64,000 bases of DNA, taken from positions 55,926,001-55,990,000 of the forward strand of contig NC_086097.1 of NCBI RefSeq assembly GCF_963921235.1, read 5' to 3'. Of this stretch, positions 1 to 64,000 are shown one piece after another. The notes below the pieces were generated by a model that did not search any database, was not told where the DNA came from, and saw only the letters and a list, made by a program, of their open reading frames with translations. Made by a program: the position numbers and the translations under genes. How positions within the stretch are numbered: the first letter of the stretch is position 1; the number at the start of each line of letters is the position of its first letter. The DNA is from Mobula hypostoma. Lineage: Eukaryota.

Positions 1-1669
1 AAAGAATGAAAATCTACTTTTAAAGATGGATAAATTGCAATTCTAAAAGATGAAGAACTTCACTACTTCTTGGGAAGTCTTGTGACCGGGCATCAGCCTG
101 TGAAGTAACATTGCAAAGTTTTAGTCTCATGCTACTTCCATCTTTTATCCTTTTTAATTAGAAGGCAAATTCTCAGACTGCTCGGCCTAATCCCTGCACA
201 GTCGAACAAAGCCCGCAATGTCTTTGAACGGTGTTCAGCCGGGCAGCACAAACCCTAGTAACTGATGGCAGTAGGGGCAGGATCCTGACCTCCATCCCAC
301 CATTCTTCACCAGCTCCTGATGTTCCCTGCCCCTTAGAACTTTGTTCCTTGCTCTTCTGTTTAAAGCCAGAAAGACAAAAGACCATGACAATGTGGGAAA
401 CCTATAGGATTGGCTAGGTAGGGTGGGGGAAGAATGTGGCAACTGGGAGAAAGCAAATGGAGTTTCACAGAAATAGACACAGTGGGGAGAATTGGATCAC
501 CAGATTATTTCTCTAGTCTCAAGAAATTTCTTCACACCTCACTAAATCTTTTCATTGACAATGCTACTTTTTAAGAATTGTTGCATTCCCCATTACCGTA
601 GGGGTGCTCAAGTAAACATCCAAAACCCTATTTAAGAGACCAAAGTACCATATGTCTTAATACTGCCCTGAGTTGACTACCTTTATGTTGAAGGAGCTAT
701 AAAAGCATCTTGTTTCCTGACACTGCTTTCAGAAAGCCTTGCAAACAAACTAGTTATGTTAATGCAAATCAGCAGTCACCCAGAGCTACAATAGAAAGAT
801 TGGTCTTCTAGCAGTTTACAATGTATTCTGAAACCAATAGTACTATATACTTCACTGGGGATGCATTTCAAACCTTTAACAAATTCAGATAAGTGCAGTA
901 ACAAGTGGCCTTCAATTATGTCACTGAGGTTGTTGGTTGTGCACAACATTGCTGTTTTCCATTAAATCTCAGACCTGATGTTTTCTTATACGATGAAAAT
1001 TTAAGAATATATTTATTTCCGGGATTACTTTTTAAATTCAAAGTCACTTATTTGAACTGAATGAATTAGGTTCCGTTTTTTATTCAAGGGAGGCCCTGAA
1101 TCTTTGGGAGTGTTTTATACTGTAATTTATATCTATCCATTGATCAAAAATTTCATTTTAATACATGGAATATCAAAATAGTTTGTAATTTGGGGACTGA
1201 CTTTCACAATTCTCTGCATTTATCCATGAAAATGTGGCCTTGTATATTTCTTTCTTTCATTCTTCAGCAAGTCCTTTCATACAGAGCTCTCTGTAGCAAT
1301 TATCAAGCCTCCTCAATCTCCCATCTTTCTTTTTCTTTTAACTCTGTATACCTACAGTACATACTAGTTAATTAGCATCTAAGAAAAACATGTTGCTGGC
1401 AAGTCTAAAAGACTGAGCCTTTCCATTTCCGTATTCTCGGTGAATTTACTCAACACCTACATAACTTTGAATTATTACCATGATATTTTTCATTTGGCTA
1501 TATACTTTTGATCAACAACCTGTTGAATTGTGAAGAAAGTTAGGAACGTCCATCTTAAATATTTTATGAAGATCAACTGGAAGCAAATAGGATTAGGATT
1601 TTCTCATAAAACAGGAAATATTTGAATGAATAATGAGCATGAGAACGTTTTGTTTTTAAACTGAACATA

Positions 1670-2196
1670 CACTCAGTGGCCTCTTTTTGAGGTACACCAG
1701 TAGACCTGCTTGTTAATGTAAATTTGCCAGTCATGTGGCAACAACTCAATGCATACTAGCATGCAGGCATGGTCAAAAGGCTCGGACCAAACATCAGAAT
1801 GGGAAAGACATGTGATCTAAGTGACTTTGACCATGGAATGATTGTTGATCTCAGACAGGATGGTCTGAGTATCTCAGAACTTGCTGATCATCTGAGATTT
1901 TCATGCACAACAATCTCTGGAGCTTACAGAAAATGATGCAAAAAATATTTTAAAAATCCAGTGAGTGGCGGTTCTGTGGGCAAAAATGCCTTGTTGATGA
2001 GGGACGCCAGAGGAGAATGGCCAGACTGGTTCTAGCAGATAAGAGGGTGACAATAGAACCATGGATTACAGCAATTGTATGCAGAAGAGCATCTCTGAAC
2101 ACATAGCATGTCGAACCTTGAAATGAATGAACTGCAGCAGCAGAAGACCACAAATATACATTCAGTGGCCACTTTATTAGGTATAGGAAGCACCTA
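1670..2196 (+). mobile_element. Tc1/mariner non-autonomous element with a decayed transposase N-terminus
   Basis: Begins TA|CACTCAGTGGCC. From ATG 1799 it reads MGKTCDLSDFDHGMIVDLRQDGLSISELADHLRFSCTTISGAYRK*, a Tc1 paired-like HTH start. The terminal sequence recurs at 2157 (TACATTCAGTGGCCACTTTATTAGGT). Confidence 0.85.
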
Positions 2197-3277
2197 TAGG
2201 AATGCGTTTTCCCCCAATTTTACTTCAAGAAATCTCCTTTAACATTTCTAATTGTTTATTTATAGGAAGTTGATATGCTACATCAGTAACTAGTTTTGTC
2301 TGAGAATTTGCACTGGATGGCAAGTGTGGTCATTTTCTTCTTACAGTTATCAATACCATAACTTAGGCCAGATCTAAATACTCATTCTGAAAATTAATTT
2401 TTCATGGATGGCTCTGTGGTTTTAATGTGCTCTGATTTTAAAATTCCATTTGATTGGGGTTGTCATTGCAGTATTGGTTATTATCTTCATGTCCAAGATT
2501 GCTCCTGTAGCATCACTAGAACATTTTATAGTGGACTTCCCTACATTGCAGTCAAGGATAGCCCATACTTTATTCTGTCAAATGGTTTCATTTTTTATGT
2601 GAAAGTCTCAATATATTTAGTCAAAAAAAGCCTTAATGAAATGGAGAACTGGCTTAGGATTTTCAAAGTGTAATCAACCTATAATTGTTAATCAATAATC
2701 TACACTCTGAACCACGTTAGAGATCTGCACTATAAGTGGTGTTAGCATAAATTGGCAATCAGTTCACAAACACACACACAAAAATGAAAATAATGGAGAC
2801 ATTCAGCCAGCATTTCTGGAGAGAGAAATTTAAAGCACTGAATATAGAATTAAGTATTCTATATTTAATATTACGCATGTAGAGAGCTTCAACAATTGCA
2901 TGTAGCAATCATACTGAAAATTATTACCAGTTATCTGCTGAGTATTCCTTTAAAGAGGCTCATAAATTGGCAAAATCTTCCAACTAGGATCTCTATTTCA
3001 TTTTTTAATATGTTCTTTCTTCTGTGATCATTGTAGTTTTTCCTTTCAGTGAGTTGTTGACTTTGTGGAAGGGTAGATGACTATAAGTAGGAGATGGGCA
3101 GAAGGAGAGATTTTTTGTCATTTAGAAAATTGGTTATTTGCTCTCATCTTTCCAGAAATAAAAATTAGGTATTTAATGAAAATTTTAATGTCCATTTTGC
3201 ATTGAATTGATCTTTCAGGTTTTTAATTTGATTGTGCTTGGGCTTATTTTAATATTGGCGATACTAAATTAATCATT

Positions 3278-3545
3278 GGGTGGGACAGTAGTTAGCACAA
3301 TGCTTTACAGTACCAGTGACCCAGGTTCAATTCCTACTGCTGTCTATAAGGAGTTTGTAGGTTCACCATGTGACTGCATGTGTTTCCTCCGGGTGCTCCG
3401 GATTCCTCCCTCAGCCCAAAGACATACCAGCTGGTAAGTTAATTGGTCATCGTAAATTGTCCTGTGAATAGTCTAGGGTTAAATCAAGTGGTGCAGTGCC
3501 AGAAGACCATGTTCTGTGCTATATCTCAATAAATAAATAAATAAA
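3278..3545 (+). mobile_element. tRNA-derived SINE with V-domain-like core
   Basis: B box GGTTCAATTCC, core GTTTCCTCCGGGTGCTCCGGATTCCTCCC...CCAAAGAC and a (TAAA)n tail. Five related copies occur in the window. Confidence 0.85.
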
Positions 3546-4391
3546 ATTCTTCCAGTGTCAAAATCATGTAACTTGAAAAAAATAGTATTTAAAAATTCCC
3601 AGTTTGCAATTCATGGTGCACCAGAAAAATGGACATCTTATTTTTGGAACATGTTCCGCAACCCATTCCATCCCACCATCCATCTCCTGCATTCCATGAA
3701 CAAGGTTCAATACCAAAAGTCAACAATGGTCTTGATGTCCAGAAATACTAAGACAGTTATTTGTGAGACATACATTGGATAATGCAAACCAGTATGTCGA
3801 GCCTTAGGTTAACAGTAACTTTGCCTCAATCTGCATGGATGTCTTCACCTTCTATTATTACTTCCTGTATAGAATTCCTGCAGGAGTCTCGGAAGCCAAG
3901 AAGCCTTCTGAATGGGGCCTTCAAGAACCTGCTTAAAAACAGAGGTAGTAAAATTGTGGGGATTTAAAACAATTTTGATGCAAAAGGTTTTATAATGAAG
4001 CATGTACTTTCAACATAAGTCAGTGGTTTAATCCCTTATTGTTTACATTCTTCAATAATCTGTTTTCCCTTTTTATTGAGATCTGAACACAGGCCTGACA
4101 CTATTTGTCATTGTGCTATAAATGAACAGCAGGTCTTTTCTTGCTGTTTCAATCCCGTCTTACTGATATATGTATCATATATCTGTGTAACTTTTTGCCT
4201 TGAATTACTGCAATCCTTGTCCATAAAATCAAGTTAACTAAAAAACAGATTCAAACCTTCACTCAAACCTAACATTGCATTATCTCTTTAAGCACATAAT
4301 TCCTTTAATTACGCTAAATGAAAAATAAGCATATGAAATTTTATTTTCTTTATTGCTAAAATTAATTTTTCAATTAATATTTTAAATGGAA

Positions 4392-4745
4392 TGACTTGCA
4401 TTTGTGAAAGCATTTCACAATCCAAGATGTCCCAAGTGCTTCACAACCGGTAGAAGAAACACAACAAACCAATTTTCACATGGCAAGCTCACATAATACG
4501 GTCATTTATTCCATTTACTTTAAATGCTAGTTGCACTTTAATTGAAAAGTGGGGTATGGGGCGATCCCATTTACTCTTCCTCAAGTAGAACTCTAGCTTA
4601 GCTTCCATAAGAGTGACTAAAAATAACAGTAAATTACTATCTTTTCCAGAGGACAGTAGCTCTGACAATATACAACACAGAAATGCCTGGATCAAGTCTG
4701 CATGTCTCAAATCTTGACCCATGGCACCGAGTCAAAGCTGACACA
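4392..4745 (-). mobile_element. Ancient DeuSINE (SacSINE1/AmnSINE1-like) relic
   Basis: Plus strand reads ACTTGCATTTGTGAAAGCATTTCACAA...GATGTCCCAAGTGCTTCACA at one end and GAGTCAAAGCTGACAC at the other, resembling the reverse complement of the DeuSINE tail and head. Heavily diverged. Confidence 0.6.
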
Positions 4746-4800
4746 TTGGGATGGAGATCAAGCAACAATCCCCAAGATTGCTATTTCATTTATTTTTTTG

Positions 4801-5072
4801 CTGAACTGAGGCTGAGGCTGTGGGCCTGCTCTGGCTGCCCGGGCTCGGTGATGTTTTACTCCACTACGTGCTGAACTGAGGCTGAGGCTGAGGCTGTGGG
4901 CCTGCTCTGGCTGTCCGGGCTCGGTGACGTTTTACTCCACCATGTGCTGAACTGAGGCTGAGGCTGAGGTTGTGAGCCTGCTCTGGCTGCCCCGGGCTCG
5001 GTGATGTTTTACTCCACTACGTGCTGAACTGAGGCTGAGGCTGTGGGCCTGCTCTGGCTGCTCCAGGCTTCG
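4801..5072 (+). repeat. GC-rich minisatellite, about 3.6 units of 70-77 bp
   Basis: Units start at 4801, 4871, 4947 and 5024 (CTGAACTGAGGCTGAGGCTGTGGGCCTGCTCTGGCTG...). Lengths differ mainly by the number of internal GAGGCT hexamers. Confidence 0.95.
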
Positions 5073-5089
5073 TATCTGAGGATTCATTT

Positions 5090-5272
5090 TCATTTCAAAT
5101 GCTATTTGCTTGCTTTTACTCTTTGCACGATTTCTCTTTTACCCCTTCTTTTTTGTCAGTCTTTTCTCAATGCTTTTTTTTGGGTTTCTTGTTTTGTGGC
5201 TGCCTGTAAGGAGATGATACTCAGGGCTGTGTAGTGTACATATACTCCGGTGATAAATGTATCTTGAACTTT
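5090..5272 (+). mobile_element. Rex1/Babar-type LINE 3' tail joined to the minisatellite
   Basis: GAGATGATACTCAGGGCTGTGTAG...GATAAATGTATCTTGAACTTT matches the reverse complement of the tails at 23712, 50140 and 50900. Confidence 0.7.
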
Positions 5273-6027
5273 TGCAGCGTACATTGTAAAAAGGAAATAA
5301 ATTGACAGAGCATTATAGATTAGAATAAGCAGAGAGAGACAACAGCAGCACACTGTAAAGGACTTGAGTCAAATCGAGTTATCACAAAAACCAATCAGAA
5401 TAATTGTAAATGAATGGAGAAAGACACATTAGTAGTATCAAGAAGATGAAATATGACTGGGACTATTCACCTCAATGAACTGTTAGCAAATGTATGAATA
5501 GCAATGAGTTTATAAATTATTCGTGTACATTCTGTTTCAGTGAAACACCCTTTAAAGTGAAATCGTAGAATTGGTGGTGATGTGATTTTATTTGGAAAGT
5601 GTAATCCATAAAGTTCCAATAATCTCCTCAGTGTTGACCCCCTCCCCTTTTCTTGATCCCAAGTGTGAAGGACAAGGACAAGTTCTTTGATATCCAACAC
5701 AACATCAAACAGTCAGTTCAGCCAATCACTGAAGAATTCTCAGAGCCAAATAACTGGGAGGTAAAAGAAATACAATTTTCAATTCATATTTTAAACCAAA
5801 TGCCATAAAATAGCAGATGAACACAGAGTTAGCAATATAATGAATAAAAAATAAGTAATATTTAATATCCATTACATTTTATATATATTCTGAGGAAATG
5901 ACTATTCACACACATAACATTAGCTTTTTTAGAACACAGGACTCTGTTAACAAGTAAATACAGTTAAGTAAACCATCGAATACTGACACACCTCATGAAA
6001 TAAAACACAACAATTTTAGTCAACTAC

Positions 6028-6475
6028 TTGGATTTCCAGCATCTGCAGATTTTCTCTTGTTTGTGATTGGATTGCTACACTGCAAAGTCTCTTTAGGGAT
6101 GCCTACCCTGAAGAAGTTTAAATCTTCCCTTCAACAGAATTTCAGTGAAACCCTCTCTCACTGCTCCCCCTCTGATCTCTGCTGCTCTCCGAATCTTTGA
6201 CCCACTACCACAGCGATGATCTCTTTCACCAATCAACTTAAGCTTTTTACTTCACCCCTCCCCCCTCCTGGTTTCACCTTTACCTTGTGTTCTTCCTCCC
6301 CTCCTCCACCTTCTTACTCTGACTCCTCATCTCTTTTCTCCAGTCCTGAGGAAGGGTCTCGGCCCAACGTATCAACTGTACTCTTCTCCATAGATGCTGC
6401 CTGGCCTGATGAGTTTCTCCAGCATTTTGTGTGTGTTGCTTAGATTACCAGCTTCTGCAGATTTTCTCTTGTTTG
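6028..6475 (+). mobile_element. Penelope-like element remnant with directly repeated terminal segment
   Basis: GATTTCCAGCATCTGCAGATTTTCTCTTGTTTG near 6031 recurs as GATTACCAGCTTCTGCAGATTTTCTCTTGTTTG near 6443. The remnant also has a pyrimidine-rich body and a hammerhead-like motif at 6341-6378. Confidence 0.75.
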
Positions 6476-6834
6476 GAATTTTAGTCAGAAGGAACGGTTT
6501 AGTTGGTGGTGAGAAAAGTTAGCAAAGGATAGAATTTCCTCTGATGACTAGGTTTTAGTCTAATTTTGGAGAAGGTAGCAAAGTTGCAGATCATATGGAG
6601 GAAGAGGGAATCATTACTGGCAGTTTCTGGGTTGCAGAGTTTAACTGTGCATGTGCACATTACAGAAGTTTCTGGAAGCACCATGATACAATAATGAATA
6701 TTAAGAGCTTCACTATCATGCCAACCACACCATCCAAGCCAATATCCTTGAGCCACCTGAAACACTGCTGACTATTGGTGCAAATTACAGAAAAGGAATC
6801 GAGTACAATTTGAGTTATAAACATTACAAGCCAA

Positions 6835-7012
6835 CAACATAACTGTGGAGGCCAATTGACTGGATATATTTAAAATGGAGTTTAATATGTTCTTGACTGG
6901 TAAGGATGTCAAGAGTTCCAGGGAGAAGGCAGGAGAATGGGGTTGAGAGGATTCATGGCAGAGTAGACTTGATGGACCAAATTCTGCCCCAATGCAATAT
7001 GGTCTTACGTTC
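6835..7012 (+). mobile_element. CR1 LINE 3' fragment
   Basis: GTGGAGGCCAA...GGATATATTTAAAATGGAG...GGGAGAAGGCAGGAGAATGGGG...ATGGTCTTA is the same tail family as 62793-62956. Confidence 0.8.
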
Positions 7013-7486
7013 TGACATAATGCATAGACAGGCTTTTGAATGAGAGTAACAAAATAAATCAAATATAATCAGATATCCAGGTAAAAGCTTCTAGTTTAAG
7101 AGGACAGGTAAAGTGTAGGCTCAATGTAGACAGTGATATTCCATGCTGTCATCTTTCATCATCAGAGAAACCGGTAATATTTAACGTTGATGGGTTTCAA
7201 AATAGTTGACGATGGTATGTTGTTTGCAGCAAAGGTTTAAACTAAGAATATTGTAGACAATATTGCAATGCTTCCAATCATAATACCATTCGTCACTTAG
7301 GCTGAGGCATGATCATTGAAGTGCTTTCTAGATGGTCTTCTAGGCTAGAAAAAGACTAATGACAGATTGATTAAGTCAGCGTGAATCAATATCTTAGTAA
7401 ATGTAGCAGCTGCATTCTCTAAGCTAACATGTACCACATTCATGCTTGTGGAGACAGGTAGACAGAGCATTGACACAGATAAAATC

Positions 7487-8791
7487 TTTCTTTTTTCTTT
7501 TTCAATCTTTTTATTAGTTTCATAAAATATAAACATAACATAGCAATAATACAAAATTGTTGGAAATACATTGTTATACTTAAAATGAGTAATTATAAAA
7601 CCAAATAGTATGAATTGAGAAAATTCCCAATCATGTAGGATAACAATGAATAATACAGGACAAAAAAAAACTGGAGAAAAATCATGAAAAAGAAAAAAAA
7701 ATAGATAAAAAACAAACCCCACCCCAAAAAAAACTAAACTAAACAGAATTAGTCAACTAAACTAAAAGACTTGAGCAATTCTAACAACGTAAAAATGGAA
7801 GAGAAGAAAACCTTAGTGTCGACGACTCCATTCCTCTCAACCAACAGTACAGAGAAGTAAAATAAGTTTGGAAATGGTCAAATTACATCATATGAAAATG
7901 CTGAACAAATGGCCTCCAAGTTTTTTCAAATTTAATGGAGGGTCATAAACCACACTTCTACTTTTTTCCAAATTCAAACACAACATAGTTTGTGAAAATC
8001 AGTGAAATACAGTAGGAGGGTTAATCTCTTTCCAATTGATCAAAATGGAACTTTCCTTTTTCAACCTTCCACTATGGATCAAGCTTACTTTGTTTGGAAA
8101 ACCAAAGGTATAGTACGTTTTTGTAATTTATTTTTGGATAATTGTTTCATGTCTTTTGATCAACTTTCTAATAAATATAATTTACCCAGATCTCACTTTT
8201 TTAGATACCTACAGATTAGAAACTTTTTAATTACTGCTTCTCCTAATTTTCCACACCCATATCCAATGGATACTTTGGAAAAAATTTTAGATCTAAATCT
8301 CTTCAGAAAAGTGTTGTAGCAATTATTTATAACATAATTATGAACTTATGTCCTGATGTTTCCAATAAAATTAAAACTGATTGGGAAAGAGAACTTAAGA
8401 TTATTATACCAATTGAAAAATGGGAAAAAATTCTTCAATTGGTTAATTCATCCTCTATATGTGCTAAACATGTGTTGATACAATTTAAAGTAGTGCACAG
8501 GGCTCATATATCTAAAGATAAACTATCTCATTATTATTCTTATATTAATCCTATATGTGATAGATGTCATTCCAAGATAGCTTCTTTAACTCACATGTTT
8601 TGGTCATGTTCTTTGTTGGAAAAATATTGGAAAGATATTTTTGATATTATTTCAATGGTTTTGAATACAGACTTACAACCTGACCCAATTACTGCTATTT
8701 TTGGATTACCAATGATAGACTCAAATCATTCAACCTCTTCAGCACGCCGGATGATTGCATTTCTTACTTTAATGGCTAGAAGATCCATTTT
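7487..8791 (-). mobile_element. 5'-truncated, 5'-inverted L1-clade LINE
   Basis: 7487-8049 on the minus strand holds the ORF2 C-terminus (SILINWKEINPPTVFH), a 3'UTR, AATAAA (7510-7515) and an A-rich tail. 8050-8791 is upstream ORF2 on the plus strand with the zinc knuckle CDRC...HMFWSC. TSD ACAGATAAAATC lies at 7475-7486 and 8792-8803. Confidence 0.93.
8050..8791 (+). pseudogene. Inverted L1 ORF2 segment, post-RT region with zf-RVT-like motif, frameshifted
   Basis: ORFs 8002-8319 and 8340-8834 give FLFQPS...WKTKGI...HFFRYLQIRNF...LIQFKVVHRAH...CDRC...HMFWSC...MARRSI, typical of fish L1/Tx1-like ORF2. Confidence 0.88.
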
Positions 8792-8979
8792 ACAGATAAA
8801 ATCAACAATAAGTTTCATTATAGAACCTAACTAGGTATCAACCCATCACAGTTCATGAGCTGTGCTGGAGATCTGGAAAAGTCACCAAGCTGACTACGAC
8901 TGTAGACATGGCTGTTCTCCACGTTGATCCGCCAGGAGATAGCGAATAACATGTGGTAGTCATGCCAACAGGGGGCAGA

Positions 8980-9480
8980 AGTAAAGGTGTGCCAGGAGGA
9001 AGGATAAGCAGAGGAAGCTGAAATGAAATAAATTGTGAGAACATGAAGTACAAGACTGGAATGACTGATTATCTGAAATGCTGAATTTGGTGTTGAATCC
9101 TGAAGGCTGTAAGGTGCAAGTCAGATGTTCTGCTGTTCTTGCAGCTTCGTTGAAACAGCATAGGAGGTCGTTGTGCAAATGGGATGGAGAATTAAGTATC
9201 AAGATCAAAGTGGTGAACTGAACAGTATGTTCTGCAAAGCGGTCACAAGTTCATATTTTGGTTGCCCAAAGCAGAGGAGAGCACATCATGATCATCAGAA
9301 GCAGAAAGCCATATTGGAAGAGTTGAATGAAATACCTTCTTCATTTGGAATTAATATTTAGGTCCCTGGGTAATGGGAGGGAAGGAATTAAATGATAGTT
9401 ATCGCATCTCTTGCAGTTGGCGTGGAGGGCGCCACAAGTAGGGTGGTGAATTAGTGGAGATGGAAAAGTCAACCCGAATA
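8980..9480 (-). mobile_element. Old Penelope-like fragment, GIY-YIG region
   Basis: Colinear by eye with the better preserved copy at 57770-58170. The minus strand reads HLTCTLQPSGFNTKFS, resembling the Penelope C-terminal LGxLQPxGxNxxFS. Confidence 0.6.
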
Positions 9481-10544
9481 AATTAACAAATATGTTGAGG
9501 CAGAGATTATCATTTTCAAAGCTATATAGATTTCCAATACAAAACTCGTATTTAACTAATCAAATAATTTGAAATATCCGTAGGAGTGATGGTGAAAGAA
9601 AATCCAGTGGAGAACTTGTGTTTAAATCTCACAGTTCTGTCTGAATTTAATTGAATGCTGGAAGTTCAAAAATTCAATCACTCACACTTTTTTTTTAAAT
9701 TAATCATCTAAAACATAGGAAGATATATTTAGCCAAGCAAAACAAGTCGAGCTTACCTGAAGACTAACGGTTTGGATTTAACTTTATCCCTCTGCTTTGA
9801 CTTCTAATTTGTTTACATATGCCGTTTGGATTCTTTTGTTACCAATGTCCCAAATTCTCTCCATTTCTGCACCTCAGATTCGCTTTCAGTCCTTCCCAAC
9901 TACAGTTAACCTCTGCATGCGGTGACAATGTTGTCCTTCCCCCAAAAGCTGTTACTAGTCAGCACCATCACATCAGCGGCAATATTAAATTGGCCTATAA
10001 CCTATAAAGGTTTTGCAGCCAGGAAAGAATGGGAGTCTCGGCATTGCCTTTTTCTCTCAGTGGGAGATGGAGAGAAACTGAAGTAGTATTAATCACAGCT
10101 TGATTGGAGTGTGTAGAAAAGAGGGATTTTAGACAAAGTCTTGCAGGGTAATTGAAGCTAGAGAGTTGAACATGGGAGGAGGGGAAATGAAGCAATTACC
10201 TGCTTGAAGTGTTGTGCGTGCCCCTAAACACTGTATGGGTATCATGGGCTTTTAAAGAGGCATGAAGTCCAGTCCTGCTAGAATATTACTCAAGATATAC
10301 TACAGTCGATGTTATATGTACTTTATACTGGATCCTTTGTAACGTGCTGGCAATCCTTTTCTCTCCCTCAGCTCCAGCTCCAATGTGTTTGAGGAGCTGA
10401 AGGCAGTCTGTGTGTGTTCACAGTTCCTCGGTGCCATTTAAATGAGCCCCGAGCGTTAACTCACTCAGGCCCCTCTTCACTGTGGCAAACTCTCAAATTA
10501 CAAAAGGCTTGAGAAGCATCTTTGGTAAGTAGCATCTCCTGGGC

Positions 10545-10817
10545 GCCAGGATACTGCAGCAGTTGGAACGACGCTATTACAGCTCGGGCTGATCCGGTGC
10601 TGTTCAGTAAGCAGTCCTCCCCAAGGAATACGTGGGTTTTCCCTGGGTACTCCGGTTTCCTCCTGCAGTTCACAGATGTACCGGCTAGGTGGATTGGTCA
10701 TTGTAAATTGCCTCATGATAAGTTTGGGGTTAATTGGAGGTGTGGGGTTGTGGGGCTGCTGGGGCGGCTTCGCTTGAAGAGCCGGTAAGGCCTACTTCCC
10801 GTTGTATCGCTAGATAA
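10545..10817 (+). mobile_element. V-domain tRNA SINE
   Basis: Core CGTGGGTTTTCCCTGGGTACTCCGGTTTCCTCC...ATTGGTCATTGTAAATTGCC. Confidence 0.8.
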
Positions 10818-11055
10818 AGAGCTGTCCAGCTCTTGGCTCCATCCCTCCCCCTCCTGTCTTCTCCTATCATTTTGGATCTCCCCCTCCCCCTCCCACTTTC
10901 AAATCTCTTCTTTCAGTTAGGCCTGACAAAGAGTCTCAACCTGAAATGTCGACCGTACCTCTTCCGAAAGATGCTGCCTGGCCTGCTGCGTTCACCAGTA
11001 ACTTTGATGTGTGTTGCTTGAATTTCCAGCATCTGCAGATTTCCTCGTGTTTGCG
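10818..11055 (+). mobile_element. Penelope-like 3' terminal repeat
   Basis: A pyrimidine-rich body followed by CTGACAAAGAGTCTCAACCTGAAATGTCGAC...GATGCTGCCTGGCCTGCTG...TTTCCAGCATCTGCAGA. Confidence 0.8.
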
Positions 11056-11249
11056 TTTTTTAAAATAAAATTATCCTGTGTTGCAAAAAATAGAAGGCTT
11101 CATCGAATATGGTGAACAGAGCCCATGAGTACATTCCACTGTTAAGTTATGCAGATTAGAAGGGCGAGACATTGTTTGGACCCAACATGACTTCCTACTG
11201 TGACTGGTGATGGTGAGACACGCCTCGTTAAAACTTTTATGCATGTATG

Positions 11250-11482
11250 TCAGAGTTCAAAGTTCAATCCCAGCATCCTTTGTAAGGAGTCTGCAGGTCC
11301 TCCCCGTGAATGCGTGGGTTTCCTCTGGGTGCTCTGCCACAGTCTAAAGATGTACCGGTTAATAGGTGAGTTGGGCATTGTAAAGTTTCCTGTCACTAGG
11401 CTGGGGTTAAATTAGAGGGTTGCTGGCCCTGTGGCTTTAAGGGCCGTGTGGCCCTATATCTCTACAGAACAGTATCTCTAAA
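11250..11482 (+). mobile_element. V-domain tRNA SINE
   Basis: GTTCAATCCC B box, TGTAAGGAG, GCGTGGGTTTCCTCTGGGTGCTC core and GTATCTCTAAATA tail. Confidence 0.8.
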
Positions 11483-13414
11483 TATTTTTTTTAAAGTATA
11501 GCCAAAGGAACAGGAAAATGAAGGAGGAGGATCAGGAACTTAAGAATCACAGTTCTGGTGTCAAATTTTCAATTTAATAAATAGTTAATGAGTCAAACAA
11601 CAACGTTATTATGCATATCATATCAATCATTTTGCTTACCTGAATAACCTTAGTGTTGAAATCAAATCTCATGCACAATGTTGCTGACATAGAGAGAGCA
11701 TAAACATAAAATAAAGGGATTGAAGGCAAGGTATCACTTTACCAGCCTGCACCTTGATATTTACAGTATCAGGATGCCCATCACAGAGCTTCCACCTAAC
11801 AGAGGGATGAAAGGATCTTGCTATAATTCCCCTAAATCCAGCTTTGCCTGACACATGGAGCCCTGTTCTTTCCCTAAGATAGTGTAACATCAGTCACATC
11901 GGCTTTAGTGCAGCAGGTTCAAACTCATGCAGCGACATACTGAAGGAGACCACGGCCCATGGCAAAACCCTGCAGCTGAGCGCATCTGACCAGTTCAACT
12001 GGTGGCTCTAAAGAGGCACCCAGGGACATGTGCAGCTGCTTTTGTTCAGAACCCAGACTACTCCTCAGCAAATGACCTGACCTTCTGCATACAACCTAAT
12101 GTCCTGATTAATTACAACAAATATGTTCTGATACAGAGAAAAGGTAATGCTATCATTAATCCTTTAGCTCTGACCTACATTCTAAAATGACCAAAACATT
12201 CCTGATAATTGGTAAAGCAATGCAGCCTGCAACATAAAGGATACGCGCCCTGGTACGGGCCTAAGAAGTTGTGAAGTCTCAAAATTGATATACTGCTGAA
12301 AGTTAAAACACTTGATAATTAAAATTCAATCAATTAGCCATTGTGTTACAGAAAACACCTTAAACACAAGTTGTTGAAAGTATGAACTAATGTTCAATAA
12401 TCAGCATGCATGCAGCTTTAACTTCTGTCAGCTTAATTGCTATTCACAATTTGCTGCTTAAGTGAATACCATTAATCCAATTTGTTTTACACATTTCTAA
12501 GGAACAATGCATGACCAACCAGGATTCATCTAAAGCATACTTTAATATTTTGGCAAGAAATGCTGCCTCTGTTCACGCTTTTCACCACCAGCTTTTCCTA
12601 CGGGTGCAGACAAAAGGAAAAGGAGGACATTGTCCTGTTGATTAAGTAAGAGCTCATTAGAAAGAGCGGCAAGAGCCAAGACCCTGCATATGTATGAAGA
12701 ACATAATCTGATTTTGCAACATAGTGAAAAGGGAAAATGACAAGTGCTAAGGGTTCATTTAATTACTTTAAGTGGTTCAAGGCTGTTTGGGTAGAAAAAG
12801 CAGCAGAAAGCATATATTTGTACAGTACATCAGTTGCAAAGTGTACCAGGAACCTGCAAAATTCATTCTCTCCACAATAGTATTTTGTTCTCATTCACAT
12901 GAAGAAAATGAAAATATGAATAAATGTGTTACATCTGTGCTTGTATTTAGCAAATCCATCATTGTACCTTTCAGAAATAACGGCTAAAGGTACTGATAAA
13001 AGTAAAACATTGTAATTACAAACCAAGACCTAAAAATTTAGCACCATTTGCAATGAAAAAGGAATTGAATCTCTGGTTAGTTTGAAATATAAACCTGTGT
13101 GACCCTTTCTTTAATTCTGGCTTAGTGTGATGATAATTGAAAAGTAAATTAATACACAACCTTTCTGTACATTATTTTGCACTATAAGTAATTGGATGCA
13201 AAATATTCCACCCTACTCTGACATATACTCATTGAATATGTCTACATATTCTTTATGCCTTCCCACAACCCTATCTTCACAGCAGATTTCCTTCCATTCT
13301 CCTTGCCTGATTTTCCCTTGCTATTTAGCCTCCTTGGCTGAGAAGATGAATGGACAAAATGCGTGCTTCCAGCTAAACAAGGGAAAGCTTCCCACACCCA
13401 ACCCATCAAAAAAA

Positions 13415-13585
13415 AATGCAGATACATCAAATCTAAAATAAAGATGGAAAATACTGTATTTGTGGAGACAGAATCAGAACTCTCATTTCAGGTTAATGAT
13501 ATAAAATGTTAATTCTATTCCTTTCTCCATGGCCGCTGCCTGACTTGTTGAGTATCTCCATGAATGTTCTGTTTTTTCGTTTGTT
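13415..13585. mobile_element. Old back-to-back Penelope-derived terminal repeats
   Basis: Minus-oriented TGCAGATACATCAAATCTAAAATAAAGATGGAAAATACTG is followed by plus-oriented CTGCCTGACTTGTTGAGTATCTCCA...TTCTGTTTTT. Confidence 0.5.
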
Positions 13586-15242
13586 TTGGGTTAAAATTAC
13601 TAAGGCTCAGTTGTTACCTCAAGCTTTCCCAAGTCCTGATAAAGTGCTATGTACCCAAACTGCATTGGGTTTGCAGCACACTGCTGCCATCACTCACTCT
13701 GTGACTTCTAAGATTTGTAATGGATAATGTTTTCTACCAAATTTCATTCTGCAGTGTTATGTGGCCAATAAGTAAGTGCTGGAGCAGATCTTCCAGGAAA
13801 TATGACTTTAAGAACTATTTAAAAGACTTAAAACAATGCAAAAGAAAAGGCTGCATGACTTCTCTATTAATAAAGGGACCATAAATAATCTTTAAAGTCA
13901 TGAATATGAAGTGCATCAATGCAAGAAGATACACAATAGAGAGTTTAAAGATATTACAAAACCTAGTTTCTCTGTAATTCATTTTACGTTTCACTGTAAT
14001 GTAAAATGCTACTTTGGTTATTGTAGTCACCCAATGTGCTGCATTTTGAATCTGTTGTTTTTGAGTTCTGAATTTGCTGATCATTCTTGTGTATATTCTA
14101 TGCTCTATCAGCTGATTGCCTTGATACAATATAATTTTGGGGAAACTATGGTTAGTTTAAAATAAATGTACTCTATTGTATACTTACCGGAAACCTTCAA
14201 TTCAAAACATTCCTCTGTGACTGGCTTTCAGAAACTGCTGCTCATTGTAGTAACACTGTACTAATACATGTGGAAATACAGTGGGATGAGCATGTTTCAG
14301 CTTGGGTGTAAATCGCCTATTCTAAGTGCCATCTTTAGCTCTGGGGCCAATGTCAATGACTGCCACCACTTCAATTGAATATATTGAATGTTCCCCCACT
14401 GAATTGATTTCTTGTTAGAGAGAGAGTGAGAGAGAGGGTCAAATCTAAAGTAGTACTCTTCACCTAATTAATAAGTTAAGAGTGGTGAATGAGAGATTAA
14501 TGACAAAATCACCTGCTAGAACCTCATGCAGCTTGTTAATTAACAAAGCTCTCAAGAGGTTAAAAATATGTATTAAGATAAACTGTTAAAACTTGTCAGA
14601 AAATTCTGACAAGTGCTTTTGTGATGTAATTTTATACTAAGCACACATAAAGCCCCCTTTTTATACTTGTTTTGGAATTCCCACTGTGAACTGTAGGTGT
14701 GAGGCTTGCCGTTGATTTATTAATTTTACTTTTCATCAATGCATCACCTGCAGGCACAAAAATGTCGACCCTCAAATATAATAATCATACAGTCCAATGG
14801 ACCACAGGCTTAATTCCTACCAATGCTGCCAGTCATTCTGGGTAGATATACAACTGACTCCCTTCTACCTCAGGAGTTTTAATAAGCACCATTCTCCAGC
14901 ATTATAATTAAAACTCAAAATTAAAAATTGTTCTCATGCTTTGAAAGGCAGTGTTACATCCAATGGAAAATGTTAGCCAAAGTAGTGCCAAACATTCTGA
15001 CCCCTGTTGTCAGCTCAACACAGTCAGCCAATGGATCAAGTGGGAAAGGAACTTAGCAGGCAAAATGTGCAAAAAGAAATTCTCAATTAGGCCTCTTTTA
15101 TTTAGTGAGCCCCATGTGGTGCTCAACAGTCCCATGGACGCCAGCAGGAAAGCCTGTGGTCTTCATGAGTTTATCAGTATTCTCACAGTGGAGGAATACT
15201 GCTGGGACTGGGTTACTGCCCCAGGATCAGTTGGGGGTACAT

Positions 15243-15323
15243 ATGCACATGCACACACGCGCACACACACACACACATGCACATGCCGTGCGTGGGCACG
15301 CACACAGACACGCATACGCACAC
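15243..15323. repeat. Imperfect (CA/CG)n microsatellite
   Basis: GCACATGCACACACGCGCACACACACACACACATGCAC... Confidence 0.9.
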
Positions 15324-17717
15324 TTGGCATCTTGCCAGCAGGGGTACCTGGTGCCTTCTGAGTTGCCTCATTTTTGCAATGGAGACAATATGTTTTAAAC
15401 CACTGTTGTCATCGAGGCCTCACAATCAGTTAAATCCTGGGAGATGAAAAGAGGTCAGTACTGATCCTTTTCACCCTCACTGCCACAGGTGTTTTTTTTC
15501 CAAGAAGAGGGTATTTGCTGCTTAAGGGGAAATGCTATTGATGGCAAAATTAACAAGTTATCTTATCAACTACCATAAGCCTTAAAGTCTAATTAATTTG
15601 GAGCTGATCAATTGCCTTGAATGAAGCATCGATTTCTCCAGCCTTTTCAGGTTATGAGGTGTTGGCTTCAGTTCTTTTGTACAGAAGGAAGCCAGGACAC
15701 ATCTTTAGAAAGATGCTGCATGGCCTCATTTACCTATCTAGATTAATCAACCGCATTATCTTTAAACATTCTTTAATACATATTTATTTCAGCGGATTAA
15801 AACAAAACAAAATGGAGCTTTTGAACCCTTGGCATCAGCTGATCATAGGGGTGAACGGCAATGTTACTGGAATGAACTTATCTCTTAAATCCAGTTGGCT
15901 GGCCTTCATCTTCAAATGTTGACCCGAGAAAGAGGTCAACTGCTTCTTTTTGCAAACAGCTGCTTGATGTTTCTGGGCAAATGGACAGACTTCGACAATA
16001 TTTTTGTGAAACGAGGTTTCAGTTTGAACACCCTGCATTTGCTTTTGCAGTGTAACAGTTGGACATTTTGGTGCAAACCGCACTAATGTTTCTTTGTTAC
16101 TCTGAAAATAGTAGACGTATGGAGAGGGAAAACGAAGATTTCAGCAGGTACAGCATTCGTTCACCTCATTGTCTCAAAGCTACTTTGGGTATGCTGAAGG
16201 GTCAGATTAAGTTAGTACAAAATCCCTGATGCAAGGGTTCTAACTTTCTGAAGAGGAAATGAAAACCACCAAGCTCACGATGGAAAACTGCCAAGCATAT
16301 GAACAGTCTACACAGCATTAAGGAAATACTTTGGAAAGCTATATGTAATAGTGGAGGGGATCCCAAGTCAATCTGAGTGTGAATTATTTGGTGGCTGTGT
16401 TGCAAAGAGGCCTTAAATTAGCTAAACTGAAACTTTTCAAGATTTACTCAGCAAGAGAGATAATTATCTACCAAATCCAGAACTTAAATGATGTTTATTT
16501 CATACAAAAATTCAATATTTTCTAAGGGGCTTCAAGCCTTCACCTTTTAAAATACACTTTTGTTCCAACTTGTGCACGTCACTGTGTTATCATTTGCATT
16601 GAAAAGAAAAATGCCTATTCATCTTAAACTTTAATTTGGAAGTTCTTTCCACAGGGCTACAGATTCTAGTTTTATCTTTTCAATTGTGTTAACTCAGTTT
16701 TCTCAGAAAAGTAAAATTCCTGAGCTAATCTGTTTGTCAACCTCCATGAGCTGCTCTGCTTCTGTACAGAAGCTTTTATAGAAATGGAGTTTGGACAGAC
16801 TTTAGTTATATTTGTAGTGCCAGACTATTGACTATCCCCACTCATTCAGCTAACCCTTATTCCAATGTAAATACTCTTGCATAATGTTATGACCTATTGT
16901 TTAGCTTGTGTCATTCAGTCACCACTTCAATGCATTTAATTTTTAAACATCTGTGAGAAAGCAGAAAGCTGTTCTTAAACTGTATTTTTGTAACGTTTTA
17001 GATCAGGGCAGATATTGCTAAAAATATTGTGTAAAACTATTGAACTTGAATGTTTTATGGTTTAACAATCAGCTACTATGAATCCTATGATGAAACCAAT
17101 AAAGATCACAAAGAAAGCAATTATTGACATAAATATGAACAATAGTATTACTGTTGACAGCCTGTGAAGAACAATGTTTTCTATTGTGTTGGGTAAATTA
17201 TAATATAAATTACGTTAGAATACTTAACTGCAATCATGGCCTTCTTACATTTCAGAATGTTTTGCCTTCTTTGGCATCTTTGGTATTGCAATGTGCCAGT
17301 GATGATCCCTCCATCATCAGTAATTGCATCTGCAGTGGGTACCATCTACAAAGTGATCCAAATTTATTTCAGCTACTTATGTCAATGCAAATTGCCTTCA
17401 GCAACAACTTATATTTACAAAGTGACAGTAAAATATTAAAAACATTTTTAATGGAGTAATTTTTTTCAAGAAATGCACATAATCTGCAGGTATAAGTGAA
17501 AATATTGGAAAATCAGCACCCACAGGCCTCAGCATGTCAATCCTTTATCATTGCTGAATCAAAATCTTGGAATTCATTACCAATGTTTGGAGCAGCTAAA
17601 AACATATTGAAGGAGAGATCCCCCTATAAAATTGGGTGATAACTTTATTATGTTAGTAATTCCATCTCTCCAGAACTAATAAAACTACCATCTGGACCAT
17701 GTCACTTTTCCAGCTAT

Positions 17718-18271
17718 CATCAGGCTGATCATCTGGTACAGAAGCCTGAAGTCCTACACCACCAGGTTCAAAGGCAACTACTTCCCATCAGCCATTCTGT
17801 TCTTGAACGAACAGGCAAAACCCTGATCACTACTGTTTAGCAAACCTATGAACACTTCCATCACCTTGCGCAAAAATTCCTTGTTCTAATTGTTTTCTTT
17901 CCTGTAACAAATTGTGTACAATGCAGTGTACATTTATAATTTTCCTGTGGATCCTGTTCATATGATATTATGTCCCTGTGATGCTGCTGCAAGATTTTCA
18001 TTGCAAAAGTGCAAACATGAGTGGCACGGTAGCATAGTGGTTAGCACAACGCCTTACAGTCCAGACAGCCTGGGTTCAATTCCCACCACTGCCCATACGA
18101 TCTCCCCATGACCACATGGGTTTCCTCCCACAGTATAAAGACGTACCAGTGGTAGGTTAACCAATCATTGCAAATTTTATATTGGGATATTGCTGGGAAG
18201 CATGGCCTTAAAGGGCTGGATTCTCTGTATTCGCAGTAGATAAATAAATATGCTTGTGTATATGACAATAA
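17718..18271 (+). mobile_element. Rex1/Babar-type LINE 3' end, interrupted; tail finishes at 19778-19800
   Basis: GGTACAGAAGCCTGAAGTCCTACACCACCAGGTTCAAAGGCAACTACTTCCC reads YRSLKSYTTRFKGNYFP, matching YRSLRTRTTRFRNSYYP at 50269-50466. The 3'UTR runs TGTGATGCTGCTGCAAG...TATGACAATAA. Confidence 0.8.
18020..18245 (+). mobile_element. V-domain tRNA SINE inserted in the Rex1 3'UTR
   Basis: GTGGCACGGTAGCATAGTGGTTAGC head, GGTTCAATTCCC B box and TAAATAAATA tail. Probable TSD AAACATG (18013-18019) / AAATATG (18246-18252). Confidence 0.85.
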
Positions 18272-18442
18272 GACCCAGCTGGTGGCGTAGTACAGTGGTC
18301 CCCAAACACCGGGCCGCAGAGCATGTGCTACCAGGCCGCGAGGAAATGATACAATTTGGCGATATGAAATAATGTGAATCAGCTGCACCTTTCCTCATTC
18401 CCTCTCATGCACTGTTGAACTTGAACGCGCATGAAGTCATCA

Positions 18443-18826
18443 GTGACCCAAGACGTGGAAAGGAATGGGTCCGTGACCCATTTGTGAATGTCCCCGGTGA
18501 ATCATGCATGTCAACGAGGGAAAAAGATCAACTTTTCGAGCTTGCAAATGACGGTGGGCTGAAAAGTATGTTTGACATAACATCTCTGCCGGCATTCTGG
18601 ATCAAAGTCAAGGCTGAATATCCTGAGATAGCCACGAAAGATGAAAACATTGCTTCCATTTCCAACATCATTTCGCTGAGAAGCAAAGTTTTCTGCAATG
18701 AATGCAATGAAAACTAAATTGTGGAATAGACTAGACATAAGGAACCCCCTTCAAGTATCACTGTCTCCCATCACCCATCAATGGGACCGTCTTGTTGCAA
18801 GAAAACAAGCCCAGGGCTCCCACTGA
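18443..18826 (+). pseudogene. Buster/ZBED5-like hAT transposase C-terminal dimerisation domain remnant
   Basis: EWVRDPF...FELANDGGLKSMF...LPAFWIKVKAEYPEIATK, then frameshifted KTLLPFPTS...KTKLWNRLDI...KQAQGSH*. Confidence 0.88.
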
Positions 18827-18952
18827 TTCAGCAATATTGGTGTGTTGCAATGATTTTATATGTTCATACGAGGAAAATATGCACTGTGTGTTTAATATCC
18901 AAACGTTATTTAAAATGTTATGATGCTATTGACTTATAAGTGACTTATAATT

Positions 18953-19286
18953 CAGTGGTCCCCAACCTCTGGGCCGCGGACCGATACATTGCCTGAAGAA
19001 TGCAGCGGTGCAGCGGTGGCCGGAACGCACACCTTTAAGAAAAAAGCTGGAAATAAACAAGCTAATTAATTAGGTGCTGCCGGCACGTGAATGTCGGCCC
19101 AGATCAAAGGCGATTGCCGATCGCGTCGCCTTTGATCTGGGCCAACATTTACGTGCCGGGTGGAACCTAATTAATTAGCTTGTTTATTTCAGCTTTTTTC
19201 TTAAAGATGTGCTGGGTGCATCCCAGCCACCGCTGCATTCTTCGTGGCAATGTATTGGTCCGTGGCCCGAAGGTTGGGGACCACTG
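18953..19286. mobile_element. Palindromic hAT MITE (334 bp) nested in the Buster element
   Basis: TIRs CAGTGGTCCCCAACC / GGTTGGGGACCACTG. Perfect TSD TTATAATT at 18945-18952 and 19287-19294. The arms are complementary almost to the centre near 19120. Confidence 0.95.
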
Positions 19287-20084
19287 TTATAATTGACATA
19301 TCACTATATTCATGCGAGGAAAATATGCGCTGCGTATTTAATATTAAATTCGTTAGATAAACCCTTTTAGAAACGAAATTGAGTGTATTAGCCACTTATA
19401 AGTGACTTGTAGTTGACTTATCACCTATATTCCGGTCATGATTAACACACCTCCCCCACCCCCTCCCCCGTTGGCCGGTCCGCAAGTATATAGTCAATAT
19501 TAAACTGGTCCGCGGTGCAAAAAAGGTTGGGGACCCCTGGCATAGTGGCATTAGTGCCAGACTTGGGGATGAAAGGTCTCAAGTTCGAATCCAGCTGGCT
19601 CCCCATCTGTGCCGGGTTACGAGCTGGTCATCTTTTTGGAAACTCACCCGGCAGAAGGCAATAGCAAGCCACTGCTGTAACTTGCCTCGTACGCGGTTCC
19701 CCACTACATCAGAGAGGCGTGGAGGTAAATCATCCGCTAACCAGAGAAACTCCGTATGTGACTTACCTTTCCTTTCCTATATGACAATAAATTTGACTTT
19801 TCAATTTTAATATATTCATAATAAGCCAATATATTTCTCGGATCATTCAAACACTCAACTGTTTCCATCCCCTCCTTACTGCACTGTTTTATTTGTATGC
19901 TTTGTTGTCACTCTTTTGCTTCCTCTCTCCAGTGACACCTGAACCATGAGGGGTGCAGCTTTGGCAAGTCAATGGCAAATTCAAGGAGCCACCCTTATGC
20001 ACTGTCAGAAATATACATTTATCATGACCAGAAACAAATAAAACAGCAAAGAACGGGGGGAGGTAGGTGATAGAAAAGCATATT

Positions 20085-20222
20085 CTTTCTAGTCCAAATA
20101 AAGAGTGTTGCCCTGAAACTCTGACCATCCATTTCCTGCCGTAGAAGCTGCCTGACACATTGGGTTCCTCCAATATTTTGTGTGTTGCTCTAGATTCAGG
20201 CATCAGCAGTCTTGTGTCTCCA
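20085..20222 (+). mobile_element. Degenerate Penelope-like terminal repeat
   Basis: CCCTGAAACTCTGACC...AGAAGCTGCCTGACACATTGGGTTCCTCCAATATTTTGTGTGTTGCTCTAGATT. Confidence 0.7.
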
Positions 20223-21039
20223 CTTATCTCCAGATATTGTTACATTCGCTTTCCCCGTTGTTCACCCTCAGTAACTTTGCCTCCCCCTTCAGATTTTTTT
20301 TTCTTCTGCAATCTTGTTCTTAATCAGGAACCTCATTTTGCCAACCACTTATTGGATAGTTGTCTTTCCTTGACAGCCATGGCTGTCAACTGTTTCCTGT
20401 GAAAGAGTCAAAACAGTGGATTGATGAGGTAACTGGAATGACACCCAGTTCCAGTTAAAACTCAATGTGTTAGCACCCTAGTGTTTGTTTTCCTCTCACT
20501 ACCCTGTTGAAAATACCCCTGTTCCTCAACCTTCCCAACTGTACATTCTCTGGTATTGCAATCTCTCTTCCTTAGCTATCAGAGGACACCAGTAGTTTGA
20601 GCCCAGTAAAATAAATGTAATCCTGAATGCTCCCTGATTTGCTAATTTGTGCTAATTTGTACAATAATGAGGCATCATTTAAAAACAAGACAGTTAATAC
20701 CTGCTGTTTTCTCACTCGCTATCTATATTTTCTCTCTCTCTATTTAAAAATTTTGGCTTTAATGTTGCTCCTGCCAAATTAATTAAACCATCAGTTTTCA
20801 CTTCCAGTAGTCCTCACTAATGTTCTCACCTGAAGGCTTTTCTGTGGACTGAACTGTGATTATTGATGCTTACTGTGTTGTTTTCCCTGATAACCAGTTG
20901 GTCTCTTGAGTAAGGAAACCCCAGAAGGGACTTTCCACAATGGAGGTGCTAAATTCTGTTGACAGGTTCAATTTTCTTAGCATAAACCTCCCCACCTCCC
21001 CCATTAGCTAGGGGCTACCTTCTTTACAACTGCTTGATG

Positions 21040-21700
21040 GCACCACAAATCCACATGGTGTAGTATTAGCCTGAAGAAACACTTGACTATTTGCATGCAG
21101 ATTACAGCCAAATGAGCGCTTAATGAGTGCATATAGATGACAGAGGAAGCACCTGATTGCATAGTTACTGCAACAAAAACACAGAGGAAAGCAAGGCCTC
21201 AACTCCATTATCATTACAATACAATCAAGTACAGCAGTCGTAGTGAAAAAAATCCTTTCTATTATAGCTGCCTGCCTCATTCCAGCCTCTGTAGGTCAGC
21301 TGCAGGACTGATAACCTTTCCTGCAGACAAATACATTTGGAATTGGCTCATCTAATTAAAAGCTCAGGGAGGTGTTGAAAATACCAGCACATTTAGTCGA
21401 GCAAATGAGCGCTCCTTCCAACTAATGAAGCCAATGTGGTCTGCCGTTACTGTTTGCTCTAGGAGGAAGCTGACTCACTTAACATTTCAATAGGTTAATC
21501 AATGGACAAATTAAAGAGAGAAACTGGCTAACCCATAAGAAACCAGCTCCAAAAACAATTAGTTCATCAGACCATTAGCTACACTTTCTAAATGCAGCAG
21601 CTGTGTATTGACAAGTCAAGGTTACATTCTCTGCATGCAGAATAAAACACTTTGCTCCAGCTTCTCTAAAAGATATGCATTTTTTTAAACCAAAAAACCT
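21040..21700. promoter_or_regulatory. Candidate conserved non-coding element or enhancer
   Basis: Repeat-free, complex sequence with CAAATGAGCGCT twice and dense TAAT, TGACA and CANNTG motifs. Conservation itself cannot be seen from one sequence. Confidence 0.4.
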
Positions 21701-23711
21701 CTTTCACTGATTTAGCAGCTATAATGATTTTCATTTGGAGAATTGTTAGCACAGAAAATAATGAACATTTAAATAGAACTTTATCACTCTGCTCATTTCT
21801 TTTGTAAAATAAAATCCTTGAGCTGTTAACTAAAATGCTGCATAATGGATCCTCTTGTGAAAGGTAACATTGTCTCATATTGACCATGGTTCAGTTTGGT
21901 TTGGATTTTCTGAAATCCCTAGCTTCCTTCAAAGTAAACAGAAGAGGAAAAAGTCTATCCCTAGTGGTGACATCTCTCATTAAACCTTTGAGCAAATAAA
22001 TTTCATTAGGCAGGATTTCAGGCATAGATTCCTGTACAGCAAACCACAGATCTTGTAGGTGACAACAATTCTGTTCATTCAGGATTACAAACCTTTTCAG
22101 TGTGCTTAAAATTGTAACTGCTGCTACTGTAATCTATAAAACCACATTAAATTTTAGCAGAGATGTAAAGGAAGCAATGATTCATCTATTTCTGCAGTTT
22201 GTTTACAGAGGATTTAATGCAAAATTGCAGCTGGCTGCTATGTATTATTCCATGTAAAATAATTCCCTTACCATAGTACCACAGTGGAATTTGAAACTGT
22301 AAAATTACAAGTGTCAATATACATTCAAAATGGTCTTTTGAGATGTCAGCGGGAACAATTCAATGTATATTTTAAATGCTGCATACTCAATGGTGTAAAA
22401 TTGCAGCTTCAATTCATATTATTTTTTGACATTAACTAATTTAGGGATATTCTGCTCAATTTTTCCCCTTGATCTTCAGACCATCTCTGATTTGTACATT
22501 ATTGAAAGTGAACTGAAGATCTATATACACTAGGCGGTGATATAAATTGGGCCCAGTTAATATAGCCTTTTCTGTAATCAATTAATTACTATTTTTACAA
22601 AGAAATAATTATCATTTCTTGAATAATGAGAATGAATCTGTTGATAGAGCTGAAAAGTTGAGTCTTGTTAATTTGTTAATACATTATTTAAACTAGAATA
22701 ATCTTCTATATGCAAATAACCAACAGGAAAATGGATAGATTCCCTAATTTCATGTCAAGAAATTTATTGCTTGAGGATTGTTAAATTCATACACCATTAC
22801 TGTGAAATATTTTAATTCTTTAAATAGTGGAAGTGCAAAAATGTGTGGAAAGTAGACAGACACAAATCATAATTTGTAGAACTTCCTTGCTTCTTAAAGT
22901 CATCAAAATAACTTCATAGAGTAAATTTCAAACACATTCCAAAATTTTATGCTTTGTTTTCGGCTAAACATTATCATTAAAGAGCCATGTTTTCTTTTAT
23001 TCAAAGGGACACCTTTGTTTTTAATTGCAAATTGAATAACCAGAGAGATCATGGATGCAGAGCAATAAAATAAGCTTATTAAGATGGTCCTTTATTCTTG
23101 TTGTTTTTGAGGTTCATTTGTTTCATTACTGGGAAAACATTTTTTCTCATTAACTTCAAACACATTTATTATTAATGACCAACTTTTATACATTTCTGTT
23201 AAAATAAGTCTTATTTAAACAGTGAAGTATAATATTTATAAAAACATTTAAAATTAATCTTAATTGTAGTTGTGCATAAAACGTTGAAAATATGTGAACA
23301 GTTATGTGAAAAGTGTGATAGCGATGGTAAAGAATGTACTAAAGCTGTTTCGTTAATGCCAAGGTTTTAACAAAACTCATTACACTATATTCAAAAGTTG
23401 TAAATTTTAACTGAAGCATCTGGTCCATTGAGAAGTCAAAGGTAAAAGGACAGCAAGTAATGTGATGAAATTGGCAGGTACTTCACCATCATGATCACCT
23501 GTGTCGTTGAGTGATCCTATTGATACTTAATCTATGCTTGTTGTCCACCAGATGACCATGGCACATAGGGTTAACATTACTGCTCATGTGGACGATAAAC
23601 TCCTTCCGAAAGCGTTTGGCAAAATGGCTTGTTATTGTGCTGTGATTATTAAATTATACCATGTCTGTAAGAAATTGTCCTGCCTCATGCTACAAACTTC
23701 GAGAGAATAAT

Positions 23712-24027
23712 GTTCAAAGTTCAAAGTAAGTTTATTAACAGAGTACATACAGTATATGTCACCGCATACTACCCTGAGATTCATTTTCTTGCTGGCATTC
23801 ACAGTAAACAAAGACACATTATAGAGTCAATGAAAAACCCCACACAGTAAGGCAAACAACCCATTTGCAAAAGAAAACAAACTGTGCAAATACAAAAAGA
23901 TGAAAAACAATCATAAATAAATAAACAATAAATATCAGGAGCATGAGATGAAGAGTCCTTTGAATAGGTTGTGGGTATTGGGGTGGGTGAAGTTGAATGA
24001 AGTCATCCCCTCTGGTTCAAGAGCCTT
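23712..24027 (-). mobile_element. Rex1/Babar-type LINE 3'UTR
   Basis: Starts GTTCAAAGTTCAAAGTAAGTTTATT...CCCTGAGATTCATTTTCTTGC and is colinear with 50900-51240. Confidence 0.85.
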
Positions 24028-24384
24028 CATGTACTTCGTGTTAAAAGAGTTTCTAAGTTTGAAACATTGTTAAATAAAATGGGAGATAATTGTGAACTCA
24101 ATTTTTAAAAAAATTATGGATAATGGTTGCACATGAGCTTGGAAGTAAGATCTAATCTTAATCAGTGTGTAGAGCAGTTGCTAAAAAACAATGGACGTTA
24201 GTGCATTATGTGGTATCAAAATGTTAATGATGACCATGGTGACTTTGAAGTGGGTGCAATAAAGTTCATTGGGATGTTGCATGGATTGGAATGTATTTGC
24301 TAAAAGGAAAGTCTGAACGCTGTTTGGTTGTTTCCTCTGGTGCACAAATGCAGAGGGGCAACCTGATAGAGAATATAACATTGA

Positions 24385-24712
24385 GATACATGGAGTCTTT
24401 TACCAAGAGCAGGAATGTTAAATACGAGAGAGCATAGGTGTAAGGTGAGAGATGAGAAGTTTAAGAGAGATGTGGTAGGCAAGTTTTTTTGCACAAAGTG
24501 AGGTAGGTGCCTGCAATATGATACTAGTGCAGGTGTTAGAAGCAGATATGATAGCAATGTTTAAGAGGCATTTAGACACATGCCCAGGCAGGGAATAGAG
24601 GGATACAGACAATGTGCTGGTAGACAGGAGTAGTTAGATTGGTATCATGGCTGGCGAAGACTTGGTGGTCCTAAGGATCTGTTCTGTGTTATACAGTTTT
24701 GTGTTCAATATT
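24385..24712 (+). mobile_element. CR1 LINE 3' fragment
   Basis: GAGCATAGGTGTAAGGTGAGAG...TTTTTTGCACAAAGTGAGGTAGGTGCCTG...TTTAAGAGGCATTTAGACA, the CR1 ORF2 C-terminus and tail. Confidence 0.8.
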
Positions 24713-24997
24713 CTAAATGTATCTCAGATAAAATACAATGGGGTAGAAATCCTTTCATACAAAGATATACTGTGTGGGCTTTCTGCCCCAGTTCATTATA
24801 CGGCATGAATTTGCCATATTCACCAGTGATGTTCAAAAGAATATCAATGGAGCAAGAGTTGTTGACTTGAAATGTGAACTGGCATTTCTTTCCTGGGATC
24901 TGCTAGATTTCCAGTATTTTCTGGTTTTGTGCTCAATAGAATTGACAAATCCTCACGCACAAATCTACATGGGACAGTCTTCATAAACACGAAAAGT

Positions 24998-25118
24998 TCT
25001 GCACATGCTGAGAATCCAAAGCAACACACACAAAATGCTGGAGGAACTCAGTAGATCAGGCAGCATCAATGAAAATGAATAAGTCAATGTTTCAGGCCGG
25101 CAGCCTTTTTCAGGGCTT
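24998..25118 (-). mobile_element. Penelope-like terminal repeat with degenerate hammerhead
   Basis: GCAACACACACAAAATGCTGGAGGAACTCAG...CAGGCAGCATC. The minus strand of 25081-25118 is AAGCC-CTGAAAA-AGGCTGCCGGCCT-GAAA-CATT-GACTT. Confidence 0.85.
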
Positions 25119-25419
25119 ATAGGTCTTCTCCTGTTCGGCTGTGAATTGAGAGAGAATATTTCAGAAACTTTTAATCTATTAAAGAGAAGAGAAATCTTGG
25201 GGATGGAGAGGTTAAGAGGGCATGGGAGAGAATGGGGGTGGAGATGGGGAGGACTGGAATGGGTTAAGGAGAATGATGGAGAGGTTGGCGAGAGGTTCCA
25301 AGGTGCTGGGGAGGAGACCATGAGATAGTTGGTGTCAGGGAGATGATTAAGGCCTGGGTAGAGAAGATTGGTGCTAGAGAGATCATTGTAGAGGGAAGGG
25401 TGTTGAAGATGGGTAAATA

Positions 25420-25592
25420 AATAAAACTGCAGGTGCTGGAATCCAAAACAAAAACAACTACTGTAAGAACTCAGTCAGTCCAAACTGAGGAACAGTGGAG
25501 AGTTAAACATATTTGTATTGTGGTACTCTGTAAACTCTCCATTTGTCCCTCAGTTCTGAGGAAGGGTCATTGATCTGCAACACCAACTGGTC
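25420..25592. mobile_element. Older back-to-back Penelope-derived termini with a plus-strand hammerhead relic
   Basis: Minus-oriented AACTGCAGGTGCTGGAATCC...AGAACTCAG, then CAGTT-CTGAGGA-AGGGTCATTGATCT-GCAA-CACC-AACTG at 25551-25589. Confidence 0.6.
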
Positions 25593-28300
25593 AAACTGCT
25601 CAGAAATTCAGATAGAGAATAGGGCCAATGTTTATTGGAGAGGTGCAGGAAGCTATCCAAGAGGAAACAGAAGATATACTGTAGAAGGGAATAGGGTGGC
25701 AACCATGGTTTTGGAAGCTGGATAGGTGGGTGTGGCTGTTTATATGAATCAGGAATTTGCATTGATAAAGTTAGATGGATGTTTAGAGAATCTTCATGGG
25801 CTGGCAACAGGCGAAGTAGGGATGGGCCCTTGTACTCACAATGGAATGGACATTAATTCTCCTGTTCAAACTTGCTTCAGCATTTGAAACAGTTAAAAAT
25901 TCCATGGTAACAACCATTGTTATATATCTGATGATTAGATCAGACTTCCCACCATGATGCACTCTAACTCTGCACAACACTATCATTCATAGCAATTAGG
26001 TTTTAGAAAAAAATTATGTGAAATATTGTACTACAAAAGAGATTTTCAACCTTATCCCCATCTTAGTCTTTTGGCAGTCTCTTCAGTCTGTCCTAGGTAA
26101 ATAACTGCAACAGCACAATCTTAAATATTAAACATTCTATGTTTTGTTTTAGGTCTGAACTTGCTTGCTCAGTTTCAAGATTCTGAGCTGTGCTAGATAG
26201 AACTTGCTGAAGGTTCTCATCTAATCATTACCTATGAGAATTGCTCATGGAAGGAGAGAGAAATGTCTTTAACTGAATTAGCATTCACCGCGTAAAATCC
26301 TACATATTAAAGAGCTTTCAGAACGATTTTGTCACTACTCTCAGGGAGACTGGGAAAGTGGGAATTTTAACAATAAAATAAGGTATGTCCTGTTTCAGAC
26401 TGTGACCCATTCACCCACTGGTTCACCCACAGAGGTATATAACCAATGCTTTACATTAAAAATTGTGATCCATAAAGGCCCTGTGGGCTTCCTCTGTCTA
26501 GAACCTCAAGCAGGTTACAATCATCTAAGTCTCTTGAGTTCTTTCAGTTGTGGCTACTTTTAGATTTTCCTTCATTTCTGCCCTCAGTCATCCAGAGTGT
26601 CTTGCTTCTAATGGAAACAAAGATCTAGAGTAGGATGGAAATCTGATCTGTTAATCAACCACCAATTAGAAGAGATAAAGATTTGTTGAGCTTTTAATTG
26701 CAGAATTGATTTACCAGGTGTGGCAAGTGGGAGGTCATGACATCAGAGATGAATAAGAGTCATCCATAATTTCATTGATTTCTTGCCTGAAATTAACCTT
26801 GCATCTGGGTGTTAGCTTACAATTTTTCTGTCGGCTTCCATAACTATAATGAAATCTGAGCTACAACCAAAATTTCAGAACAGTACAGTTTACATCTGTG
26901 GAAATACTAATTTCAGAAGATATTCCCTGTTGTAGTAATGTGCCCTTTATTTTTTTGGGGGGGGGATTTTCTTTACCAGTCACCCAGTATTCAGCATATG
27001 CCAATTTTCTGCAGTGTGGCTGTCTGAGCAGCTGGGAACAGGGTTGAGACAACCTTATTCCTCACATATGGCAGGACTTTAACAAAACGTACGGAGAAAA
27101 TTTTGATCCTCTCATTTTCCACTGCATTTGAACCAGAGTTGAATGGCTTGTGTTCAACCTATAGCTCAGCCTTCATAATATCAAGCATTCCAGTGGTCTG
27201 GGAGGAGATTATTAACACGTCATGCTTTATACAAGGTCCTTTGTAATTTTTTTTCCTGATCTGTTAGTGAACATTTTTTTGTTCAGTCACAGCCTCCACA
27301 AACGTAGAACATGTTGTGTATTAAACAGTCTCAGTGTTTAGCTGTACTGCATTCTAAACAATTGTGCCAAAGATGATTCTGTGATACATAGTAAAGGTTT
27401 CTACATATAAAAGCAGATCTTACATTATTAAAGGCAATTCATATAGGTGGGCACAAGAACATTGCTTCAAACAGTTGAAGACTATTCTGACAATAACCTG
27501 TTAGATGCTTCAATAGGAAACAACTGTCGATTGTGTATTGATGTACGTGTACAACCAACACGAATGTTAAACTATTTTAGTTTCATCAAGTGCTTCTTCA
27601 ACCCACTATAACAGATTTATCTAGCTCTAGAATTAAATCCACACTGAATGCTCTTGCAAACAGAAGGTTGTGAGGGGAATTTTGAAAAGTCAGCCCATGC
27701 GTACATATCTTAATAGCCATCTCAGCAAATGGAAAAAAAATTGCAAATTATTGAACCTTTATTATTTACATGACTTTTGTGTTCATCTGGATGAGAGACA
27801 GTAGTCCTCTGAGAAAGAATGTTTTCCCTTTCAGGCTCTCAAGATTAAGTGCTTTCATATCAGAGAGTGAACAATTAAATGAAAAGGAAGGCTCCAACAA
27901 TAGGTCACACTGAAAAAGACCTCTTATATTTAGCATGTTATCTATTTCCACGTTCTGTACCAACAATCCAGAATCAGAGAGGAGCAATTTCACACCAAAT
28001 TTAAGGAAGATTCTGCATGGGTATAAACCACCTAAGAACTGGGTTAAATAGCCCACATGTCAGACAGTAACTCTAACCAAGTTATCAAGAATGTTTTATT
28101 CCCAGAATATTTTACATGGAGTATTCTAATAGAGGTACATCTGCTGTTTGGCCACATGTTTCTCATGAGTCCTCTATATCAAACTTGTAATGGTATGAGT
28201 TCCACTAATGTGTAAATAGGTAAAATAGTTCTTTTTCTTAAAACACTTTTTCTCCCCATCTCTAAAATGATGGAAGAGATTTAAGAATGTGTAAATTTGA

Positions 28301-28301
<1 letters not shown>

Positions 28302-28341
<40 letters not shown>
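28302..28341. repeat. (TG)20 microsatellite
   Basis: Perfect dinucleotide run. Confidence 0.98.
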
Positions 28342-28342
<1 letters not shown>

Positions 28343-29679
28343 AGTTGTTTCACAGATGAATTACATTTTTACTTGAATTAAAAATTGCAGGAAATTTCAT
28401 TTCATCTACTTTTTAAAATTTCAGCTGAGTCTCAATGTGAGCAAATTATTTAATGAAGACTTATGTTCTGCAACATAACAGAACACTGTTTAAACAAACT
28501 CACCACCAATTTTGTGTGCAATTTCCAACTTTTTATGAACTTGATAGCCTAACATAGACTTCAGCAAAATTTCATCATTTCAAAAAGGTGAAAATTTATG
28601 CCACTTATGTTTGGCTTCATTGTCTCTGAATTAAGAAAGATAATCTCTTGATCACAGTCTGTTGTCACTTATTACAATATGGTGTTTATGAATGAAAATA
28701 AGAGTGGGAATGATTTTCCTCCCTCCCCCCACATTCAGCCAAGTGGTTTGCTTATTGATGTGGCTCATATTTGTGTAACACCTGCTTGGAAATAAAACAC
28801 TAGAGTATGCTTGGTACAGACAAAATAATCTACAAACACTCGGTCAGTCATTCTAACCCAAATAGCAAGATGGAAATCCAGATAATTGGTCTTTTAAAAC
28901 TTGTTCATTATTGGTCACTATTGATTAAACAAGAACTAAAATGAGGTGGGGGAGGGAAGGTAGGGGGAAGTGGTAAAACAATTCTTGTAGCTGTTTGATG
29001 GAAGATGAGTGAGATAGCATATAACAATCCATGTAGTTATCCCAATATCTTCAATAAAGGCTGTGAGAAAAGAATCCTTCTTTTTCATGCTGTGACTACT
29101 ATGTCTGTCCATGAACCACACTGGAATTCCTTAAAGTCCCTGTAATCTAGACTCATACCGACTGTGTCACGGGAGGCCCCAGTAAAGTGTTCCCTTCTTC
29201 TGCCTAATAAACCTCATTCTAGTAAAATTACATTTTTGATTATTCAACATTTTTTCTAATCCAGGCCAGAAAAAAAAAGCTTTCTGTCTTTGCTTAATGA
29301 AGTTTTAGTACAAGCTCAAGAAACTGAAATCATACTAATCTTTCTTACTCCAGTGTGTGGCTGTTGAAATTCTCAGCTCTGATAAATTAAGCTACTTATT
29401 AATCTAATTAGCCATATTCATCCCAGAAACTTTCATGTGACTTGAAAAGGCTATTCCGCCTTTTCCTCCTCTGCATAGAAAAGGGCTAAACCTTGCACCA
29501 ATTAAGTTAGTTTTCATGTAATGCTTTAACTATCAGTTCTCTTTAATCACCCAATGGAATAAGGATTGATGGTCAACCAACTGAAAGCAGTAATCTTCTG
29601 GCTTTCTTTGATGGCTAAGATGAAGCTGAACTGTTTGTAAAATTTGAACTGGGCATTTCTATAGATTATATAAAATGTA

Positions 29680-32561
29680 CTGTGGATTCTGGTTAATTGG
29701 GAAACGTCGAAACCAATACATTTTGGCCCAATTAAGCGGCTACACCAATTGGCTGAAGTTTCATGGAAGTAGTTACAAAGGTATAAAAAAGACAAACTAC
29801 CATTTAACTGAGTAACAAATTATGAATTTAAATGAAATACAAAACAAATTAGAACACTACCAATACTATTATAGTACTATAAAACTGTGTATTAGTTCCT
29901 AAAATTTATTGATGGAGGAATTCACCCATTGTATGCAGCCCTGTTCTTTTGATTGATTGTAAGTGAACAAAATCAGTGCAGATAATGGACTGCCTTTATA
30001 CAATGCTTTCAAAATCAGGATCAGAATTAAGTTTAATATCACCGGCATATGTTGTGAAACTTGTTGTTTTGCGGCAGCAGTATATTGCAATACATAATGA
30101 TAAAGCTATAATTAACAATAAGAAGTACATACTGTATACTTCTACATATTTTGTTAAATATATATATAATTAATTTAAATATGTAGTGCAAAAAGAAAGA
30201 TAAAAAAATACTGAGGTAGTGTTGATGTGTCATTGTCCATTCAGAAATCTGATGGTGGAGAGGAAGATGTTGTTCCTTAAACCCCGAGTGTGTGTCTTCA
30301 GGCTCCTGTACCTCCTCCTTCATGGAAGCAACGAGAAGGGGGCATGTTCTGTATGATGAGGGTCATTAATGATAGATGGCATCACGTTTTGAAGGTGTCC
30401 TGGATGCAGGGGAGGCTGGTGCCCATGACGACGCTGGCTGAGTTTACTGCTTTCTGCAACTTTTTCTGACCCTGTGCAGTGGCCCCTCCACACCAAATGA
30501 TGATACAACAAATTAGAATGCTGGACATCCATAGAAATTTGTGGGTGTCATTGGAGACATACCAATTTCCCTCAAACTCCTAATAAAATTTAGCTGCCTT
30601 TGTGCCTTCTTTGTAATTGCATCAAGATGTTGGGCCCAGGATAGATCCTCAGAGAAGTTGGCACCCAGGAACTTGAAACTGCTCACCCGTTCAACTTCAG
30701 ATCCCCCAATGAGGACTGGTGTCTGTCTCTCAACTTCCCCTCCCTGAAGTCCACAATCAATTCCTTGGTCTTACTGACATTGAGTGCAAGGTTGTTGCTA
30801 TGGCACCACTCAACCAACTGATCTATCTTGCTCCTATACTGTATGCCTCCTCATCACCATCTGAACAATACTTGTGTTGTCAGCAAATTTATAGATGGTG
30901 TTTGAGCTGTGCCTAAATGCACAGTGGTGAGTGTAGGGAGAGTACAGCATTGGGCATCCTTGAGGTGTGCCACTGTTATTGTTAGCAGGAAGGAGATGCT
31001 ATTTCCAATCTGTACAGACTATGGTCTCCTGGTCAGGAAGTCTAGGATCTAGTTGAAGAGGCAGGTACAGAGACACAGTTTTAGGAGCTTGTTGATCTGA
31101 AGGTATGCTGGTGTTGAACTCTAAGCTGTAATCAATAACCAGCAGGCTGATGTAGGTATTACTATTGCCCAGGTGATCCAAGGCCAAGTGGAGAGCCAGT
31201 GAGATTGCACCCCCTGTAGACCTATTGTGGCGATAGGCAAATTGCAGTGGATCCAGGTCCTTGTTTAGGCCAAAGTTGATATTAGACATGAACAACCTCT
31301 CAAAGCACTTCATCGTAGTAGATGTCAATGCCACTGGACAATAGTCATTGAGGCAGCTCACCCTGCACTGATATGCTTGTCGCCCTTTTGGAGCAGGTGG
31401 GAACTTCCGACTCCAACGGTGAGAGATTGAAGATGACTTTGAACATTTCCACCAATTGGTGGCATGGGTTTTCAGAATCCTACCAGGTACACAATCAAGG
31501 CCTGACGCCTTGCGAGGATTTACTCTCTTGAAAGATGTTCTGATGTCAGCCTCCGAGACTGAAATCACAGAGTCACCAGATGCCGCAGGGATTTGCACAG
31601 GTGTAGTTTTATTCTCCCTTTATAAATGTGCATGAAAGGTGTTGATCACACCTGGGAGTGAAGCATCACAGCCATTCATCATCTTAGCTTTGGCTTTGTA
31701 GGAAGTAATGGCCTGTAAACGGACAGGCATCCGATTCCATCTCTAACCTCAATCAGAGTTTTTTTTTCACCTTTAAAATAACCTTTTATTGGTCATACCT
31801 GGACTTCTTGTATAGTTACGGATCACTGGTGTTGAATGCCACATATCTAACCCTCAGCAGATTACAAATCTCCTGGTTCATCCATGGCTTTTGGTTTGTG
31901 TATGCTCTCAAAGACACATACTCATGTACACAGGTCTTGATGAAGTTGGTAATTCATTCAGACTCGAAGATGGATCTCTGAATATTGTCCAGTTCACTGG
32001 ATCAAAGCAGTCCTAGAAGCACTCCTCCGCTTCCCTTGACTATACCTTCTTAGTCCTCACCATTGGTGCTGCAGTCTTTAATTTCTGCCTATATGCTGGG
32101 AGTATTGCATTGCATGCCATTGCATCCTCCAAATATTCATTTTCATTGTATCATTCAAGATGATTGATGATACCTTTAAATTCCTCTTGGTTCCTTACAC
32201 GTTCTGGCCATTTCTGGCATCTTCAATCCTAAATGCTTCAAACCCCAGTGAGTAAAACAGTTCTGAATTGTCTTACTACTTATTTCTCAACAACTATCAG
32301 TGACAAAAATCATTGCTTTTTGAACACACACACACACAATTGATGCTATTTAAAAAGTATTTGCTCTAGGTACAGCATGGCCACAAAAATGCATACAACT
32401 AATGCTAGTTAGAAACTGTTCGACAAGTCTCCTGTCCCAATTCTCCCTAATAAACAAAGGGAATCCCAGCTATTTTCTCAATTAGGTTTCACTTTTTAAG
32501 AGTTGTTCCAAATAAGCAGCTGCCCCAATTAATCAATGGCCCTATTAACTGGAATTCACTG
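29680..32561 (-). mobile_element. pogo/Tigger-like non-autonomous element interrupted by a Rex1 LINE
   Basis: TA-flanked termini CTGTGGATTCTGGTTAATTGGG and CCCTATTAACTGGAATTCACTG are imperfect inverted repeats. The minus strand near 32235-32315 reads AMIFVTDSC*EISSKTIQNCFTHWG, resembling the Tigger TIxNCFxxxG motif. Confidence 0.78.
30013..32104 (-). mobile_element. Rex1/Babar-clade LINE, 5'-truncated, decayed RT
   Basis: ORF 30999-31598 reads VNPRKASGLDCVPGRILK...CLNDYCPVALTSTTMKCFERL...LDPLQFAYRHNRST. The 3' tail AATCAGGATCAGAATT lies at 30013. Confidence 0.92.
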
Positions 32562-32869
32562 TATTTATTTGCAAATCTCCTTAAAATAAATTTAATATAA
32601 TTTTCCAGAAGTTATCTATTCAACAGAATATTTGAATGAAAGGTAAAAGATTGGTGTTACTGCAAAACAAAAGCAATTTGAGGGACTTTGTGAAATGCCT
32701 ATTTGCTAAATACACCATGCTACTCTGGCATAGGAAGTTCCTCCACTTAGGTGACCAAAGTAATGTATAAGTTGCCTTAGCCCTCTTAGGACTATACTAC
32801 TTATTGGTTCAGCATCTTTGCACCAGGTTGGAGAAAATAATTTCAAGGAGGCTTTACCTGAAATGGAAA

Positions 32870-33052
32870 AGTATCTCTGGTCTATCAGTGCTTCTATACC
32901 CTGGAATGACTTACCCAATAGCATCGTGGGAATGCCTTCTCGGAAGGACTAAAGTAGATCAAAAGGTGGTTCACCACCACTTTATCATGTACAACTGGGG
33001 GGGCTGCAATTATTGCTGGTGTTTGCTCCCACATCCTGTATTTGAAAAAAAG
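32870..33052 (+). mobile_element. Old CR1/L2-group LINE 3' tail
   Basis: CCCTGGAATGACTTACCCAATAGCATCGTGGG...GGTTCACCACCAC...CCCACATCC with an A tail. A weaker relative lies at about 17530-17665. Confidence 0.6.
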
Positions 33053-33540
33053 TGACACTTCAAATGTAAATTTCTAACATTATCATTCTTTGCATGTTTC
33101 AAATCAGACCACAATTTTTTGATGAAGGCATGCTGTGCATTTCTGATATCTTAGGAAGTATATGGATTTTTATTTAGGATATATAAATATACACATTTGT
33201 ATATAGAAATATGCTGTATCTATCTTCCCAGCAGTCTACAAATATTTAATCTGAAAATTATCTTGTTGGAAGATATTCTTTATTTGTACAATTGTATTCC
33301 TTAATGTAGCTGACCAATTGTTTAGGACATATTAAGGAAAGATTCTCAGAGGATTACATCAATGGTCATCAACACAGATTAATATCAAAAACAGTAGGAA
33401 TGTTCTTCAATGATAAAATATATGAAAAAATCTTTATAATCTTTCCCAATTCCCATTTTTCTCATAAAATTGTTAATTCACATCAAGGGGCAGCTAGGGA
33501 TGTATTCCTGCCCAACGAAGTCAGCAGGGTTAAACTTCCC

Positions 33541-33675
33541 GGCCCGATGAAGGGTCTTGGCCTGAAATATCGATTCTTCATTCCTTTCAACAGATGCTGC
33601 CTGACCTGCTGAGTTCCTCCAGCATTTTGCATGTGTCACTCTGGTTTCCAGCTTCTGCAGAATCTTTTGTGTTTA
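33541..33675 (+). mobile_element. Penelope-like terminal repeat with near-intact hammerhead core
   Basis: CCGATGA-AGGGTCTTGGCCT-GAAA-TATC-GATT followed by AGATGCTGCCTGACCTGCTGAGTTCCTCCAGCATTTTG. Confidence 0.85.
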
Positions 33676-34179
33676 TTCCCGCCCAAGGTGCAGTTCCTCA
33701 TGTAAGAGTATAGAGAGCCTGATCTAATTTAACTATCCAAAATTGACAGGAAAACCTGTCATGGCACTCATTCTGGATCTATACACTTCCAGCCTCATTA
33801 TTATTGATAGTGGACTGCTTCCCCTTTCACAGTACCTAGTGCTGAACCACTAGGTTTTATCTGATATTATTTATGTGTTTTCAGCTGCATTGTTTTACTT
33901 AATTTAGATTTTAAAACATTATTAATGCAGTTAAATATTACATATCTTTGAGAGTGCTGGAAACCCCCACCCTGCTCACTAGAATTTATTTTTTTGCAAC
34001 ATACAAGAAACTATATCAGCATCGATGTGTTATTGTCACCTGAGTTTTTATAGAAAGGTCATCTCTGCTAATCCCCAGGCCTGCCTGAATATGGGAAGGG
34101 TTTAAATCCAGTATGCTTGATCTGGGATCCCTCATAGTTCCCTCACTGAGCTATACAATTTAATTGAGACTCAGAGTGC

Positions 34180-34470
34180 CTTTGACCTCTTCATTTTCTT
34201 AACATGGCCAGGCTGTTACTCAGTCCTCCAGTCTGTCCTAGCAAGCATTGGCAGGCGCTTGAACCACAATGGGCGCCAAAGCCAAATCCAAGCCATTTCC
34301 AGCCAATACCCACATGTCTGTATTTTCTAACAGGAGTTTGTGGATAGCAACCAAGTGCAGAAATTTTGGCCAATTTTAATCTATCTAAACTCAGAATATC
34401 AATGCCAATTTTAGCACCCTGGCTAAGATACCCAACTCAATTCAAACTGCTGGTTAGGTTTGGCTCCTCC
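34180..34470 (-). mobile_element. Possible ancient chondrichthyan tRNA SINE relic
   Basis: GCCAAAGCCAAATCC...GGATAGCAACCAAG...GCCAATTTTAGCACCCTGGCTAAGATACCCAACTCA resembles, from memory, the reverse complement of an old shark SINE. A possible plus-strand relative lies at 58400-58560. Confidence 0.4.
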
Positions 34471-37229
34471 GTCTTCAATGGCCTGTTCACTCCAAAGCAT
34501 TTTAAATGTTCCTGGAACTTTTGATGTTGAGACAATTTCTTACATAGTGCAAAAACATTTTGTAAATGAACAAGGCAGGAGTTTCCAGCACACTCAAAGC
34601 TATATTATATTTAACTACAATAATTATGTTTTAATCCAGATTAGGAAAAATATTGCAGCTGTAAACACTTATGATCTTGTCAGAAGCATTGCTTATTACC
34701 AGCTGTTGGATGCAGTCATAAAGTACCAGCTTTACAGTTATGAAAAAATGTGGATATTGTAATAATTATTAAACCAGTGTGGATTGCTATCTCGGTGTCC
34801 GTCTTTCTAAATGGTAATGTGGTATCAGCAGCTGCAGACGACCGTTGATTTCCCTATTAGTAAACAAGTGCTTTGGAGACCTGTGTGAGACACTTTAAGC
34901 CCACTACTCCCCGAAGTGCTGTCAAGCTTAACTACTAATCCATGGTATTTTAGAGCACTGGAAATTCATCTTTATAAAACCCTAACAAAAAAGGAAGAAG
35001 CCTGGAGGGCATGAGCTCCCTCTGGTGAGACAAATGACATGTTCATTTATTAATGAAACAATAACCCTGGAAGGAGGATCAAAGCATGTCCCGTCCTCAC
35101 TTTACAACCTCCAATTTTCTAAGGCCAAACTATTTAATTGAACCACGACAATGAAATATTTAATTGTTACCATTAAATAAAATTTCAGGTAAGGTACGGG
35201 GAACAAGAAATGTGTCTAATGCAAATGAACAGGATGTTAGTGACTATTTCACAAACAGCATGTGACCAAAGGACAAAACTGTTTTAATTATGGCAATGAA
35301 TGCATAATTGTTGTGTTTATTAGGAAAATCTCATAAGGCAGTAGTTTTGATTTTTCTGTTCTATTTACAGCATCTTAATTACTTTTTGATTACTTTGCAT
35401 ATAAAAGCATGTTGCAAATTGGCACAGACTCTGTTTTAAATATTTAGCAATGAGTTATTTGTTGTACTGCTCTGTGTTATCAAAATGTACGATACTGTAT
35501 GTGTTGAGGCACATTATCATTTATGCATATTGGCTGGCTTATGTACCATGAAGTCAGATCTGACTAACACACTTGACAACATCGCAGGCAAAACTGACTT
35601 GCAGGCCCTAATATGTTGACAGAATGAAATAGTGATTAGTGTATTTTATGATTCATTAATTTGTTTTTTTGCATATTGACTTTCTTCCAATTTGCTCCAG
35701 AAGCTACCTACTTTAAAGAAATATCTTTAAATAAATAGATAACTATCAGAATCATTGTGCAGATTGGCTGTATAGACAGATTGATTAATCACTAAGGGCT
35801 GAAATATTCATTAATTACAACACCTTATGCAAATCCTAATGGAGATATTGCCATGTCTTTTTAAAGTTGCCTGAGAAATTCCATGCTACATGAAATAACT
35901 AGAAACCAAAAACAACTCATTTTATAACCAGCTAAACTTCCATTTAAGTAATTAAAATAATGCCCCATGCAATGTTAGAGTGATTGGAACTTCCCTCTTG
36001 GGAAATGGTGTGATATAATATTTAATCTTTTGTCACTGTATAGACTCCCTTTGCATCAATTGCAGTATAATTCACATTGCCCGGCCTTTTATTTTACCAT
36101 TGGAGTTGATTGGACAGTGTGTAGCATTTTAAATCCTGGGTGGTTTGCTGGGTATAATAGCAATCTCTATGAATATGATTCAGTTTAGTGTAGGTGCCTT
36201 TTGTCTGCATTAATCTGCAAAGGTATCTTTCTAGAATTCTGTAAATGCATTTTATCAATGCATGTCACATTTTCCATTCTTTCATCTCAAACATTTAATT
36301 TAGCATCCAGTCATGCTGGTAATCCTATGTCATGACACTCTCTATTCACCTCTGATTCAGTGCTGACAACAGCTTCTTATAAAGATAAAAATAGGTGAAG
36401 GGTATTATAAAGAAAGAAGGATCCAGCTATGCTGTGAGACCTCAACTCCTGGCAACATCTTTGGTCCCTCAGGTTTCTTTATACTAATTCAGCAAATTAT
36501 TAAGTTAAATAATAAGTCAACTGACAATATTATGATTTAAAGTTTGTATCAACTGGGACCCTGCCTTATTGTTTCTAATCTATAATTCCTCACACTGCAG
36601 GGGGAGTTTTAACTCCTGAGCGGAACATTTATGTCGACACTGCTGGCCTAGGTGTAGCACCGGCAGGCATTGGAAACAGAAAAGCAGATGCAGTTCTGGC
36701 CACTGAGGGAATCAGGTGGCAGCCAGTCAGGCTGGCATTGGAGGGATCTGAAGGATGGGCTGGGAGGCTGTAGTTACTTCCTCTTCACCCTCATTGGAAA
36801 ACCACTGGCACCTCGACTTCTGGTGATTGAAACAATGGACACATATTGAGTGCACTACTGAAGCATAAATTGAAGGGACAGGTCCGTGACAGGTGCTGGA
36901 ACCCCAGTTTACAAAAAAAGCTGCAGGTTTTCTCAGAAATTGAACAATTATGAAGACAATGTGACAATTATGATATGGTTGCATTTCCACTGGATTTTCC
37001 AGTTAATATTACAATTTTTAAATTTTTATTTGGTGCTTAGTTTTATTTAAGTAGCACTGAAATAGGAAATTAGTGATGATCTTATTGATTGGCCCACCAG
37101 TCACAAAGATCACAATGGCTTATTTCTGCTTCTATTACCTGTTGATAATGATTACATCTGTCTTCTGATGGCAGGACAAGATATCTAGATTTCTTTAACT
37201 TTTTTATTTTACACTACGTACCATTCAGA

Positions 37230-38762
37230 ACATCAGTTTGCTTCATCATTATGCTTTGGTGCAATCGTCAAGATTCTATTGTATCCTTCACTGAAGTAGT
37301 ATTGATGTAGGCTCTTGATGAAGCTGATGCAAATAATTTCCTTGATGACACACATCGAGGGGCACTTTGGGATACTGTCCATTGATGATAAAGGTAGTCC
37401 GAGATTGAATCTAATCCTTGTATTTTCACAAATAACACGCAATAGATGCAAAGATGTGGGGAAAATGAGAAGACACAAAATGTCTGTAGAAAGGGTATAG
37501 ATATGTCAAATAGTGGGCAAAATGATTCCAGGTGGACAGAAAATGTGAAATTATCCCCTTTGTTAGAAGGAGAAGAAAAACAGTGTCTTCTTTAAATAGT
37601 GCCAAATATTAAGTGCTGGTGCTCAGGAGTGTGGACTTCGCAGGCTGAGCCAGCATTTAATTGACAGTAGTTTTGTTCAAGAAGTTTGCAAGAGAGATGG
37701 TATGATTAAAGACATCTCACTGTAACTTCACAGGCTTTTGTAGAGATGCTACTTTGAGTGAGGTGGTCCTCTGTTGGTCAGGGGTAGATCTTGGATGTTG
37801 TATCCTAGCTGTCTGTTCAGTCAACATGCAAACCTGGGCAGTACGATATAGAGAGCAAGCTGATGCCCGTGCAGCTCATGAATCCAAAGAAATGGCAGAG
37901 ACCTATACATGGCACCAGTAGCATTGCAGGAGTTGCCAGTCAGCATTGAACTCAACATAGGACTGTCTTAGGGACACCAGCTGCGGATTTTTCCTCAGGC
38001 GTTACTCCCAAAGCCTTCTTCATGAGTGTGTGTAGCCATAAAGCAGTGGAGCTTTGAGATCAGAGTTTTCCTTCTCCTAGATGAGCTGCTAACCACAGCT
38101 GATAAGCCCAATTGGCCTGAAGCCATTGGTTTTAAGGCACCAGTAACCCGCATTTGCCCCTTCTCCTGTCAGTACTAAGCTCCTGCCGAGCTTTGTAGCT
38201 AAGTCACATGTGAAGACCAGGAACATTTAATAGACCATGGGAACTTATCCCCATTATTCATTCTCCAGGCTATGATATCCTCAAGGAACCTCATATACAA
38301 TTATAGTTTCCTTATTTAAGGGAAGATAAACTTGTCTCTCAGGAAATGCCATGAGGTTTCACTATATTAATTGCTGGGATGAGAGGGTTTTCTTATGAGG
38401 AAATAGTAGGCAGAAGCTGGTAACCTCTTGAAATAGATGATTCTTAAGGTAGATAATGTAAGGATATTTCCCCTAGGGAATACAGTCACAGAAGAAGAAG
38501 TCAACCACCTAACGGTAAGGTTTCTATTCTCAGAGGTTTATGAATCATGAGAATACTCTATGAAAAAGAGGAGTTGTTGGTGAGTTGTTATGTACTTTCA
38601 AGGCCAAGAGAGGTTTTGGACAACAGGTAAATCATGGGTAATGAATATTGCGCAGGAAGGTGAAGTTGAGGTCAAGCAGGCGATCATCTGTGATTGCAAT
38701 GAATTTTAAGGAAAGTTAGAATGGTGACCTGGCCTTACTGTTGTTCCAGTTTCTTGTGTTTT
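37230..38762 (+). mobile_element. Old CR1 RT/3' fragment interrupted by an RTE-derived element
   Basis: Decayed CR1 RT and C-terminal sequence at 37230-37760 (CACAGGCTTTTGTAGAGATGCTACTTTGAGT) resumes near 38295 (TTTCCTTATTTAAGGGAAGATA...) and runs to the tail GTTTCTTGTGTT. Confidence 0.6.
37765..38290 (-). mobile_element. RTE-clade-derived non-autonomous element
   Basis: GGATGTTGTATCCTAGCTGTC...GGCAGTACGATATAGAGAGCAAGCTG...CCAGCTGCGGATTTTTCCTCAGG...CAGAGTTTTCCTTCTCCTAGATGAGCTGC resembles an RTE 5'UTR in reverse orientation. Confidence 0.65.
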
Positions 38763-39154
38763 TATTGCTGGTATAATTATTTGTCAAAATAAATATATAT
38801 CCCATCACACGCATTGAGTTACACAAGCTTAGATTTTATGTATTTAGCTTAGAAGTTAAGTCCATAAATGAATCAATAATCCATTATATGTTATTTTGAA
38901 AATCTTAATGAAGAAAATGTAATATTTTTATAAGCTTATTGAAAGAGATTTGCACAAACTCATACCTGAGCATGCAGCCAAGGGTAGAAAAGTTTCAAAG
39001 TTGGGTTTGACCAAGTCAAAAGTATGAAATCAGCAAGTATGAATTAAACTTTTAGTTTTTTGATCTCTTCTTACAGGCACCTGAGCTTAATGGAATAATG
39101 AGACACAATCATGGTTATATTGGCAGCATTATATAACCAAGACAATGGCAGTTT

Positions 39155-39350
39155 GAAATAAAACCAGAAACTTCTGAGAACACTCAGCAGTCAGACATTT
39201 GTGAAGGAGAAGATTTTGTGATTTAGGTTGAAGACCCTTTGTTGAACTCTTTGACCTGAAAATATTAATTGTTTCCCTTTTCACAGATGATGATTGGCCT
39301 GTTAAATACTTCCAGCATTTTCTGCTTTTGTTTGAGTTTCACAGCATTAG
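39155..39350. mobile_element. Old back-to-back Penelope-derived terminal repeats
   Basis: AAACCAGAAACTTCTGAGAACACTCAGCAGTCAG (minus-oriented) followed by TTTCACAGATGATGATTGGCCTGTTAAATACTTCCAGCATTTTCTG (plus-oriented). Confidence 0.55.
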
Positions 39351-39869
39351 TTTCTTTAGCGTAAGTTTAGATATAAGTTCTGAAATTCTTATGTTAATTT
39401 CAGCATGAGCTTTTAACTCGGTGCTAACGTTGGGCAACATTTTGGTTTGCACTAGTCTTCAGGTCCTGACAGTGCGACCAATGTGAAAAAAAACTAACGG
39501 ACAGAAACACAGTACTAGGCTTGAATAGCTTACAAGTTATGTGATGCCTAGCCTGTTACACTTCCATAGGTAATGCAATGTATGAAGAGATGTACGTCAA
39601 GTCACATGGCTTGCTCAAGTAGGTCCCAGAAGTGGATACTGACACAGATTCAAGAAATTGGCAGCTTGCCAGACTATCTTCCAACCATAATTTATTTGTG
39701 GCAGGCAGGGAGAGGGTGGCCAGCAGCCTCTGTGAAGAGAACAAAGAGAATAAATATGGAGATGAACACTGATGAGTGCCATTGCCAACTGCCACAACAG
39801 CCACTTTGGAGTAGGTAATGAAAATAGGGGAGGAATATGTATGTGCTGAGCTGAGGAACTGTATACACT

Positions 39870-40660
39870 TCACATCTTTAATCTTTGCTAATCACCCCCC
39901 ACTAATGGATTTTATATTTTTCTATTTACCATGGGCAGCCTCTGTCTCATGGTATTGAAGCCTGCCTTATCCAAACCTAAATGCTGAATACTGCGCCAAG
40001 TTGTTCTCTTTCAAAAGATCCAGGTAATCACCATGAGGTAACTTCAGGTAATGTTGGCTTGTTAACAACATCTAAGTCTAACATGGTCTCTTTCTTGTAA
40101 AGTCTCCACTTTGTAGCAGGGATCGCTGGCATATGTTGCTTATTGCCTTTCAATATAATATGGTTGCTGTTCTTCATTATCAACCCTGATATTTGTTATA
40201 CAATGTCCAGTAAACCTCTCACACTATAATTAAATTATTCTGGCTTTATGGCATCCTAATGTACTCATTAATTGCAATGTGATATGCTAACAAAGGGATT
40301 TCTCATATACTATACAAATATAGGAGAAACTAGACAAATATGCATAAAGGAAGAATGATTTAAATTTAGCTTTTTATCTTTCAAATAAACCTATTACTTC
40401 ATCTGAAAGGTAGTGAATTTCTTGGCTAGTGAAGTATCTGAAAACCATGAAAGAAAGATCATGTTAGACAGATGTTGTTAACAAGCCAACATTTCATGAA
40501 GTTATCTCGTGATGATTATCTGGATCTTCTGAAAGAGAACAATTTGATGCAGTATTCAAGCTCTTCGATATGGATAAGGCAGGTTTCACTATCTAAGATG
40601 GAGCCTGTCTGTGGTGAACAGACCAATGGGACATAACTAGCAAAGAATACAAATGTGGTA
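39870..40660. repeat. Long imperfect inverted duplication, arms about 39870-40095 and 40451-40660
   Basis: TGTTGGCTTGTTAACAACATCT pairs with AGATGTTGTTAACAAGCCAACA, CCTGCCTTATCCA with TGGATAAGGCAGG, and TTGTTCTCTTTCA with TGAAAGAGAACAA. Confidence 0.92.
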
Positions 40661-42810
40661 CAGAACTAATTTTAAGAAATAAGGACTTTACTTGCCAAAA
40701 AACATGGATGCATGGATGACAGGAAAATAATAAGTGATAAAATAAAAGGGTTCATACAGAAGTACACAATATAGCACCCTGGTGACTGGGAGAGGTTCAA
40801 AAACCAAATGGATAGAAAACAAATAACAAGTGATATAAGACGGCAAAGAGGTTTTCAAGAGATAACAAAATCAATGCAATATTTCTTAAAGGTGATCAGC
40901 AGCAATTTGGGGCCCTTCACAACTGATAAATTGTTAAAAAAATGATACAGTAGTCATATTGAATCATTATTTCCAGAAAAGAAAGGGGATAGACATCAAT
41001 GGGGGCTAGTGTTGAATCGAGACTGAAGAAAATGATGGCAATAAGATTGAAAAATGTTGAGAGTTAGCTTTTCCATTCAGGATTTTAAAGGACGTAGGTG
41101 AGAACTCTGCAAAAGCTGGACAAAAAAAAACAATCCACCAATATTCTCTACACTTGGAAGAGAGAGCTGGCAAGGAAAAGTAGGTCATCTCTGTAAAACT
41201 TGATTGCATTTTACAAAGAGGTTATCTGTAATAATGGATGTGGACACAAAATATCACGTTTGGAGGCAAAGTGCCAAATATTGACACAGCTAAATTGTGT
41301 ATTTATTTTCATATCTGAGGATCAATTTCTCGGCGTTAGCTAAAGTTGAACCCCTGAAAATGAAACCAACCAAATGACTGATTTAGAAGACTGCCCGAGA
41401 GGTAAGAAATAAAAGATTAGGGATGATGGGTAGATACTCAAAGACCCAAATTGCACAACATGATTGAAAACTAAACAAGTTCAGACCTTTTCTTCTTCAT
41501 TCTAGAACTTGAGTCTCTGAGGCACTTGTCACTATTAGAAGTCTTGCAATGTACCAGTGGACAGCAAGCTCATTCTCCAAGGATAGCTTCCCACAAATAT
41601 AATGTCCAGAAGGTCAAGAGATAGTGTGGATCGATTCCTTAATAGCTTATTCCCTTGACCTCTGAATGACCAACTTTACCAGGTCCATGAGCTGGGATGT
41701 CCTTGGTCCTGGACTCAAAACTTTTCATGATCGATGAGCAACACAAAGAACAGGGTCCATTCTGAATGAAAAAGACAAGTTTAATTTTTTGATGAAGGGT
41801 CTCAGCCTCAAATGTCAACTGTTTACTGTTTTCCATAGATGCTGCCTGGCCTGCTGAGTTCCTCCAGTATTTCATGTGTATTGCTTGGATTTCCAGCATC
41901 TGCAGATTTTCTCTTGTTTATTTTTCTATTGTCTTGTGCAATCAATATTTTTAAATTAGCAAAAATATGATTTTACTTTCTTTATCAATGACCTGGAATA
42001 AGGAATACAAAGTCACATATCCAAGTTTATCGACGAAAAGGAAATAGGGAACATTGTGAACTGTGAGATATTACTAGATTACAGTGAATACATTTGTAAA
42101 AAGGATTTCAGTGCCATCACTGGGACATCATCCTTCATGGACATAAACAGGGACAAGCAGGATATTACCCCATTGCAAAAAGCCAGAAATGGGGGGAGGT
42201 TTAAAGACATTTTGTCCATGAGCGCAGATCATTAATTTGTCATAATTGTTATGAAACTAATCAAAAAGACCATTGAAAAGCTAGCCCTTGTATCTATAGT
42301 TTAGCAAGGATGCAAAGATGGAGGTGAAAGAGGTAAAGATTCATGTTATTGCTGCACAAACCCTTGGTTATACCTGGACTACTGTAAGTAGTTCTAGGCA
42401 TCATATCATAGCTTGTCTATATTGCCCCTACAAGAAATCCCAATTAAAGGTACTCAAATAAAGCTTGGTCTCCAAGGATCATGAGTGAAATTATACAAAT
42501 TTGGGTTATATATTCCCTGCTTTTTAAGAGCTTGATGGATAATTTTGTTCAAGGGGATCTGACAGAGTTAAATATAGAGAACATATTTCCATTGGTTGAT
42601 GCCTTTGAAGTCAGTGTTTGAAACTCTTTTCTGTAAATGACAAGTTACACCAAGTTAATTTTATACCAGAACTGAAAACTTTTCATTACCCAAATGTATT
42701 AAGAGATGTGAGATAAAAGTAGGCAATGGAATTAGGTCACAGATTTGCTATGAATTCATTGAATGGTGGACTAGAGTCAAAAGGCTAGGCAGATTATTCT
42801 TCTCTTTCTC
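40400..42810 (+). mobile_element. Very old, fragmented CR1 ORF2 relic
   Basis: Patchy matches: TGACCTGGAATAAGGAATACAAAGTCACATATCCAAGTTT (the DL...SKF region of RT), CCCTTGGTTATACCTGGACTACTG, and the tail GAATGGTGGACTAGAGTCAAAAGGCT. Confidence 0.5.
41789..41920 (+). mobile_element. Penelope-like terminal repeat with degenerate hammerhead
   Basis: TTGATGA-AGGGTCTCAGCCT-CAAA-TGTC-AACTG...ATAGATGCTGCCTGGCCTGCTGAGTTCCTCCAG...GGATTTCCAGCATCTGCAGATTTTCTCTTGTTT. Confidence 0.87.
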
Positions 42811-45800
42811 AATGTTGATATTCCATTCTAATCTGGACAAACAATTATAATAGAAAGAGTTGATAAGAAATGTACATTGCCCTAAATTATTACATACATT
42901 ATCGAATGGGGTGTTGTTAGAAAAAGTGGAATTTTAGAAAATTACTGAAGGTTCAATGGACTGAAAGTCTTGCCTATATGCTTGACATTTTATGAGCCAC
43001 CACCAGGACATCCAGCTGGGAATCTGTAATGTGCTTCATACTGGTTCTGGGTCATTTCTCTGTGAGGCAAGTTCTGTTACTTTTTGTTACAAGCCCTCCA
43101 ACCCACCACGTTCAATGCTCCAAGTGCCCACCTCTCAAGGAATGTTATTCCTTGGTTGTTAGATGTGAGTTGTCCTCATCATTCACTTGAGGTCAGCTTT
43201 GCCCCACTGGGGCTCCACTAATCCAGCTGCTCTACCTGAAGAGCCCCTATTGTGGCAAAAAAAAGACACTGCAAGTTTATGTTCTATGCAAGACCTTTTG
43301 TTAGTGTATGTTTTAAATATGATAATGCACAGAAGCCCCAAGATTCTTAATCATAAAGCTAATGAAGTATTGACTATCATGTGTATTAGTGCACAAAGCT
43401 CTGTATGGCCTTACAAAAAACTGGCACCATTCCCCCTGGCAGTGCCAGTTGGATCTTATGTGCTGAAGAATTCCTGGGCCTTATGTCCTAATACAAAAGA
43501 AACAATTCTGTTTGTGTACTCTTGGGTTTTATCAAACATGTTTTACATACCTTTAATCCATCTTCGCACTTGTATCGAAATTTCATGATTGTCTTCATTC
43601 ACATTTCCCATCCTTTCTTAACTACAATGAAACAATTTGCTTTGGGAAATTCCTCTCACTGTGATTGGAATATTTCAAAATATCCTGTGCTGATTTACAT
43701 TTCTACAATGCAAAGTCTAACTTAAAATTACATTCTCTTTACTAGCATAAACCTTCCTTTCTTCTGAAACCAACATCAAAAGTACCTTTCATTCAAACTA
43801 TTTCATTAATTTTAGGATTTTAGTATTAGGCTGTAATCATCTGTTTCTATTTTACAACATCTGTAATACAAATATTTCCTTAATTGCAGCATTCCTTTAT
43901 AACTCAGCAATCTCTGTTGCATATTTGCTTCATTATGTTCGTGAATTATTGTGAAGTATTTTAAAAGCAGGCTGATTGATAAATAACATGATACACATTC
44001 TAATGGATCAGCCCGTAAACATAATATTAGATTTCTTATCTATGGATGTGTTGATATAAGCAAGTGCACAAGCAAACAAACCCCGTTAGCAAATGCTGTT
44101 CGTGACACGGTCTCCATTTGAATTACTAAAGGGAAGAACTACAACAACCAAAAGTATGATCTCCCTCAAAACATCTGCATCCATCTGACCCTGGCCTTAA
44201 CCTTTAAATCTATCTTTTCATATTCATCTCAAAAGACCTTGTCAATAGCCAAGGAGACTCATAAAAAAGGATCCTTCGACAAACAAAAAAGATACAGAGG
44301 AAATTCAACCCAAATTAGGTGGCAAGAGATAATACAATTTGCTCATTTTTATTCTGCTGCTCAAACTGGGGTTGAATTCATTTCACTTTATCTTTATTCA
44401 TGTTATTTAAACATTAGATTCATTAAGATTTTGAACTGCAACAGATATAGAGAACAAAACTAGTTGCCAAATTTGTCCAACATCTGTTCCCAGAAGGGAC
44501 GGACATTTGCCAACTTCACATCATGCTATACTTTCTGAATTAATTTCAAAGACAGCCCATCAATTTAAGAACTGTTTGATCAAACTTCTCATTAACCGAA
44601 TGAAACATTAAATTGGTGTATCAATATTCAGACAAATAATTAAAATGTTCATTAAATGGCTCATGTAGAGACAATAGAAACAGACTGGCAAAGGCATAAT
44701 TCCTACATGATTATTTATTAAAAGTGGAAGATAAATGTTGATTTACCGCGCTTGTTAAAATATGTAAGCTGTTTAATGAACAGAATGATATTAAGCTCAC
44801 GTTTCAGTTTATGTAATGAGAAATGCGAATGTTTTGTAGTGAAAAGATATGCTGTAAGAATCTCTTTTAATCTTATGTTGGTCTGGGGAAAATGAATATA
44901 GAATTTGCGAAGAGCAGAAAGTAGCTTATTACCTGTTGAAGCTTAGAATTCTTTGACCAGTGCAAAGCAAGGAGATACCGCTTTTTTTTTGTCCATCTGG
45001 CAATTTTGTTTCTGTTTCAATTTGGTGATTATTCTGTCCTGGGCAGGAAAGGGGGCAGAGGAAATGCCAAGTCATCTGGAATCAAAATCTCTTTGGACTA
45101 AATTATTAGGTTTTTAAAACCCAACCTTCCAGAGAACATACATTGCCAAACGATAGTAAAATCATTTCAACAATACTTTCTGCAGATTGTGTCACAGCCT
45201 TTCTTTTGCCCCCACCCTGATGGTTCTTACCCAATAATGGGATTACCAGGATTCTAAAAACTCATTCAATTCATTAATTTAGTTTGCACTAACATAAAAA
45301 AATGCTTATCACCACTGGTGATCTTAGTATATTATTTAAATTAGAAAGCATGTTAAAGCTGAATATTAAAAAAATTTGGAATTTCAAATGTTCACCTGGT
45401 ATAAAAGATTTGTAAGTTCTGAAAATCTCAATCATAAAAAATTGATAAGTAAAAGCAAAGAGTTTCTCATTCTATCATAGCTACTGCAAAGTACTTTAGT
45501 GAACTATAACAAGTTGCTGTTACTGCAAATGGGTGAATCGATACAAACCAATGTTACAATATATGATGTAAGTTTGATAATGCTTTTTAAAGTAAGAAGG
45601 ATAATAAAAACAAATTAAATTTAAATCTTCTTTTAGTCTTTTTTTTCTGTATTATAACTTCAAATTCTATTACAAACCACATTCTGGTTTGGTGTACCTT
45701 ATTAACAGATTGTATGAGTCAATGTTCCCAGCCTCACTGATACAGTATATTTATTGTACATTGGCACATTGTCTCCAACATACCTGCTTTTATCAACATA

Positions 45801-48800
45801 CTGGGTAAGTAACTGCAGCTGTCTTCAATGTACAATGGTGTGCCTAATAAAAAAGGAACAGTTTGCAAACATTCAGCTGTCCTGTGCAACTGCTCACTAT
45901 GACCTTCCTTGGCAATCATCTGCAAGGCAGTCACAAATCACTAATGAGCTGTTTTTGTCTTTAATTGCTTACTTAATTATAGAGAATTAACATAAGAACA
46001 TTTCCAGTTATTAACATAATTGTATTCAGAGATGAAATGTTGCTTTCTATCAATCTGCTCATCTATAATAAGCAACTTGTTTACTGAAAACAGTTTTTTA
46101 AAAACTCATTGCCAATGTACAACTGAAGCCTGGATGATCGAGCTACCAGCATGTGCCACCAAGCATTTTAGGTCACGCTATAAAATGAACTTGATAAACA
46201 ACAAGGAAACTCATAATCTAATGACAACAGTGGTCAATAAAGCCTAATTGGTTGCCACATCAACAAGACATTCAAAAACATACATTTTAGTTGTTTCATT
46301 TTAAAAATAAAATAACCTTTACCATTATGATCTTTATAGTGTTAAAAAGTGACATAAAACAAGTCTCTCACTGAAAGAAAATGGGCCAATATACTGGGAT
46401 AAGAATTTGATTGTTAGCACTTCAGCTGAATGTCAGGATAAAGGTATAAACAGCAGCTAGTTGTACAGTGTTCATTCAGCATTAGTGAGCAAAGAATAAT
46501 TTTAATACCAGTCAACTTATAATTTTTGTCAATGAGTTCTTCGACATATTTTATCTCTAGCTTATGCACAAAATAGGAAAGTCTTAGAAGTGTTGAAAGA
46601 GATCTTTAGCAGTCATGCAGAAATTACCCCAAGCTGAAATAGCGGATCAACAGCATGTTTTAGGTCGAGGTCATTCCACAAAAATCACCCTGTTTCCACC
46701 CAATGGAAAAGGAGCTTCACCCTTCATAACATTCTATTTATTACATGTGTATTACGAATTCAAATAGTAGATCTGGTATATAACAATATCAAAATGTTGA
46801 TCATAACTTTCATGGCAAATTGACTTCAAAGTAAAAAAACTTGTGAAATACCTCATGAGTAGCCCATGTAGTTATGCAAAACAAACCTGAATTATCACTA
46901 AAAGATACATCTTACTAATGCAGACTTAAAATGTTCTGCTGTATATAATAAGTCGATGTGACTTGTAAATGGTGCTATTGGATAAAGTCCAGCATTTGTG
47001 TTTTTTTAAAGCATTCAAATCATTTCCTATCAGCTATACAAGGTATTAGGTGCTAAACCTCATGTTTCCTGAGTTAACTGAGCCTCAAATAGTAAACTCA
47101 GCCCAACTCTGTAAAACCAGATTTGTTTAACAACACGATTTAGGGACTATCCATTCATGTACCTTGTACAACTAACTCCACTGTTAAAGCTAGAATCATG
47201 AAAGAGTCATTTCATGTAGCTGGTAAATTCTTCTCAAATCTCCTTGCAAGTAACGAGTAAAAAAGCTCAGTGTGTAATGCCAGCTAATGTGGTTTATGGA
47301 AGAAAATAGCATCAGCCTATCTTTGTAGCCATCTAAGCCAGGATAATGCTTTTAGCCTTTATACTTCAACCAACTCGATTTTTCCAACCCTCAGCCATGT
47401 ATCTACTGAAATCCTTTTCCAAAGAGTTAAATTGGATGTGAAATCTGTTCTCAGCTATGAGCTGCCTTTGTTCTTGGTCTTGCCGGCAAAGCTTTGCCAC
47501 TGCATCACTTTCATCGACATCTGATTGAGCTTGACAGTGTGACAGCGAGGCACAGACAAGCAATTCTGCACTGAATGAGAGTCTTTTTCAGCCAGGCAGC
47601 AGCCTACTCAGAGTCTGAGAAAAGGCCACAGCAGATGCAGAAAGAAAACCTTCTCAGGGAAAATAAAAGCTAAACTTTGACGCAATTAAATATGAAACAG
47701 AGCTCCTTCACTCTAGGTGATCTTGGCCAGCTTACAATGAAAGAAAGGGTGGTTGATAAACTATGTGCTTTAAAGTTAAAAGGTGGTAAATTGACAGGAG
47801 AAATCTGGGGCACCACTATTATCATTTTTTGCCAAGTAAGACATCCTGCAAATAACAAATAATTTGTAAGGTTCTCTTTTTTGGGAGCGAAGCATTAGGT
47901 GCAACATGAATGCTTTGAATTCTACAGAACTTTGTTTGTACAGCCCAAGGTTAGGTGGTATTTCTAATTTCACTCTGATTGAACAGAGGTTCAGAAGCAG
48001 GGATGTGGTTCAGCTTCTGGTGCCAATTTAAGATTTGAGCAAACAGGAGAATACTGTATATCACAGATGTTGGCATCATAATGATCTGGCATTCTCTCCT
48101 ATATATAGATTGTGAGGTATGTTTTTACAAGCACCCAAATATTTGACCTGGTATATTGAGTTGTACTCAGCACACATATTTTATAAGAGGTAATCATACA
48201 TTGTCCAAACATTAGACTAAGATCATCTTGCATCTATTGTTAGAGTTATTTTATGGATAATTGCTTTGTGAGATGTGCTTGCTGTCATCTTACTGCACTT
48301 TGGTCTGGCAGACACTCTGTGTATCCATGAAGCTGAATTCCTAATGGCTGGCAGACGGGAACTGAACCTATCTCAGTCAAAGTAGTTCTTTGTGTCTCTA
48401 ACAGGATTAAAAGTTAGCTCTGTGGACACAAACAACACTTTTGTATTTTTTTGTGCCAAGGTGAAAAGTTTGCCTAGTGCATAAAGATACGTACATAAAG
48501 ATAAGGGGTTCTTCCAATTGCATTTTCTGTTCCTGTAGATATGGCTCATAATATCACAATTCAGTTTTGCATTATTTATCATTCTAGTTATTAACAAATA
48601 ATAGTTAACCAGCAACTACATTTTTCATGTGAATTTTTTTAGTATACCAATTTAGTGTTTGAAAGGCCATTGATAATACGCTCAGTTTAATCTATTTCCC
48701 TCTTCAAAAAGCTCTGCATTTAACATAAAACTTCTTGGTGAAGAAAAAATAATGACGGAGAAAATGTGGATAAAAATGCAGTAGGAAATCAATAAAGCAC

Positions 48801-49469
48801 ATAAATCTATACCAGTAAAACATATAAATCAAATCCTCAGCATTAAAAGATACCAAATCTCCCAAATTATCAGCTCACCAATGCACCAGACTTTGATTTC
48901 ATTTCGCCAGTCCAGAACAAAACCCAGCAGAACAATGAAGCACAGATAGGCTCAAGTCTTGTCGTCTTACATGGAGCATTTTGCAGAAAGAAGTGTAATC
49001 CTCCTACTAATGTAGAAAAGAAATGAGCAGTGCCACAAACTAGATCTCAGGAGAGCAATGATGCACTTGGTCTAGAAACTGGACTGCTTTAAAATCAGGT
49101 TGCATTGTCTGAATAATACTCATTTCATGTGTCTTAAGTGATCAGCTAGAACCAGATCATTTTGGTAAGTGGACCTCGTTTGTGTATTACCGGTGAACTC
49201 TGGCTGCCTGTCAGCATGCTGGTCCTGCAAAGTAGGTCAGAATTATCCACAATCCATTAGTAAAATATTCAAAGCATATCATTCCAATGACATCTTTCAT
49301 GATGATCCATTGGTCAGACTGCCACATGAATAGATGTACTGTCACTGGCATGAACAAAAGAGGCCTTTTATAGCAATAGACAAAAGGACCTAAAAATTTT
49401 CAGGATCATGCCCTAATTGTTTACAAGATGGTAGGCAGCACGATGCAAACAGGTTTGCTGTAATCCAGT

Positions 49470-49720
49470 TTTTTTAAATTTAGAGATACAGTAGCATAAC
49501 AGGTCCTTCCAGCTCAACAAGCCCATGTTGTCCGATTACGCCTATTCAATGAATTAACCTGTATGTCTTTGCAACCTGGGAGGAAATCGGAGCATCTGGA
49601 GGAAACTCATACGGTCAAGTGGAGAACGTACAAACTGTTTACAGACAGTGGCAGGAATTGAACCCCTGTTGCTGCCGCTATAAAGCATTACACTAACCAC
49701 TGCGCTATCGTGCCACCCCA
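49470..49720 (-). mobile_element. V-domain tRNA SINE
   Basis: GGGAGGAAATCGGAGCATCTGGAGGAAACTCA...GGAATTGAACC...CTAACCACTGCGCTATCGTGCCACCCC is the reverse complement of the SINE head and core. Confidence 0.87.
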
Positions 49721-50139
49721 GCACAATGTTTGTGGCATAGAGATTATTTTTCACTTTAAACACATGTTAGAGTATTTGCCTAGAGGACTGCGGGGGTTTG
49801 GTGCCAGAGAAAGTTTGGTCTCCCCTGGAAAGTTCAGGGCTGGTTCTTCACATTGCAACCCTGCTGACTCCAACTATTTTTCTTTCAATGAGTTACCAAC
49901 AAACCTATAAATATAGTTTGGTCCACTTGAATCGCATAGTACCTTGGATTCTTTCTTTATTCAGACCTAATTTTCTACACATGGTCCATATTCTGTATTA
50001 GCTGCAGAAGTGAGGACCAATTTTAACATGGTTTACATCCAATTTGATTTGTATGAATAATGTCCTTATCTCTGCATGTGTGTCTTTGACCACTCAGTCA
50101 AATCTTTCAATATCCACAACACACAATAAACCGCCATTC

Positions 50140-50385
50140 AAAATACAAAGTAAATTTGTTATCAGGTGCATACATATATCTCATCATATACAACTCTGAG
50201 ATTCATTTTCATTTTCATTGATAGTGAGTCCATAGGTTATGGGAACATTTCGATGATGTTGATTAAAGTTATCTCTTCTGGTTCAAGAGCCTGATAGTTG
50301 AGGGGTAATAACTGTTCCTGAACCTGGTGGTGCGAGTCCTGAGGCTCCTGTACACGCAGCGAGAAGAGAGCATGGTCCCTGATAA
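50140..50385 (-). mobile_element. Rex1/Babar-type LINE 3' end, internally deleted
   Basis: The minus strand reads YRSLRTRTTRFRNSYYPSTIRLLNQ, and the tail matches the copies at 23712 and 50900. Confidence 0.85.
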
Positions 50386-50899
50386 TGGAACCGATAGAGT
50401 GCAGACATTACACGCAGCTGATTTTATGCACCAGTTAGGACCACACTTCTTCAAAAAAACATGCATTACAGAAATGAATGTCTAACCCTGTATATAGATT
50501 GCATAATGAAAGCTATTCTGTTTGGGGATAAGAGAACAACAAAATTGTTGAAGGATTTGACTGATATCCATTTGCAACTTGGTCTGGTGATTTGTGATGA
50601 AGTTGCTATCAATGTTTAGCGCAAAACTCACTGTTGCACACTGTGTCCACACCACCTTGAGCTTGGGGAAGGAAATTTTAATGTTGCCATTATATATAAT
50701 CAGGCTTGGGCTTTGTTCTCCATTGATGAGTTTTTAAAATCTTTCTTTCGCTATAATTTTTATGGCTTTGTTTTTTTCAGCTAATTAATGTGCTGATTTG
50801 TTATTTACTAATAAGGTATTTCATTATCTTGTGATATTTCTGCTTAAAGTGCACTGCAAGAAGACCGACTTCGTGTAACATTCCTTCAACTTCATATAC

Positions 50900-52645
50900 A
50901 AAGTTCAAAGTAGACTAATTATCAAAGTAGATAGTACATGTCACCATGTACAACCCAGAGATTCATTTCCTTGTGGGCATACTCAATAAATGCATAACAG
51001 AATAACGATCATAGTAGATTCAATGAAAGACTGCACTAACATGCGTGTTCTGCCAGTGTGCAGAAGACAACAAATTGCACAACTATAACAAGAAAGAAAG
51101 AATAATAAATAAATAAGCAACAAATATCAAGAACCTGAGATGAAGAGTTCTTGAAAGAAAGTCAATCGGTTGTGAGAACATTTCAATGATGGGGTAAATG
51201 AAGTTGAGTGAAGTTATCCCCTTTGGTTCAAGAGCCTGATGGTTGACGGGTATTAACTGTTGTTGAACCTGGCGGTGTGAGTCCTGAGGCTTGAGTACCT
51301 TCTTCCTGATAGCAGCAGCAAGAAGAGAGCATATGCTGAGTGGTGGGGATCCCTAATGATGGATGCTGCATTCCTGTGATAGCGTTTAATGTAGATGTGC
51401 TCAATGGTGGGGAGGGCTTTACCCATGATGGACTAGACCGTATCCACTACTTCGCAGGATTTTCCATTCAAGAGCATTGGTGTTTCTATACCAGGCTGTG
51501 ATGCAGCCAGTCAATATACTCTCCACTATACAGCTATAGATGTTTGTCAAAGTTTGAGAACTCTTGCCGAATCTTCCTAATTTCCTTAGGAAGCAGAGGC
51601 GCTGTTGTGCTTTCTTCAAAATTGCCCAGGACTGGTCCTCTGAAATAATAACACCGAGGAATTTAAAGTTGTTGACCATCTCCACTTCTGATCCTCTGAT
51701 CCTCCACCAAGGACTGGCTTATGGACCTCCAGTTTCCTCCTCCTAAAGTCAATAATCAGGTCCTTGGTCTTGCTGACATGGAGTAGAAAGGATGCTGTTA
51801 TAGCACCACTCAGCAGATTTTCAGTCTTCCTCCTATATGCTGATTCATCACCACCTTTGACTCAGCCAGTGTTGTGTGCAAACTTGAATATGGCATTGGA
51901 GCTGTGCTTATCCACACAATCACAAGTGTAAAGCGAGTAGAGCAGAGGACTAAGCACATAGCCTTGTGGTGCACCTGTGCTGATGGAGATCATGGAGGAG
52001 ATGTTGTTGCCAATCCAAACTGTCTAGGATCTGCAGGTGAAGAAATCACGTAGCCAATTGCACAAGGAGGTTTTGAAGCCAATGGTCTAGCAGCTTATTG
52101 ATTAGTTTTGAGGAGATGACGGTATTAGAAACCGAGCTGTACTCGATGAAGAGTATTTTGATGTACAGTATGCATCTTTGCTGACCAGTTGTTCCAGGGT
52201 TGAGTGAGGAGCCAATGAGATGACATCTGCTGTGGACCTGTTCCTCCAGTAAGCAAATTGGAGTGGCTCCAAGTCGCTTCTCAAGCAGGAGTTGATATGT
52301 TTCATCACCAACCTCTCAAAGCACTTCACACTGTAGATCTAAGTGCTTCTTGACAATAGCATTTGAGGCAGGTCACCATGCATAGTTGAAGCCTGCTTGA
52401 AGCAGATGGGTACCTCAGGCTGCTAAAGCAAGAGGTTAAAAATTTCAGTGAACTCTCCAGCCAGTTGATCAGCACAGGTCTTTAGTACCTGGCCAGGTAG
52501 CTTGTCTGGGCAGTATACCTTTCGTGGGTTCACCACATGAAGTCTGCTTGCATGTTGACCTCAGAGTCTGAAATCATAGAATCATCGGGGTTGTGGGAGT
52601 TCGTGATGGTTCCTCCATGTTTTGATGGTCAAAGCGAGCACAGAA
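50900..52645 (-). mobile_element. Rex1/Babar-clade LINE, 5'-truncated
   Basis: MKCFERLVMKHINSCLRSDLEPLQFAYWRNRSTADVI (52102-52329) and VNNFKFLGVIISED...KKAQQRLCFLRKL...IVESILTGCITAWY (51419-51685). Confidence 0.93.
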
Positions 52646-53517
52646 AATAAGGGACAGTAAGAGATTGCATTTATACAATGCCTTTCACAAGATCATTATT
52701 GTGTAGCAGGGTTACTACGTAATGTGTATTGCTGCTATGAGGGTCTAGTGTGTGTTGTCATAACCGGGGAAGGGAATTCCTAGTAGGTGAATAGTGTGGA
52801 AAATGGTGAAAGCTTTTAAACTAGGCTTCTGGATGCCTTGACAAAAAGTATTCAGGTTTTTGATACTATTCCAAATGCCATGGGCTAACAATCCCAATAA
52901 GTTAGTGAGGATATAACTCTTTTTTAAGAAGGTTTTCAGAACATCTTTAATCATGAGCCTTCATGTGCAGGGCTTGAGGTCTTGATCTTCAGACACTTTT
53001 CCTCAGATAGCTAAAAACTGTATTGGTGCACTGAAGACATTGGCTATTTTTTTGTCATCCATAACTGCTTTTACTCAGCAATGGTTATTGAGTTACAGGG
53101 GATGATACATTTTTTTCAGGATCTCCTTTGTGGATCTTTATTGCCAAGGGACAATGCTCTCTCATGAGGGTAGGTTGCTAAAAGACTTCACTTTGCGGAT
53201 GATTACTGAGTATACCAGTGAGTGTGTTGGAGAAGATTTGGATCCTGGCTTCCCAACATACACAAATGAAACACCCATCTACCTGCCTTAGCTCTGAGAA
53301 TGAAGGAAGAATGCCTTGCTTCTGGAGTGGAGGTGAATTAGCTTGAACATTTTCCCATGTGCTGCAGATTATCTCCACTTCAGTAGGAAGCATGTTGGAA
53401 ATGCGGTGTAAAATTAAGGGTAGAAAGATAAGAGAAAGGTTGGGACGAGGATGCAACCTTCTTGATACCAGTCTACATTGAGACTATTTCCTTCCCCTTC
53501 CCCAATCATTTTATTCT

Positions 53518-54550
53518 GGCCTCAACAGCGGTCTGTGGTAATAAATACCACAAGTTCACCACCCTCTGCCTAAAGAAATTTCTCTGCATCTCTGTTTTAA
53601 ATGGATGCCCCTCTATCCTGAGGCTGTGCCCTCTTGTCCTAGACCTCCCACCATGGGAAACATCCTTTACACATCTACTCTATCTAGGCCTTTCAATGTT
53701 TGAAAGGCTTCAATGAGATTCCCCCATTCATCTTTCTAAGTTCCAGTGAGTACTGACCCGGAGCTTTTAATTGTTCCTCGTATGGTAACACTTTCATTCC
53801 TAGAATCATCCTTGTGAATCGCCTCTGGACCCGTTCCAATGCCAGCACATCTTCTCTTGGATGAGGAGCCCAAAACTGTTCACAATACTCAAGGTGAGAC
53901 CTCACCATTGCCTTATAAAGCCTCAGCATCACATCCCTGCTCTTGTATTCTAGACCTCTTGAAATGAATGCTAACATTGCATTTTCCCTCCTCACCACCG
54001 ACTACCTGCAAGTTAACCTTTAGGGTGTTCTGCACAAGGACTCCCAAGTCCGTTTGCATTCAGACTTTTGGATTTTCTCCCCATTTAGAAAATAGGCTGC
54101 ATATTTATTTCTTCTACCAAAGTGCATGACCATGCATTTTCCAACATTATATTTCATTTGCTACTTTCTTGCCCATTCTCCTAATCTGTCTAAGTCTTTC
54201 TTCAGCCTACCTGTTTCCTCAACATTACCAGCTCCTCTACCAATCTTCGCATCACCTGCAAATTTGGCAACAAAGCCATCTATTTCATCATTTAAATCAT
54301 TGATATACAGGACAAAAAGAAGCAGTTCCAACACCGACCCCCATGGAACACCACTAGTCACTGGCAGCCAACCAGAAAAGGATCCATTTATTCCCACTTG
54401 CTGCCTCCTACCGATCACCCAATACTCCAACTATGCCAGTAACTCCCCTGCAATACCATGGACTCTTAACTTGGTAAGCAGCCTCATGTGTGGCACCTTG
54501 TCAAAAGCCTTCTGTAAGTCCAAATATACAATATCCACTGCATCCCCTTA
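53518..54550 (-). mobile_element. CR1 LINE RT fragment
   Basis: RQQVGINGSFSGWLPVTSGVPWGSVL...YINDL...KFAGDAKIG and YKSRDVMLRLYKAMVRSHLEYCEQFWAP...LERVQRRFTRMI. Confidence 0.93.
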
Positions 54551-54579
54551 GATGCAGAATGAATTTGTTATGGACTTGA

Positions 54580-55030
54580 AGGTTAAGATCACTGTGTGTA
54601 TTTCATTAGGATGAAATTTCTGAGGGCGACCAAGTTCTAAATTGATGCAAAATGATCCCCTCTCATTTAACTGTCAATGACCTTTGTGAGTCCAAAATGT
54701 CTATGCCACTTTTTCATTTATCTTGGAGTCATCACATGATGAACATCTATCCGTTGTGCCTATAAGTAGATGGAATCCAAACTCTGGGAGGAGGTGGTTG
54801 AGAAGGACCCAGGCAATAATTTTTTCTTTTGTGATCACAATTGGATTTTTCTGCTGACTTCTGGCATCTCTGAGCTTTTCTTGGCAAGTCCTCCTGTCTC
54901 CATGAGGACACAATGTTGCGAATGTACGTTTTAAAGTCATCTTCCACAAGTCTTAGAACCTCCCTAGGCATTGTTGTCATAAGCAATTCAAACAGCAATG
55001 AGATTAGATAATTAGATCTCCACATTTGAC
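54580..55030 (-). mobile_element. Old RTE-clade RT fragment
   Basis: KIIAWVLLNHLLPEFGFHLLIGTTD resembles the RTE motif GKILARVLLNRL...LPESQCGFR...TTD. Confidence 0.55.
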
Positions 55031-56378
55031 GGTCTCATTCAAGCACTCCAGGATTTGAGGGAACTTCCTTGCTCTTCTAAAGGGTACTGTTTTTTTATAT
55101 CTACATATGACAGGAAATAAGATCTTGATTTACACTCTTAGATCCAATATGATTTATAAAATAAGCAAGCATTTCACATTCCAAATGGTAAACTGCTTTC
55201 AATTGGCCTGACAATGAGTCTTTTACAGCAAATACAGGTTAAAAATCTCCCCAGTTGTTAAGTTATATTGATATTTTGAGATGCAAATGAGTTTTTTGAT
55301 TATAATGCTAGTATTGCCAGAAGTATGAACAGAGGTAATACATTTCATCTCAGGCTAATCGATAGTTATATTGTGGAAACACATTACTCACTAATGTACT
55401 TATGAATACACCTTGTTCATATTGTTTGCTTTGCAAAGTTGAGAATCAATAGCAAAGTCCAGCATAAAAATACACACAATCATTCCAAAATCACAATTAC
55501 AAGCTGAACATTTTGTTCACATATTTTACCTGCTGTTGAGTGAACTGGTGGCTCACTCAAGCTAACAAGTACATGCCAATAAAGGTCATCTTGGCAGCTA
55601 TAGTTATATGGCGGCTTGAGGTCTATAAACAGCCGCCTTTATCTATTATTGTTTTCATCTTTAGTACTTTGCCTCTGGAATAATGTGGTAAGAAAAGAGC
55701 TCTTGCATTGACTCTCCATTTTACAATATAGATATCACAGCAAAATAGTTGTCTCAAGTGCTGACACTGGAAAACAAATCACAACAAGCATAGGTATAAC
55801 AGTTTTATGGGATATGGGATATGGGATATCCGATTTTCTGAAAGGAAAAAAGTTATTGGACTTTCCCTGATGGTGAAAGATTGCTATTGAGAAGTTAACA
55901 TTATGTTACAAAATAGGTGTAATTTTGGAATGTTATGGTTGAATAGATATACAGAGGACATTAACAAGATTACAATAAGAAAATATATTCATAAGCATTT
56001 GCTAACTAGTTATATGTACATTGTTTAAAATTAAAAGGATTAATTGAAACACGCCATCAAATTAATTATAAACTGAATATTTAATAAAGTCTTTATTTTT
56101 TGTTAATGTGCTAGCATTTTCAAAATATGCTTTATATTCTTTGGCACATTTAATATATCTATGCATTTCCTACTTTCCTAAGTATTACATAACTGAGATA
56201 TTTATTGTCAAATCTAGATACTTATTGAAGTGATTGCAGGATATTCATGGATAAAAGTAATTTGGCTAGGCAGTGTCAGTGCATGTTTGATAATGCAAGC
56301 TGCAAATCTCTGAATTTATCCTGGTGTTTAGCCACTGTAGCGATATAGTATGAAGCAACTAGGTGGAGGGGGTGGATA

Positions 56379-56565
56379 TTCACGCAGTGGCCATTTTGTT
56401 AGGTACTCCTGTATAATTGCTCGTTAATGCCAATATCTAAACAGCCAATCACGTGGCAGAAACTCAGTGCATTAAAGCATTCAGACATGGTCAAGAGATC
56501 AGTTGTTGTTTACATCAAACTTCAAAATGGGAAAACAATGTGATCTAGGTGACTTTGACCATTGG
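56379..56565 (+). mobile_element. Truncated copy of the Tc1 family seen at 1670
   Basis: CACGCAGTGGCCATTTTGTTAGGTAC start, MGKQCDLGDFDH, colinear with 1670-1835. Confidence 0.85.
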
Positions 56566-57449
56566 GCCAGAAGGGGAGGTTGGGGACAAACGTGGGAAAA
56601 TGGGATTAAGTATCTTGGTTGGAATGGACCAGGTGAGCCAAAAAGGACAAGTTGTTTCTGTGCTGAAAGGCTGTTAGCTTCCAAGGGGGTGGGGGCACTG
56701 GGGTTGGAGAGGGAGAGAGAGAAAAGGACAAGGTAAGGGAGAGGGAGAGAGAAAGTGACTAGCAAACGGTCTGATTAAGTGGTATAATAAATAACATCTC
56801 AAACGTAAGACAATTTGTGGATAGAGGTCAATGTAAGAATGTGTATTTTGTAAGCACAATTTAATTTAAAGCTATCATCCAATATACAGAAATATTCTCA
56901 TCCAAATTTTCATTTACTAATTCACAGCACATACATGTGAACTGAAGGAAAAGGCAGTTGAAAAAATATAAAATAATTGCAATGGTCTGTCATTTGAGGT
57001 AATGTTCTAATCCTAATATTGTTATTACTCATGTCTGCATTTATTTCAGATTTATTCATATACTGGAAATGCATCAAGAGTGTTTCAATTGTTGGTGTTT
57101 ATGTTACAACACATATTTAGCATTTCACACAAAAGGCTTTGCATTTTTCATCGAAAGATTACAAAATCACTGAACACAATGGAACTTTAATGAGATTTCA
57201 GCTTTATAACACTCATTTAATTTGATGCTGGCAAAATAAATATCTGTTTCAACATAATTTTAGACATTCCTCCATTAAAAACTTCTGAAGATTTGACTTT
57301 GTAAAGTAATTAAATCTAAAGTATGAGTAGAAGATGGAACTGATACCAGTTAAATATTGTTTTTAAGTCCCCACGAGCTGATCAACTCAAAACTGTTCCA
57401 AAATGATCTCTTCAATGTCCTTTATAAAAATCATGGGACAATCTTTCAT

Positions 57450-58172
57450 GGTGGAAGTACATGGTGGAAGGTGATAGGTGATGAGGGAATGGGAGGACGA
57501 AGTACATGGTGGAAGGTGATAGGTGATGAGGGGAGGGGAGTGGAGGAAGAAGTACATGGTGGCAGGTGAACAGTGAGACTGGGAAAAAGGCAGGGGGTGA
57601 AGTAAAAAGTTGGGAAGTTTGTTAGTGAAAGAGATAAAGTGCTGGAGAAGCTGGTATCTGATAGGAGAGGGTAGAAGACCATGAAGAAAGGGAAGGAGAA
57701 GGTCTTGGACAGGTAAGGAGATAAGGTGAGAGAGGGAAACAGGAATGGGGATTAGTGAAGGGGGGGGGCAATTACCAGATGTTCGAGAAATCGATGTTCA
57801 TGCTATCAGATTGGAGGCTACCCAGACGGAATATTCGGTGTGGCTCCTCCGAATTGAGTGTGGCCTCATTGTGGCAGTAGAGAAGGCCACAGACTGACAT
57901 GTCAGAATGGGAATGGGAAGTGGAATTAAAATGGGGCTACAGGGAGATCCCATTTTTCTTGTGGATGGAGTATAGGTGCCTGGCAAAGCAGTGTCCCAAT
58001 CTACGTTGGGTCTCACCGATATACAGGAGGCCAGACCGGGAACACTGGATACAGTAGATGACCCCACAGACTCGCAAGTGAAGTATCACCTCACCTGGAA
58101 GGTCTGTTTGGTGCACTGAATGGAAGTGAGGGAGGAGGTGTGGGGGCAGGTGTGGCACTTGTAGTGAGGGAG
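57450..58172 (-). mobile_element. Penelope-like element, GIY-YIG endonuclease and 3' region
   Basis: GVIYCIQCSRSGLLYIGETQRRLGHCFARHL matches the Penelope GIY-YIG motif (VIYxIxCxxCxxxYIGET). Confidence 0.92.
57454..57575 (+). repeat. Tandem triplication of about 45-50 bp in the Penelope 3' region
   Basis: GAAGTACATGGTGG(A/C)AGGTGA starts at 57454, 57499 and 57549. Confidence 0.9.
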
Positions 58173-58173
58173 G

Positions 58174-58393
58174 AACATAGAACATAGAAATCTGCAGCGC
58201 ATTACAGGCCCTTCGGCGCACAATGTTGTGCCGACCATGTACCCTACTCTAGAAACTGCCTAGAATTTCTCTACTGTATAGCCCTCTAATTTCCTAAGCT
58301 CTATGTAGCTATCTAAGAGTTTCTTAAAAGACCCTATTGTATCTGCCTCTACCACCTTTGCTGGCAGTGCATTCCATTCACCCACCACTCTCT
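58174..58393 (-). mobile_element. CR1 LINE 3' tail
   Basis: (AACATAG)n terminal repeat, CAGGCCCTTCGGCGCACAATG and GGCAGTGCATTCCA..CACCCACCACTCTCTG. Confidence 0.88.
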
Positions 58394-58779
58394 GGAGGAG
58401 CTGCTCCATTTTTAATTCCAGTTCTGTGCTAAATTTTGTTCATCCCAGCTATGGAGTTTCCCATGTGTCCTTATCTCTGTGATAAGCTGGGGCTAAAATC
58501 AAGGCTCTCACTCCTGATAATATAATACTATTCCAACCCTGACCATGCATAGTATAAAAGTCAAATAAGGGCAATGTAGAAGTTAACCACGAAGCTGCCC
58601 ATGATAAAATAGTTCACTGACCCTTCTTGTTTAGGCCCCATATGAAGGATGGCTATTTGCTCAGAGAACCAGTGCAGGTCAGTGCCATTGGGCAGACAAA
58701 TGGAAGATATTTATTTTAATTATAATATTTTTACCACATCTACATTGTATGTAAAATTTTATTACCAAAATTAGTTCAT

Positions 58780-59076
58780 GGGGTGGTATAGTGGTGTAGT
58801 AGTTAGCGTAACACTTTACACCACTGACAATAAAAGTGCGATTCTTGCCGCTGTCTCCATGGTAACTGTATAGTCTCTGGTTTCCGCTCGCATTCCAAAG
58901 GTGTACGGGTTAGTGTTAGCCAGTTGGGAACAGTCTATGCTGGCGCCAGAAGCATGGCAACACTTGTGGGCAGCCCCCAGCACATCCTTGGACTGTGTTG
59001 TTCATCGACGCAAGCGATGCATTTCACTGTACGTTTCGATCTTTCGATGTACATGTGAAAACTAAAACTAATCTTT
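58780..59076 (+). mobile_element. tRNA SINE with V-like core and an alternative LINE-type tail
   Basis: Head GTGGTATAGTGGTGTAGTAGTTAGCG, core CTCTGGTTTCC...CATTCCAAAG and tail GCATTTCACTGTACGTTTCGA...TGTACATGTGA...CTAATCTT. Confidence 0.75.
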
Positions 59077-59089
59077 AGTTCCATTTAAT

Positions 59090-59214
59090 AGAAAATCTGC
59101 AGATGCTGCAAGTCCAGAGCCACACACACAAAATGCTGGAGGAACTCAGGAGGTCAGGCAGCATCTGTGGAAAAGCGTACACAGTTGACGTTTCGGGCCA
59201 CGGCCCTTCAGCAG
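59090..59214 (-). mobile_element. Penelope-like terminal repeat with the best preserved hammerhead core
   Basis: Minus strand CTGCTGA-AGGGCCGTGGCCC-GAAA-CGTC-AACTG, then AGATGCTGCCTGACCTCCTGAGTTCCTCCAGCATTTTGTGTGTG. Confidence 0.88.
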
Positions 59215-60244
59215 ATTTTGCCAGATTAATAATTCTGTGCAGACTTTAAAATGATCAGGGGTTGAACAGATCTGAAACGTTCTTTTACAGCACATTAATG
59301 TTCGTACAACAGAAAAAAACTTTCACGTTACTGTATCATCTTTTAGCGTATGCTATTTATTCATTGGCTTAAACTCTTATGTTCTGGTGAGGCCCAAGAG
59401 TCATTACAACTTGTGTGACCTGATGCCAACTATTTATTTAATGCAAATCATTATAATTTAGATTCAAATGCATTATCATTTTAACACAGTACTTAATAAT
59501 TGTGAAGTACTGTGTAAAAATTACATCGACACAATAATAAATTTTATCAAGTAAAGTGTTGCCACAGGAATTCAAATTCTGACCTATGATTCAATTACCA
59601 ATGAAGCAAGCACATGCCCCAGTGCCAATGAATTTGCTGAAGAAAGTGAGGTTTAAAATATAAAAGACATTAAGCACCTCGCAATAATGTTATCACAAGG
59701 TCAAGCATATACTATTATTCAAGTAATTATTGGCATGACATTTGAAAATGTGTACTGAAACAAAAAGAGGAGTATAAAATGTGACAAATTCCTCAGTCCT
59801 AGTGTCTCCAGTATTAAAGCGATTAACAGCATTAGCTGATAGCATAGTACAATATTTGGAAAATGGATTGAGTTTTGACGGCCTGTGACATTCAAAGTGT
59901 CCAGGTCACATCCATGAGACATGTTGCATGTCATTTAGCAACAGCTGGGGTTGCATGTCATCACATCTGATGGATACCTTTTTGAAATGATTATCCAGGG
60001 TTGCAAGAGAAGTAGCTAAGGCAGGAGAGGGTACAAAGTGATCAGGTAAGTAATTGCAATTCTTAGTAATTTATTGACTAATAATTTTTAATGCTGTCAC
60101 TTTACTGCTAACACTTAAAGATGAAAAACAGGAGGAAAACATCCAGATTTAGTGCACCCAAATGTTCACTTGGTGCACGGACCCATCTTTGGAGCATGAA
60201 ATCTCTTGGGAAGGGCAGAATCAAACTTAGATAAAAAGCTGATG

Positions 60245-60685
60245 AGGGGCCAGGCATAGCTTGGGCCCATGCAATTGCCCATGGCTACCCTTCAGATCTG
60301 GAGAGAGTGGGAGGAACTGAAGAAAAAATAGTTCAGGGTGAGGACCAGTTCTACCAGACAGAGGAAGGTGTTGGTGGAGGGGGATTGGTTGGTTCTTTTG
60401 TCAAAAAAGAAGTGGAGGACTTTGAGGCCTTCCTGATGAGGATAGAGGGTATAGTGAAGATGAGGCGGCCAGGGCCATTGGAAGTTACTGAGGTCAAAGG
60501 GCATGAGAAGTGTCGCGGATGTAGGTGGGAAGGGACTGAACCAAGGGGGATAGAATGAGATTTCAATATGAGAACAGGTGGGGCAGGAGCAGGCAAAGAC
60601 AATGGGCCTAGCCAGACAGTCAGGTTTGTGGATCTTGGGTAGAAGGTAGAAGCTTGGTGTCAGGGAACTATGAACTTGATGGTGG
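60245..60685 (-). mobile_element. Penelope-like RT fragment
   Basis: PHQEGLKVLHFF...STNTFLCLVELVLTLNYF...LQI, then VAMGNCMGPSYA (Penelope RT GxAMGxxxxPxYA). Confidence 0.88.
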
Positions 60686-60814
60686 AAGCAAGCAGTGTGA
60701 GGTAAGGGCTCCTAAATTAGGCTTCACTGGAACAAGGTGAAAGGACAAAGATAGAGATCTCAGTAGTAGTGGCTTCAGGAGTTAAAGTTCGTAGTACCCA
60801 ACCACTCATAGTGC

Positions 60815-60985
60815 TTCACTCCTTTACACCTCCATGCCACACCAGGATGTCCTTTGGAACTTTTGCTTCTTCCTTGAACAGAGGCCTGGATAGGATCATC
60901 ACTATTTTGTTTATCTAGTTGAACTCATTCTTCTATTGAACAACTGCTTTATTTCCATTTACTTTCTCTGTGAATACATGGCTCC
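60815..60985 (+). mobile_element. Second Penelope RT fragment, opposite orientation
   Basis: CTTTACACCTCCATGCCACACCAGGAT reads LYTSMPHQD, and CTAGTTGAACTCATTCTTCTATTGAACAAC reads LVELILLLNN. Confidence 0.65.
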
Positions 60986-60994
60986 TCCGTAGAG

Positions 60995-61600
60995 AGGGTT
61001 AAGTGTACCAAGTTCCTGGGAGTTCACATCATGGATGACCTCACCTGGTCCCCTTGATATCAGCTCCCTGAACAAGAAAGCAGAGCAGTGTCTCCACTTC
61101 CTAAGGAGTTTGAGGAAAGCGAGGCTTCCTTACCACCCGCTGCCCCATCCTTAACTGCATTTTACAGGAGCACCATCGAGAGCATCCTGACAAGTTGCAT
61201 CTCCATCTGTAATGGGAGCAGCCGAGCGTCGGACCGGAAGGCAGTCCCTAAGAAAGACTGTGAAGAATGGTTGAGAGGATCATAGGACTTACCATCCATC
61301 AGGGATATTTATCAGGAGCATTGTGTATGCAGGGTGCTTAGTGTTATTAAGGATCCCACCCACTCATCCAGCATCCTCTTTGACTTTCTATCATCAGGCA
61401 GGTGACTCCAATGCATGAAAACAAGATCAGTCACAATGAGAAACAGTTCTTCCCTCAGGCCATTAGGTTTCTGAACTCCCTACCTCATCACATTCAAAGT
61501 GTCATTGATTAATCTGTTCCGTACTTTACTCTATTTGATTTATGCACTATAGTTTCTTTATTTATGTGTAATCCATCAGTAGATTTCATCCTTACATTCA
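60995..61600 (+). mobile_element. Rex1/Babar-type LINE 3' end
   Basis: KFLGVHIMDDLTWS (ACCAAGTTCCTGGGAGTTCACATCATGGATGACCTCACCTGG) and LTAFYRSTIESILTSCISI. Confidence 0.88.
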
Positions 61601-61639
61601 AAAGGAGGTTTCACCTTGGAAGAGGTGTTGGCACTGGGT

Positions 61640-64000
61640 ACTGTGTCAGGGGTACTTAGCGTGGTTTAAGTGGCTATTGTGTGTTCTTCATGCCAAATGT
61701 TGGAGTCCTGGGAGACCCAGAGTCTCCCAGGGAACTATATCTGTGTGAAGTGCATCCAGCTGCAGCTCTTTGAAGACCGTGTTAGGGATCTGGAGTAGCA
61801 GCTGGATGGCCTTTGGTTTCTACAGGTAGGTGACGAGATCATCGATCGGAGTTACAGGGAAGTAGTCAGCCCTGAGTTCCAGGAGGCAGGTAGCTGGGTG
61901 ACTGTCAGGAGAAGAAATGGCAGGTGAATAGGCAGTTCATGCAGAACACTCCTGTGGCCATTCCTTCATTAAGAAGTATGCCTCTTTGGATATTGTCGTG
62001 GAGGATGAATGGGGAATGCCGCAGAAACCAGACTACCGACACTGAGCATAGGTCTGTGGTGCAGAAGAGAAAGAGGGAGAGGAGGGGAGGGGCAGTAATA
62101 GGGACTCAATTGTCAGAGGAATTGACAGGAAATTCTGTGGACGTGAACGGGACACCCGGATGGTATGTTGCCTCCCAGGTGCCAAGGTTGAGGATGTCTC
62201 GGATCGCGTCCACAGCATTTTGAAGGGGGAGAGAGACCAACCGGATGTCTTAGTACATATTGGTACCAATGGCACAGGAAGGAAAAGGAGAGACGTCCTG
62301 AAGAGAGAACTTACAGAGCTAGGTAGAAAGCTGAGAAGCAAGATCTCCAAGGTAGTAATTTCTGGATTCCTACCTGTGCCACATGTCAGTGAGGGTAGAA
62401 ACAGGATAATTTGGCAGATAAATGCACAGCTGAGGAGCTGGTACAGGGGGCAGGGCTTCAGGTTCTTGGATCATTGGGATCTCTTCTGGGGGAGGTATGA
62501 CCTGTACAAAAGGAATGGGTTGCACCTGAACCTGAGGGGGACCAATATTTTCACGAACAGGTTTGTTGGAGCTGTTGGGAAGGGTTTAAACTAATTTGGC
62601 AGTGGGGTGGGAACCGGAGAGAAGAGATTCAGGATAGGACAATGATATAAAAGCAAAGATAGCGTGCAGCCAGACTGTCAGGAAGGGCAGGGAGATGATA
62701 GGACAAAATTACAGCCAGCAGGGTAAATATCAGTGCATTAATGATACAAAATCAAAAAGGGCAGCAAATACAGTTCTCAAGGTGTTATATCTTGAGATTG
62801 ACAGGTATCTGAGTAGCCAGGGCATCAAAGGTTATGGTGAGAAGGCAGGGGAGTGGGACTAAATGGGAGAATGAATCAGCTCATGATAAAATGGTGGTGC
62901 AGACTCGATGGGCCGAATGAACGACTTCTGCTCCTTTGTCTTATGGTCTTATGGTCTTATATCTCAATGCACGGAGTATAAGAAATAAGATGGAGGATTT
63001 TGTTGAATTTTTACAGAATGTCAGGAATAATGTTGTGCCCATCACTGAATCACTGAATCATGACTGAAGGATGGCTTTGTTTGGGAGCTGAATGTCCAAG
63101 GTTATACATTGTATCAGAGGCATAGGAAGGTAGGCAGAGGGGTTGGAGTGGCTCTGCTGATAAAAAATGCCATAGGATCGGAAGATGTTGAATACTTGTG
63201 GGTTGAGTTAAGAAACTGTAAGGGTAAAAGGACCATAATGGCAGTTATATACAGGCCTCCAAAAGGTAGCTGGGGTGTGGACTACAGATTACAATGGGAA
63301 ATAGAAAAAGTGTGTCAAAAGGGCAATGTTACGATAGTCATGGGAGATTGGGAAAATTAGGTTGGTAATGGATCTCAAGAGAGTGAATTTGATGAATGCC
63401 TATGAGATGGCTTTTTAAAGAAGTTTGTCATTGAGCCTACTAGGGGATCAGCTATACTGTACTGGACTGGGTGTTTTGTAATGAACTGGAGGCAATTAGG
63501 GAGCTTAAGGAAAAGGAACCGTTAGGAGGCAGTGATCACAATACGATTGAGTTCAACTTGAAATTTGATAGGGAGAAAGTAAAGTTTGACAAAGCAGTGT
63601 GGAGACGAGTTGAGAGAGGAGTTGGCCAAAGTGAATTGGAAGGAGATGCTGTCCGGGATGACAGAAGAGCAACAATGACTTGAGTTTCTGGAAAAGTGAG
63701 GAAGGTGTATTCCAAAAACAAAGAAATACTCAAATGGCAAAATAGTACAACAATGACTGACAAGGAAAGTCAAAGCTAATGTAAAAGCAAAAGAGAGAGC
63801 ATACAATAAAGCAAAAATTTGCAAGATGGTAGAGGATTGGGATGCTTTTAAAAACCTACAGAAAACAACTAAAAGAATTATTAGTAGGGAATAGATGGAA
63901 AAATGAAAGCAAGCTAGCAAACAATATCAAGGTGGACAGAAAAAACTTTTTCATGTATATGAAAAATAAAAGAGAGTTGAAAGTGGATATAGGACTGCTG
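61640..64000 (+). mobile_element. CR1 LINE 5' half (ORF1 and ORF2 endonuclease), running off the window
   Basis: ORF1 has a zinc finger/leucine zipper (VCSSCQM...YICVKCIQLQLFEDRVRDLE) and an SGNH esterase (CCLPGAKVEDV...VHIGTNG...GLHLN). ORF2 has APE motifs LKVLYLNARSIRNK, GVGVALLIK, VIYRPP, VMGD and GGSDHN. Multiple stops and frameshifts. Confidence 0.93.
62793..62956 (+). mobile_element. Short CR1 3' tail inserted into the ORF2 start of the older CR1
   Basis: Ends in (TCTTATGG)n and is flanked by TTATATCT at 62785-62792 and 62957-62964. Removing it restores the frame LKVLYLNARSIRNK. Confidence 0.9.

Follow-up and report, generated by a model that had tools for sequence, protein, structure and literature searches.

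Hammerhead-bearing PLE termini in the window

The dispersed repeats of the window (the whole 64,000-nt stretch of Mobula hypostoma contig NC_086097.1 that was analysed) are very probably 3' ends of a Penelope-like element (PLE), truncated on the 5' side and mutated, that carry a minimal hammerhead ribozyme (min-HHR) and were mostly copied from uncut RNA, the parts of this explanation being taken jointly. All seven copies claimed in the first-pass annotation were found at their positions, and further copies are also present (Table 1). As that annotation had stated, each carries at least one core mutation: defects were seen in the copies at 6341, 10918, 25081, 25551, 33541, 41789 and 59182. The window copies are dead and drifting neutrally.

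Table 1. PLE-derived features of the window.
Positions	Strand	Feature	Details
6024..6202	+	PLE 5' UTR tail and ORF start	52 aa of open frame, 62% identical; adjoins the 6250 copy upstream
6250..6478	+	PLE 3' end: ~95 nt of 3' UTR, decayed hammerhead 6341-6378, tail	G12 region and palindrome damaged
10822..11058	+	PLE 3' end, younger tail type	Hammerhead 10918-10955, G8A
13497..13563	+	Heavily decayed ancient copy	
20082..20216	+	Decayed hammerhead and tail	Absent from first-pass list
24983..25122	-	Short hammerhead and tail insertion	G8A
25423..25476	-	Tail fragment, inverted partner region of 25551 copy	13 bits on window profile
25546..25592	+	Ancient-family hammerhead, decayed	U2.1-A1.1, 14-nt spacer; GAAA box and palindrome damaged (25551)
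33541..33676	+	Short hammerhead and tail insertion	U4C; starts at helix I edge
39150..39347 (lower bound approximate)		Head-to-head inverted pair, ancient	39241- / 39252+
41789..41921	+	Short hammerhead and tail insertion	C3U and G12C; starts approximately at core
57778..58162	-	PLE linker and GIY-YIG C-terminus	aa 914-1042 of L171 frame, 68-73% identical
59080..59214	-	Short hammerhead and tail insertion, A6C sub-lineage	A6C, stem I without 5' arm (59182); cleavage predicted at 59187/59186
60226..60660	-	PLE reverse transcriptase fragment	aa 517-672, 49% identical
60822..60968	+	Further PLE RT fragment	aa 596-647; opposite strand to 60226..60660

The window profile was seeded with six of the seven copies, whose scores of 130-144 bits are high by construction and hence no test. 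Unseeded matches were obtained at 20082+ (55 bits), 6025+ (30), 39252+ (26), 13502+ (22), 25476- (13) and 25546+ (8.8). Because the top score in 10 shuffled windows reached 3.7-7.4 bits, the 25551 copy is only marginal by this measure; its features agree with a separate ancient family. A Pfam search with three degraded window ORFs gave no match, and their PLE origin was seen on comparison with the natural full-length frame.

The full-length element and its class

The full-length unit measures 3,514 nt and contains an RT and GIY-YIG frame, and both of its pLTRs hold a minimal type I hammerhead that is intact. Of 16 loci chosen for their long frames, four had the hammerhead in each of two direct pLTRs, spaced about 3.5 kb, and the pLTR repeats of these four were 99% identical. 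Direct pLTRs are 451-1,331 nt long. In full-length copies the 5' pLTR reaches beyond the predicted cut in the upstream direction by 350-1,230 nt, an extent that an RNA start at helix I alone cannot explain. The hammerhead lies about 230-300 nt downstream of the RT-linker-GIY-YIG frame, and the probable start codon some 140 nt downstream of the predicted cut. This position 3' of the frame, together with the intact motif in both direct pLTRs, bears out the proposal that the repeat is a ribozyme-bearing PLE terminus, its cleavage being predicted.

The open frame of 1,043 aa matched RVT_1 (E = 3.8e-5) and GIY-YIG (E = 0.001), neither reaching the Pfam curated cut-offs. It contains the motifs DKG, LPKIHK and YIDD and a CxxxxxCxxC linker, located between RT and EN (CX2-5CxxC at aa 910-918). 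Homologues numbered 1,243, and among the 120 listed almost every one had an RT domain; no relative with a solved structure was found. Full-length frames agree at 1,028 of 1,043 aa, and the family is very large and still young.

By domain layout and linker, the latter shared with Nematis, the element would be a Neptune-type PLE. It resembles the Neptune-clade EN+ PLEs, as far as the available text of Craig et al. 2021 (PMC8557442) describes them, in its single frame of RT and C-terminal GIY-YIG, the Zn-finger-like linker, partial tandem pLTRs, a 5'-truncated inverted partner and an optional tail of 30-40 bp. The motif itself is the min-HHR known from PLEs since 2014, including Neptune PLEs of fishes, so the class is not new. 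Cervera and De la Pena (2014, PMC4209133) described it, in the portions of the paper accessible to us, in pLTRs of metazoan PLEs, with weak dimer activity. Shared with their motif are the CUGANGA/GAAA/UH core, a helix I of 4-5 bp, the extra base between A9 and 10.1, the palindromic 15.2-16.2 without loop III, the presence in both pLTRs, and the prevalence of solitary copies of truncated elements, neighbouring copies lying on opposite strands. Unlike in that material, helix II here has just 4 bp, except that the ancient family has 5, G10.1-U11.1 occurs in the youngest copies, and an A6C sub-lineage was amplified. About 100,000 intact cores are found here, as against ~4,000 in coelacanth and ~9,000 in Xenopus tropicalis given there, with differing descriptors. 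The only literature found on this PLE family in cartilaginous fishes was Li et al. 2026; the 2014 and 2026 supplements, Repbase or Dfam may list the family.

Genome-wide occurrence of the motif

The bare intact-core pattern gave 102,054 matches in the 3.48-Gb genome compared with 292 in the control, so the layout with CUGANGA, GAAA and UH in type I order occurs far above chance. The 29-nt motif of the first-pass annotation had 7,925 exact genome matches against none in the reversed control. A reconstruction from decayed copies is unnecessary, given the abundance of intact cores. In a sample of 54 unbiased copies, the hammerhead base was the majority base at every core position, and subfamily differences sat at the free N7, A6, 11.1 and outside the motif. 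The ACGU palindrome and the extra A after A9 occurred in all families examined; the search patterns fixed ACGU, while the 54-copy sample did not. A second family with an AGCU palindrome was unsupported (47 matches vs 52 in the control), a handful having the same family stem II. In a 600-kb sample, 118 termini were counted, roughly 200 per Mb.

Helices I and II were paired in 77.8% of cells, compared with 19-46% in slid controls, and their pair probabilities in intact young copies reached 0.74-0.99 for RNA started at -33. Rfam hammerhead covariance models matched neither the window (E <= 5) nor an intact copy (E <= 10), as expected because the motif has no helix III. The motif likely cuts RNA, though the cleavage is predicted to be weak and to require a dimer or protein help.

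Stem variation

The compensatory variation of both stems claimed earlier was overstated. The examples given hold in part: the CAGTT/AACTG stem at 25551 does reflect a family-level change, GGGC/GCCC at 59195 is changed on one side only, AGGC/GCCT at 25093 pairs only after a one-base register shift (in register it has a C-C mismatch), and AAGCC/GACTT at 25081 includes a C-A mismatch. Variation inside families is mostly CpG decay, and most differences among the window copies are neutral decay rather than covariation.

The one compensatory pair, 2.1-1.1, sets the ancient family apart: of 66 rows, 23 had C-G and 23 had U-A, which reflects one event at the family level, in a family partly selected on A1.1. 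U occupied 2.1 in 23 of 30 ancient-family copies selected for A1.1, and C in 28 of 30 main-family copies. Inside the main family, apparent U-A at this pair looked mostly like double decay among the 100 listed of 351 matches; the real change is confined to the family with the 14-nt spacer. The number of pairs with change did not exceed that of shuffles (112/500).

Ends of young copies

Copy ends were determined for 200 young copies, all located in the initial 8.7 Mb of a single contig. At the 5' side, 40 of them (10 among the first 60 and 30 among the next 140) ended at -28..-36, where helix I has its 5' edge, and only four exactly at the predicted cut (+1). Inverted pairs were counted twice, the 40 peak copies representing 36 loci. 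At the 3' side, two ends were preferred, about 65 and 102 nt beyond the predicted cut (101 copies at +55..+76 and 89 at +95..+114). Target-site duplications often flank short copies; by eye, one of 6 nt flanks the 24983..25122 (-) copy. The 5'-end pattern recurs in older copies: 11 of 30 A6C copies had at most 8 nt upstream of C3 in common with any other copy. Since copies start at the front edge of the motif and not at the predicted cut site, many were likely made from uncut RNA. The junction counts suggest uncut RNA as the usual template and helix I as the starting point of many RNAs.

Splicing of exons, from the host or the element, onto the AG inside helix I was rejected as the source of the peak, as duplications and colinear flanks abut the junction and there is no captured exon. 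A possible but doubtful explanation is that the peak reflects structure, with reverse transcription stalling, folding back or being trimmed at helix I or at an upstream hairpin. Head-to-head inversions are frequent, an inverted partner being present in 70 of the 200 copies, and inverted junctions account for 24 of the 40 copies in the peak, stem I microhomology being seen at many of them; self-priming at palindromic junctions is favoured in PMC3846280. The peak ends are also scattered over about 9 nt with no single preferred base, and in the youngest family they coincide with the loop of the predicted upstream hairpin. Against this, the peak remains in non-inverted, duplication-flanked copies (16 of the 130 non-inverted copies, 11 of these 16 having a duplication or colinear flanks), and it also occurs in older families, whose hairpin does not outperform shuffled sequence. 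Structural stops of reverse transcription are, moreover, expected at the 3' side of a helix.

Cleaved RNA could instead be the regular template, with cut-site starts as its fossil record. In a search limited to copies with an end near the cut, starts fell most often on +1 (21 when the 100 listed were inspected by eye, and 8 of 30 in a scripted count), and two non-inverted copies flanked by target-site duplications start there. However, six of the eight scripted cases are inverted junctions, mostly where stem I/II microhomology yields the same sequence, and another is a deletion; with +1 starts so rare in the unbiased sample, we regard this reading as unlikely.

Many short copies are of near-equal length with target-site duplications, as would be expected if they formed a non-autonomous SINE or retrozyme family in its own right, spread from separate master copies, and the available part of Li et al. 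2026 (bioRxiv 10.64898/2026.07.22.740005) proposes that retrozymes derive from pLTRs, also in one chondrichthyan. Such an origin is nevertheless highly improbable: the stubs carry the diagnostic bases of each subfamily's full-length elements, their variable 5' ends grade into long copies, and no tandem array of hammerhead-bearing units was found in the window. With the non-LTR retrozymes, as that text presents them, the repeats share the pLTR derivation, the type I hammerhead and an occurrence in the one sampled chondrichthyan; unlike those tandem arrays, they belong to an autonomous family and occur as scattered stubs and in inverted pairs.

Proposed mechanism

For copying from mostly uncut RNA, the following course is proposed. 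By analogy with the anole PLE in vitro, the element protein would nick DNA and begin reverse transcription at the two internal sites marked by the preferred 3' ends. The templates would mostly be RNA left uncut by the ribozyme, and the 95-135-nt stubs would represent run-off at the 5' end of RNA likely starting at helix I. Cleavage may be later or occasional, freeing unit-length RNA, possibly for circles, and would be unnecessary for each insertion.

In PAc, the Poseidon PLE of Anolis carolinensis, reverse transcription begins at two internal sites, the dominant substrate is uncut RNA and cleavage is protein-assisted, according to the accessible sections of Frangieh et al. 2024 (PMC11167929). 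The two 3' ends observed here match two such start sites, and uncut RNA would likewise be the main template. PAc belongs to another clade, however, and its ORF starts inside the hammerhead, unlike the probable start codon here, which lies past the cut; those sections also report no 5'-end peak at helix I.

Core variants and predicted folding

A6C copies numbered 509 compared with 65 A6U copies. An older sub-lineage, including copy 59182, thus spread carrying the A6C core; in a phage hammerhead, A6C has a rate of <0.1 per min (PMC3088659). Of 30 intact-core loci, 21 had G-U at pair 10.1-11.1 and 9 had G-C, and G10.1-U11.1, not the conserved G-C, was present in all full-length copies seen, which are the youngest. 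The amplified variant, the G-U pair, the few cut-site starts and the insertion in vitro unaffected by hammerhead mutants (PMC11167929, as far as accessible) would all fit a hammerhead that is now vestigial or weakly constrained, a pLTR passenger with dispensable cleavage. This seems rather improbable, as ancient, old and young families keep the core, both stems and the palindrome despite a changing tail, and changes preserve pairing.

Predicted folds do not favour the active form. In the young-family monomer, the core GACG is paired with CGUC; the ACGU duplex is worth just -1.7 kcal/mol, the cofold minimum differs from the ACGU dimer, and no thermodynamic support for the dimer was found by cofolding. 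In the youngest type, a predicted upstream hairpin masks the core (0/60 shuffles, two loci). As a conserved feature this hairpin was rejected, being weak in two more loci and unsupported in the other 9 of 13 tested. A speculative and, in our estimate, improbable extension is that a start at helix I acts as a switch: read-through RNA would have its core masked by an upstream strand and stay whole as a template, while RNA started at helix I would be free of that strand and could fold and cut.

Significance

The PLE hammerhead has low activity in vitro (PMC4209133) and is dispensable in the sole reconstituted system (PMC11167929), as reported in the available parts of both papers. To the known class, the present data add the helix I start peak, the amplified A6C sub-lineage, and the G10.1-U11.1 pair with a predicted masking hairpin in the youngest copies. 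A very large young family makes junctions countable, which bears on the role of the hammerhead in transposition, and the question of when, if ever, the PLE hammerhead cuts becomes testable. Some of the termini with intact cores could also affect host transcripts. If the switch reading is true, tens of thousands of stubs would map the RNA start of a vertebrate PLE ribozyme in vivo, and a small share of them would also mark its in vivo cut site.

The hammerhead motif and its abundance

All seven copies reported in the first-pass annotation were found in place, within a repeat unit of about 145 nt, and a profile search (shuffled-window control maximum 7.4 bits) added further copies and fragments (table below). 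Each window copy was checked and carries at least one core defect, as had been claimed. Stubs (hammerhead plus tail, 95–135 nt) with the 5' end at helix I account for four of the six best copies in the window.

The motif consists of helix I (4–5 bp), CUGANGA, one extra A and helix II (4 bp, 4-nt loop), followed by GAAA, an ACGU palindrome without loop III, and C17. The type I assignment holds: Cervera and De la Pena (PMC4209133) describe this minimal hammerhead from fish Neptune, Poseidon and Xena elements. Rfam hammerhead models did not detect it in the window or in an intact copy.

The 29-nt motif (CTGANGA, GAAA and CGTC with stems) had 7,925 exact matches in the 3.48-Gb genome versus 0 in the control, and the bare core 102,054 versus 292. 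Profile search of 60 position-picked 10-kb stretches yielded 118 repeat copies, which extrapolates to several hundred thousand genome-wide.

Positions and content of features in the window
Feature	Position	Remarks
Hammerhead copies, first-pass annotation	6341+, about 10918+, 25081-, 25551+, 33541+, 41789+, 59182-	
Further repeat copies (profile)	13497, 20082, 39241/39252	
Repeat fragments (profile)	6025, 25476	
ORF start, element's family	6024-6173	
Endonuclease end, element's family	57778-58162	
RT fragments, element's family	60226-60660, 60822-60968	
Nested inverted repeats	18953-19286	Outer arms 41 nt, long inner palindrome 19041-19199; probably a MITE, with ends we take to be hAT-like
Inverted arms, MITE-like	39985-40558, 33911-34634	Arms 89 nt and 68 nt, respectively
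Dispersed repeat with tRNA-like head	3279-3427, 18028-18097, 49561-49716, 58790-58859	Presumably a SINE
180-aa frame	62052-62594	GDSL/SGNH esterase domain (E 1.5e-9), which occurs in some LINE ORF1s
LINE fragments	8247-8834, 30999-31619	zf-RVT match (E 2e-4) and RT-like frame
Tandem repeat	4806-5043	Unit 76 nt, 3.1 copies, 93% matches

The Penelope-like element

The proposed Penelope terminus was borne out by intact-core loci, which run upstream into a frame with RT, cysteine linker and GIY-YIG motifs. Among 16 loci fetched on account of long open frames, four (the full-length reference L171, and L172, L173 and L179) have a pair of direct repeats, about 3.5 kb apart, that each contain the hammerhead. 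Three of these four retain an open frame of 1,043 aa, of which 1,028 are identical among copies. In Pfam, the frame matches RVT_1 at E 3.8e-5 and GIY-YIG at E 0.001, each below the curated cut-off. The closest named homologue among the matches listed is from Chiloscyllium punctatum (72%), which points to a cartilaginous fish as the probable host.

The element shares the CxxxxxCxxC linker given in PMC8557442 as a mark of Neptune or Nematis; this placement is by linker. The family is a further case of the already described minimal-hammerhead class. No publication on it was found in the literature searched; a 2026 preprint (bioRxiv 10.64898/2026.07.22.740005) reports hammerhead retrozymes in one chondrichthyan. 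At window 6024-6478, an ORF-start piece is directly followed by a 3' end of the same family, which reflects either one element with an internal deletion or two separate insertions.

Core variation and subfamilies

At all core positions, most of 54 unbiased copies have the hammerhead base. The highly variable sites are CpG positions, N7, A6, 11.1 and tail sites, and within-family variation is therefore attributed to decay. In genome searches, A6C gave 509 matches vs 65 for A6U, and A6C copies carry old-type tails; a sub-lineage therefore amplified with A6C, and window copy 59182 belongs to it. A6C is a known natural variant of low activity (PMC3088659, PMC7151607). The youngest elements have G10.1-U11.1.

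The compensatory stem variation proposed earlier was real for the example at 25551, and not for those at 25081 and 25093. A single compensatory change was found, between families: in an ancient family whose spacer is 14 nt long (82 matches vs 6 in the control), U2.1 stands opposite A1.1 in 23 of 30 copies, A1.1 being fixed by the search pattern. Its helix II mostly has U-A in place of U-G. On 66 distinct rows, 77.8% of cells were paired (slid controls 19–46%), and the number of covarying pairs showed no excess over shuffles.

Two further forms were observed: a subfamily (L120, L117, L147) with a GUU triplet, a different helix II loop and unchanged stems, and another hammerhead-like repeat (L417 1500-1533 and four alike; 5 of 47 matches) in which GCUA follows GAAA and the spacer is longer.

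Insertion ends

Positions are numbered from +1, the first base past the predicted cut following GUC (C3 is -28). A set of 200 young copies was picked by an anchor at +9 to +38, irrespective of the hammerhead (first 100 matches for each of two patterns, all within 8.7 Mb of one contig). Their 3' ends fell at +55 to +76 in 101 and at +95 to +114 in 89; PMC11167929 explains two such classes, a PLE tail signature, by two internal RT starts. An inverted partner was present at 70 of the 200 5' junctions.

The 5' ends peaked at -28 to -36 (40/200; 10 in the first 60, 30 in the next 140), at 0.028 per nt, with 0.002–0.011 in adjoining bins. Of 49 non-inverted copies ending between +9 and -90, 16 lay in the peak (binomial P 4e-6, for a window picked post hoc). 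Nine of these 16 showed a 5–15-nt duplication and seven had flanks colinear in another repeat (11 with at least one of the two), so that no exon was captured. Older families behave alike: in 11/30 A6C copies, and in 20/30 ancient copies (a figure weakened by divergence), the sequence in common with any second copy extends at most 8 nt upstream of C3.

At L171 3140-3180, a pyrimidine tract with AG lies just before and inside helix I, resembling a 3' splice site, and Drosophila Penelope is alike. No spliced junction was found in the contigs.

Only 4/200 young copies started at +1, two of them non-inverted with a duplication. A search limited to copies ending near the cut gave 1,966 matches; more of them began at +1 than at any other position, with 21/100 by eye among the matches listed and 8/30 by script. 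Six of the eight were inverted junctions, mostly ambiguous through microhomology. These starts weakly suggest that cut RNA is occasionally used as template. At G000:C1:69869166-69869219 there is a perfect fold-back pair with both arms readable by eye as cut-site starts, the palindrome making them ambiguous.

Folding and proposed mechanism

In intact young copies, the fold predicted from -33 contains helices I and II at 0.74–0.99. With 40 extra upstream bases, a predicted hairpin of the youngest type occupies the core (0.89; 0/60 shuffles), and 9 of 13 loci tested gave no such masking signal beyond composition. The dimer was not the minimum in the predicted fold.

Element structure, ends, duplications, inversions and conservation are observed; the mechanism built on them is an inference. 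Insertion would use target-primed reverse transcription that starts at two internal sites, with RNA templates that are mostly uncut. Stubs may result from run-off at an RNA end located at helix I, where the bases match an initiator consensus. In Penelope, the promoter is internal to the pseudo-LTR (PMC2377424). The main rival to run-off is that a structural stop or fold-back produces the peak at helix I; the hairpin predicted for the youngest type and the inverted partners speak for it, the 16 non-inverted copies in the peak against it. Long 5' pseudo-LTRs would require read-through, template jumps or circles. Cleavage would probably be weak, take place in dimers or depend on protein help, and would not be needed for each single insertion.

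Follow-up and report, generated by a model that had tools for sequence, protein, structure and literature searches.

A natural 5'-inverted L1 insertion of twin-priming layout in the ray Mobula hypostoma

The 5' inversion of L1 has hitherto been treated as largely a trait of human-type L1 in mammalian cells, and its mechanism is described as still poorly studied (PMC12016303). For 5'-inverted L1 copies of the human germline the median sizes are 751 bp for the inverted part, 571 bp for the non-inverted part and 13 bp for the target-site duplication, and an overlap between the two parts is present in 44 of 106 inversions with a median of 12 bp and quartiles of 4-17 (PMC12016303). Human and chimpanzee 5'-inverted L1 without primer microhomology account for only 28 of 605 (PMC2912911). 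Outside the mammals, one engineered 5' inversion of the zebrafish element Nimb-2_DR has been described in chicken DT40 cells; the other inversions in that study were only for human L1 in human cells and none for human L1 in DT40, and its authors argue that 5' inversion depends on both the element and the host (PMC4245944).

No report of a natural 5'-inverted L1 in fish was found among the literature matches listed, where coverage is thin for subscription journals. Fish inversions may already have been described in zebrafish L1 papers (Ichiyanagi and Okada 2006, 2008; Ichiyanagi et al. 2007) or by Ostertag and Kazazian (2001). The accessible text of PMC5389967, PMC13174262, PMC6007223, PMC4476161 and PMC2718515 holds no non-mammalian case, and nothing relevant was found in the literature on Zorro3. 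We report that a locus in Mobula hypostoma is a genuine 5'-inverted L1 insertion in a non-mammalian vertebrate, i.e. one copy of a known structural class in a lineage for which no report was found in the literature searched, and that the inversion probably arose by twin priming, in which the two cut ends of a single target each serve to start a cDNA on one L1 RNA.

Layout of the insertion and identity of the element

The locus was studied in a window of 64 kb, by which we mean the whole stretch of DNA that was analysed. The parts of the insertion are as follows (P0001 and P0002 are ray L1-derived proteins; X1 and X8 are sequencing runs with read-derived contigs).

7475-7486, no strand: target-site duplication, copy adjoining the element's 3' end (primer side of the first nick); exact 12-mer, in X1 and X8 contigs
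7487-7515, minus strand: A-rich GAAA-type tail (7487-7509) and AATAAA (7510-7515), from the sequence
7516-7882, minus strand: 3' UTR with long T tracts, from the sequence; 7677-7703 is complementary to the tail
7883-8049, minus strand: last ~55 codons of L1 ORF2, non-inverted segment; match to P0002
8042-8053, minus strand: overlap, a stretch present in both segments; identical over 8 nt (8042-8049), 11/12 when taken to 8053
8050-8051, no strand: two bases, AC, of uncertain origin; compared by eye with a loose-end family consensus
8052-8068, plus strand: inner end of the flipped piece and its best tail-complementary site; 15/17 with 7493-7509
8052-8791, plus strand: inverted segment, C-terminal region of L1 ORF2 with a zinc-knuckle (zf-RVT) motif; PF13966, P0001/P0002
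8784-8791, plus strand: end of the flipped piece on its outer side, where the overlap appears a second time, ending TTTT; X1 contig 8
8792-8803, no strand: target-site duplication, copy at the 5' end of the element (second-nick side); sequence and contigs

The 64-kb window has two exact copies of ACAGATAAAATC and no more, one at 7475-7486 and one at 8792-8803, and the repeat is not extendable on either side. Among 2995 random pairs of sites with the same spacing and 10 bases of slack per end none reaches a 12-nt repeat, the longest being 11 nt (3 pairs), in keeping with an earlier sequence-only reading that had placed one insertion inside a perfect 12-bp duplication. This one duplication encloses both segments. 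Read along the minus strand it is followed by 742 nt of antisense ORF2 (8791-8050) and a sense part of 563 nt that comprises the end of ORF2, the T-rich 3' UTR, AATAAA and the GAAA-type tail, after which the duplication returns. The 3' segment is thus non-inverted, with its polyadenylation signal and A-rich tail abutting the duplication (a junction found in both X1 and X8 contigs), while the upstream element sequence is opposite in orientation and its 3'-most base abuts the other copy of the duplication; in the RNA the two breakpoints lie close together, with a small overlap and with joints in native register in family contigs. The same reading had the 3' part on the minus strand at 7487-8049 and the upstream part flipped, a layout that we retain, except that the flipped piece can be traced with certainty to 8052 and not to 8050.

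The copy, of ~1.3 kb, is dead, and function is not likely for a single dead L1 copy. In its non-inverted ORF2 segment (7883-8049) the reading frame shifts once, near 7938, and is interrupted by one premature stop, and family contigs have one extra base at 7938 and another letter at 7999; the inverted segment has a frameshift near 8302, where family contigs again have an extra base. No other copy of this L1 family was found elsewhere in the 64-kb window.

The zf-RVT match of the flipped piece to PF13966 has an E value of 1.8e-4, which is under the curated cut-off. At the protein level this piece is best matched, at 77% and 76%, by annotated Hypanus sabinus products that derive from L1, its identity to P0001/P0002 is 64-75% by block, and the minus part matches P0002 at 31/36 and 15/18 residues. 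Judged by protein identity (64-86% by block), the copy is not of the same subfamily as P0001/P0002. A full-length relative, P0005, is 50% identical over the flipped piece, carries both PF03372 (APE endonuclease) and PF00078 (RT), and has human L1 ORF2p as its top match among solved structures (E 1e-183). The copy itself has a T-tract 3' UTR with AATAAA and an A-rich end, and zebrafish L1 elements have T-rich 3' UTRs terminating in AATAAA (PMC5381506). On these features (APE, RT, a zinc-knuckle ORF2 and L1 ORF2p as the nearest protein) the clade is probably L1 of the fish type; the copy itself lacks the RT domain, and Tx1 is a formal alternative.

Whether the segments come from one lineage was assessed at protein sites that separate two ray lineages among four ray proteins. 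Diagnostic residues flanking the break favour the same lineage on both sides, by 5:1 in the last 39 codons of the plus part and by 5:0 in the first 36 codons of the minus part, with 1 and 2 sites, respectively, fitting neither lineage; over the whole flipped piece the diagnostic sites are more mixed (12:5 and 19:10). At the protein level both segments are therefore assigned to the same ray L1 lineage, and the condition under which the sequence-only reading would have been withdrawn, segments from different subfamilies, was looked for at this level only and not found.

Of three Hypanus sabinus products (P0001-P0003), METTL21A isoform X1 and the BBS5 homolog isoform X1 resemble C-terminal fragments of L1 ORF2, and a fam185a isoform terminates in such a fragment. 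These are probably annotation artefacts or exonised L1. Of 48 pattern matches obtained when DNA of the family was sought via protein in metagenome contigs none was confirmed, and a family DNA pattern had 0 matches in each of the metagenome, viral and prokaryote contigs.

No host gene was identified in the window, where one of 30 further open frames matches Pfam, an RTE-type piece. Three decayed and mutually related RTE-type LINE fragments are present (30039-31619 and 51083-52533, minus strand; 60974-61204, plus strand), and within each of them the matched pieces all lie on one strand. The open frame at 62052-62594 has an SGNH/GDSL esterase domain (PF13472, E 1.5e-9), which we take to be of the kind known from ORF1 of CR1-type LINEs. 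There are also two pairs of long inverted arms, 39921-40622 and 33872-34671 (180 nt at 81% and 153 nt at 76%), candidates for old non-autonomous DNA transposons, a tandem array with a unit of ~70-76 nt at 4799-5069, and an interspersed repeat of ~130 nt, SINE- or LINE-tail-like, with six copies of 75-85% identity.

6339-6478, 10919-11053, 24983-25098, 33537-33677, 41790-41922 and 59079-59213, both orientations: copies of the ~130-nt repeat, from the sequence

Read-derived contigs from four organisms

Contigs from four of 16 listed runs, one run per organism (A-D), were compared with the window; one of these runs, X1, possibly comes from the sample that was assembled. Its contig 1 covers 7000-7514 and thereby the left junction with the tail on the minus strand, and contig 8 covers 8762-9300 and thereby the right junction with ORF2 on the plus strand, each with 0 differences. 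These opposite strands at left and right require an inversion between the outer junctions. In run X8 (organism B), contig 17 extends over 7107-7514 and into the tail, showing 12 differences along 408 nt, and because it shares the left junction the insertion is older than the divergence of organisms A and B. For B the contigs give the insertion at this junction and leave the right junction and 8848-8924 uncovered, and organisms C and D are without cover of the flanks; no empty site came to light in these runs. In the right flank X8 has 16 additional bases at 9019 relative to the window. Among the displayed contigs of the four runs none crosses the inner junction (8049/8052) or spans the whole stretch.

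Family contigs in X8 and X10 link both parts natively, with joints at 8043/8789 and 8053/8779 on opposite strands. Copy-specific changes, defined as positions where nearly all family depth differs from this copy, number 7 in the 563-nt part and 11 in the 742-nt part among the 40 of 240 differences displayed, and their load is alike in density between the 3' piece and the flipped piece.

One X1 contig of single-copy depth (15.4) passes from antisense 3' UTR to sense ORF2 at 7703/8052 with 19 letters between, which by eye are a continuation of the 3' UTR and the five family letters preceding 8052. It may represent a further inverted copy or an antisense insertion nested at that site. Same-strand minus-to-plus joints were found at four places (7703/8052, 7891/8210, 7862/8356 and 7939/8077), with sides of 21-26 nt where displayed; they may reflect other inverted copies, nested insertions or chance and, with sides this short or not displayed, are left uncounted.

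Junctions and the route to the inversion

The first nick reads AAAATC/AACAAT on the plus strand, where, set against a TTTT/AA-like L1 endonuclease site, the pyrimidine/AA step is present and a T run is absent; its TC end could pair with the GA of the GAAA-type tail. At the second priming site (8791/8792) there is 0 nt of microhomology and 1/12 matches in register. The sequence-only reading was right on both the TT/GATT target and the absence of primer microhomology, and the target is less odd than it suggested given the C/AA nick and a tail that is GAAA-type and not pure poly(A). Shifted primer pairing (6/9 after three skipped bases) was rejected, being equalled at 102 of 1281 sites and requiring an unpaired 3' end. 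On first-strand cDNA the outer end reads TTGATC/AAAATG and has ATC/AA in common with the target nick. Within 1305 nt there are 4 instances of this pentamer and 21 of Y/AAAA, the C/AAAA step was noticed after the fact, and the family consensus from read-derived contigs differs at two bases of this context, leaving C/AAAA.

At the inner side, the plus part ends ...MARRSI and the minus part starts SILINWKEINPP. With P0002 as reference, tblastn places residues 251-419 on the plus strand and 412-471 on the minus strand, consecutive on the ray L1-derived proteins, and this together with the native-register joints in X8 and X10 family contigs bears out the proposal that the two parts are contiguous in ORF2. 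The overlap between segments is 8 nt exact, as had been noted; the reverse complement of 8042-8053 is identical to 8780-8791 at 11 of 12 positions, so that the overlap may be longer, 10-12 nt, giving a full range of 8-12 nt. Because family contigs (loose ends) read TCTAA immediately before 8052, the AC at 8050-8051 fits neither strand fully and would be one substitution on either reading, or non-templated. The inner junction lies between 8049 and 8054, with a microhomology of 0 or 2 nt (TT, 8052-8053) depending on the placement of one mismatch. Just upstream of 8052 the family letters match the top strand of the target at 8 of 12 positions (by eye, loose-end consensus), a level that 17 of 1281 sites attain.

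At its inner end (8052-8068) the flipped piece agrees with the beginning of the first-strand cDNA (7493-7509) at 15 of 17 positions. Of the 726 start positions in this piece no other does so, and none pairs more stably with the tail RNA (-11 kcal/mol). In dinucleotide shuffles a 15/17 tail site appears anywhere in 10/300 and within the first five starts in 0/300, and in the window 21 of 127,968 17-mers attain this level, the tail itself included; the match was found post hoc. A TTTTTC/AA step lies within the site at 8062/8063, 11-13 nt from the seam. In the 3' UTR, 7677-7703 is complementary to the tail at 16/17 (-16.4 kcal/mol), better than 8052-8068, and is no breakpoint in this copy. This block is conserved among otherwise variable 3' UTRs in the contigs examined, and together with 7487-7512 it forms a predicted stem closing the last 200 nt of the RNA. 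The 3' UTR fold (tail with 7685-7701) is overall unremarkable (z -1.27, 13/100 shuffles as good).

From the layout of the product, which is what is observed, we infer the following course of twin priming. The endonuclease would nick the plus strand at AAAATC/AACAAT and the TC-3' end would prime on the GAAA-type tail, after which the other strand would be nicked 12 nt away and its 3' end would start a second cDNA inside ORF2. This start would be at the edge of a UUUU run and lack a templated match, and would involve mismatch-tolerant priming or added A residues that pair with the U run. The first cDNA would extend 563 nt, 8-12 nt beyond the start of the second, and the second, of ~740 nt, would stop where it is complementary to the start of the first, being captured there or with the enzyme re-entering at that site as a tail mimic. 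Joining of both cDNA ends with 0-2 nt of microhomology would complete the insertion. Twin priming is favoured by the single exact 12-bp duplication, by breakpoints that are adjacent in the RNA with native-register family contigs in agreement, by diagnostic residues of the same lineage on both sides of the break, by contigs with 0 differences and opposite orientation at both outer junctions, by the similar load of copy-specific changes in both parts, and by sizes (742/563/8-12/12) near the human germline medians.

The sequence-only reading had twin priming operating in this lineage. The 5'-inverted structure is true, and the strict mechanism is likely but short of shown, since the primer-RNA match on which the model relies is absent; with no microhomology for an annealed second primer, the copy is classed as working like twin priming and not as its proven product. 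That different priming rules apply, as was also proposed, is not derivable from one copy. The absent match could be covered by three properties of human ORF2p, namely tolerance of terminal mismatches, non-templated addition of bases and template jumping (PMC10830420); A residues added in this way would base-pair with the breakpoint's UUUU and go unnoticed in the product. Counting against twin priming are the zero primer microhomology, rare among the primate cases, the tail match at the inner end and the C/AAAA at the outer end, which the plain model does not predict, the evidence from one copy, and the failure of human L1 to yield inversions in chicken DT40 cells.

A possible, if unlikely, alternative is that one cDNA ran to ~8052 and folded back, its A-rich 17-nt stretch pairing with its own T-rich start. 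An internal nick at 8041/8042 would follow, the 5' end of the stem-held distal piece would be bluntly joined to the other target end, and the nicked 3' end would be extended by 8-12 nt and join the inner end. Such a course accounts jointly for the zero microhomology, the nick-like TTGATC/AAAATG and the 15/17 tail match, and self-annealing ends at L1-made breaks with one homologous seam have been described (bioRxiv 10.1101/2024.12.14.628481), but it was devised after seeing the data, several of its steps are unshown for any L1, the cases in that preprint mostly invert flanking genomic DNA, and endonuclease motifs were sought at human inversion breakpoints without success (PMC12016303). Added A residues under twin priming explain the breakpoint's U run just as well. 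A simple snap-back is excluded, since merely 8-12 nt are duplicated while 740 nt of upstream element sequence is flipped. That inversion in this family is set by tail complementarity and an endonuclease-like or U-run start instead of a short primer match, with some or all of it being single-cDNA fold-back, is a tentative idea that we regard as doubtful. If tail guidance is true, inverted copies of this ray L1 family should share recurrent breakpoints (the putative X1 joint at 7703/8052, ~5 nt from the same site and with a shorter side of 26 nt, is a hint of this kind), and fold-back, nick and end-joining would be a second route to 5'-inverted LINEs.

It is improbable that an ordinary 5'-truncated insertion had its front part inverted later via a staggered break. 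Staggered breaks likewise leave short inverted duplications, and the 8/12 match of family letters upstream of 8052 to the target is what an annealed truncation junction might give, but one breakpoint would have to hit the boundary between element and target within 2 nt and leave the duplication intact, and the last two bases of the target mismatch the family so that standard microhomology is only 0-1 nt. Twin priming on two RNAs, with the flipped piece from a sister subfamily that reads ACA after the breakpoint, is very improbable: ACA would supply a normal 3-nt primer match, contigs of the sister subfamily fit through 8794 in 4/4 runs (17, 9, 4 and 2 contigs), and the lineage of the plus part is less pure over its full length, but there would be no reason for the first cDNA to stop <=12 nt from the start of the second and other contigs hold both sides of the break in native register. 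We give scarcely any credence to a pair of L1 insertions, independent or nested, that point in opposite directions. The inner end is at the spacing of a target duplication from the TTTTTC/AA step, which resembles insertion into an L1, but the parts are contiguous in the RNA and the tail is flanked by unique DNA and the outer duplication, not by host ORF2 with a duplication of its own. Least probable of all is an assembly artefact, for which the lack of a displayed contig across the inner junction and the possible identity of X1 with the assembly's sample could be cited; separately built contigs agree with 0 differences each at the outer junctions, on opposite strands, and the left junction is also found in a second organism.

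Comparison with known systems

A natural copy in a ray, shared between organisms and of near-human dimensions, suggests that the pathway is old in jawed vertebrates or easily reached. With its non-poly(A) tail and readable seams this ray L1 family makes the mechanism testable, and microhomology and breakpoint clustering across its inverted copies would separate twin priming from fold-back repair.

As in fish-type L1 (PMC5381506) and P0001/P0002, the copy has a zinc-knuckle ORF2 C-terminus, a T-tract 3' UTR, AATAAA and an A-rich end, but unlike these it is merely 1.3 kb and dead. With L1 break-end remodelling (bioRxiv 10.1101/2024.12.14.628481) and R2 snap-back (PMC11371274), as far as their accessible text goes, it has in common a self-annealed strand and one homologous seam with the other blunt; those cases mostly invert flanking DNA or recopy copied sequence, whereas the ray copy flips 740 nt of upstream element. 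Like Nimb-2_DR, whose duplications peak near 12 bp in the accessible text (PMC4245944), it is a non-mammalian LINE with a 5' inversion, but Nimb-2_DR was engineered, in cell culture and of the Nimb clade, and the ray copy is a natural L1 common to two organisms. The closest likeness in layout is to human and primate 5'-inverted L1: a single duplication in the 10-20 bp range, a sense 3' part with tail and an upstream part in antisense, breakpoints that are neighbours in the RNA, a short overlap and sizes nearly equal to the medians. The ray copy differs from them in its GAAA-type tail, its C/AA nick and the zero primer microhomology, and, compared with human 5'-inverted L1 as described in the accessible text, in having its inner end on a site complementary to the tail of the element.
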